Shown in pieces: positions 1 to 32,000 of a DNA stretch of 32,000 nucleotides (its first letter is position 1; every line of letters starts with the position of its first letter). Origin of the DNA: an uncultured Chloroflexia bacterium (GTDB lineage Bacteria > Chloroflexota > Anaerolineae > Anaerolineales > Anaerolineaceae); contig OY969938.1 in NCBI GenBank assembly GCA_963704755.1, positions 4,200,001 through 4,232,000 of the forward strand, read 5' to 3'. A program made the translations under genes and the position numbers. The notes beneath the pieces were generated by a model. It ran no database searches. It was not told the DNA's origin and saw nothing but the letters and a program-made list of their open reading frames with translations.

Positions 1-142
1 GGTTTTTTGGCCGTTGGGCCAAACCATTACGAATAATCGTTGTGAGAATGTACAAGAGTCCGTTGGCGCAGGCTTCAGGCGTGACAATCGATCGGCTTAT
101 GCAGCGCTAACATGATCCCTGGCCGGTGGTTCAACTGAAATT

Positions 143-850
143 ATGAAAGAAATTCTGAGGTATCTAAAATCCTATGAGGTGTGGATTTATGCGGTGCTTG
201 GGTTGGGTCTGCTCTTTTCATTGCGGCATATCCTGCTCGCCCTGCATGAATTACGCATCTCTGTCTTTGGCCTCGAAAAGGAGACGGCTCAACGGCGCCT
301 GGGCGGCGCATTGTCGATCTTTGTATTTCTATGCATCCTGGGGATTGCCGAACTGGTCATGACCTCGGTGGTGTTCCCTGATTTCCCGAACGTTCAGGCT
401 CTTGCCACACCGACAGTGGATCTTTTGTCCACCCCGACGGAAACGCTCGCTCCGGCCTTGTTGCCTACCGCGACCCAGGTGGGTATTCCGACTATCGACG
501 TCTCGAACTCAACCGACGGCTGCGTAGCGGGCCAGATCGAATGGTCATCTCCAAAAGATGGCGACACATTGCAGGGCGTCGTCACCCTGGAAGGTACGGT
601 CAGCATCCCCAATATGGGCTTTTACAAATACGAGTATTCTCAGGCGGGGACCGACATTTGGGTGCCCATCGCTGCGGCGACGACCGGTGTGGTGAATGGC
701 CCGCTGGGTGGTACCGGCAGTGGTACCTGGGATACCAGCCAGGTGGATCCGGGAGATTATTTACTGCGCCTGGTGGTCACGGACAATGTCAACAATGTTT
801 TTGCTCCCTGTGTGGTTTCGGTAAGGATCATTGCTCCCAAGGAGAATTAA
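143..850 (+). CDS. Membrane-anchored hypothetical protein (N-terminal TM helices, Thr/Pro-rich linker, beta-rich C-terminal domain)
   Basis: ORF 143-850 with ATG start. Hydrophobic helices VWIYAVLGLGLLFSL and ALSIFVFLCILGIAELVMTSVV, a T/P-rich linker, and a C-terminal segment (VVTLEGTVSIP..YLLRLVVTDNVNNV) that looks Ig-like. The stop TAA abuts the next ATG. No family recognised. Confidence 0.55.
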   Translation: MKEILRYLKSYEVWIYAVLGLGLLFSLRHILLALHELRISVFGLEKETAQRRLGGALSIFVFLCILGIAELVMTSVVFPDFPNVQALATPTVDLLSTPTETLAPALLPTATQVGIPTIDVSNSTDGCVAGQIEWSSPKDGDTLQGVVTLEGTVSIPNMGFYKYEYSQAGTDIWVPIAAATTGVVNGPLGGTGSGTWDTSQVDPGDYLLRLVVTDNVNNVFAPCVVSVRIIAPKEN

Positions 851-1390
851 ATGCCAGAAGTTGAAATCAGGCCGGTCGTTGCAGCAGACATTCCCGAATT
901 GATGAAAATCGATCTTTCCAGCCAGAGCGAATACGTCTGGCAGATGGATCGTGCCATTGCAGATAACGAAGTCACCATCAGTTTCCGTGAAATCCGCTTA
1001 CCCCGCTCCATCCGAATCGAGTATCCACACGCGATCGACTGGACTGGCGGCAAAGTTGGCGGCCAAAACGGTATGCTTATTGCAGTCCTTAATGGAGCGC
1101 CGGTGGGGTATATCAATTTGGACGACGGCCAGGTTCCGCGTACAGGCTGGGTCAAAGACCTGGTTATCCAACCTCAGGTCCGCCGCCAGGGGATTGCGAT
1201 TGCACTGATTCTGGCAGGGCAGGAATGGGCCATCCGGCGCGGGCTGCGCCGCATGATTCTGGAAATGCACTCCAAGAACCACCCGGCGATCCGGTTGGCG
1301 TTGAAGTTGGGCTTCGAATTCAGTGGGTATAATGATCAATATTACGCTAACCAGGATATCGCGTTGTTTTTTGCCAGGATGCTCAGGTAG
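851..1390 (+). CDS. GNAT family N-acetyltransferase
   Basis: The ORF starts directly after the previous stop (TAAATG). The acetyl-CoA-binding-type region QPQVRRQGIAIALILAGQEWAIRRG and the C-terminal LKLGFEF are typical of the GNAT fold. Confidence 0.8.
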   Translation: MPEVEIRPVVAADIPELMKIDLSSQSEYVWQMDRAIADNEVTISFREIRLPRSIRIEYPHAIDWTGGKVGGQNGMLIAVLNGAPVGYINLDDGQVPRTGWVKDLVIQPQVRRQGIAIALILAGQEWAIRRGLRRMILEMHSKNHPAIRLALKLGFEFSGYNDQYYANQDIALFFARMLR

Positions 1391-1425
1391 CCTGGGTAAA
1401 ATATTTATTACAGGGTAATTAACGC

Positions 1426-3324
1426 TTGGTTATGATTATTAGCACGATCAACCAGATTTTGCTGGCCGGGACAGCCATCACGGCCATCTCTCTGCTGTTA
1501 TATTCACTGACTTTCAACTTGCGCGTGCGGGTAGCGCGCGCGTTCGCCTTGATTTTGGTTTGCCTGGTGATTATCTACACCGCCGAATCGCTGGCGAGTG
1601 TCTCAACCAATGACACCCAGCTAACCTTTTGGCTGCAGGCGCAATGGCTGGGGATTTCGTTTATTCCGGCTGCATATTTGCATTTTTCGGATGCAGTTCT
1701 GGCAACGACCGGTAAACCCAGCCGTGGGCGGCGAATTGCCGTCAGCCGGCTGTCCTACTTGATCTCTGGGATGTTCCTGATTACCCTGCCATTTGGCTAC
1801 CTGGTTGGCCAGGTAGCACCCGATCGCCTGCCGGCGCCGCATCTGCAAGCCACCTGGCTGACAGATTTATTCATGCTGTATTACATCGTGGTCATGCTGA
1901 TGGCCTGGTATAACTTTATCCGGGCCTGGCAGCGCACGGCCACGGCGACCAGCCGGCGGCGCCTGGGGTATTTGCTGGCCGGCGCCGGCGCCCCAGCCCT
2001 GGGTTCCATTCCCTTTTTGTTATTCAGTTCGGCCTTGGCATCGCGGCACATGCTCACCTTTTGGGCCATCTCAACCCTGGCCAACATTCTGGTGGGCGGG
2101 CTGGTGATCGTGATGGCCTATGCGGTCTCGTATTTTGGGGTACCCCAACCGGATCGGACGATCAAGGGCCGGCTGCTTAAGTGGATCTTGCGCGGGCCGG
2201 TGACGGCCAGCTTTACCCTGGCTTTGTCGACCATCACCCGCCGGATCGGTGAGGATTACGGGGCAGCTTATAACGCCTTTGTGCCGATCGTGATGGTGGC
2301 CACGATCCTGGTGTGCGAATATGGGGTGACCCTGTTTTTCCCGGTGCTGGAGCGCTGGTTACTGTACGGTAACGACAAGGACGAGATCGACATCCTGCGG
2401 ACCCTGGAGGAGCGCCTGATCACGCGCAACGACCTGCGCCAGTTCCTGGAAGTCATTTTGTCGGCGGTGTGCGACCACTTGCAAGCCCAGGGTGCCTATG
2501 TGGCCTCGCTCAACCCGGACGGCCTCGAGTTGGTGGTCAAAATTGGCCGGACCTTTTTCGACGGGAACGAAGCCGCCAAGGAACTAAGGCGGAACCTGAT
2601 CGAGAACGGCCAGGTGATGGAGATATTCAAATGGGGGGACGACGTTCTGGTGCCGCTGCTTGACCAGGATGAGGATGGCAATACGACCATCACCGGGCTG
2701 TTGGGTATCAGCGGTGCGGCTGAAGCCGAACTGGACGAGGAGCAAATGCACGCGCTGAACGGCTATAGTGAGCGGATTTCGCTGGCGTTGAACGACCGGC
2801 GTTTGCAGGAGAACGTCTTCCACGCCATGGGTGAGTTATCCTCGCGCGCCGAATACATCCAAAACCTGCGGGCGGCCTGGCGCTATGACCAGAGCCGGGT
2901 GCTGGAAGATGAAATTCCCCTGGCTGCAGCGGATTATTCGCAATGGGTCAAGGATGCCCTGGCGCACTATTGGGGCGGTCCGAAACTGACCGAGAGCCCC
3001 CTGCTCAAATTGCGCATCGTACAGCAGTTGGCTGAGAAATATGATGGAAATACCCCCAATGCCCTGCGGGCAATCTTAAAAGATGCCATCGAACGCACAA
3101 AACCCGCAGGAGATCGAAGGTTCACAGGCGAATGGGTGTTGTATAATATACTTGAAATGAAGTTCCTGGAGGGGAAAAAAGTCCGGGAAATCGCACTCCG
3201 TTTGGCCATGTCAGAAGCAGATTTATATCGCAAACAACGAGTTGCCATTGAAACCGTTGCCAGGACTATTCTGGAGATGGAAGCACAAAATGGTCACTCG
3301 CCAGAGTTGCAAAAAACGTTGTGA
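1426..3324 (+). CDS. Polytopic membrane protein with C-terminal sigma-70-region-4/LuxR-like HTH (putative membrane-tethered regulator)
   Basis: 632-aa ORF (TTG 1426, alternative ATG 1432). About 7 N-terminal TM helices, a central soluble region, and a C-terminal VREIALRLAMSEADLYRKQRVAIETVARTIL that resembles an HTH of the sigma-70 r4 type. Confidence 0.65.
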   Translation: MVMIISTINQILLAGTAITAISLLLYSLTFNLRVRVARAFALILVCLVIIYTAESLASVSTNDTQLTFWLQAQWLGISFIPAAYLHFSDAVLATTGKPSRGRRIAVSRLSYLISGMFLITLPFGYLVGQVAPDRLPAPHLQATWLTDLFMLYYIVVMLMAWYNFIRAWQRTATATSRRRLGYLLAGAGAPALGSIPFLLFSSALASRHMLTFWAISTLANILVGGLVIVMAYAVSYFGVPQPDRTIKGRLLKWILRGPVTASFTLALSTITRRIGEDYGAAYNAFVPIVMVATILVCEYGVTLFFPVLERWLLYGNDKDEIDILRTLEERLITRNDLRQFLEVILSAVCDHLQAQGAYVASLNPDGLELVVKIGRTFFDGNEAAKELRRNLIENGQVMEIFKWGDDVLVPLLDQDEDGNTTITGLLGISGAAEAELDEEQMHALNGYSERISLALNDRRLQENVFHAMGELSSRAEYIQNLRAAWRYDQSRVLEDEIPLAAADYSQWVKDALAHYWGGPKLTESPLLKLRIVQQLAEKYDGNTPNALRAILKDAIERTKPAGDRRFTGEWVLYNILEMKFLEGKKVREIALRLAMSEADLYRKQRVAIETVARTILEMEAQNGHSPELQKTL

Positions 3325-3381
3325 ATGTTATACTCTTTAATCAAGCCTTGTTTATTTGTACATGTTAGGGGAGGTGAATGT

Positions 3382-4332
3382 ATGGTGACCAAGAAAGCAG
3401 TACCCAGCCTGGAGGGATCTGTGAAAGAAACATTCGATGAGGGTTGGTGGGCTGCTGTTCTGTCGGACGAAGAATTGTGTACACCCGTTAAGAAAGATTT
3501 GGCACCAAAACCTGCAGCTCAACCGGCCGTCATGATCGTAGATTGGGATTATGTTCGTAAGGTATTCGAGCGCGACGAGATCGTCTCCTTGAAAGTTCAA
3601 GGTTTCAACAGGGGGGGATTATTGGTCCAGGGGAAGGGAATCCAGGGCTTTGTCCCTATTTCTCACCTGATCGAAATGCCCAACGGTGCTGAAGAGGAAG
3701 AACGAAAGAAGATCTTAATGGGGTACGTTGACAGGAACATCGATCTGAAAGTGATCGAATGTGAACCTGATCAAGAACGGATTGTTCTGTCCGAACGAGC
3801 AGCCCTGGCCGGCGAAGGTCAACGGAAGCTGATTTTCGAAACGTTGAAAGATGGGGCGGTATTAACCGGGCGAGTGACGAACGTGACCGACTTTGGCGTG
3901 TTCATCGACCTGGGCGGCGTCGAAGGATTGATCCACGTTTCGGAACTTTCCTGGGGTCGGGTGCAGCACCCTTCCAATGTCCTGAAAGTGGACCAGGAAG
4001 TACAGGTGCTGGTATTACAGGTGAGCGAAGAAAACGCACGGATTGCGTTGAGCCTGAAACGCCTGTATCCCAACCCGTGGGAATCGTTGATCAACCGCTA
4101 CAAACCGGGAGACGTCGTGCCGGGGGAGATCACTTCCCTGACAAATTACGGCGCATTTGCCCGGCTCGAAGAAGGCGTCGAAGGCTTGATTCATCTCTCG
4201 TCAATCAAGCTGCCGGCCGGTGTCAGTTCACTGGATCAGTACCTCACGGTGGGGCAGGAAGTAAACGTGCGTATTTTGCACATCGATATCGAACGCCGCC
4301 GGTTGGGACTTGGTCTGGTACAAGCTGAATGA
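3382..4332 (+). CDS. S1 RNA-binding domain protein (ribosomal protein S1-like, several S1 repeats)
   Basis: ORF 3325-4332. Preferred start is ATG 3382, preceded by GGGGAGG (3368-3374). Repeated S1 motifs: GLLVQGKGIQGFVPISHL, GRVTNVTDFGVFIDLGGVEGLIHVSEL, GEITSLTNYGAFARLEEGVEGLIHLSSI. Confidence 0.8.
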   Translation: MVTKKAVPSLEGSVKETFDEGWWAAVLSDEELCTPVKKDLAPKPAAQPAVMIVDWDYVRKVFERDEIVSLKVQGFNRGGLLVQGKGIQGFVPISHLIEMPNGAEEEERKKILMGYVDRNIDLKVIECEPDQERIVLSERAALAGEGQRKLIFETLKDGAVLTGRVTNVTDFGVFIDLGGVEGLIHVSELSWGRVQHPSNVLKVDQEVQVLVLQVSEENARIALSLKRLYPNPWESLINRYKPGDVVPGEITSLTNYGAFARLEEGVEGLIHLSSIKLPAGVSSLDQYLTVGQEVNVRILHIDIERRRLGLGLVQAE

Positions 4333-6510
4333 GCGGTCCTTCCGAAAAAAAGCAAAAATCCCCAACTAAAAAAAACGACGCACTCCCTGAAAGCGAATTG
4401 TCTAATTCATTTGCCGATCGCATCGGCGGTCTATTGCAGAAATTCGACCGCTTTACCTGGGATGTGGTTGGCGTTATTCTGATTGCTTTCAGCCTGGTGA
4501 CGGTGTTAGCCCTGGCCGGTTTGACCAAGGGCGTTTTACTCGACCCCTGGCGTAAGTTCCTGTTGGACGGGCTGGGGTCGGGCAGTTACCCGGCCTTTGT
4601 CCTGATCGGTTGGCTGGGGGTGTGGATTCTCCGCCGGCGGATGGAGAAAACCGCCCGCCTGAACCTGGGCCGGGTGCTCGCCCTGGAAGGCCTGGTCTTC
4701 GTGGCGATGGCCTTTCTTTCGCTGATCAATGGCAATGCCCTCGACCGGGCCGCCCAGGGGCAGGATGGCGGTGTTGTGGGCTGGGGATTGGCCAAGCTGG
4801 TCAGTTTGCTGCTGCCGCTGCCCTGGAGCACTATTTTACTGATCGTCCTGGGAGTGTGGTTTCTGCTGATCGGTTTCGGCGTGATGGACTGGATCGCGGG
4901 TGTGGTATCCCGCTGGCTGGCCTCTCCACTGCCCGAGGTCGATCTGGCCCAAATCCCTTTGCCCGAACCGGAAGCAGCCCCTTCAACAAATGGCGCGGAC
5001 AAGAAAAAAGGAATATCCGCAGAGGGCGGCATCCCCATCCCGGTGGTGGCCTCCCGGCGAGAAGAAAACCTGCCTCCGCTGACCCTATTGACCCAGGAAG
5101 AAGAGAATGGGATCGATGAAGACCGGATTCTGGCGGTGGCCAAAAAAATCGAGAAGACCCTGGCCGAGTTTGGTGTTCCTTCGCACGTAGCCGGGTATCG
5201 GGTTGGCCCCGCGATTACTCAATTTGCCGTCGAGCCGGGTTTCATCGAAAAAACCGGCCCGGATGGCAGTACCGTCCGGCAGAAAGTTAGAAGTCTCGCA
5301 AATCTCCAACCTTTCACGTGATTTGACCCTGGCGCTGGCAGCCGACCGCCTGCGCATCGAAGCGCCGGTGCCGGGCCATTCGTATGTGGGGGTGGAAGTG
5401 CCTAATTCCAGCACCAACCTGGTGCGGTTGCGGGCGATATTGGAATCGACAGAGTTCCACCAAATGGATTTGTCGCTGGCAATGGGCCTGGGTCGAGATG
5501 TATCCGGCCTGCCGGTAGTGGCCGACCTGACCCGTATGCCGCACATGCTGGTAGCCGGTACGACCGGTTCGGGTAAATCGGTGTGCCTGGCTTCGATCAT
5601 CACCTGTTTCGTGATGAACAATCCACCCAACCGCCTGAAGCTGGCTATCCTGGATCCCAAGATGGTCGAGCTGGTGCGGTTCAATGGCTTGCCGCACATC
5701 CTGGGCAAGGTGGAGACCGAGATCGAGCGCATGCTGGCCGTGCTGCGCTGGGCCCTGGCCGAAATGGACCAGCGCTACCGGCTGTTGGAAACGGCCAACG
5801 CACGTGACTTGAAAGCCTACAACCGTAAAGCGGAAAAGCGCGGCCAGGAGCCGCTGCCTTACGTGGTCATCATCATCGACGAATTGGCCGACCTGATGAT
5901 GTCGGCCCCGGACCAGACCGAGCACAGCCTGGTGCGGCTGGCCCAGATGGCCCGCGCGGTGGGCATCCACCTGGTGGTGGCCACCCAGCGGCCCAGTACC
6001 GACGTGGTTACCGGGTTGATCAAAGCCAATTTCCCGGCCCGGATCGCGTTTGCGGTGGCCTCATCGATCGATTCGCGGGTGATCCTGGACTCCAACGGCG
6101 CGGAAACGCTGTTGGGCCGCGGAGACATGCTCTTCCTCAACCCCGAATCAGGCGTACCTCAGCGTGCCCAGGGTGTACTCCTGCAGGATCAGGAAGTCAA
6201 CCGGGTGATCGGGTTCTGGCAGCGGGCGATGGCGCAGCGCGTAGAAGAAGCTGCTCCCTGGGAAGAAATGATCGAGGACGAAAGCGAGGAAGGCGACGAC
6301 CTGATCGATGAAGCCATCGAGCTCTTGCGCAAGACTTAACGAGCCAGCGCCAGTCTCCTGCAGCGCCGTCTGCGAATTGGCTTTCCCCGGGCGGCCCGCC
6401 TGTTGGATGAGCTGGAAGAGCGAGGCGTGGTCGGCCCGTCCCAAGGCGGAGGCAAAGACCGCGAGGTGTTGATCGATCCAGAGGACGCGGAAGCGGATAT
6501 CGATGATTAA
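4329..6510 (+). pseudogene. ftsK: DNA translocase FtsK/SpoIIIE, interrupted by one frameshift and one in-frame stop
   Basis: ORF 4329-5321 encodes the TM region plus linker, and its ATG overlaps the S1 gene stop as ATGA. It continues in the +1 frame (5290-6336) with Walker A VAGTTGSGKS and Walker B IIIDELADL. Removing one A at 5291/5292 reads QKVRVSQISNLSRDL, an FtsK-like junction. An in-frame TAA at 6337-6339 is followed, in the same frame (6340-6507), by [33 protein letters not shown], which is the FtsK gamma winged-helix domain. The final stop is 6508-6510. Confidence 0.85.
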
Positions 6511-6591
6511 GGCTTGGTACTGTTAGGCGTTCTCAAGTTAGCGATGACAACCCTTTTCTCGAGAAAGCCAGGCTGGTACAGGCTGCCATTC

Positions 6592-6620
6592 TTGACAGTT
6601 TGGGTCAGGTAAGATAGGAT
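6592..6620 (+). promoter_or_regulatory. Candidate sigma-70-type promoter upstream of the phosphatidyltransferase gene
   Basis: TTGACA (6592-6597), a 17-nt spacer, then TAGGAT (6615-6620), 53 nt upstream of the GTG start at 6673. Motif match only. Confidence 0.4.
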
Positions 6621-6672
6621 ACAGCCAACCCTGTAGCGGCAACCCGGGCTAAATTCCAATTGTGGGTGTTCT

Positions 6673-7302
6673 GTGGCACAATCAATTAATGACAAACAAC
6701 CAGGCAGTTTTACCGACCTACTGAGAGTACGGTTTAAAGGAATATTAGATCCGATCGGGATCTTCTTGAATAGCCTGGGAATCTATCCCAATACGATGAC
6801 ATTGCTTGGCCTGGTCGGGAATCTGGCGGCCGCATTTCTGATTGCCCGCGGCCAAATTGTTACCGGCGGGATCGTCGTCCTCTTGATGGGGCCGTTTGAT
6901 GCGGTTGACGGCACCATGGCGCGTCTGCGCGGTGAGCCGACTCGTTTCGGCGGGATTCTCGATTCGGTTGTGGACCGCTATTCGGAGCTGGTCATCCTGG
7001 GTGGGCTGTTGATCTATTTCACCGCGGCGGCCAACTGGCAGGGCGTGATTTTGTGCTACCTGGCAGCGGCCGGTTCGGTGCTGGTCTCGTATGTCAAGGC
7101 CCGTGCCGAAGCAGCCAGTTACCCGGTCAAAGGCGGCCTGTTGACCCGCGTGGAGCGCTATATCGTCACAGCGCTATTCCTGTTGATCAATCACGCGATT
7201 ATTGCGGTCTGGATTTTGGCCATTCTGGCAAACATTACCGCGGTACAGCGTCTGTGGATGGTTTACCGCCAGGCCCAGGCCCAAGGCGATATTTTGAAAT
7301 AA
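6673..7302 (+). CDS. CDP-alcohol phosphatidyltransferase family protein
   Basis: GTG start. The signature D-G-x2-A-R-x8-G-x3-D-x3-D is present as DAVDGTMARLRGEPTRFGGILDSVVDRYSE. Multiple TM helices. Confidence 0.85.
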   Translation: MAQSINDKQPGSFTDLLRVRFKGILDPIGIFLNSLGIYPNTMTLLGLVGNLAAAFLIARGQIVTGGIVVLLMGPFDAVDGTMARLRGEPTRFGGILDSVVDRYSELVILGGLLIYFTAAANWQGVILCYLAAAGSVLVSYVKARAEAASYPVKGGLLTRVERYIVTALFLLINHAIIAVWILAILANITAVQRLWMVYRQAQAQGDILK

Positions 7303-7357
7303 GCGGGTTATTCCGACCCGTTTTCAAATCAATTTAGAAAGGAAGTAGCAACCAAAG

Positions 7358-8221
7358 ATGCCAGAAGGTTTTAATATCGGCCCTATCACGGTTCATTTTT
7401 ACGGAATAATCATTATGTTTGGGGCGTTGATGGCTGCCTTGCTGGCGTCAAGGGAGGCCAAACGCCGGGGAATCGACCCGGATATGATCTGGGACATGCT
7501 GCCCTGGCTGTTGATCGCCGGTGTGATCGGCGCTCGCATCTGGCATATCCTCACCCCGCCGGCTTCGATGGTAGCGCGCGGTTTCACAACCCAATACTAT
7601 CTCACTCATCCGCTGGACGCGATTGCGATCTGGAACGGCGGCTTGGGGATTCCCGGCGCGGTCGTCGGAGGCGCACTGGCTTTATTTTGGTACTGCCGCC
7701 ACCGCAAGCAAAACTTCGCCACCTGGGTGGATATCATCGCCCCCGGTCTGGCCCTGGCACAGGCTATCGGCCGCTGGGGAAACTTTGTCAACCAGGAATT
7801 ATACGGCGCTCCGACCAACCTGCCCTGGGCCATTTACATCGACCCGGCCCACCGGCTGCCTGAATATGCCAATGTGGCCTATTATCACCCGCTGTTCGCC
7901 TATGAATGTATCTATTCGCTGATCAACATGGCCGTGCTGCTGTGGCTGGGACGCCGGATGGTGAACTGGCTGAAGCAGGGCGATATTTTCCTGGTTTATT
8001 TGATCATCTACCCAGTCGGGCGCTTTCTCCTGGAATTCCTGCGCCTGGATCCTTCCCCGGTTGCCGGGATCAATATCAACCAGACGCTCATGGCGGTGGT
8101 CGCCGTGGCGGCCGCAACGACTTTGATCTTGCGTCACCGCCTGGCAAAGCCCGCCGCTGAGGTTGAGGTGGATGGGGATGCTCAACCGGATGCGGTCATT
8201 TCTCCGGAAGAGGAGAAATAA
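7358..8221 (+). CDS. lgt: Prolipoprotein diacylglyceryl transferase
   Basis: GRWGNFVNQELYG and PWAIYI motifs, an N-terminal GPITVHFYGIIIMFG, and polytopic membrane topology typical of Lgt. Confidence 0.9.
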   Translation: MPEGFNIGPITVHFYGIIIMFGALMAALLASREAKRRGIDPDMIWDMLPWLLIAGVIGARIWHILTPPASMVARGFTTQYYLTHPLDAIAIWNGGLGIPGAVVGGALALFWYCRHRKQNFATWVDIIAPGLALAQAIGRWGNFVNQELYGAPTNLPWAIYIDPAHRLPEYANVAYYHPLFAYECIYSLINMAVLLWLGRRMVNWLKQGDIFLVYLIIYPVGRFLLEFLRLDPSPVAGININQTLMAVVAVAAATTLILRHRLAKPAAEVEVDGDAQPDAVISPEEEK

Positions 8222-8373
8222 TCCCCTCACCTGAATAGAGCGGGCGGAGTTATGCCTGACCCGCTGATTATCAAAACTGTAGGGCCGCAGCCGGGTAAAT
8301 GAAGGTATGATGGGTTAGTCTGGCTGCGGCCTATCTGTTTAAATCCTAAAGTCAGCCAGGTTAGCCGATTATC

Positions 8374-9308
8374 ATGATATTAACCGAAGACCTGACCAAG
8401 TATTTCGACGATTTTGCGGCCGTGCAGGGGGTCAATCTGAATGTTCCTTCCGGTCAGGTGTTGGCGCTTTTGGGACCGAACGGAGCCGGTAAAACCACCA
8501 CGGTGCGTATGCTGACCTCGATCCTGGTACCGACCCGCGGCCGGGCGGAAGTCGCCGGTTTCGACGTGGTGCGCGAGCCGGACCGGGTGCGCGCCTCGGT
8601 CGGCGTGCTGACCGAGCACCACGGCCTGTACGGGCGTATGAACGCCGAAGAATATCTGCAATTCTTTGGCGACCTGTACGGCTTAAAAAAGAAGATTTGC
8701 AGCGGCAAACCGATACGCTGCTGAGCCAGTTCGGACTGGCTGATGCGCGCCGCAAGCGCCTGGGCGAGTATTCCAAAGGGATGCGCCAGAAACTGGCCCT
8801 GGTGCGGGCGCTGATCCACGATCCGCCGGTGCTGCTGCTGGACGAGCCCACCTCGGCCATGGACCCGGAAAGCGCGCGAGTGGTGCGGGATGCCATTCGC
8901 GAACTGCGTTCCGAAAGTCGCACGATTGTGTTGTGTTCCCACAACCTGGCCGAAGCCGAGCAATTGGCCGACCAGATCGCCATCATCCGGCGCGGGCGGA
9001 TCATTTTGAACGGGCCACCGGCCGAGATCAAGCGCAAACTGCTCGGCCCAGAAGAATACGAACTGCGTTTTGCGGACGGGTACACGGCCTGGAGCGGAGA
9101 TTTGCTTCCGGGAATGGCCATCACCGGGCAAGGGGATCACTGGCTGCGGGTGAGCGTGGAAGATCCAACGCAGACCAATCCGCTGTTCCTGCGCCAACTG
9201 GTGCGGGCAAACCTGGATGTGGTCTCCTTTGGCGCCGTACCCCACAGCCTGGAAGAGGCCTACCTGGAAGCGGTAAGCCAGGCGGAAGGAGAGGATCATG
9301 GCGCTTGA
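8374..9308 (+). pseudogene. ABC transporter ATP-binding protein, split between two frames at an A6 run
   Basis: 8374-8724 encodes the Walker A half (GPNGAGKTT). 8697-9308, in the -1 frame, encodes the signature (YSKGMRQKLAL), Walker B (LLLDEPTSAMD) and H-loop (CSHN). The frame change maps to the A6 run at 8685-8690. One extra A, or a -1 slip, reads ..DLYGLKKEDLQRQTDTLL.. Confidence 0.85.
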
Positions 9309-10710
9309 GCTCCGACCGGCTTTGATCGTTGCCCGCCGGGAAGTCCGCGACCAGTTCCGCGATTGGCGCATCATTTTCCCGATCATCTTCCTGACCCTGT
9401 TTTTCCCGTTCTTGATGAACTGGACCGCCCAGATCATGCTGAATTTTGTGCGCGGCTACGGCGCCAGCATTATCGGCGAGCGGATGGTGCCATTTTTGCT
9501 GATGATCGTCGGCTTTTTCCCGATCTCGACCTCGCTGGTGATCGCCCTGGAGAGTTTCGTCGGCGAAAAAGAACGCGGCAGCATCGAGCCGCTGCTCAGC
9601 TCGCCGCTAAAAGATTGGCAGCTATACCTGGGCAAGCTGCTTTCCTCCACCGCGCCGCCGCTTTTGGGTAGCTTTACCGGCATGGCGGTTTACCTGGCCG
9701 GGCTGGCCCTCAGCCACGTCGCTTTACCGGACGCTAATTTGCTGGTGCAAATCCTGGTTTTGACCGTGGTCCAGGCGGTGGTGATGGTCAGTGGAGCGGT
9801 GGTCGTTTCCACCCAGGCGACCTCGGTGCGGGCCTCGAACCTGCTGGCCTCTTTCATTGTCATCCCCATGGCCTTACTGGTACAGGGCGAGAGTGTGGTC
9901 ATGTTCTGGGGCCGCAATACCCTGTCCCTGTGGTGGATCGTTCTCGGACTGGCCGTGCTGGCGGCTTTGCTGGTGCGGGTGGGGTTGTCGCACTTCCAGC
10001 GCGAAGAGCTTTTAGGCCACGAACTGGACGTTTTGAACCTGCGCTGGGGCTGGCATGTATTCAAAAGCGCTTTTAGCGGCGGGGCGAGGAATATCCTGGA
10101 TTGGTTCGGAAAAGCCTGGCGAGACGTGTTCTCGCGGATGAAATGGACCCTTCTGGCGGTGACGGGGGTGACGGTCGCGTCGGTTTTCCTGGGCGCCGGT
10201 GAGGCGGCTGTTTTCCCGATTCACTTTTCGACCAGTGTGCTGCCGGAGCGACTGCAAGAGATTACCTCGATCTTCCCACTGGTCTCACCTTTACCGGTCA
10301 TGATGATTTTCTGGCAGAATCTGCGGGTGCTGCTGCTGGGGCTGGTGTTGGGGATACTGTCGTTTGGCGTGCTGGGAATTGTCCCGGTGTTGGCCACGAT
10401 GGGCCTGAGCGGCTACCTGGTCCAGATCCTGGTAAACAATGGGCTGCACAATGTGCCGCTCATTCTGGGATTTTTCCTGCCGCACGGCATCCTGGAAATC
10501 CCGGCGATGATCATTTCGTGCGCCGCGGTGCTGCACATTGGCTTACGATTGGCTACACCTCGCAGCGGCAAAACCGTCGGTGAGGTTTTCCTGACCTCGC
10601 TGGCGGAGTGGGTGAAGATCACCCTGGCCGTAGTAATCCCCCTGCTGCTGGTGGCCGCCTTCCTCGAGGCCTGGGTCACGCCGCGGGTCGTTTTAGCGTT
10701 ACTCCATTGA
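9298..10710 (+). CDS. ABC-2 type permease fused to a SpoIIM/DUF95-like membrane domain
   Basis: The N-terminal half carries the EKERGSIEPLLSSPL motif of ABC-2/NatB-like permeases. The C-terminal half carries FFLPHGILEIPAMIISCAAVL, typical of SpoIIM-like proteins. ATG 9298 overlaps the ATPase stop. Confidence 0.7.
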   Translation: MALELRPALIVARREVRDQFRDWRIIFPIIFLTLFFPFLMNWTAQIMLNFVRGYGASIIGERMVPFLLMIVGFFPISTSLVIALESFVGEKERGSIEPLLSSPLKDWQLYLGKLLSSTAPPLLGSFTGMAVYLAGLALSHVALPDANLLVQILVLTVVQAVVMVSGAVVVSTQATSVRASNLLASFIVIPMALLVQGESVVMFWGRNTLSLWWIVLGLAVLAALLVRVGLSHFQREELLGHELDVLNLRWGWHVFKSAFSGGARNILDWFGKAWRDVFSRMKWTLLAVTGVTVASVFLGAGEAAVFPIHFSTSVLPERLQEITSIFPLVSPLPVMMIFWQNLRVLLLGLVLGILSFGVLGIVPVLATMGLSGYLVQILVNNGLHNVPLILGFFLPHGILEIPAMIISCAAVLHIGLRLATPRSGKTVGEVFLTSLAEWVKITLAVVIPLLLVAAFLEAWVTPRVVLALLH

Positions 10711-10765
10711 CAAAGGGTTTGATATTTTTTCGTGGTTTCACCACGAAAAAATATCAAACCCTTTG
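10711..10765. repeat. 55-nt perfect palindrome (25-bp arms, loop TTTCA) abutting the permease stop codon
   Basis: CAAAGGGTTTGATATTTTTTCGTGG-TTTCA-CCACGAAAAAATATCAAACCCTTTG, read directly from the sequence. The arm is loosely similar to the GGGTGTTTTTATT family. Confidence 0.9.
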
Positions 10766-10876
10766 TTTCTACTCAGGCTAGTTCGGAAATTAGGGGTGTT
10801 TTTATTATTTTTCACGTGCGAAGCACGTGAAAAATAATAAAAACACCCCACTCTTTTGCGGCAGATGAGGAGTTAC
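10765..10876. repeat. Nested-palindrome element, copy A (outer inverted repeats plus 57-nt perfect core palindrome)
   Basis: Outer GTTTCTACTCAGGC (10765-10778) and AGATGAGGAGTTAC (10863-10876). Core 10793-10849 is GGGGTGTTTTTATTATTTTTCACGTGC-GAA-GCACGTGAAAAATAATAAAAACACCCC. 10769-10785 is the exact reverse complement of 11513-11529. Confidence 0.8.
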
Positions 10877-10889
10877 ACCGCATTTTAAG

Positions 10890-11393
10890 TTACCAGCCCT
10901 TCAGGTAAGGCTCCCATTCGGCATTTTCGTTAAGGTGGCGGCCGAAGACAAACACAGCCGAGGCGGTCGGCTCGACCGGTACGCGCTGAGGCTTCATATT
11001 GGCCTCTACCAGGGTACGCCCACCTTTGCGGTGGTTACAGGCGGCGCAGGCCGTAACCACGTTTTCCCAGGTGTGTGGACCGCCCATGTGGCGCGGGATG
11101 ATATGGTCGATGGTCAGGTTGGCAGTACGGCTGCCACAATACTGGCAAGTATAGTTATCTCGCCGGAAGATTTCCCGGCGGGTCAATTTGACATGCGGGC
11201 GAGGACGGTGGATCATTTGCTGCAAACGAATGATCGATGGGCGAGGAAATTCAGCGTTGACGGTGCGGATGTACCCACGCCCATTCAATACCAGCGCAGC
11301 CCGGTTCGTCATGATCAACCCGATGGCACGGTGCATGTTGCAGACGTTAATCGGTTCGAAATTGGCATTGAGGACCAGGACATTCTCGATCAT
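10890..11393 (-). CDS. HNH endonuclease
   Basis: CQYCGSRTANLTIDHIIPRHMGGPHTWENVVTACAACNHRKG is a CxxC..DH..N..CxxC-N HNH zinc-finger nuclease motif. 167 aa, ATG start. Confidence 0.85.
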   Translation of the reverse strand: MIENVLVLNANFEPINVCNMHRAIGLIMTNRAALVLNGRGYIRTVNAEFPRPSIIRLQQMIHRPRPHVKLTRREIFRRDNYTCQYCGSRTANLTIDHIIPRHMGGPHTWENVVTACAACNHRKGGRTLVEANMKPQRVPVEPTASAVFVFGRHLNENAEWEPYLKGW

Positions 11394-11512
11394 AGTACAC
11401 TCTTTCGAAGGATTATAGCACTACGGAAGTTTGTGGTTGGCTATAATAAGGTTAAGAATTGTTAAACATAATGGCTCAGGTTAAATGGAACTGCTCAGTT
11501 CCCCCTATTTTT

Positions 11513-11533
11513 CGAACTAGCCTGAGTAGTTAC
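11513..11533. repeat. Partial element end (inverted-repeat partner of the left end of copy A)
   Basis: CGAACTAGCCTGAGTAG (11513-11529) is the exact reverse complement of 10769-10785. GCCTGAGTAGTTAC (11520-11533) pairs with GTAACTACTCAG (11541-11552) across the loop TAAATAT. Confidence 0.75.
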
Positions 11534-11540
11534 TAAATAT

Positions 11541-11654
11541 GTAACTACTCAGCCATCGCAGAAGAAAAAGGGTGTTTTTATTATTTTTTACATTCGAAGC
11601 ATGTAAAAAATAATAAAAACACCCTCCCCTTCTGAGCCTGCCTGAGTAGTTACC
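11541..11654. repeat. Nested-palindrome element, copy B
   Basis: Outer GTAACTACTCAGCC (11541-11554) and GCCTGAGTAGTTAC (11640-11653), with 14-nt spacers. Core 11569-11625 is AGGGTGTTTTTATTATTTTTTACAT-TCGAAGC-ATGTAAAAAATAATAAAAACACCCT. TAAATAT lies on both flanks. Confidence 0.8.
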
Positions 11655-11680
11655 TAAATATTTTATGAAAGGGCGCTGAC

Positions 11681-12595
11681 ATGAAATGGATCCTGGCAGG
11701 CGGCACCGGTTTGATCGGGACTGCCTTGTGCAAGCAACTTTTGGCCGAGGGGGAGCAGGTATGGGTGCTCAGCCGCAACCCGCAGCCTTCGGGGCTGCCG
11801 GCCGGGGCAGAGGGTTGGCGTTGGGACGGGCGCACCCCGGATGGCTGGGGTCACCTGGTCGAGGAGGCGGATTACATTGCCTGCCTGGCAGGGGAAAACC
11901 TGGGCGCCGGCCGCTGGACGGCTTCCCGCAAACGGGCTTTCTACACCAGCCGGGTCGAACCCGGCCAGGCGATTGTCGAGGCGGTCCGGCGGGCCAATCA
12001 TAAGCCGCGTGCGGTATTGCAAGCTTCGGCAGTTGGATATTACGGCAATAGCGGCGATACGGTTCTGACGGAGCAGTCGCCGGCCGGCCCGGATTACCTG
12101 TCCCAACTGGTGGTCGATTGGGAAAATAGTACGGGCGGGTTGGAGGGTCTCGGTCTGCGCCGGGTGATCACCCGCACCGGGATCGTCCTGGCCCGCGGGG
12201 GCGAGATCCTGAATAAATTTAGGCTGCCGTTTCGCTTTTTCGTGGGCGGCCCGTTGGGAAGCGGCCGACAGTGGCTGCCCTGGATCCACCTGCAGGACCA
12301 GATAAGCGCGATGATTTCCCTGATGCGGAACGAATCCGCCCAAGGGGTATACAACCTGACCGGGCCCAACCCGGTCCGCAATGCCGAATTTGGCAAAGCG
12401 CTGGGTCAGGTGATGCGCCGGCCATACTGGATGCCGGTGCCGGCCTTTGCCCTGCGCCTGGCGCTGGGCGAAATGAGCCAAATGGTCCTGGAAGGTCAGC
12501 GGGCGGTGCCGGCCCGTTTGTTGGAATCGGGCTTTTCGTTTAAATATCCGGAGTTGGAACCGGCGCTGCGGGATTTGTTGGGGAAGGGGAAATAA
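11681..12595 (+). CDS. TIGR01777/YfcH-type SDR epimerase family protein
   Basis: N-terminal Rossmann motif GGTGLIGTAL and a C-terminal DUF1731-like LESGFSFKYPELEPALRDLL. The large antisense ORF 11663-12661 is treated as a shadow. Confidence 0.8.
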   Translation: MKWILAGGTGLIGTALCKQLLAEGEQVWVLSRNPQPSGLPAGAEGWRWDGRTPDGWGHLVEEADYIACLAGENLGAGRWTASRKRAFYTSRVEPGQAIVEAVRRANHKPRAVLQASAVGYYGNSGDTVLTEQSPAGPDYLSQLVVDWENSTGGLEGLGLRRVITRTGIVLARGGEILNKFRLPFRFFVGGPLGSGRQWLPWIHLQDQISAMISLMRNESAQGVYNLTGPNPVRNAEFGKALGQVMRRPYWMPVPAFALRLALGEMSQMVLEGQRAVPARLLESGFSFKYPELEPALRDLLGKGK

Positions 12596-12617
12596 GTTTT
12601 TGCGGCGATTACAAATC

Positions 12618-12680
12618 GTAGGTTGGGTTGGCGGGGATTGGGAAGTTTTTGTGCGTGTCATAACTCCCCGCTAACCCAAC
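12618..12680 (+). repeat. REP-like hairpin, left (GTAG plus 16-bp arms, 27-nt loop)
   Basis: GTAG (12618-12621), then GTTGGGTTGGCGGGGA (12622-12637) pairing with TCCCCGCTAACCCAAC (12665-12680), with one G.T position. Confidence 0.75.
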
Positions 12681-12682
12681 GG

Positions 12683-12711
12683 GTGGCACAAGTTTCAAAC
12701 TCCTCTATAAT
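12683..12711 (+). promoter_or_regulatory. Candidate promoter giving a leaderless RAYT mRNA
   Basis: GTGGCA (12683-12688), a 17-nt spacer, then TATAAT (12706-12711). The ATG at 12718 is only 6 nt after the -10 box, and no Shine-Dalgarno sequence is visible. Confidence 0.3.
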
Positions 12712-12717
12712 AACCAC

Positions 12718-13257
12718 ATGGATTATCGTCGTACCGTTGCACCTGGGGGAACATTCTTTTTTACGGTGGTAACCTGGAATCGGATGCCAGTTTTTTCTGA
12801 CCCCAACCAAATCGATTTGCTCCGCAAGGCAGTAAGTAAAGTTAAAAAGGATCATCCTTTTCGTATAATCGCCTGGGTAATCTTGCCGGATCATTTACAC
12901 ATGATCTGGCGGCTTCCTGTAAACGATAGCGATTACGCAACACGATGGCGGCTGATAAAAAGCCAATTTACCCATCAGTGGAATGGGAAAGATGCGCAGC
13001 TTGTTTCAAGATCTCGCAAAATGAAGCACGAAGCTGCTGTTTGGCAACGCCGTTATTGGGAGCATCTAATCCGGGACGTGAATGATCTTGACAGACATAT
13101 TGAATATATTCATTACAATCCGGTAAAGCACGGTGTAGTTAAAGCCCCAATTGCCTGGCCATTTTCGAGTTTTAGCGAATATGTACATAGGGGTATTTTT
13201 ACACCGGAATGGGGAGCAAGCAACGATCCGGTTTGCGGCGTTATGGTGATTGAATGA
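12718..13257 (+). CDS. REP-associated tyrosine transposase (RAYT; IS200/IS605 TnpA-like Y1 HUH enzyme)
   Basis: HUH motif within ILPDHLHMIW. Catalytic Tyr region RRYWEHLIRDVNDLDRHIEYIHYNPVKHGVV. 179 aa. Confidence 0.85.
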   Translation: MDYRRTVAPGGTFFFTVVTWNRMPVFSDPNQIDLLRKAVSKVKKDHPFRIIAWVILPDHLHMIWRLPVNDSDYATRWRLIKSQFTHQWNGKDAQLVSRSRKMKHEAAVWQRRYWEHLIRDVNDLDRHIEYIHYNPVKHGVVKAPIAWPFSSFSEYVHRGIFTPEWGASNDPVCGVMVIE

Positions 13258-13278
13258 TTCCAGGCGATTTGCCGAAAT

Positions 13279-13345
13279 GTTGGGTTTTGGGGTGGATTAT
13301 TGTTAACAAAAAAACCTTAAATTCTCACCCCAAAACCCAACCTAC
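13279..13345 (-). repeat. REP-like hairpin, right (GTAG plus 16-bp arms, 31-nt loop, inverted relative to the left copy)
   Basis: On the minus strand: GTAG (13345-13342), then GTTGGGTTTTGGGGTG (13341-13326) pairing perfectly with 13294-13279. Confidence 0.75.
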
Positions 13346-13368
13346 GATTACCTGACACTATCTCAAAG

Positions 13369-13429
13369 AGGGGTGTTTTTTATTGTTATTCGCGGGCTTC
13401 GCCCGCGAATAACAATAAAAAACACCCCT
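13369..13429. repeat. Core-only copy C of the palindrome family (61 nt, 29-bp arms)
   Basis: AGGGGTGTTTTTTATTGTTATTCGCGGGC-TTC-GCCCGCGAATAACAATAAAAAACACCCCT, which is GCGAAGC on the minus strand. It sits 7 nt from the stop of the SEDS-PBP gene. No outer repeats were found. Confidence 0.85.
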
Positions 13430-13436
13430 AATTTAT

Positions 13437-16061
13437 TTACTGTTTTGCCGGGCTCAGCGCTGCATCTAACACCGAATGGCCGATCTGTTCGGCCAGATCG
13501 GGGTTGTTTTCTTCAAGCACCAGGGCGATGGCCAGGGGCTGCCCGTTCCAGGCCGGCAGGGTGCCGCCGACGTACCAGGTATATTCCTTTTGGCCGGAGC
13601 TGGCCTGGCCGATCGTCTCCCAGACGGGTAAATCGACCGAGGCTAAATTACTCACAGTGGCATCGAAGTTGGACTGGGTAATGACCTTCTCGGACGGATC
13701 CGAGGGCAAGACCACCCAACCTTGTTGGGGAGTTTGGACCGAGATCACCAGCAGGGGGCTGGGACGTACACCGTGGTTGCTGAGAGTGGCTGCAGCGAGG
13801 GCCATTTGCAACGGCGATACCTGGATCCCGGATGCCCCCAAAATGGCCTGGCCCGCGTCCTTGACCGGTTCGTTCGGGCTGGCGGTGGCAACCGGCAGGC
13901 GTAGATTGGGTTGGTTGTAGAAGCCAAAATCAGTGAACATTTCCTGGATCTGGCTGGCAGTGATCAGGCCGTCGAAACTGGCCAGGGCGCCCGGACAGCC
14001 GGCCTGGATGGCGGTTTCCCAGGTCAGCGGCGCCTGGGGCGTTACCGAACAGGTCTGTAGCTTGCCGTCCACCGTCAGGGAAAGGCTCTTGGGCGCCTGG
14101 GAGGTCGTTTCTCCTAACCAGGCGTACAGGAATGGCCCCAGCACCGTTCCGGGCGGATATTGGCCCTGGGTGGCCCGATTCACTAAAGGCGCGTTGGCAT
14201 CGTTGATCCAGGTATTCCAGTTGGCGTCCAGGGTATTGGGATCGAAATAGGGGTGCGAGGCGAGGGACAGAATCTCACCGGTCTGGGCGTTGAGCAGCAC
14301 CAGGGCGCCGGAGTGATCGCCCAAGAGGCTGTCGGCTTCCTGTTGTAAATTCAAATCCAGGCTCAGGCGGATGTCGAGGCCGTTGGGCGGTTGGGTATAG
14401 ATCAGCCGCGAAAGCCAGTAGGTTGAAGCCGGGACGCCCTGCTGCCCGGACAGGTAAGCATTGAGGGTGTCTTCCAGCCCGGATTTTCCGTAGGTGCTAT
14501 TCGCATAGCCGATAGTGGTGCTGAGGGGCGGGTAAAGCAGGCTGCGGGTGTAATTTCCCGGCGTCCCAACGGTCACGGCAATATCCTGGCTGCGGCGGTC
14601 GAGGAGCGAGCCACGCGGGACGAAACGCTCATCGATGATCCAGCGCAGGTTGTCCGTGCGGGCCAGCAGCCCGTCCGAGCGAATGACACCCCACCAGCCG
14701 GCGATCAACCCCAAGGCGCCAAAGCCGCACAGGAGCAGCCCGGAGGTCGCCAGGTACGAACTGGGATGGAGGGCAGGGAGGGGCGGGGGCTCTTCCGGCC
14801 GTCCGATCAATAGGAGCAGTGTCAGCGAAACGAACGAAATCAATAAAGACGATCCGCCATAGGAGACGAATGGCAAGGTGACCCCGGTGAGCGGCAGCAG
14901 GCGGAAGTTGCCGCCCAGGATCAAAATAGCTTGCAGCCCGAAATAGATCGAAATGCCAAAAGCCAGCAGGCGTTGATACAGGTTAGGTGCCTGGATGCCG
15001 ATGCGCAGGCCGCGGAAGCATAACAGCGTAAAGAGCAAAATGATCGCCAGGATGCCCATCAAGCCGGTCTCTTCGGTAATCGCCGAGGCGATAAAGTCAC
15101 TATGCGCCAGCGGTACCAGCCCGGGACTTCCCAGGCCGGGGCCAGAGCCGATCAGCCCACCGGCGGCGATCGAGATCAAGGATTGGACGATCTGGTATGA
15201 GCGGTTGGCCGAATTGGCCCAGGGGTTCAGCCAGGCGTCGACGCGCAGGCGGATGACGTCGAAGGACAGATAGCCGGCAACAACCGCAGCGACCAGGGCG
15301 ACCCCGCAGATGATCAAGATCCGCCGCCGCCCGGAAGCCATGAATACCACCAGGGTGTAGATCGCCACAACCAGGGTCGCGGTACCCAGGTCGCGTTGGG
15401 CGACCAGTAGCAAAGCGGCCGCGCCGGTCACCACCAGGGTGGGGGTGAGCAATTGGCCGAGGCTGTAACTGACCGGGAGTTTATCGGCCAGATAGGCGGC
15501 CAGGTAAATGACTAAAAGAAGTTTGAGCGGCTCGGAGGGTTGAAAGTACAGGCCACAGCAGCCCAACCACAGGCGCGGACCGACCCCACCGGGATATTTG
15601 CCAAAAACGAAGGTCAGCACGATCAGAAGCAGGCCGGCAGTCAGCCAGATGTACTTGTAGCGGCGCAGCAGGTTGAGCACCTGTGAGAAGTGCATGCCCA
15701 GTTCGATCACCAACAACCCGACTGCCAGCCAGACGGTCTGGCGCAGGCCTAAAGTAGTATCCAGCCGATAAATGGTCAGGATGCCCCAGCCGGTCAGCAA
15801 GCCGGCGATTGGCAGCAGGAAGGGGTCATGTTCGGGGGCGTAATGGTTTACCCGCCGGTAGATCAACGCGAAGCCGGCCAGCCAGACCAGGAACCCAATC
15901 CATTGGACCCAGCGGTAAGTAGTGTTCCAGGAATGCACCCGCACGGCCTGAGAAAGGGTCAGAATCAGGCTGTAGAGGAACAAAAACCCGGCCGCCAGTT
16001 TCATCAGGCGGGCTTCGAGTTCACTTTGAGGTGCGTTGACGCCGGGGAAAAACAGGTTCAC
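13437..16061 (-). CDS. SEDS (FtsW/RodA) glycosyltransferase fused to a class-B PBP-like domain with degenerate catalytic motifs
   Basis: N-terminal SEDS motifs PSEPLKLLLVIYLAAYL, HSDFIASAITEETGLMG and LPFVSYGGSSLL. C-terminal PBP2-like motifs RGSLLDRRSQ, GKSGLEDTLN, GALVLLNAQTGEILSLASHPYFDPN and VSPLQMALAAATLSNHG. The GTG start at 16061 overlaps the mtnP stop (GTGA). Confidence 0.85.
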   Translation of the reverse strand: MNLFFPGVNAPQSELEARLMKLAAGFLFLYSLILTLSQAVRVHSWNTTYRWVQWIGFLVWLAGFALIYRRVNHYAPEHDPFLLPIAGLLTGWGILTIYRLDTTLGLRQTVWLAVGLLVIELGMHFSQVLNLLRRYKYIWLTAGLLLIVLTFVFGKYPGGVGPRLWLGCCGLYFQPSEPLKLLLVIYLAAYLADKLPVSYSLGQLLTPTLVVTGAAALLLVAQRDLGTATLVVAIYTLVVFMASGRRRILIICGVALVAAVVAGYLSFDVIRLRVDAWLNPWANSANRSYQIVQSLISIAAGGLIGSGPGLGSPGLVPLAHSDFIASAITEETGLMGILAIILLFTLLCFRGLRIGIQAPNLYQRLLAFGISIYFGLQAILILGGNFRLLPLTGVTLPFVSYGGSSLLISFVSLTLLLLIGRPEEPPPLPALHPSSYLATSGLLLCGFGALGLIAGWWGVIRSDGLLARTDNLRWIIDERFVPRGSLLDRRSQDIAVTVGTPGNYTRSLLYPPLSTTIGYANSTYGKSGLEDTLNAYLSGQQGVPASTYWLSRLIYTQPPNGLDIRLSLDLNLQQEADSLLGDHSGALVLLNAQTGEILSLASHPYFDPNTLDANWNTWINDANAPLVNRATQGQYPPGTVLGPFLYAWLGETTSQAPKSLSLTVDGKLQTCSVTPQAPLTWETAIQAGCPGALASFDGLITASQIQEMFTDFGFYNQPNLRLPVATASPNEPVKDAGQAILGASGIQVSPLQMALAAATLSNHGVRPSPLLVISVQTPQQGWVVLPSDPSEKVITQSNFDATVSNLASVDLPVWETIGQASSGQKEYTWYVGGTLPAWNGQPLAIALVLEENNPDLAEQIGHSVLDAALSPAKQ

Positions 16062-16933
16062 GATTGCAAATATTTATCCACCAACAGCGAAAGCTTCTGG
16101 CGCGTCTCGGCCGGTACGACGGCGGGGTTGGTGATGAGAGCTTTTTCCAGCGCATTGGCACATTCGCAGGTGCGGTCCCGGTCCTGCAGCATAGGCGCCA
16201 GATTACGAATGGTCTTTTGGGCAGCCTGGGTGTTCTGGGCCAGGGTCTTGACGACCATCTCCACGCTGACGGCCTCGGCAGTCTGGTGCCACACGTCGTA
16301 ATCGGTGATGTGGGCCAGGCAGGCGTAGCACAATTCGGCTTCCCGCGCCAGGAAAGCCTCCGGGGAGGCGGTCATGCCAATGATGGAAACGCCCCACGAA
16401 CGGAACAGGTGCGACTCGGCCTTGGTAGAAAAACGAGGGCCTTCGATCGTGATGAACGTGCCGCCTTTATGGGTATTGACCTCAGTTGAGACGGCGGCCT
16501 GGTACAATGCAGCTGAAAAATCCGGGCAGAATGGGTCAGCGGTGCTGACGTGGGCGACCAGGCCCTCACCAAAGAAGGTGCGTTTGCGGTCGCGGGTAAA
16601 ATCGATGATCTGGTCCGGGACAACGAATTCCCCGGGCTGATAGTCGTGGCGCAGCGATCCGCAGGCACTGATGCCGACCACATAGGAAACCCCCAGGGCT
16701 TTGAGGGCGTAGATGTTGGCGCGGTAATTGACCTCGCTGGGCAAAATGAAATGACCGATGCCGTGCCGGGCCAGAAAAGCAATCCGTACACCGGCCAGTT
16801 CGCCAATTATAATGGGCGAAGAGGGCTTGCCAAAGGGCGTATCGGTCTCTACGGTCTGGGTGTTTTCGAGGCCTTCGAAGGCATACAGGCCAGAACCGCC
16901 AATCACACCAAGGATGGGTCTATCCGACATCAT
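16058..16933 (-). CDS. mtnP: S-methyl-5'-thioadenosine phosphorylase
   Basis: GVIGGSGLY, PFGKPSSPIIIGELAGVRIAFLARHG, PSEVNYRANIYALKALGV and MTASPEAFLAREAELCYA are typical of MTAP. Confidence 0.9.
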   Translation of the reverse strand: MMSDRPILGVIGGSGLYAFEGLENTQTVETDTPFGKPSSPIIIGELAGVRIAFLARHGIGHFILPSEVNYRANIYALKALGVSYVVGISACGSLRHDYQPGEFVVPDQIIDFTRDRKRTFFGEGLVAHVSTADPFCPDFSAALYQAAVSTEVNTHKGGTFITIEGPRFSTKAESHLFRSWGVSIIGMTASPEAFLAREAELCYACLAHITDYDVWHQTAEAVSVEMVVKTLAQNTQAAQKTIRNLAPMLQDRDRTCECANALEKALITNPAVVPAETRQKLSLLVDKYLQS

Positions 16934-16954
16934 ATTTATTCTCCAGGTAGGGGA

Positions 16955-17398
16955 TTACTCCCCAGTTCGTTGTTTGGGAAGGATTTCGATGCGAAAACTG
17001 CTCTGACCGCAGCGGACCTCGTCACCAGAGACGACCACCGTCACGGTGGTCAGGCGTTCGTCGTTCAAGAACGTGCCGTTGGTCGAGCTCAGGTCTTCGA
17101 TCCACCATTGGTTCTGGTGATACGACAGGCGTGCATGGCGGGCTGAAACGGTCTCGTTGGGGATGGCAAAGGCACAGGTTGGGTCCCGGCCGATGATAAC
17201 CTCGGGTTTATTGTAGGTGGCTGTTTCGCCCTCCAGGAAGTCCAGGGGGGTCAGCAGTAATTCGGGGATGTGACGGGCTGCCAGCGATTGGGTGTGATAG
17301 CGTAAATCACGCCAAAGCGTATAGAGGCACCATCCCAGGAAGGCGTACAGGATGGCCGTCATTAGAATGCGAAGGATCAGTACGAGGATGCCACTCAT
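16955..17398 (-). CDS. FHA domain protein with N-terminal TM helix (FhaB/FipA-like)
   Basis: TM helix ILVLILRILMTAILYAFLGWCLY, followed by the FHA core IGRDPTCAFAIPNETVSARHARLSY..WWIEDLSSTNGTFLN. Confidence 0.8.
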   Translation of the reverse strand: MSGILVLILRILMTAILYAFLGWCLYTLWRDLRYHTQSLAARHIPELLLTPLDFLEGETATYNKPEVIIGRDPTCAFAIPNETVSARHARLSYHQNQWWIEDLSSTNGTFLNDERLTTVTVVVSGDEVRCGQSSFRIEILPKQRTGE

Positions 17399-17410
17399 GA
17401 TTTGAGTATA

Positions 17411-18166
17411 CTAGGTTGGTGTGGTTTCTCCACGTTTTGCCCCTTGGGTATTTTCTTCCCCGTAGATGAGCTGGACGCCGGCCAGTGAAATCACATCTCC
17501 GGGCTGCAAGGTGTATTGGTTGACGCGGTTGCCGTTGATATAGCTGCCCCCGGTAGAGTTCAGGTCGAAGAGGATCCATTTTCCGCGTACACAGCGGATT
17601 TGTGCGTGCCAGCGAGAAACGCGCAGGTCGTTCAGGACGACATGGTTGGTCTTCATCCGGCCGATGTTGGTGACCGGCTGTGAAAGGGGGTAAAAGTCGA
17701 CGCCGTGCAGGATGAGGAACGAGTTGACGCTGACCGTCTCGGGTGGATCCGCTTCTTCGATAGGCAGGAGGCGCAAAGCCTCGGTGGAACCTGAACCGGC
17801 CTGGTCGTAGTGGGCCTGGACGGTCAGGTCGTTGAGACTCAAGGAATCATCACTGGCCAGATGAATGGCCGGTGGTGCGGCGAACCGGGTGCCTGATTCG
17901 ATGACCGTATCCTGGAGAGCCTGGTTCAGCCAGTTCAGCCAGTCAGGGTGGTTTTGCCAGGCCAACACGTTATCCGGGTTCATCCCGAAAACAATATTGT
18001 TGGGCAGCAACTGGTTCTCGGCAGGGCTTTCGAAGAGTTGATTGCGTAAAGCCTCGGTGATCTGGCGGGCCAATCGCGGTTGGCGGTTCGGCCAGGGCAG
18101 CCAGGTGAAACGGTTTTCGATCAGGTTTTGCAGCTTTGATTCGATGAAATCGAGCTTGGACCTCAT
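17411..18166 (-). CDS. FhaA-like protein (DUF3662-type N-terminus plus C-terminal FHA domain)
   Basis: Preferred start is ATG 18166 (MRSKLDFIESKLQNLIENRF). C-terminal FHA: IGRMKTNHVVLNDLRVSRWHAQI..LFDLNSTGGSYINGNRV. The ORF-track start at 18208 is a TTG that lies inside repeat-like sequence. Confidence 0.75.
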   Translation of the reverse strand: MRSKLDFIESKLQNLIENRFTWLPWPNRQPRLARQITEALRNQLFESPAENQLLPNNIVFGMNPDNVLAWQNHPDWLNWLNQALQDTVIESGTRFAAPPAIHLASDDSLSLNDLTVQAHYDQAGSGSTEALRLLPIEEADPPETVSVNSFLILHGVDFYPLSQPVTNIGRMKTNHVVLNDLRVSRWHAQIRCVRGKWILFDLNSTGGSYINGNRVNQYTLQPGDVISLAGVQLIYGEENTQGAKRGETTPT

Positions 18167-18221
18167 AGGTGTAATTATATAACCTGTTTTACCTTGCCAG
18201 TCAGGCAAGGATTAATAAGTC

Positions 18222-18276
18222 CCCGAAATTGAGGTGTTTGCGCCGGCGAAGCCGGCGCAAACACCTCAATTTCGGG
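18222..18276. repeat. Divergent copy D of the palindrome family (55 nt, 26-bp arms, GAA loop)
   Basis: CCCGAAATTGAGGTGTTTGCGCCGGC-GAA-GCCGGCGCAAACACCTCAATTTCGGG. The outer-repeat-like motifs are weak: CCAGTCAGGC (18197-18206) and AGTTGAGCGGTTAG (18291-18304). Confidence 0.8.
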
Positions 18277-18312
18277 ATTCTTTCCTGTAAAGTTGAGCGG
18301 TTAGCAGGAAAA

Positions 18313-18813
18313 TTATATTTCGGTGTCATCGCCCGCGGTTTCGGAGGGGGCGGAGACCTGCCCCAGGCGAGCGTTGGTGAGTTTCGCCAGGTCCGCGACC
18401 GGCAGGCGCAGGTTGAGCCCGCGCTGGCCGCCGGAGACGTGAATTTTGTCGAAGTTCTGGGCGCTGCTATCCAGCACCACCTGGAAGCCGCGGTTGATCA
18501 GGGCCAGGGCGGAAATCCCGCCGGCTTGCAGGCCGGTCAGCGTTTCGGCTTCATGCTGGGTGGGCAGGTGCAGTTTCTTTTCTCCCAGGAAAGCGGCCAG
18601 GGCCTTGAGATCGACTTCGTTGGGGCCCGGGACGATAGCCAGGATGGGCTTGCCTTTTTCGCGAACGACCACGATCGTTTTGAACACTCTTTGCGGCTCG
18701 ACCCCCAGCAGGCGAGCGGTTTCGAGCGCACCCAGCTTTACAGCGGGCGTTTCGAAGGCCTCGAAAGGGATCTTCTTGGACGATAAGAGTCGAGTAACGT
18801 TGTTGGTGATCAT
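18313..18813 (-). CDS. ybaK: Cys-tRNA(Pro)/Cys-tRNA(Cys) deacylase YbaK
   Basis: Start ATG 18813 overlaps the upstream stop (ATGA). YbaK/EbsC-like blocks: FKTIVVV, KPILAIVPG, EVDLKALA, GGISALAL, IHVSGGQRGLNLRL. Confidence 0.8.
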   Translation of the reverse strand: MITNNVTRLLSSKKIPFEAFETPAVKLGALETARLLGVEPQRVFKTIVVVREKGKPILAIVPGPNEVDLKALAAFLGEKKLHLPTQHEAETLTGLQAGGISALALINRGFQVVLDSSAQNFDKIHVSGGQRGLNLRLPVADLAKLTNARLGQVSAPSETAGDDTEI

Positions 18814-19907
18814 GCCGGGTTTTTGTGATTGCCGCGGCTCTTGCCCGGGCGCAGGTAGATCGGGTTGCTGAAGATCCATCCGCGGCGCTGGCCCAGGTAG
18901 TGGATGTAGGCCTCCACCCGGTATACACCGGGCTGGTCGGTGATGTGGGTACAGACTTCCTGGTTTTTCCAGGCTTTGATCGTGCGCCCATCTTTTTTGA
19001 GGATGCACTCGGTCCGCAGCGGCAAGCGAATCTGCAAGGTCACCGAGCCGTTGACCGGCATTTCGTCACCCATGATGATCGAATTTTCGGCCGACTGTGC
19101 GCTGAAACGGAATCCGCGGGTGGGTTCGGGCAAGTCATAGCCGACGAAACAATGGCCGGCCCGGTAGGCCTGGTAGATCATCTTTCGGTCACTGACCAGG
19201 TCGCCTGTCAGCGGGTTGGGGGTAAAGATGTGGGTGTTGATGGCCCGGTAATGGAATTCGTAGGGGAAGATCGTCGCCTGGAGCGGCCCGGCTTTGACGT
19301 GCAGCATGTGGGCGTCCGATCCGCCGACGGCAACCACCCTGCGCCCTTTTTCGAGCAACCCGTCCCAACGGTCGAGGACTTCGGGGACCGGTCCCAGGGC
19401 GAGGAAATTGGGGAAGAGCGTATAAACCAAAGCGTCCACCCAGGAATTGATACGCACTTTCAGTTCGCTTAGCCCGTTCCATAATTCAATGCCAGTAAAC
19501 CGATCCACACTCCAATCGACCCAGGAGATGTCGTCTTCATGGACCATGGCCAGGGCCGGGTCTTTGGGATGGGCAATGAAACAAACCCCACCCGATTTGG
19601 CAACCTGGTCGATCAGGTTCTGCGGGCTTCCGGCGTAGGTGGCCATTTCACGGCCGGCGCCTAACACCAATAAATGGTTCTTCTGCGGCTGGCGGGCCTG
19701 GTCGTGGACCTCCTCGCCGATAAGCATCAATACCTTATGGCCGTTCCGGCGGTGGTAACCTTCCAGACCATTGACCAATACGTTATGATCGGTTACGATC
19801 ACTACGTCCAAACCAGCATTCAAGGCCGCTTCGGCGATGTCCTTGTGCAGGCCGGTCCCGTCGGAATAGCGGGTATGCATGTGCAAATTAGTAACAAGTT
19901 CGTGCAT
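18810..19907 (-). CDS. PHP-domain metallohydrolase (CehA/McbA-like)
   Basis: NLHMHTRYSDGTG, VVIVTDHN and GGSDAH are metal-binding motifs of the PHP fold. Confidence 0.75.
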   Translation of the reverse strand: MHELVTNLHMHTRYSDGTGLHKDIAEAALNAGLDVVIVTDHNVLVNGLEGYHRRNGHKVLMLIGEEVHDQARQPQKNHLLVLGAGREMATYAGSPQNLIDQVAKSGGVCFIAHPKDPALAMVHEDDISWVDWSVDRFTGIELWNGLSELKVRINSWVDALVYTLFPNFLALGPVPEVLDRWDGLLEKGRRVVAVGGSDAHMLHVKAGPLQATIFPYEFHYRAINTHIFTPNPLTGDLVSDRKMIYQAYRAGHCFVGYDLPEPTRGFRFSAQSAENSIIMGDEMPVNGSVTLQIRLPLRTECILKKDGRTIKAWKNQEVCTHITDQPGVYRVEAYIHYLGQRRGWIFSNPIYLRPGKSRGNHKNPA

Positions 19908-19912
19908 AAACG

Positions 19913-19943
19913 GTTGACGAATCCACCCTTCAAACGGTATAAT
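19913..19943 (+). promoter_or_regulatory. Candidate promoter for secG
   Basis: TTGACG (19913-19918), a 19-nt spacer (longer than optimal), then TATAAT (19938-19943). AGGAGG at 19961-19966 precedes the GTG at 19974. Confidence 0.3.
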
Positions 19944-19973
19944 TTTTTCGTTAACTTCTTAGGAGGAACAAGC

Positions 19974-20195
19974 GTGGGTAATTCCATTAATATTGCCTTG
20001 ATTATAATCTCAATCGCGTTGATTGCCAGCGTGATCTTTCAGAATAAGGGCGTTGGCCTGGGCGGGTTAACCGGGGCGGACAGCAGCCAGGTTTTCAGTG
20101 CACGGCGCGGCCTTGAGAAGACAGTCTTCAACATCACAATTGGGTTGAGCATTGTATTTGTTATTCTCACCATGCTGTCGGTGGCTTTCGGATAA
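19974..20195 (+). CDS. secG: Preprotein translocase subunit SecG
   Basis: In-frame GTG 19974, 7 nt after AGGAGG. 73 aa with two TM helices flanking a Gly-rich loop (FQNKGVGLGGLTGADSSQVFSARRG). The upstream part of ORF 19674-20195 is antisense to the PHP gene. Confidence 0.75.
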   Translation: MGNSINIALIIISIALIASVIFQNKGVGLGGLTGADSSQVFSARRGLEKTVFNITIGLSIVFVILTMLSVAFG

Positions 20196-20240
20196 ATCAC
20201 CGAGAATCAGCGTATCTTGCAGAAATATTTTCTAATCCGC

Positions 20241-20280
20241 AAGGCGACCAGCTCGTAAAAAGGGGCAGATCGCCTTTTTT
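20241..20280 (+). terminator. Candidate intrinsic terminator after secG
   Basis: AAGGCGA (20241-20247) pairs with TCGCCTT (20270-20276) and is followed by a T-run to 20280. The loop is large (22 nt), so this is weak. Confidence 0.35.
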
Positions 20281-20297
20281 ACATTCCCCCCCAACCT

Positions 20298-22013
20298 ATG
20301 AAAAAATTTAGATGGCAACTTTTAATCATTTTCCTGACCGGCATTGTGGTCGGGATATTGTTGTTGAGCGAACAGCCCAATTCGACCAATCGGCTTTCGC
20401 CAGAGCCGGCCAAAGGAGGAAATTACACTGAAGCGCTGACCGGGTCGATCCAACGGCTGAACCCGATCCTGGATTTCAATAACCAGGTGGACCAGGACGT
20501 GGACCGGCTGTTGTTCAGCCGCTTGATTACCTTCGACGAGCATGGCTACGCGGTGGGCGACCTGGCCCAGTCCTGGGGTAATTCCCAGGATGGCACCGTT
20601 TATACCATTGTCTTAAATTCCAAGGCAAAATGGCATGACGGAAAGCCGGTGACAACGGATGATATCGTCTATACAGTCAATCTCCTGAAAAATGGCGGCG
20701 ATGTGGTTCCCCAGGATATTCAGGATTTTTGGAAAGATATCGAGGTTGTCAAGCTGGATGACCACAACCTGCAATTTAAACTGCCGGAAGCCTACGCGCC
20801 TTTCCTGGATTACCTTTCCTTTGGGATCCTGCCGTCACACATCTTCAACGGGATGACCATCGACCAGGTTCAGCAGATGAACGTCAACCTTTCCCCCATT
20901 GGTTCGGGGCCCTACCAGTTCGACCAACTGCTGCTGGATAACGGCCAGATTACCGGTATTTCATTGAAGGCCTTCAGCGATTACTACGGTGACGAGCCCT
21001 TTATCCAACAGATTGTTTTCCGCTATTATGCCGACTCCGCTTCGGCTATGCAGGCCTACAAAGATGGGCAGGTCAACGGGATCGATCACGTGACCGGTGA
21101 CATTTTGCCGGCTGCATTGAACGAACCAAACCTTTCGATTTATACCGGCCGCTTGCCTGAGTTGAGCATGATCATGTTTAACTTGAACGATCCCCAATCC
21201 GCGTTTTTGCAAAACGCGGATGTACGCAAGGGACTGTACATGGGGATCAACCGCCAGTACATTGCCAACAAGGTTTTGAATGGCCAGGCTTTGCTGGCCA
21301 ATGGGCCAATCTTCCCTGGCACCTGGGCCTATTATGATGGCATCGCACCGGTGGACTATAACCCGGAGCGGGCCGTCCAGAACCTGGTGAATGCCGGCTA
21401 TACCATGCCGGCCGATGGCGGGACCACCCGCGTGGATAGCAGCGGGAACGCGCTTTCTTTTACCCTGCTCTACCCAGATGATGACCAGCACCTGGCCCTG
21501 GCGCAGGCTATCCAGAGCGAATGGCAAGACATGGGTGTCACCGTTAACCTGGAAGCCGTGGCATACGACGACCTGGTCAATAACCGCCTGACCAACCATG
21601 ATTTCCAGGCGGCCCTGGTGGACCTGAACCTGACCAACCTGCCCGACCCTGATCCATACCCGTTCTGGGATTCGGTCCAGGCTACGGGTGGCCAGAATTA
21701 CTCCCAGTGGAGTAACAAAATTGCCAGTGAATATCTGGAAGGCGCGCGGACGACCACCAACATGGATGACCGTATCCGCTACTACCGCAATTTCCAGGTG
21801 GTCTTCTCCGAGGACCAGCCGGCTTTGCCGCTGTTCTATCCTGTTTATAATTATGGGGTGGACCAGGCCGTCCAGGGCGTGCGGATGGGGCCGCTCCTGG
21901 ATCCTAGCGACCGCTTCGATACGGTCACGAAATGGTACCTGGTAGCCAATTCAGCAGGTACGGCGGCGGGTACGTCCGCTGCGACCACCGCAGCCACTAC
22001 CGCGGCACCCTGA
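20298..22013 (+). CDS. ABC transporter substrate-binding protein, family 5 (peptide/nickel type)
   Basis: 571 aa with an N-terminal signal-anchor (LLIIFLTGIVVGILLL). Its length and sequence blocks are typical of OppA/DppA-like SBPs. The C-terminal tail is Ala/Thr-rich. Confidence 0.85.
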   Translation: MKKFRWQLLIIFLTGIVVGILLLSEQPNSTNRLSPEPAKGGNYTEALTGSIQRLNPILDFNNQVDQDVDRLLFSRLITFDEHGYAVGDLAQSWGNSQDGTVYTIVLNSKAKWHDGKPVTTDDIVYTVNLLKNGGDVVPQDIQDFWKDIEVVKLDDHNLQFKLPEAYAPFLDYLSFGILPSHIFNGMTIDQVQQMNVNLSPIGSGPYQFDQLLLDNGQITGISLKAFSDYYGDEPFIQQIVFRYYADSASAMQAYKDGQVNGIDHVTGDILPAALNEPNLSIYTGRLPELSMIMFNLNDPQSAFLQNADVRKGLYMGINRQYIANKVLNGQALLANGPIFPGTWAYYDGIAPVDYNPERAVQNLVNAGYTMPADGGTTRVDSSGNALSFTLLYPDDDQHLALAQAIQSEWQDMGVTVNLEAVAYDDLVNNRLTNHDFQAALVDLNLTNLPDPDPYPFWDSVQATGGQNYSQWSNKIASEYLEGARTTTNMDDRIRYYRNFQVVFSEDQPALPLFYPVYNYGVDQAVQGVRMGPLLDPSDRFDTVTKWYLVANSAGTAAGTSAATTAATTAAP

Positions 22014-22057
22014 CCCCCGCTGGATAAATGCACGTCTGAAGAACGATTAGTACTCTC

Positions 22058-22098
22058 GTGAGGGTTATTGATCTGCTCGGCGGATCAATAACCCTCAC
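22058..22098 (+). terminator. 41-nt near-perfect palindrome downstream of the SBP gene (hairpin, no U-tract)
   Basis: GTGAGGGTTATTGATC (22058-22073) pairs with GATCAATAACCCTCAC (22083-22098). The apex GC-TCG-GC adds 2 bp. No T-run follows, so terminator function is uncertain. Confidence 0.35.
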
Positions 22099-22137
22099 CC
22101 TTAAACTCTCCTCAGGTGGGAAAGGGATGGATTACCG

Positions 22138-22695
22138 ATGAAGCAAAAATTCTATACCGGCAAAGGCGACCAGGGCTCGACCGGCCTGTTAGGCGACCGG
22201 CGGGTGATGAAATCCGATCAGCAGATCGAGGTGTTGGGGGCGTTGGATGAGGCCTCGGCAGCGCTGGGGCTGGCGCGCAGCCTGTCTGGCCCTGGTGAAG
22301 TCAATGAAACGGTCCTACAAGTGCAGCGTGACCTGTACCTGCTCATGGGGGAAGTGGCCGCCACACCGGAAAACGCCGCACGGTTTCGGGCTTTGTCGCC
22401 CGAAAGTCTGGCCTGGCTGGAGGGCCAGGTGAATAATTACGGCGGCCAGGTCGAAATGCCGGCGAAATTTATCGTCCCGGGTGACAGCCTGCTTTCGGCG
22501 GCCTTCAACCAGGCGCGGGCGGTGGTCCGCCGGGCGGAACGCGAACTGGTACGCCTGGGCCAGCAGCGTGCCCCGGAAAACCTGGAGCTCTTTCTGGCTT
22601 ATATGAACCGCTTATCCTCGTTGTGTTACGTTTTGGAATTATTCGTTATAAAGGCCGCCGGCGGCAATCCACCGACGCTGGTCGAAAAGGAATAG
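22138..22695 (+). CDS. ATP:cob(I)alamin adenosyltransferase, PduO type
   Basis: N-terminal KFYTGKGDQGSTGL, then VLGALDEASAALGLAR and FIVPGDS..ARAVVRRAEREL, typical of PduO/MMAB-type enzymes. Confidence 0.85.
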   Translation: MKQKFYTGKGDQGSTGLLGDRRVMKSDQQIEVLGALDEASAALGLARSLSGPGEVNETVLQVQRDLYLLMGEVAATPENAARFRALSPESLAWLEGQVNNYGGQVEMPAKFIVPGDSLLSAAFNQARAVVRRAERELVRLGQQRAPENLELFLAYMNRLSSLCYVLELFVIKAAGGNPPTLVEKE

Positions 22696-22696
22696 C

Positions 22697-23419
22697 ATGA
22701 TCGGCACAATCATCAACGCAGCAGCAATTATCCTGGGGGGAGCGGTGGGGCTGCTCCTGGGAGGTCGCCTGAAAGACGGTTTACGGCGGACGGTCGTGGC
22801 CGGTGTAGGTTTATTCACCATGGCTTTCGGGATTCAAATGTTTTTGACCACCCACAATGCCCTGGTGGTGTTGGGCAGTATCCTGATTGGAGCGCTGCTG
22901 GGGGAATGGTGGCGGGTCGAGGATGGCCTGGAAGGGTTGGGAAAATGGCTGGAGACGCGCTTTCTGGGGGGAAAGAATGGACAGGAAAGCAACGGCCAGT
23001 CGTCGCGCTTTGTGCGCGGCTTTTTCACAGCCTCGTTGTTATTTTGCGTCGGCCCTATGGCAATCCTGGGTTCGATCCAGGATGGCCTGACCGGAAATTT
23101 CCAAACCCTGGCAGTGAAGGCGATCCTGGACGGCTTCACCGCGATGGCGTTTGCCTCCACCCTGGGGGTAGGCGTACTGTTTTCGGCCGGCATGGTTTTC
23201 CTTTACCAGGGCGCGATTTCGTTGCTGGCATTTCAGGTGCAGGCGGTTGTTTCGGACGCGATGATGGCCGAGATGAATGCCACCGGCGGGGTGATTCTGA
23301 TCGCCCTGGCGATCAGCAGCCTGCTGGAGATCAAGAAAATCCGTTCGGGCAATTTCCTGCCCGGGCTGGTCATCGCGCCGCTGCTGGTGCTTTTAATGCA
23401 AAGGTTGGGAATATATTAA
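22697..23419 (+). CDS. DUF554 family membrane protein
   Basis: N-terminal MIGTIINAAAIILGGAVGLLLG and polytopic topology, as in YdfK/YqgA-like DUF554 proteins. Confidence 0.8.
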   Translation: MIGTIINAAAIILGGAVGLLLGGRLKDGLRRTVVAGVGLFTMAFGIQMFLTTHNALVVLGSILIGALLGEWWRVEDGLEGLGKWLETRFLGGKNGQESNGQSSRFVRGFFTASLLFCVGPMAILGSIQDGLTGNFQTLAVKAILDGFTAMAFASTLGVGVLFSAGMVFLYQGAISLLAFQVQAVVSDAMMAEMNATGGVILIALAISSLLEIKKIRSGNFLPGLVIAPLLVLLMQRLGIY

Positions 23420-23834
23420 ATTTCATGAAGAAAGCAGTTAGGCTGTTTACTTCACGAAATTTATTTGACTACCCAGTCTTTAAAGTCAAGAGTTCAGGAT
23501 TAGCAGAAAAAAATAATTCTGGGCAAGGTTGTTCAAATATCGACAATCAAAGGAATCAAAACTTTTCTACCTTTATATAAGGCAGAAATTTGAGTCATTT
23601 ATCATCAGGGCGAAGACGCGAAAGTTTACTTTGTTCAAGCGCTAATGCAAAACTTTTTTTCTAAGAATGATCGAATGCAAGCCTTAGAAGTACGATGAGT
23701 TTAAAATAAACACGACAGAAAAAATCCTTTATAAGTTGTACCTTCGAGAAACCGTGCCAGACGCTAATAGAAATGTCACGATTTCAAAGAAAACGAAAAG
23801 CAGGTAACAAAGGTCATACTTTTTAACTTATTCC

Positions 23835-23944
23835 GTAACTGCTCAGGCAAGTGCGCAAGGCGAGGGTGTTTTATTGTTTTTTGTGCGCGAAGCGCACAAA
23901 AAACAATAAAACACCCTAAACCTCTGCGGTAGCTAAGTAGTTGC
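23835..23944. repeat. Nested-palindrome element, copy E
   Basis: Outer GTAACTGCTCAGGC (23835-23848) and AGCTAAGTAGTTGC (23931-23944). Core 23863-23917 is AGGGTGTTTTATTGTTTTTTGTGCGC-GAA-GCGCACAAAAAACAATAAAACACCCT. CTTATT occurs at 23827-23832 and at 23945-23950. Confidence 0.8.
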
Positions 23945-23970
23945 CTTATTTCAAAAGAAACTGTTTTTAG

Positions 23971-24588
23971 TTATCCATTCTCTTTTTTACCTCTACGGAG
24001 TTGAATGTCAGCAATTATTCCAATGAGGACTGTCAGGCTAATTGAAACAAACAAAAATAGTATTCCCGCTGCAAAGCTGGGATTTTTGCATACATTGTTT
24101 GGCCCGAAAAAATCCTGAAAACAAAATTCTTCAAATTGACCTATAGTAATAAAAGATAAAATGCAAAGAGGGAAAAAAGAAATTAATGCAATTAAACCAG
24201 CAATGTAAGCAGCTTTTCTCTTTACCGTTTCTTTCATAAAAAACGAAAGCACAATTATTGTGCCACCAAGGAAGAAAGCTATCATGCCAGAAAAAGTAGT
24301 AATTCCGGTTACAATATCTATTACCGCATCACCTTGAGTAATTTTAATCCAAGGTAAAAAGGTGCTTAGAACAATTCCAGTTCCTGCAACAGCAGTAAAA
24401 TAACGAAGACTTGGAGAAAAGTTTTCTACAGAATTTGCCTGATCATCAACTAATTGCTGTTCTATAGATTTTTCTAGAGGTAATTGTCTTTTGTCGGTAG
24501 TTATTTTTGTTTGCGGGATAGGCACACCACAAAAAGAGCAAAAATTTGAATCTCCATTAATTTGGTTTCCGCAATTAGAACAATACAT
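23971..24588 (-). CDS. Zinc-ribbon protein with four TM helices (AT-rich island gene 2)
   Basis: N-terminal MYCSNCGNQINGDSNFCSFCG (CxxC-x10-CxxC) followed by four hydrophobic helices. AGGGGA lies upstream of the ATG. No family recognised beyond the zinc ribbon. Confidence 0.6.
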   Translation of the reverse strand: MYCSNCGNQINGDSNFCSFCGVPIPQTKITTDKRQLPLEKSIEQQLVDDQANSVENFSPSLRYFTAVAGTGIVLSTFLPWIKITQGDAVIDIVTGITTFSGMIAFFLGGTIIVLSFFMKETVKRKAAYIAGLIALISFFPLCILSFITIGQFEEFCFQDFFGPNNVCKNPSFAAGILFLFVSISLTVLIGIIADIQLRRGKKENG

Positions 24589-24646
24589 CTTTTTTCCCCT
24601 AGAGAATTACCTTTTGCTTTTCTATGAACAAAATCTTTCGAAAGGG

Positions 24647-25375
24647 TTATTTTATTTTTTCGTTGATGCTATCCTTACCTTCTTCATAATTTTGACTAGA
24701 CATAGCCATTAAAGCACCAATCCAATCGTTATAAGAGTAAAATTGGGTACTCTCAGCATCTGCATTAATATAATCAACGCTAAGATTTTGCAAAAACGAA
24801 TTGTAGTTATTGAGATACAAATAATCCATATTACCAGATCTTTTTAATCCATCATCCCATACCTGTAGAGTAAGATCCCATCCTCTCAAAGCTTCATCAA
24901 AATTGCTCTTTTCAGTGGTTAATGCAGAAGGCCAAGAGTTTTCTAATTGGTTATAATCGCTTTTTACATTTGCAAGTTGGTTCCTAAAATCACTATTGGT
25001 TACACCTTGCGAGGTCATAATATTTAATTTGTCTGATTCAATTAGAAATTGTTTCACCTCGGTTTTAAATTTTGCGGGTATTGAATTCTTTTGTATTGCA
25101 ATAACAATAAAGATTACAATAACAATAAAAATCAATCCTCCAAGAATCTTAGTTGCAGTTTTGAACCATTTATCGTCATCGATAAATCTATTAATATTAG
25201 TAGTACTGTTTTCTTCAATCTCTGGTTGTAAACCAATAATGCTATGTTTTTCTGCTTCTTTAAAAGCTGTTGCGTCTGAAACATAAAAGTTTTCATCATT
25301 TGTGGTAGGTGCTCCGCAAAAGGAGCAAAATTTTGAGTTATCAAGAATTTGTTTACCGCAGGCTGAACAATACAT
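24647..25375 (-). CDS. Zinc-ribbon protein with one TM helix and an extracytoplasmic helical domain (AT-rich island gene 1)
   Basis: N-terminal MYCSACGKQILDNSKFCSFCG, paralogous to the downstream gene. TM helix ILGGLIFIVIVIFIVIAI. AGAGGGAGAG lies upstream of the ATG. Confidence 0.6.
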   Translation of the reverse strand: MYCSACGKQILDNSKFCSFCGAPTTNDENFYVSDATAFKEAEKHSIIGLQPEIEENSTTNINRFIDDDKWFKTATKILGGLIFIVIVIFIVIAIQKNSIPAKFKTEVKQFLIESDKLNIMTSQGVTNSDFRNQLANVKSDYNQLENSWPSALTTEKSNFDEALRGWDLTLQVWDDGLKRSGNMDYLYLNNYNSFLQNLSVDYINADAESTQFYSYNDWIGALMAMSSQNYEEGKDSINEKIK

Positions 25376-25575
25376 CTCTCCCTCTTATATTCAAACCTTA
25401 CAAAAGCTAATAATCTATATTTAAATTTTGTTAACTATTTTACAATATTTTTAAATTTATTCATTAAAATCTCACCAATTTTAAGTCCTCTCATCCTATA
25501 AATTTTGGTTATCATCTTAATTATTTGCGCTGATTTACTAGCCTCAAATTTCGTAGCTACTCAGCACATTAATAA

Positions 25576-25619
25576 GGACGCAGGATTTGTGGTGTTATGC
25601 CATCTCAAATCCTACGTCC
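25576..25619 (-). terminator. Hairpin downstream of the DsbA-like gene (candidate terminator)
   Basis: GGACGCAGGATTTG (25576-25589) pairs with CAAATCCTACGTCC (25606-25619), with one mismatch and a 16-nt loop. On the minus strand it is followed by TTATTAAT. Confidence 0.4.
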
Positions 25620-25626
25620 AGCGAAT

Positions 25627-26325
25627 TTAATTCAGTATGGAATCGATCTGGGAGAAAAGCGTGTCCTGCCCGACCAGGGTGCCGTTCACATCGAAGGTCG
25701 GCGTGCCGGTGACGCCTTTACCCGATGCGTACTGCTCGTCCTGGGCAACCTGGTTGGCGTATTTGTTGCTGGAATAACAACTGTTGAATTGGGTCATATC
25801 GAGTCCCAGGTCGCTGGCAAAAGCCTGTAAAAGCGAATCACTCAGCCCAACGCCATAATTGGCAAAGATGTAATCATGGAATTCGAAGAATTTGCCCTGG
25901 TCCATGGCACAATAAGCCGCTTCAGCGGCGGTCGCCGAGGTAGGGCTGATGAAGCTCATTGGGACGTAGTGGAAATAGACTTTTCCGATATTGACGTAAT
26001 TATTCAGCAACTGTGTTTCGCCGGTTTGCCAGAAATTTTCACAATGAATACAATTGAAGTCACCGAATTCTTCAACCTTGACCGGTGCATTGGGATCGCC
26101 AGCGTAGGTCCCATTGGTTTGCGAGCGGGTATAGACTTCCGGCCTGGTGAAATTGGCGGAGGATACCGGTTTGTTTTGGATGATCAGGACTGCCGCAAGG
26201 GCCACGGCAACGACGGTCACCGACCCAATGATCAGCAAACGGTTACGCTGCTGCTGTTGTTTTCGTTTTGCCCGAATTTGTTCTCGCTTGCTCTGTTTCC
26301 CTGCTTTGGATGAGGTTGAGGTCAT
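25627..26325 (-). CDS. DsbA-family thioredoxin-fold protein, membrane anchored
   Basis: A basic N-terminal tail plus a TM anchor, CxxC in FNCIHCENF, and C-terminal GVTGTPTFDVNG. GGAGGA lies upstream of the ATG. Confidence 0.8.
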   Translation of the reverse strand: MTSTSSKAGKQSKREQIRAKRKQQQQRNRLLIIGSVTVVAVALAAVLIIQNKPVSSANFTRPEVYTRSQTNGTYAGDPNAPVKVEEFGDFNCIHCENFWQTGETQLLNNYVNIGKVYFHYVPMSFISPTSATAAEAAYCAMDQGKFFEFHDYIFANYGVGLSDSLLQAFASDLGLDMTQFNSCYSSNKYANQVAQDEQYASGKGVTGTPTFDVNGTLVGQDTLFSQIDSILN

Positions 26326-26453
26326 CGATCATTTCCTCCACTTGGCGTTTGTTTTGAAAAGGGGGCTGGTCAGCACCCGGCGATTTGAATAGATAAGCAA
26401 TAAGGTCTATTTTGCCATATTTATATTAAATTTTCCAATAGTTTAATTAAATT

Positions 26454-26512
26454 AACGACGAACGGGGCTGATGTTCGCGGCTTTGCCGCGAACATCAGCC
26501 CCGTTCGTCGTT
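26454..26512 (-). terminator. 59-nt perfect palindrome ending the minus-strand operon (candidate bidirectional terminator)
   Basis: AACGACGAACGGGGCTGATGTTCGCGGC-TTT-GCCGCGAACATCAGCCCCGTTCGTCGTT. It is GC-rich, followed by TTTT on the plus strand and by an A/T-rich run on the minus strand, and sits 15 nt downstream of the GNAT stop. Confidence 0.55.
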
Positions 26513-26527
26513 TTTAATCTTGTATGT

Positions 26528-27415
26528 CTAAGGGGATTTTGTTTCCGGGTAGAGCAAAACCGGGTACTGTTCGCCGGTCAGCTCAAAGCCGGCCTGCTGG
26601 TAGAGGGCCAGTGAGGAATGGTTGTTGTCCTGCGTATTGACCGTCAACTGCCAGAGCCGGTCCTGGCGGAATTTGTGCAGGGCATCGTACACCAGGGTAA
26701 AACCGATGCGGGCATGCTGCATATCCGGGCGGACGGCCAGGCGGGCCAGGTGGGCCGAGAACAAGTTGCTGGTGCAGATCTGGAATCCGACGATCTCATT
26801 GGCGATTTCCGCCACGGTGCAATAGACCGACTGGTAAAAGGAGAGCCGGATTTGATCGGCGGAATTTTGCCAGATGGGCTCGAAAGCAGCCGCATCGATG
26901 GCTGCGACGACCGGAAGGTCGGTTTCTTCCATCGGGCGGACGAACACCTGCCAGTTGTGGTTGGCCTCGGGGAGCGGAGTTTGTAAATCACGGGCCAGGC
27001 TGACGATGTGCTGGTAGGTCTCAAAACCGGCCTGGTCCAATACTTTGAGGATCCAGTTGTTCAGCCCCAGCGCACCGATCAACGGGCGGGGATTGTGGGG
27101 GGTATCTTGCATTCCCCGGGCGAAAAGCATCTGCCAGGCAGCGGCCGGGTCGACCTGAGGCGCACAAGTGAATAGACGGATCCAGGCTATCCCGGCTGGG
27201 TCCTGGGGAAAGGCCATGGCGGCCTGGAAACCTTCATCGGAATCAATCACGTAAAACGGTTGGTGGCCCAGCCAATCCAGCGGTGGGCACCAATCTAAAT
27301 GCCGGTACATATGCGGGGCAATATTGATAAACCGGGTCAGTTTTTCGAGGTCTTTGAGTTCAGCCTGGCGGAGAAAGATATTTGGATGAGCTCTTTGCTT
27401 GGTATAAAAGATCAA
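26528..27415 (-). CDS. GNAT family N-acetyltransferase (two GNAT-like halves)
   Basis: The C-terminal half carries LARLAVRPDMQHARIGFTLV and LYQQAGFE. The TTG start at 27415 overlaps the end of the TPR gene by 56 nt, so the start is uncertain. Confidence 0.75.
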   Translation of the reverse strand: MIFYTKQRAHPNIFLRQAELKDLEKLTRFINIAPHMYRHLDWCPPLDWLGHQPFYVIDSDEGFQAAMAFPQDPAGIAWIRLFTCAPQVDPAAAWQMLFARGMQDTPHNPRPLIGALGLNNWILKVLDQAGFETYQHIVSLARDLQTPLPEANHNWQVFVRPMEETDLPVVAAIDAAAFEPIWQNSADQIRLSFYQSVYCTVAEIANEIVGFQICTSNLFSAHLARLAVRPDMQHARIGFTLVYDALHKFRQDRLWQLTVNTQDNNHSSLALYQQAGFELTGEQYPVLLYPETKSP

Positions 27416-28019
27416 TTGCTGCGAACGTCCTTCTAGCGGTAAAAATCGCAGATAGATGGATGACTATGCCTCGGGTAAATCCTGGTGGGCCATTTTGCGG
27501 ACCGTCCCGATCAAGCCTCTTAAACAGGCGGTCGCGGGCCGAAAGCTTTTTCTTGGAATCGAGCGCGGTCTCCATGCTGAGCAGGGCTTCGATCCGTTTA
27601 CCTTTGCGGAATTGAAGTGCGGAGAGGCGCTCCAACACGTAAACGCGTAATTCCTGCTCGCCTATTTCTTTGAACAGGTCGGCTGAACGGCGGTAATTTT
27701 CCTGAGCGGCGGCAAAATCGTGCAGTCCTTCCTGGGCGGAGGCGATATTACCCAGGGCCATAGCCTGGCGGCGAATGTCGTTGGCGTCGGCAAAGACCTG
27801 GTCGGTCCCCAGGGCGGCGCTCAAGGCCTGCTGCGGATCACCACCTTTGAGCAGTGCCACACTGCGGTTGTTGCTCATTTCGGCGGCTGATAAGGCGTCT
27901 GCCTGGTTCGAATACGTTTCGACTGCCTTGGAAAACCACCGGGCAGCCTCTAGGAAATTCTCTTCTTCGTACGCTTTTTTTGCCTGGAAAACAATTTCGT
28001 CGGTAGTGAGATCGGCCAT
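27360..28019 (-). CDS. TPR repeat protein
   Basis: Preferred start is ATG 28019 (MADLTTDEI..), 13 nt after the XRE gene stop. The sequence has repeated Ala/Leu-rich helical TPR-like units. Confidence 0.7.
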   Translation of the reverse strand: MADLTTDEIVFQAKKAYEEENFLEAARWFSKAVETYSNQADALSAAEMSNNRSVALLKGGDPQQALSAALGTDQVFADANDIRRQAMALGNIASAQEGLHDFAAAQENYRRSADLFKEIGEQELRVYVLERLSALQFRKGKRIEALLSMETALDSKKKLSARDRLFKRLDRDGPQNGPPGFTRGIVIHLSAIFTARRTFAAIDLLYQAKSSSKYLSPPG

Positions 28020-28032
28020 GGCTGTCCCCTGT

Positions 28033-28713
28033 TCAGTATGTGATTTCCAACAGCCCTTCGGCGACGCTGCGCAGCTTTTCGACCGAGAGGTCACTCAGGC
28101 GCATGGCGAGCTGCAGATAGGGCAGGTTGACCGGTTTGCACATGAAATCGCGCACGTCTTCGGGCAGCTCCAGAAAACGCTGGATGGCTAACTGTTCCTG
28201 GCGCCACTGGCCGATGGGCCCACGTTGGTCGTAGAGCTCTTCCATGCGGATTTGCAATGTGTTGGCCAGGATTTCCAGCTCGGGCAGCGGGATCGGGATC
28301 TCGCCCATTTCGTATTTTTGGATCTGGTCCTGGTTCAACGAAGTTTTCTTGGAGATCTCCTGTAGGCTGAGGTTCAGGTTGGAGCGAGCCAGGCGCAGGC
28401 GGGCAGCAATGATTTTTTGGCGCAGCCCGGTGTATTGCGCGGGTTGTTCGACCGGTTCGGCGCTCGCCTGAGTCGAGAGGGTCTGGTTTCCCCAAAATTG
28501 CTCCAGTTGTACGTCCAGGTAAAAGGCCAGCAATTCGAGCTGCGGCAGTGTGGGGGCTGCCTGTCCGTTTTCGACGCGCTGAAATTCATCCACAGACAGG
28601 TTCATGGCTTTGGCGCACAGCTCGACCGGCCGGTTACGCGCAATGCGCGCATCGTGGATGAGTAACCCGATTTTTCTGGTCCGTACCTGGGTGATTTGCT
28701 GATTTGTGCTCAT
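28033..28713 (-). CDS. Double XRE-family helix-turn-helix protein
   Basis: Two HTH_XRE-like segments (LIHDARIARNRPVELCAKAMNLSVDEFQRVENGQ and LRLARSNLNLSLQEISKKTSLNQDQIQKYEMGE), plus a C-terminal domain of about 70 aa. Confidence 0.75.
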   Translation of the reverse strand: MSTNQQITQVRTRKIGLLIHDARIARNRPVELCAKAMNLSVDEFQRVENGQAAPTLPQLELLAFYLDVQLEQFWGNQTLSTQASAEPVEQPAQYTGLRQKIIAARLRLARSNLNLSLQEISKKTSLNQDQIQKYEMGEIPIPLPELEILANTLQIRMEELYDQRGPIGQWRQEQLAIQRFLELPEDVRDFMCKPVNLPYLQLAMRLSDLSVEKLRSVAEGLLEITY

Positions 28714-28747
28714 GGTTACCTCGCGGAGTACAGCTTCTGGATAAAGA

Positions 28748-30367
28748 TCAGCGCCGGCGTTGGGGATTGATCATCGCACTCAAATCGGCCCCGAAAACTT
28801 CCGGGCCGAGTTTGAACCCGGCGGCTTCCAGCCTGGGTGTAAATAATGGGCGGATGCCGGTTGGTTTCAGTTCGCCGAGCACTTTCCCGTCTTGTGAGAC
28901 TCCAACCTGCTGGAATTTGAAAATGTCGGTCATTACGACCGTCTCTCCCTCCATACCGGCAATTTCCGTGATGGAGGTCACTTTACGGCTGCCATCTCTC
29001 AGGCGGGTCTGCTGAACGATTATGTCGATGGCCGAAGCGATCTGCTCGCGGATAACCTTGACCGGCAGCTCGATCCCGGCCATCAGGCACATGGTTTCCA
29101 GACGAGAAATTGCATCGCGGGGGGTGTTGGCGTGCAGGGTGGTCAGCGACCCATCGTGCCCGGTGTTCATGGCCTGGAGCATGTCCAGGGCTTCGCCGGA
29201 GCGCACTTCGCCCACGATGATCCGGTCGGGACGCATGCGCAGCGAATTGCGGACCAGGTCGCGGATGGTGACGACCCCACGCCCTTCGATGTTGGGTGGC
29301 TTGGTCTCCAGGCGCACCACATGGTCCTGCTGGAGCTTCAACTCGGCGGCGTCTTCGATCGTGACGATCCGCTCGTCTTCGGGAATGAATCCGGACAGTA
29401 CGTTCAGCAGGGTGGTCTTGCCGGAGCCGGTGCCGCCTGAAATGATAATGTTGAGGCGTCCAATCACACAGGCGCGGATGAAATCGGCCATGTTTCTGGT
29501 CAGCGAGCCGAAGTTGATCATATCATCCACGCTAAGTTTTTCTTTTTGAAACTTCCGGATGGTTATGGAGGGCCCATCGATGGCCACCGGGGGAATGATG
29601 GCATTCACCCGCGAGCCATCTGGCAAGCGGGCATCGACGGTGGGACTATCCGCATCGATGCGCCGGCCGAGCGGCAAGATGATCTTTTCGATGATGCGGA
29701 AAACCTCGGCGTCGCTTTCGAGGGTGATATTGGTCTTGATGAGCTTGCCCGAGCGTTCGATGTAGATCTGGTTTGGACCGTTGACCATGACTTCGTTGAT
29801 TTCCGGGTCATCCAGTAAGGGCTGAAGCTGGCCAAAGCCCAGCAGTTCGTCTTCTATTTCATGGAAAAGCTGCTCGCGCAGGGTATTGGTCAGGCCTAAT
29901 TTAAGCCCGACATAGACCTGCTGGATGAGTTCTTTCACCACTACGCGGCGATCTTCTCCGACATGCGGGTTGCTCTCCATTTCGCGCGAGATCAGCCCGA
30001 TCATGTGGTGTTTTAATTTATTCAACTCAGGAGGTCGGTCACTGGTTGAAATGGGATTGTTCATTCCGAACTCTTTTCCTGATCCTCGCCATCTTTGACC
30101 GGTAATACCCAAATGACCGAGTTCGACGTTTACGGCCACGAAGCCGGTCTTTAGAATAAGTCTCTCACCGGAAGGATCGAAAATACTTGCATCGGTAACG
30201 GCCAGAAAATGGCTGGTCTCGTCCAACTCGTCTTTCAAGCGGTCTTCCGGGCGGATATGGATCTTTCCGTGGATCTGGTTGGTGGCCGTCTGAATGACCA
30301 CATCGTTGGGCTGTTTCGAAACGACCTGGGTGAAGATCTTGCCTTTTTCTTCGAAGTTCGCAAACAT
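28748..30367 (-). CDS. CpaF/TadA/VirB11-type secretion ATPase, read as one ORF with an unrelated N-terminal segment of about 100 aa
   Basis: Walker [13 protein letters not shown], then [24 protein letters not shown] and [13 protein letters not shown]. An alternative ATPase start is ATG 30064 (MNNPISTS..). The first ~100 codons may be a separate small gene (see findings). Confidence 0.8.
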
Positions 30368-30385
30368 TATTCTCGCAATCCTTTC

Positions 30386-31093
30386 CTACGCGTTTGCCTC
30401 GGCGTCCATGGCCGGCATAAGATAACCCAGACCCGAGCGGGTGACGATATGCTCGGGGTTGTGCGGGTCATCCTCCAGTTTCTGGCGCAGACGGGCGATC
30501 GATACCCATAAAATCTCTTTGTCGTCGCGGTAGGAATCGCCCCAGACGGCGGTCAAGAGTTCTTCAGCAGTCAGGATTCTACCAGCGTGTTGGGCAAACT
30601 GGATCAACAGGCGATATTCAGTAGCCGAAAGATAAATTTGATGGTCTTCTTTCCACACCTCGGCGCGGGCAAAGTCGATACGCAAATTCCGGTGGACAAA
30701 GAAGCGTTTGTGCATGCCGGTTTCGTTTTGTTTGGAGCGGCGCAGCACGGCCCGCACCCGGGCAACCAGTTCGGTGGCCGAAAATGGTTTCAACACGTAA
30801 TCATCGGCGCCGACGTTCAGCCCACGCACCCGGTCCTGCTCTTCACCGCGGGCGGTGAGCATGATGATGGGCACGTCAGAAAACTGGCGAATGCGCTCAC
30901 AGGTAGTGAAGCCATCCAAATGGGGCATGGCGACATCCAGGATGACCAGATCGGGGAGTTTGGATGAAGTCATTTCCAAGGCTTCTTCACCATCCCTGGC
31001 CGCGAACACTTCATATCCCTCGGATTCGAGGTTGACTTTTAACAGATGCCTGTAAAGTTGTTCGTCATCTACCACCAGGATTTTTGAAGTCAT
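30386..31093 (-). CDS. OmpR-family response regulator
   Basis: A REC domain (VVDDEQ, ILDVAMP, VLKPF) plus a winged-helix Trans_reg_C domain (LSATEYRLLIQFAQHAGRILTAEELL..VSIARLRQKLE). Confidence 0.9.
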   Translation of the reverse strand: MTSKILVVDDEQLYRHLLKVNLESEGYEVFAARDGEEALEMTSSKLPDLVILDVAMPHLDGFTTCERIRQFSDVPIIMLTARGEEQDRVRGLNVGADDYVLKPFSATELVARVRAVLRRSKQNETGMHKRFFVHRNLRIDFARAEVWKEDHQIYLSATEYRLLIQFAQHAGRILTAEELLTAVWGDSYRDDKEILWVSIARLRQKLEDDPHNPEHIVTRSGLGYLMPAMDAEANA

Positions 31094-31128
31094 TGGAATT
31101 ACCCTCCTTGTCCTTTGGGAACACCTCG

Positions 31129-32000
31129 TCAGGGTTGGTCAGGAAGAAATATCTTAAAGGTGGTCCCCTGGCCCGCACTGGATTCGATTTCTATGCCGCC
31201 ATTGTGCGCCTGGATAATCTGCTTGCAGATAAAAAGCCCTAAACCGGACCCGTGCACGCTGGGACTCTGATCGGGTACACGGAAAAAGCGGTTAAACACA
31301 TGCTTCAGGTATTTTTCGGGGATACCAGGGCCTTCGTCGTGGACTTCGATTGCAACGCCTGCGGACGTTTCTTTAATTGTAATGTAAATCGGTGAACCGG
31401 GAGCATATTTCACAGCATTGCTGATCAGATTATCTAACACCTGGGCAATCCGGCGCGGGTCGCCCTGGATGGTCTTGATAGGTGTGGTCACATTGGCATT
31501 GATCTGCGCGTCCGGGTGGTGCAGGCGGGCGCGCAGAAGCAAATCGTTCATCAGGGCGTCCAGGCGGACGGCCTCGAAATTCATCACGATCTGGCCAGAC
31601 TGGAGCTTGGCCGAGTCGAGCAGGTTGGCGATCAGGTCTTGCAGCCGGTCGGTCTCCTGGTCGATGATGGTGAGGAATTCGCGCTGGATCTCGGCATCCC
31701 AGTTGGTGTCGTTGCGCAGTAAAGTGGTGGTGTAGCCTTTGATGAAGCCGAGCGGGTTGCGCAGTTCATGGGACACGGTCGAGATAAAGTCTTCCTGCAT
31801 CTGAAAGGTGCGGAACTGGAATTCCAGGTTGTCTCGCTCCTGCTTGATCCGTTCTTTATAAATTTGCAGGGAGAGCAGCCGGGTGATGTACTCGGCAATA
31901 CCGGTATCATTGGCGGTGAAGACCGGGCCACCGAAACGGATGAAGGTGATCGCGCCCAGCACCTCGTGAGGAGTCATAATTGGAATCCCCAGGATGAATG
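31129..32000 (-). CDS. Sensor histidine kinase (5' end beyond the window)
   Basis: H-box FISTVSHELRNPL, N-box LISNAVKYAP, and G-boxes HDEGPGIP and GSGLGLFICKQI. The frame stays open upstream of M 31977 to the window edge (..FILGIPIMTPHEVLGAI, GAF-like). Confidence 0.85.
   Translation of the reverse strand, partial: FILGIPIMTPHEVLGAITFIRFGGPVFTANDTGIAEYITRLLSLQIYKERIKQERDNLEFQFRTFQMQEDFISTVSHELRNPLGFIKGYTTTLLRNDTNWDAEIQREFLTIIDQETDRLQDLIANLLDSAKLQSGQIVMNFEAVRLDALMNDLLLRARLHHPDAQINANVTTPIKTIQGDPRRIAQVLDNLISNAVKYAPGSPIYITIKETSAGVAIEVHDEGPGIPEKYLKHVFNRFFRVPDQSPSVHGSGLGLFICKQIIQAHNGGIEIESSAGQGTTFKIFLPDQP

Follow-up and report, generated by a model that had tools for sequence, protein, structure and literature searches.

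A probable MITE-like repeat family with perfect palindromic cores in an Anaerolineae bacterium

The window, a 32,000-nt stretch of the 4.87-Mb genome of an Anaerolineae (Chloroflexota) bacterium, harbors a set of palindromes located between genes, most of them a short way past a gene's 3′ end. Seven of them have stems of 25–29 bp and loops of 3 nt. An eighth (22058–22098; 19 bp with one G·T pair, TCG loop), located 44 nt past the stop codon of a solute-binding-protein gene, was absent from the first-pass annotation, whose coordinates and sequences all proved correct upon re-examination. Perfect stem lengths across the window were bimodal, the range of 12–24 bp being empty, and when the window was shuffled 30 times with dinucleotides preserved, perfect stems attained at most 11 bp, and none as much as 15 bp. 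The arms end sharply: perfect pairing breaks off and gives way to background complementarity. None of the seven perfect stems contains a G·T pair, the 19-bp palindrome holding the sole example. Folded as RNA, the window palindromes have energies between −30 and −59 kcal/mol (z-scores between −9 and −14).

Four palindromes (c1–c4) have GGGTGTTTT..ATTRTT in common, and this shared core sequence bears out the earlier proposal of a dispersed family. The palindromes are real but not free-standing, a point missed in the first pass: three of the four GGGTGTTTT copies are the central part of a unit of ~113 nt that is bounded by terminal inverted repeats of 14 bp (GTAACTACTCAGGC). Each full unit consists of the 14-bp repeat, a poorly paired spacer of ~15 nt, a perfectly paired core of 55–57 nt, and the mirror-image spacer and terminal repeat, the core itself running from GGGTGTTTT through a G+C-rich apex, usually GCGAAGC, to AAAACACCC. 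The six half-units of the three full units are alignable over their entire length. In the window, the GTAACTACTCAGGC 14-mer occurs five times at ≤2 mismatches and eight times at ≤3 (1.2 expected at ≤3), with every good copy positioned 15 nt outward of a core.

The first full unit, c1 (10765–10876), comprises a left terminal repeat (GTTTCTACTCAGGC, 10765–10778), a core with a 27-bp stem and GAA loop (10793–10849) that ends 40 nt past the stop codon of an HNH gene, and a degenerate right terminal repeat (GATGAGGAGTTAC, 10864–10876). The second, c2 (11533–11661 including flanks), lies between divergent HNH and epimerase genes; its core (11569–11625) pairs over 25 bp, followed by a T·C mismatch, one more pair and a GAA loop, and outside its terminal repeats (11541–11554 and 11640–11653), an 8-bp sequence is repeated directly and without mismatch (CTAAATAT, 11533–11540 and 11654–11661). 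Adjoining c2 is a core-less remnant, c0 (11487–11533), made up of a left terminal-repeat-like sequence (GGAACTGCTCAG), TTCCCC, a right spacer and a right terminal repeat (GCCTGAGTAGTTAC); at 25 of 30 positions, the outer part of c0 matches that of c1. The third full unit, c4 (23827–23952 including flanks), has a 26-bp core with a GAA loop (23863–23917) ending 53 nt past a zinc-ribbon gene stop, terminal repeats at 23835–23848 and 23932–23944, and flanking 8-bp repeats (CTTATTCC, 23827–23834; CTTATTTC, 23945–23952) identical at seven of eight positions. The fourth copy, c3 (13369–13429; 29-bp stem, TTC loop on the plus strand), is a core only, located 7 nt past the stop of an FtsW-PBP gene; it has a 6-nt flank, TAATTT, in common with c1.

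A diverged relative of the core family (10710–10766; 27 bp, TTC loop; covariance-model score 52 bits) begins at the last stop-codon base of an ABC2/SpoIIM gene, and a G+C-rich palindrome with a GCGAAGC apex (18222–18276; 26 bp, GAA loop; 43 bits) lies 36 nt past the stop of a tRNA-editing-domain gene. In agreement with the first-pass annotation, this heptamer is exact on one strand in four of the five copies listed there, and the apex (TTCGCGGC) of an otherwise unrelated palindrome (26454–26512; 28 bp, TTT loop), 15 nt past a GNAT gene stop, is akin to that of c3. A possible decayed copy (25553–25619), 7 nt past a DsbA-like gene stop, consists of a terminal-repeat-like 14-mer (GTAGCTACTCAGCA, 25553–25566) and a 19-bp hairpin with three mismatches (25576–25619).

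Frameshifted genes in the window assembly suggest long-read errors, and short-read contigs often end at palindrome centers, so fold-back artefacts of assembly or sequencing, a concern already raised in the first pass, had to be weighed; we assign them practically no probability. The palindromes at 10710 and 10793 are unchanged in an independent short-read assembly (Logan ERR11571143; three SNPs relative to the window over 2.1 kb) and thus are not artefacts of one assembly. Moreover, orthologous palindromes recur across many samples and assemblers (ENA, JGI, NCBI, Logan), and the palindromes, 55–100 nt in size, reside in intact intergenic contexts. The independent assemblies refute the artefact reading.

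With three of four copies in a terminal-repeat unit, and two of these flanked by 8-bp duplications (c2, 8/8; c4, 7/8), the family looks like a MITE, the palindromes being mostly the hairpin cores of this small, non-coding and previously undescribed repeat. Only three full units were available for this comparison, and the candidate duplication at c1 (5/8) is unconvincing. A transposase acting in trans would have spread the unit, and target duplications of 8 bp are suggestive of a DDE-type enzyme of the cut-and-paste kind; the window itself yielded neither an autonomous element nor a transposase whose terminal repeats match. The first-pass view that this is not a described family held: searches with the palindromes gave no match in Rfam or in phage and plasmid BLAST, and the features of REP/REPIN membership were lacking.

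The repeat family is new; its general kind is already known. MITEs such as Correia/NEMIS of Neisseria and the enterobacterial ERIC/IRU are likewise small (~100–150 nt), non-coding and dispersed, have inverted repeats at their termini and duplicate a short target sequence; they lie in intergenic regions near gene ends, form a long hairpin upon transcription, and differ in presence or absence among relatives. In contrast to them, the unit described here has a perfect 55–57-nt inner palindrome with a triloop, outer arms (~29 nt each) that are only ~60–70% paired, no known parent insertion sequence, and a core also found without terminal repeats in the host genome and others.

Occupancy varied among related genomes. 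The syntenic contig L006 carries a full unit (outer arms and core) at an FtsK/CDP-OH intergenic site that is empty in the window, and in the closest relatives found (L007, L008; HNH 89% identical) the 61-nt spacer downstream of HNH holds no palindrome, nor is one present upstream. Same-type cores also recur in other Anaerolineaceae contigs. Together with the core-less remnant, these occupied and empty sites are MITE-like behavior.

A RAYT gene at 12718–13257 is bona fide (it scores 200 bits with NCBIfam REP_Tyr_transpos, whose cut-off is 80) and lies 111 nt from c3, and REPINs resemble the present unit in being intergenic, dispersed and near a RAYT gene, with two conserved inverted ends around a variable hairpin segment whose key properties are length and pairing ability and in which compensatory changes are common (PMC3116915). 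That the palindromes are REP/REPIN elements mobilized by this RAYT is nonetheless extremely improbable. The gene has its own hairpins with GTAG tags on either side (GTAGGTTGGGTT..), this RAYT unit ending 23 nt before c3, and GTAGGTTGGGT repeats also flank RAYT homologues (59–64% identity) on contigs L132 and L133, where neither a family palindrome nor any perfect hairpin of ≥18 bp was present (L133 does have an unrelated hairpin of 17 bp that contains one mismatch, but nothing more). The palindromes, by contrast, are free of GTAG and CGTC tags, the conserved ends do not constitute palindromic REPs in their own right, and their stems are two to five times as long as REP stems (5–13 bp; PMC3733652); nor are 8-bp duplications expected from HUH/Y1 single-strand transposition. 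RAYT as the partner of the palindromes is thus largely refuted, its cognate repeats being those GTAG hairpins here and at the homologous loci.

Similarly, attC-like sites, recognized as folded single strands and bounding mobile gene cassettes, are a very unlikely explanation. Integron attC sites resemble the palindromes in length (55–100 nt overlaps their range), and imperfect-palindrome logic, and they too are found at the 3′ ends of genes and act when folded as single strands; window palindromes adjoin the RAYT insertion and also lie close to the ends of an A+T-rich island, and in the Ktedonobacteraceae contig L123 two long palindromes enclose a 2.8-kb MFS and TetR segment that L161, a ~90%-identical relative, lacks. 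However, this single cassette-like case is explained equally well by deletion between palindromes, the window encodes no integrase or other site-specific recombinase, and the palindromes have neither RYYYAAC/GTTRRRY (R′′/R′) ends nor extrahelical bases, pairing perfectly where attC needs imperfections.

Not every palindrome belongs to a full unit. Terminal repeats are absent at c3 and at the window palindromes 10710, 18222, 22058 and 26454, and the GTAACTACTCAGGC 14-mer is absent beside same-type cores in other metagenome contigs. Core and MITE shell may therefore be distinct modules, or several origins may be involved. Another account, chiefly for the solitary palindromes, is local fold-back synthesis, in which a nascent strand, folding back at a stable mini-hairpin such as GCGAAGC, would copy neighboring DNA into a new perfect palindrome without transposition; we regard this as quite unlikely. 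Solitary, unrelated palindromes do have the same architecture (stems of 25–29 bp here and of 36–48 bp in Ktedonobacteraceae, the center almost always measuring 3 nt) and sharp arm ends, and template switching has been reported to expand inverted repeats (PMC13100816). The L006 family copy lacks the GCGAAGC heptamer, so that apex and arms have partly separate histories. Furthermore, the outer 7–8 nt of one L123 palindrome correspond to a pre-existing gene end including the stop codon, as judged from the palindrome-less L161; yet this overlap involves the self-complementary CTTAAG and could reflect a TTAA-type target or chance. The arm sequence of the core family, moreover, is plainly common to several loci and genomes and therefore did not arise by local copying of unrelated DNA, and partly extended intermediate palindromes were not seen among the palindromes examined.

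The first-pass annotation had pointed to arm identity within copies despite divergence between them, and alignment upheld this: across the five aligned copies, 98.5% of cells pair, and 12 of 28 stem pairs had changed on both sides, none on one side only. None of 500 shuffles matched any of five measures of such symmetric evolution. Of the two readings offered at the time, selection on a hairpin or a process equalizing the arms, the latter gained direct support from orthologues in related Chloroflexota, i.e. in class Ktedonobacteria and not in the window's genome. Between the 99.06%-identical Ktedonobacteraceae contigs L123 and L154, an orthologous palindrome differs by C:G>A:T and G:C>C:G, and its loop by TCT>AGA, an exact reverse complement; an orthologous palindrome of L123 and L159 (contigs 96.8% identical) differs by G:C>T:A. 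All three compensated changes are transversions and hence did not pass via a G·U wobble intermediate, and the chance of the observed compensated pairings in these orthologues is ~3 × 10−7. One uncompensated SNP, in the L158 palindrome, would be the expected intermediate state. Correction is not always fast, given several uncompensated changes in an orthologous palindrome of the Anaerolineaceae L076 group.

Compensated pairs and loop flip appear to be the signature of arm-to-arm template switching. In such quasi-palindrome correction, a nascent strand would switch template between the arms at replication, so that a new mutation in one arm is either erased or copied onto the opposite arm; the loop could be inverted as well. 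No new mechanism is needed, since arm homogenization and spacer inversion are already documented (PMC5941160, PMC8604942). The Ripley model, documented in E. coli and yeast and through comparative genomics of proteobacteria, predicts the features seen here, i.e. homogenized arms, symmetric copying of mutations and spacers inverted to their reverse complement, as well as over-represented, conserved perfect inverted repeats (PMC5941160, PMC8604942, PMC7202029). It describes a mechanism, not an element family, and what is seen here is its footprint; published cases mostly concern short inverted repeats (~5–15 bp arms), compared with 25–48 bp arms in a repeat family. Symmetric changes accompanied by a flipped loop could also result if a paralogous copy acted as donor in ectopic conversion, and selection on pairing in large populations could yield compensated pairs. 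For the related Chloroflexota, the comparisons argue for a DNA-level process rather than slow RNA-type compensation as the source of arm identity, and we infer the same for the present genome.

Seven of the eight window palindromes sit 0–53 nt past a stop codon, and a palindrome is present in each of the window's three intergenic regions between convergent genes. The first-pass annotation had noted a polarity opposite to that of intrinsic terminators, and this stands: whichever strand is read, a T-rich tract precedes the G+C apex and an A-rich tract comes after it, so none of the eight is followed by a U-tract on either strand. Given the position past stop codons, polarity alone is not enough to dismiss a role at RNA 3′ ends. 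Dedicated U-tract-independent terminators or protective mRNA 3′-end hairpins, evolved and maintained in place by selection on pairing, with similarity between copies being secondary, are therefore a rival account, albeit an unlikely one. In its favor, the RNA hairpins are very stable, palindromes of unrelated sequence occupy the same L006 slots (one after the tRNA-editing gene, two between HNH and ABC2), and use of both strands in convergent regions would favor Watson–Crick over G·U pairs; hairpin-plus-T-run terminators were not clearly enriched (35 sites, several of them the palindromes themselves, vs. 25.3 ± 5.1 in shuffles). However, c2 lies between divergent genes, and the variable occupancy downstream of FtsK and HNH shows that a given gene end can do without its hairpin. 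Insertion rather than evolution in place is likewise indicated by the terminal repeats, the flanking duplications and the core-less remnant, and sharp-ended stems of 25–48 bp are unlike evolved RNA hairpins. GAA/TTC-dominated triloops are typical of stable DNA, not RNA, hairpins, the GCGAAGC DNA mini-hairpin greatly exceeding its RNA counterpart in stability (PMC13037366). Intrinsic terminators, including bidirectional ones, also form stable hairpins just past stop codons and are enriched between convergent genes, but the palindrome stems are three to five times longer, with loops of 3 nt instead of the usual bacterial 4 (PMC13155455).

We hold as slightly on the probable side the joint reading of a MITE-like hairpin-core family spread in trans, with arms kept identical by template switching and a secondary function at RNA 3′ ends. 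Such a 3′-end hairpin role is plausible, as a transcribed core would fold into a 25–29-bp RNA hairpin and probably act as a 3′-end barrier or stabilizer, or as a U-tract-independent pause or stop; we regard it as a side-effect or later co-option and not as the family's reason for existing.

An exhaustive scan of the window for perfect hairpins with loops of 3–8 nt revealed seven long stems, all closed by a 3-nt loop: 10710–10766 (27 bp; plus-strand loop TTC), 10793–10849 (27 bp; GAA), 11569–11625 (25 bp plus one further pair beyond a T.C mismatch; GAA), 13369–13429 (29 bp; TTC), 18222–18276 (26 bp; GAA), 23863–23917 (26 bp; GAA) and 26454–26512 (28 bp; TTT). An eighth palindrome (22058–22098) has a 19-bp stem including one G.T pair. 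The window held no perfect stem of 12–24 bp, and across 30 dinucleotide-preserving shuffles of it the longest stem was 11 bp. RNA folding of the palindromes yielded −30 to −59 kcal/mol (z-scores −9 to −14), and their arms end abruptly, with complementarity at background level 1–2 bases past perfect pairing. Every palindrome listed in the first-pass annotation was recovered in place. That they might be fold-back assembly artefacts is ruled out, because an independent short-read Logan contig (ERR11571143), with 3 differences from the window over 2102 positions, contains the 10710 and 10793 palindromes unaltered; the palindromic feature of the window is real. Short-read contigs from many samples stop at or just before palindrome centres (e.g. 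the ends of L151–L153, L156 and L157), and the end of another contig, L001, coincides with window position 23863. The elements are therefore a systematic cause of breaks in de Bruijn-graph assemblies of these bacteria, and such breaks are part of the reason why Chloroflexota metagenome assemblies are fragmented.

Alignment of the copies with cores at 10793–10849 (c1), 11569–11625 (c2) and 23863–23917 (c4), including their flanks and in both orientations, defined a common unit of ~113 nt. Its perfect core has a spacer on each side (the first ~15 nt long), and terminal repeats in mutually inverse orientation lie outermost. All three units are bounded by 14-bp repeats (GTAACTACTCAGGC/GCCTGAGTAGTTAC). 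The 14-mer GCCTGAGTAGTTAC has five matches in the window with up to two mismatches and eight with up to three (1.2 expected), its occurrences lying ~15 nt outward of a core and directed inward. Complementarity reaches only ~60–70% in the outer ~29 nt of the unit arms and is perfect over the inner 25–27 bp. The palindromes open with (A)GGGGTG, their ends being GGGTG/CACCC and those of the outer unit GTAAC/GTTAC; the GGGGTG or GAGGTG of the 5′ arms is Shine-Dalgarno-like, a resemblance that we attribute to the G-rich clamp. Neither the copy at 13369–13429 (c3), a shell-less core with a 6-nt flank in common with c1, nor the solitary palindromes carry the 14-bp terminal repeats. Directly left of c2, a core-less remnant (11487–11533) retains a left-repeat-like end, the last core bases and, on the right, both spacer and repeat; its outer part matches that of c1 at 25 of 30 positions. 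The window harbors four to five family copies plus one remnant.

Flanking direct repeats are exact for c2 (CTAAATAT on the left and CTAAATAT on the right, 8/8), near-exact for c4 (CTTATTCC and CTTATTTC, 7/8) and unconvincing for c1 (AACCCTTT and ACCGCATT, 5/8), amounting to two good cases among four units, with none at the copy in the syntenic contig L006. The c2 apex reads ..TTTACAT-TCGAAGC-ATGTAAA.., and c1 would still be an even perfect palindrome without its GCGAAGC (CACGT/ACGTG). As the heptamer is absent from the L006 copy (15036–15085; apex ..TTTACATGT(T)AAA..), these comparisons suggest that GCGAAGC behaves like a separate apex module.

Protein matches assign the window, part of a 4.87-Mb contig, to the Anaerolineae (Chloroflexota). 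Its genes are of housekeeping type (FtsK, Lgt, an ABC exporter, a class-conserved HNH protein, an FhaA/FhaB/FtsW-PBP operon and others). In the closest relative found (L007 and L008; HNH 89% identical), only 61 nt separate HNH from the next gene and no palindrome occurs on either side of HNH. In L006 (HNH 82%), other long near-perfect palindromes occupy the same slots as in the window, and a full family unit, with recognizable outer arms, spacer and core, lies downstream of FtsK, a position left unoccupied in the window. Scanning of JGI metagenomes retrieved same-type cores (GGGTGTTTT..AAAACACCC) from several contigs, including L076, assigned to the Anaerolineaceae from how its protein cluster is named. 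Another metagenome contig (L045) contains two near-identical shorter cores with 21-bp arms (1100–1149 and 4158–4204), whose 5-nt loops, CTACA and TGTAG, are mutually reverse complementary. Together, the absence of copies around HNH in the closest relative, the L006 unit at a window-empty site and the same-type cores of the JGI contigs indicate a dispersed family, gained and lost at non-orthologous sites. The HNH-flanking spacers were too diverged from L006 and L007 for a precise empty site to be found, as was the FtsK-downstream site, and within the window spacer similarity is so weak (8–10 of 16) that copy orientation and loop flips are not readable from it. Pattern scanning of GTDB species-representative genomes gave three matches, which we ascribe to chance because none is palindromic; ten matches in viral contigs were likewise non-palindromic and put down to chance, and BLAST of the full unit against phages and plasmids returned no match.

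Miniature inverted-repeat transposable elements (MITEs) are short and non-coding, with terminal inverted repeats, target-site duplications and a parent element that has the same ends and encodes a transposase. The present unit shares with them the terminal inverted repeats as well as dispersed, non-orthologous copies that differ in presence and absence, and is alike in operation, with a fold-back body. It also resembles REPINs, which likewise combine conserved ends with a variable, compensated hairpin between them (PMC3116915). The only transposase of the window, a REP-associated tyrosine transposase (RAYT; 12718–13257, plus strand; 200 bits), is unrelated to the element. It is flanked by its own GTAG-tagged GTAGGTTGGGTT hairpins (12618–12680 and 13279–13345), and GTAGGTTGGGT repeats likewise bracket its homologues in two other Chloroflexota contigs (L132 and L133; 59–64% identity), with no palindrome of the window family at either locus, which rules the RAYT out as the mobilizing enzyme. 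The interval 12618–13345 is a complete REPtron whose terminal inverted repeats (AATCGTAGGTTGGGTT) are perfect over 16 bp. Nor do the palindromes belong to the REPs or REPINs themselves: REPs are short palindromes (stem 5–13 bp) that carry, on one side, an unpaired GTAG or CGTC tag (PMC3733652), whereas the window palindromes have stems of 25–29 bp, bear no such tag and do not flank a cognate RAYT.

Across the five family copies, 98.5% of alignment cells pair; both sides have changed in 12 of 28 stem pairs and one side only in 0 of 28, and none of the seven perfect stems contains a G.T pair. Arms are identical within and divergent between copies, as the first-pass annotation had described, leaving open whether a symmetry-generating process or strong selection on the hairpin was responsible. 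Orthologues from another class, namely Ktedonobacteraceae contigs rather than the window genome, now lend support to the former in the shape of template switching. Between L123 and L154/L155 (99.06% identical across 4.9 kb), a 75-nt palindrome that follows an MFS gene shows two compensated changes, C:G>A:T and G:C>C:G, and a loop change from TCT to its exact reverse complement AGA, in addition to one outer mismatch or indel; a second shared palindrome is identical. L123 and L158/L159 (~97% identical) share an 83-nt palindrome in which one pair (G:C>T:A) and one loop base have changed; L158 has an extra one-sided SNP, the transient state expected under correction. Given the observed numbers, the chance of substitutions landing on paired positions with complementary bases is ~3e-7, and since the three compensated changes are all transversions, no wobble intermediate is possible. 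Published work identifies this combination of homogenized arms and inverted spacers as the mark left by a polymerase that switches template from one inverted-repeat arm to the other (PMC8604942, PMC5941160, PMC7202029), and such switching may be what keeps each copy symmetric. Part of such a pattern could also arise from selection in large populations or from ectopic conversion by paralogous copies. In the L076 group the palindrome is imperfect: one left-arm position has three alleles, and three one-sided changes occur in a single genome. With loop inversions and compensated transversions visible between 97–99% identical genomes, these palindromes offer a test case for template-switch homogenization on unusually long arms.

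GAA or TTC makes up six of the eight window loops, and five window apices read C-GAA-G. As a DNA mini-hairpin, d(GCGAAGC) is exceptionally stable, RNA versions being much weaker (PMC13037366). Because, moreover, the window palindromes form triloops rather than tetraloops, end sharply and lack wobble pairs in their seven perfect stems, the evidence points to symmetry being enforced at the level of single-stranded DNA folding into hairpins. Given the G+C richness of the centre, duplex DNA would probably not extrude a cruciform readily. Loop orientation showed no significant bias relative to replication strand or gene strand (n = 8).

Integron attC sites fold as single strands with RYYYAAC ... 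GTTRRRY ends and extrahelical bases, next to an integron integrase. An attC identity was rejected, as the ends described here are of a different sequence, pairing is perfect and Pfam scans of 20 window proteins detected no integrase. A cassette-like arrangement was observed in L123, where a 2.8-kb segment encoding an MFS transporter and a TetR regulator (2063–4887) lies between two long perfect palindromes and is missing from a ~90%-identical Ktedonobacteraceae relative (L161, 1552–1608); the outer 7–8 nt of one of these palindromes coincide with the end of the adjacent gene, including its stop codon.

Seven of the eight window palindromes lie 0–53 nt downstream of a stop codon, at least one in each of the three convergent intergenic regions, and the 11569 palindrome sits between divergent genes; the elements mark operon ends. 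In a canonical intrinsic terminator, a U-rich tract comes directly after a G+C-rich hairpin on the transcribed strand. On the strand of the adjacent gene, none of the core-family hairpins has a T-run behind it, which sets them apart from this class and agrees with the earlier remark that their polarity runs opposite to that of an intrinsic terminator; on the plus strand, T-rich sequence after the stem was confined to 26454–26512 and 10710–10766. Canonical hairpin-plus-T-run sites were not clearly enriched: the window has 35, a count that includes several of the palindromes, against 25.3 ± 5.1 in shuffled sequence. A transcribed copy would form a very stable RNA hairpin, for which a role at 3′ ends is plausible because of its position after stop codons. 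If such hairpins stop or stabilize transcripts without a U-tract, this would bear on termination in phyla where canonical terminators are scarce. The c1 and c2 cores additionally contain σ70-like pairs (TTCACG or TTTACA, N16, AATAAT; 10809–10838 and 11587–11614), present on both strands owing to core symmetry, that in principle could drive outward transcription in both directions; against a promoter reading, the conserved promoter of HNH is located elsewhere, and the motif is poorly matched in c3 and c4.

Considering all of the above, we lean, with modest confidence, towards a MITE-like palindromic repeat family whose symmetry is maintained by template switching, and which may have a secondary role as an RNA 3′-end hairpin. 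Rfam covariance models at gathering score matched nowhere in the window, and searching the literature for palindromic repeats of Anaerolineae, Ktedonobacter or Chloroflexi turned up nothing specific and no earlier description, in keeping with the initial impression that no described repeat family was at hand. New are the family itself, with its perfect triloop core within an imperfect shell; the long perfect triloop palindromes (25–48-bp arms) at gene ends in at least two Chloroflexota classes; and the clean cases of symmetric substitution and loop inversion, the arm-homogenizing mechanism as such being already known. A poorly studied phylum thereby gains an undescribed palindromic repeat family. 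It seems improbable that Chloroflexota possess a dedicated, lineage-wide system (seen in Anaerolineae and Ktedonobacteraceae) for making or using such 25–48-bp-arm triloop palindromes at gene or cassette boundaries. Under that reading, the palindromes could be produced by an enzyme specific for hairpins, or by fold-back synthesis that primes itself from DNA mini-hairpins such as GCGAAGC. They would serve to stop transcription without a U-tract, or as sites of single-strand recombination through which gene cassettes move; the MITE shell would then be one vehicle only.

The c4 copy is located inside the left edge of an A+T-rich island (~23420–25600; G+C 0.29–0.36 vs. ~0.57 elsewhere) that was probably acquired horizontally. 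The island encodes two paralogous zinc-ribbon membrane-type proteins (23971–24588 and 24647–25375, both on the minus strand), whose genes have 72-nt repeats at their 5′ ends that are 75% identical. The genes for FtsK and an ABC-transporter ATPase (4329–6510 and 8374–9308) are each split over two to three reading frames, their orthologues in Thermanaerothrix loci (L009 and L010) being single genes; the splits look like long-read frameshift errors rather than real pseudogenes, and similar fragmentation affects other genes in L006.

Follow-up and report, generated by a model that had tools for sequence, protein, structure and literature searches.

The window analysed here, a stretch of 32,000 nt (32 kb), is part of a 4.87-Mb contig from an Anaerolineae-type member of the Chloroflexota, and its HNH protein has its closest named homologues in Thermanaerothrix, Bellilinea, and Anaerolineaceae. 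It contains a family of short palindromic units, comprising three full copies (A, B, and E), a copy with an internal deletion, a solo end, and a possible relic (D); an orphan core hairpin (C) was noted as well. Every copy is intergenic. Unit A is situated between the convergent ABC2/SpoIIM gene and the conserved HNH gene, while unit B and the deleted copy share the spacer from which the HNH and epimerase genes diverge, the epimerase gene being only 20 nt from unit B. Unit E separates DUF554 from a low-GC island, and copy C lies between a RAYT locus and the 3' end of a RodA-PBP gene. No listed ORF falls inside the units (110–113 nt; 47 nt for the deleted copy), and scans of the window against Rfam (at the gathering threshold) and for tRNAs returned no matches. 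The features, none of which has a strand assigned except for the solo motif, are as follows (TIR, terminal inverted repeat):

10765–10876 (112 nt): unit A, apparently an older copy of the putative miniature element, with degenerate ends GTTTCTACTCAGGC / AGATGAGGAGTTAC
10793–10849: core hairpin of unit A, perfect
11487–11533 (47 nt): internally deleted copy of the putative element, consisting of left TIR GGAACTGCTCAGTT, CCCC, spacer TATTTTTCGAACTA, and right TIR
11533–11540: left copy of the unit B target-site duplication, CTAAATAT, identical at 8/8 positions to 11654–11661
11541–11653 (113 nt): unit B, the best-preserved copy of the putative element
11541–11554: left TIR of unit B, GTAACTACTCAGCC
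11569–11625: core hairpin of unit B, between two spacers
11640–11653: right TIR of unit B, GCCTGAGTAGTTAC
11654–11661: right copy of the unit B target-site duplication, CTAAATAT, 8/8
13369–13429: copy C, orphan core hairpin with a 29-bp perfect stem and the foot GGGTGTTTT.../...AAAACACCC
18192–18304 (113 nt): copy D, possibly an ancient copy (low confidence)
23827–23834: left copy of the unit E target-site duplication, CTTATTCC, identical at 7/8 positions to 23945–23952
23835–23944 (110 nt): unit E, with left TIR GTAACTGCTCAGGC and right TIR AGCTAAGTAGTTGC
23863–23917: core hairpin of unit E
23945–23952: right copy of the unit E target-site duplication, CTTATTTC
25553–25566, plus strand: solo TIR-like motif GTAGCTACTCAGCA

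Units A, B, and E share a single layout, in which a 14-nt TIR (GTAACTRCTCAGSC) and a 13–16-nt spacer on each side enclose a central 26–27-bp hairpin with a 3-nt loop. A first-pass annotation had described the three as cores nested in outer 14-nt inverted repeats (consensus GTAACTACTCAGGC ... GCCTGAGTAGTTAC), and the statistics bore this out. The outer 14-mer GTAACTACTCAGGC matched eight times in the window at up to three mismatches, against 1.08 matches expected, and none of 100 shuffles reached eight; the core pattern also matched eight times (four palindromes, each read on both strands) against an expectation of 0. The proposal that the whole of unit B folds into one long hairpin, its spacers pairing as CAGAAG/CTTCTG, also held: the single-strand fold is one such hairpin (–36.9 kcal/mol, z = –13.1), with 12/12 terminal base pairs formed and the CAGAAG/CTTCTG pairing present. 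Units A (z = –10.6) and E (z = –8.4) likewise fold as single long hairpins. Across the window there are seven perfect or near-perfect hairpins of 55–61 nt with 3-nt loops; four of them (A, B, C, and E) belong to the core family, and the remaining stems are at 10710–10766, 18222–18276, and 26454–26512.

Upon inspection of the unit boundaries, several positions in the first-pass annotation had to be adjusted. Unit B had been given as 11541–11654 between two copies of TAAATAT; the duplication is real, but the unit ends at 11653 and the duplicated sequence is the 8-mer CTAAATAT. For unit E, the CTTATT repeat is part of an 8-bp duplication with one mismatch that directly abuts both ends, so the suggested 2-nt offset disappears. 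The solo motif exists but is at 25553–25566, one base from the proposed 25552–25565, whereas 11487–11498, which had been taken for another solo motif, is the left end of the 47-nt deleted copy.

The copies in the window are at several stages of decay. The 47-nt copy has lost the core and one spacer, yet its right TIR (11520–11533) is an exact outer repeat, the third exact copy of it, and between its right half and the left half of unit A the complementarity is 86%. Its flanks match at 1/8 positions, with no recognisable duplication, and those of unit A at 5/8, with no convincing one; both copies look old. Unit B went in right beside this copy: position 11533 is at once the last base of the 47-nt copy and the first base of the left duplication of unit B. 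A comparable coreless copy of 49 nt, flanked by a 7/8 duplication, is present on a metagenome contig (L004). Copy D has a perfect 26-bp hairpin of a different sequence (18222–18276) with a 16-nt spacer on each side and, in line with the weak outer matches reported earlier, end-like motifs at the right geometry (TGCCAGTCAGGC, 8/12, and TTGAGCGGTTAG, 9/12) without a duplication. Copy C, as had also been observed, has no recognisable TIRs. The solo motif matches the ISDge4 end GTGACTACTCAGCA at 13/14 positions and is positioned at the right border of the low-GC island; the imperfect hairpin that comes after it is unrelated, and a search for a matching right end gave nothing convincing. A composite transposon made up of unit E, the low-GC island, and this solo end was considered and rejected because it has neither a convincing right end nor a matching duplication.

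We then looked for the family outside the window. The exact core pattern had no match in the GTDB representative genomes, among which the source species is not included. Two scans of viral contigs were negative, and a metagenome scan recovered only six loci, three of them related (L004, L006, and L007). A looser scan for the foot of the hairpin (GGGTGTTTTT N25–50 AAAAACACCC) gave more than 101 loci, which are thus selected by pattern. Saprospiraceae (Bacteroidota) MAGs were found to contain many copies of an ~130-nt element that has the outer repeat of the window as its ends and is flanked by 8-bp direct repeats. This element reads, from left to right, as the end GTAACTACTTAGCAGG, a hairpin (GGGTGTTTTTTGGGGAAAAATT-TTC-AATTTTTCCCCAAAAAACACCC), CAAAAT, another hairpin (GTGGGAGGAGAGAGAAAAAAT-GAA-ATTTTTTCTCTCTCCTCCCAC), and the end ACCCTCCTAAGCAGTTAC.

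Boundary direct repeats, for which the first-pass annotation had asked for a statistical test, were assessed in 40 TIR-bounded units drawn from the window, from two metagenome contigs with 56% G+C, and from Saprospiraceae genomes. The 8-nt flanks were on average identical at 6.35/8 positions; 27 of the 40 units matched at 7/8 or better, 14 of these perfectly. By contrast, permuted left/right pairings gave a mean of 2.98 with at most five units at 7/8 or better, and shifting the register by 1–3 nt left only 0–1 units at that level. At base –8 the two flanks agree in 34/40 units, at base –9 in only 5/40, hence the duplication is exactly 8 bp. Most of these statistics come from the Saprospiraceae branch, Chloroflexota-like DNA contributing six units (4/6 at 7/8 or better). 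On the two metagenome contigs with 56% G+C, a 49-nt copy (L004) and a 100-nt copy with a different interior (L006) are each flanked by a 7/8 duplication. The target sites are 75% A+T. At one locus (L059), a copy with the duplication GAAAATTT is nested within another with the duplication GTTTTGTT. The earlier suggestion that the units are insertion products leaving AT-rich duplications therefore gains support from an 8-bp length that is consistent throughout the family and from this nested copy.

The ends of the units correspond to those of a known group of insertion sequences. ISDge4 of Deinococcus geothermalis, which belongs to the ISBst12 group of the IS66 family, encodes a single 449-aa transposase and is reported to transpose by a copy-and-paste mechanism; its TIRs are GTGACTACTCAGCA and GTAACTGCTCAGCA, and its direct repeat is 8 bp long (PMC12898284). 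Elements of this group are single-ORF insertion sequences of about 1.45–1.65 kb with a DDE transposase. We read end to end eight single-ORF IS66-family elements (1454–1635 bp) that have the ends of the units; six are annotated as 'IS66 family transposase' and two are called genes with PF03050. Perfect 8-bp duplications flank six of the eight:

L114, Geobacillus (G. kaustophilus) pHTA426 IS66-like element, 14107–15741: ends GTATCTATTCAGCCC / GTAACTATTCAGCCC, duplication GACGAGTT
L115, Ca. Chlorohelix (Chloroflexota) element: ends GTAACAATTCAGCC / GTAACAGTTCAGAC
L116, Deinococcus wulumuqiensis element: GTAACTGCTCAGC at both ends
L117, Acaryochloris element: end GTTACTGCCCAGGC
L118, B. thuringiensis element: GTAACTACTCAGC at both ends
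L119, Planococcus element: GTAACTACTTAGG at both ends
L121, metagenome contig element: ends GTAACTAACTAGG / GTAACTATTCAGG
L122, metagenome contig element: ends GTAACTACACAGG / GTAACTACTCAGGAGGG

The end type of, for example, the B. thuringiensis or Deinococcus elements can be written GTAACTACTCAG. The TIR of unit B equals the ends of the B. thuringiensis element at 13/13 positions, and the left TIR of unit E (GTAACTGCTCAGGC) equals the ends of the Deinococcus elements (GTAACTGCTCAGC; L116 and also ISDge4). More generally, the ends of unit B (GTAACTACTCAGCC/GTAACTACTCAGGC) and the left end of unit E show 12–13/13 identity to several of the nine elements (ISDge4 and the eight listed above). The Ca. 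Chlorohelix element demonstrates that the ISBst12 type is present in Chloroflexota, and its transposase and the homologues of that protein carry PF03050 (DDE_Tnp_IS66); a tblastn search with the Geobacillus pHTA426 transposase matched 190 plasmid records. No IS66-type transposase gene or remnant was detected in the window or in any of the fetched loci, either by Pfam or by tblastn with eight ISBst12-type transposases. The interior of the units is unlike the subterminal regions of the eight insertion sequences examined, so the units did not arise from these by simple internal deletion. Since both the ends and the duplication length are those of ISBst12 elements, the units are, on this sequence comparison, very probably miniature non-coding transposable elements (MITEs) of the ISBst12 type, IS66 family.

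The first-pass annotation had instead linked the GTAG within the outer repeat to REP elements recognised by RAYTs. Dispersal of the units as REPs or REPINs by a RAYT (an HUH/Y1 transposase), with this GTAG as the tag, would fit with the presence of a genuine RAYT gene with genuine REPs in the window, ~1 kb from unit B, and with the position of orphan core C, only 24 nt from the right-hand REP of that gene:

12618–12680: left REP of the RAYT gene, GTAGGTTGGGTTGGCGGGGA...TCCCCGCTAACCCAAC
12718–13257: RAYT gene (NCBIfam REP_Tyr_transpos, 200 bits against a cut-off of 80, E = 1.4e-59)
13279–13345: right REP of the RAYT gene, a mirror image of the left one, ending in CTAC

However, the repeat that this gene carries on both sides is a different one, in which GTAG directly abuts a 16-bp stem (GTAGGTTGGGTT...). 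The same GTAGGTTGGGT motif surrounds two RAYT homologues on other contigs, one with 64% identity (L112) and one in an Anaerolineaceae MAG (L113), and neither GTAACTAC nor GGGTGTTTT occurs at their flanks. In the units, GTAG is part of the TIR, with 4 nt between it and the outer end and 13–16 nt between it and the hairpin, and it is 3' rather than 5' of the hairpin. A tblastn search with the RAYT detected no such gene close to the cores in 100 core-containing loci. The units also have 8-bp duplications and DDE-type TIRs, and we know of neither target duplications nor such TIRs in HUH/RAYT-type (IS200/IS605-type) mobility. Because it has classic GTAG-tagged REPs of its own, the RAYT in the window is a bystander to the units, and we consider REP/RAYT dispersal the least probable of the explanations weighed here.

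Two further explanations concern units that never moved or that belong to another family. As immobile functional hairpins (terminators, mRNA-stabilising structures, or protein-binding palindromes), the units would have ends and flank matches that are incidental. Most of the long hairpins in the window are indeed at the 3' end of a gene or in a spacer flanked by convergent genes, the hairpin at 10710–10766 next to unit A scores as terminator-like, compensatory changes keep the core stems perfect, and in a relative (L008) the same spacer contains other long hairpins. Set against this are duplications in exact 8-bp register throughout the family, ends identical to those of insertion sequences, and the nested and adjacent insertions; moreover, unit B lies between divergent gene starts and not at a 3' end. 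Whichever strand is read, the GC-rich apex of the cores is preceded by a T-run and followed by an A-run, the opposite order to that of an intrinsic terminator, and a terminator scan that called the 10710 hairpin passed over cores A, B, and E. We thus regard immobility as very unlikely, although the inserted copies may have a secondary function beside their mobility. Nor is the 8-bp duplication unique to the ISBst12 group: ISL3, IS1595, IS256, IS6, and ISH6 produce it as well (ISfinder properties). Canonical IS66 elements also leave 8 bp, with ends that begin GTAAGCG (PMC11946415). The units could accordingly be MITEs of one of these families or of canonical three-gene IS66, but they share just GTAA with the canonical IS66 end, matching ends were found in none of the other families, and the 13–14 terminal bases agree nearly base for base with ISBst12-group ends in nine independent elements; such an origin appears slightly less probable still than immobility. 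Integron attC sites, protelomerase sites, and IS200/IS605 ends had also been candidates and were dropped once the TIRs and the 8-bp duplication were established.

Orthologous intergenic regions of relatives lack the units. The HNH-ABC2 spacer of two relatives (L009 and L010) is 62 nt long and has no unit, compared with 180 nt and two hairpins in the window, and their HNH-epimerase spacer contains neither unit B nor the 47-nt copy, with an HNH protein that is 89% identical. A third relative (L008) is also without units at the orthologous spacer but has other long hairpins there. These comparisons, at 82–89% HNH identity, are with relatives whose intergenic DNA is too divergent for base-resolution alignment, and they accordingly yielded no empty site exact to the base. 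Outside the source contig, identical HNH and DUF554 proteins were found only on near-identical Logan contigs, which carry the same copies, and the epimerase protein has no exact match on record. We also noted that contigs often break at these palindromes: one (L120) ends exactly at 23863, in core E, and L064, L077, and others are alike. Apparent chimeric half-elements joined at their cores, seen in Chloroflexota MAGs, were therefore regarded as likely mis-joins and too unreliable to serve as a sign of recombination at the core.

The central hairpin is preserved in a manner that the rest of the unit is not. Its stem is perfect in A, C, and E and has one mismatch in B; its arms differ between copies at 4–9 of 27–29 positions, and nearly every change is mirrored on the opposite arm. 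By contrast, the TIR-plus-spacer arms within a unit are just 17–21/28 identical. The core is therefore either under structural constraint or homogenised by intrastrand templated correction (quasi-palindrome), and, as candidate roles, the hairpin may help the two ends to fold back or may act on the transcript. Its apex is usually a GC-clamped GAA/TTC triloop, and the DNA mini-hairpin d(GCGAAGC) has unusual stability. In core B, TTTACA-16-AATAAT (10/12, a consensus match only) occurs on both strands, pointing outwards. Among the pattern-selected loci, hairpins with the same foot stand alone in Anaerolinea MAGs and also lie within Chloroflexota repeats that have other ends. It is conceivable, though we think it improbable, that the hairpin, with its foot (GGGTGTTTT.../...AAAACACCC), AT-rich mid-stem, and GC-clamped apex, is a functional module captured or needed by several unrelated MITE families. 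Behind this reading are the pairing that is kept while TIR and spacer arms decay, cores without TIRs (copy C and the Anaerolinea MAG loci), and the recurrence of the foot both in the Saprospiraceae ISBst12-type MITEs and in Chloroflexota repeats with quite different ends. Were it true, the module might be a DNA cruciform or single-strand hairpin for transposition or replication, a two-way promoter, or an RNA-stability element.

Returning to the units as ISBst12-type MITEs, a transposase of ISBst12 type, whose gene is or once was located elsewhere in the genome, would bind the ~14-nt ends (GTAACTRCTYAGS) and act in trans on an ~110-nt element bounded by GTAACTRCTYAGS...SCTRAGYAGTTAC. Integration would take place at AT-rich sites by 8-bp staggered cuts, the repair of which would leave the 8-bp direct repeats. 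We infer mobilisation in trans, a copy-and-paste mode like that reported for ISDge4, and a partner transposase in this genome.

The units resemble classical MITEs (Correia/NEMIS of Neisseria, ERIC/IRU, RUP, MITEAba12 (PMC6382973), and cyanobacterial Nezha) in being small, non-coding, TIR-bounded, intergenic, and multi-copy; classical MITEs likewise have target duplications at their flanks, can fold into long hairpins, and presumably owe their mobility to the transposase of an insertion sequence acting in trans. The parent group, the ends, and the duplication length are, however, different, and a perfect 26–29-bp central stem kept by compensation is, to our knowledge, more extreme than in those families. 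With ISBst12 insertion sequences (ISDge4 and the pHTA426 element), the units share a 13–14-nt TIR (GTAACTRCTYAGS) and the 8-bp duplication (PMC12898284), but they are 110–113 nt rather than ~1.5 kb long, have no transposase, and have an unrelated long palindrome as their interior. REP/REPIN elements and their RAYTs offer a looser parallel, being also short, intergenic, hairpin-forming, and GTAG-containing; REPs, however, are GTAG-tagged 20–40-nt palindromes without TIRs or target duplications (PMC3733652), whereas the units possess both, namely TIRs of the DDE type and 8-bp duplications, and differ from the repeats at the RAYT flanks. Bacterial MITEs as a kind are well known, and the parent ISBst12 group is known but little studied. 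The family itself seems undescribed: our literature search found no report of MITEs assigned to IS66/ISBst12, and these end sequences only in the ISDge4 paper.

Assignment to the ISBst12 type provides a specific and testable alternative to the REP/RAYT reading and predicts which transposase moves the elements. An empty site is predicted to have a single copy of the 8-mer, reading ...GAGTAGTTA-CTAAATAT-TTTATG for unit B and ...TTTTTAA-CTTATT(C/T)C-AAAAG for unit E, and further copies should be found interrupting AT-rich intergenic DNA across the genome. With this assignment, the ISBst12 group would also come to include non-autonomous derivatives, found in two phyla (Chloroflexota and Bacteroidota). 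In practical terms, short-read assemblies are broken at the units, as in the contig that ends at core E. The units also place strong palindromes, possibly with outward promoter-like hexamers, beside gene starts such as that of the epimerase, and the maintained central stem poses a small puzzle as to how bacterial repeats preserve palindromes.

Units A and B are ~110-nt MITEs with ISBst12-type (IS66 family) terminal inverted repeats (TIRs) and a central hairpin, the core. Promoter-like hexamers were noted within both cores, on both strands and facing outward, as consensus matches only; the start-codon region of the epimerase gene (ATG at 11681) lies 20 nt past the end of unit B. These and the other features of the window are as follows.

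Features of the window, by position
10710-10766: hairpin, perfect 27-bp stem, terminator-like tail
10804-10838: promoter-like hexamers, core A (9/12, consensus match only)
10890-11393, minus strand: HNH gene, 167-aa protein
11587-11614, plus strand, and 11607-11580, minus strand: promoter-like hexamers TTTACA-16-AATAAT, core B (10/12, consensus match only)
12618-13345: complete RAYT (REP-associated tyrosine transposase) locus
12618-12680: REP hairpin, GTAG and 16-bp stem
12718-13257: RAYT gene (REP_Tyr_transpos, 200 bits)
13279-13345: REP hairpin, mirror image of that at 12618-12680
13437-18208, minus strand: actinobacterial-style FHA operon
22058-22098: hairpin, 18 pairs
23950-25550: low-GC island, 29-36% G+C versus ~55% elsewhere
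23971-24588 and 24647-25375, minus strand: two paralogous zinc-ribbon ORFs in the island
26454-26512: hairpin, perfect 28-bp stem, TTT loop

The HNH gene, bracketed by units A and B, is not their passenger. It looks single-copy in Anaerolineae, where its product is highly conserved (4140 homologues at E <= 1e-30), and it is syntenic in relatives; a motif GTGCTATAATCC(n)CGAAAGAG upstream of it (11394-11440) is common to the window and the relatives' loci L008 and L009. Its HNH domain matches IscB/Cas9 HNH models with sub-threshold scores. The low-GC island looks horizontally acquired. MITE copy E marks its left border and a solo TIR-like motif (25553-25566) its right border, and the two ORFs inside it have in common a 72-nt stretch at 75% identity. 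A composite element bounded by MITEs and spanning the island was not supported.

Three further long hairpins of the window lack TIRs. That at 10710-10766 overlaps the ABC2/SpoIIM stop codon by one base, the codon's last and the hairpin's first; the arms of this hairpin are similar to a core-like hairpin (15035-15086) in L008. At the RAYT locus, two inverted GTAG-tagged hairpins, their stems distinguished by compensatory changes, stand one on each side of the gene; the same GTAGGTTGGGT REP also lies beside RAYT homologues on two other contigs, in arrays on L112 and on L113. Besides FhaA-like and FhaB-like proteins, the FHA operon encodes a member of the PNP_UDP_1 phosphorylase family. It also encodes an FtsW/RodA-penicillin-binding transpeptidase fusion of 874 aa, whose counterpart in L008 was called at 601 aa, followed by two short ORFs.

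Core-type hairpins also form the centre of other repeat families of Chloroflexota MAGs, with the same GGGTGTTTTT/AAAAACACCC foot, different outer ends and small flanking GCGGCTAAAGCCGC-type hairpins.

Repeat families of Chloroflexota MAGs, by outer ends
TTAGAATCTATCCGAAAATT ends: L062, L099, L064, L073
GTTTAGTTTTGTGAGC ends: L030, L077
TGTAGTGGTCACGAAT ends: L017, L058, L097

Several of these repeats have a chimeric look, as if two unlike halves met at the core, which may be an assembly artefact at the palindromic repeat. Core-palindrome elements break assemblies: short-read contigs end exactly at, or a few bases from, these palindromes (L120, L064, L077, L023, L093, L101), and L120 (Logan ERR11571143), near-identical to the window, ends at window position 23863. 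Related copies may be hard to recover from metagenomes for this reason.

In a Saprospiraceae MAG (JADKBS01, locus L059), one MITE had inserted into hairpin 1 of another.

Nested MITEs in L059
5225-5489: outer copy, duplication GTTTTGTT
5321-5450: inner copy, ~130 nt, duplication GAAAATTT

This nesting is direct evidence that the MITE family has been active repeatedly.
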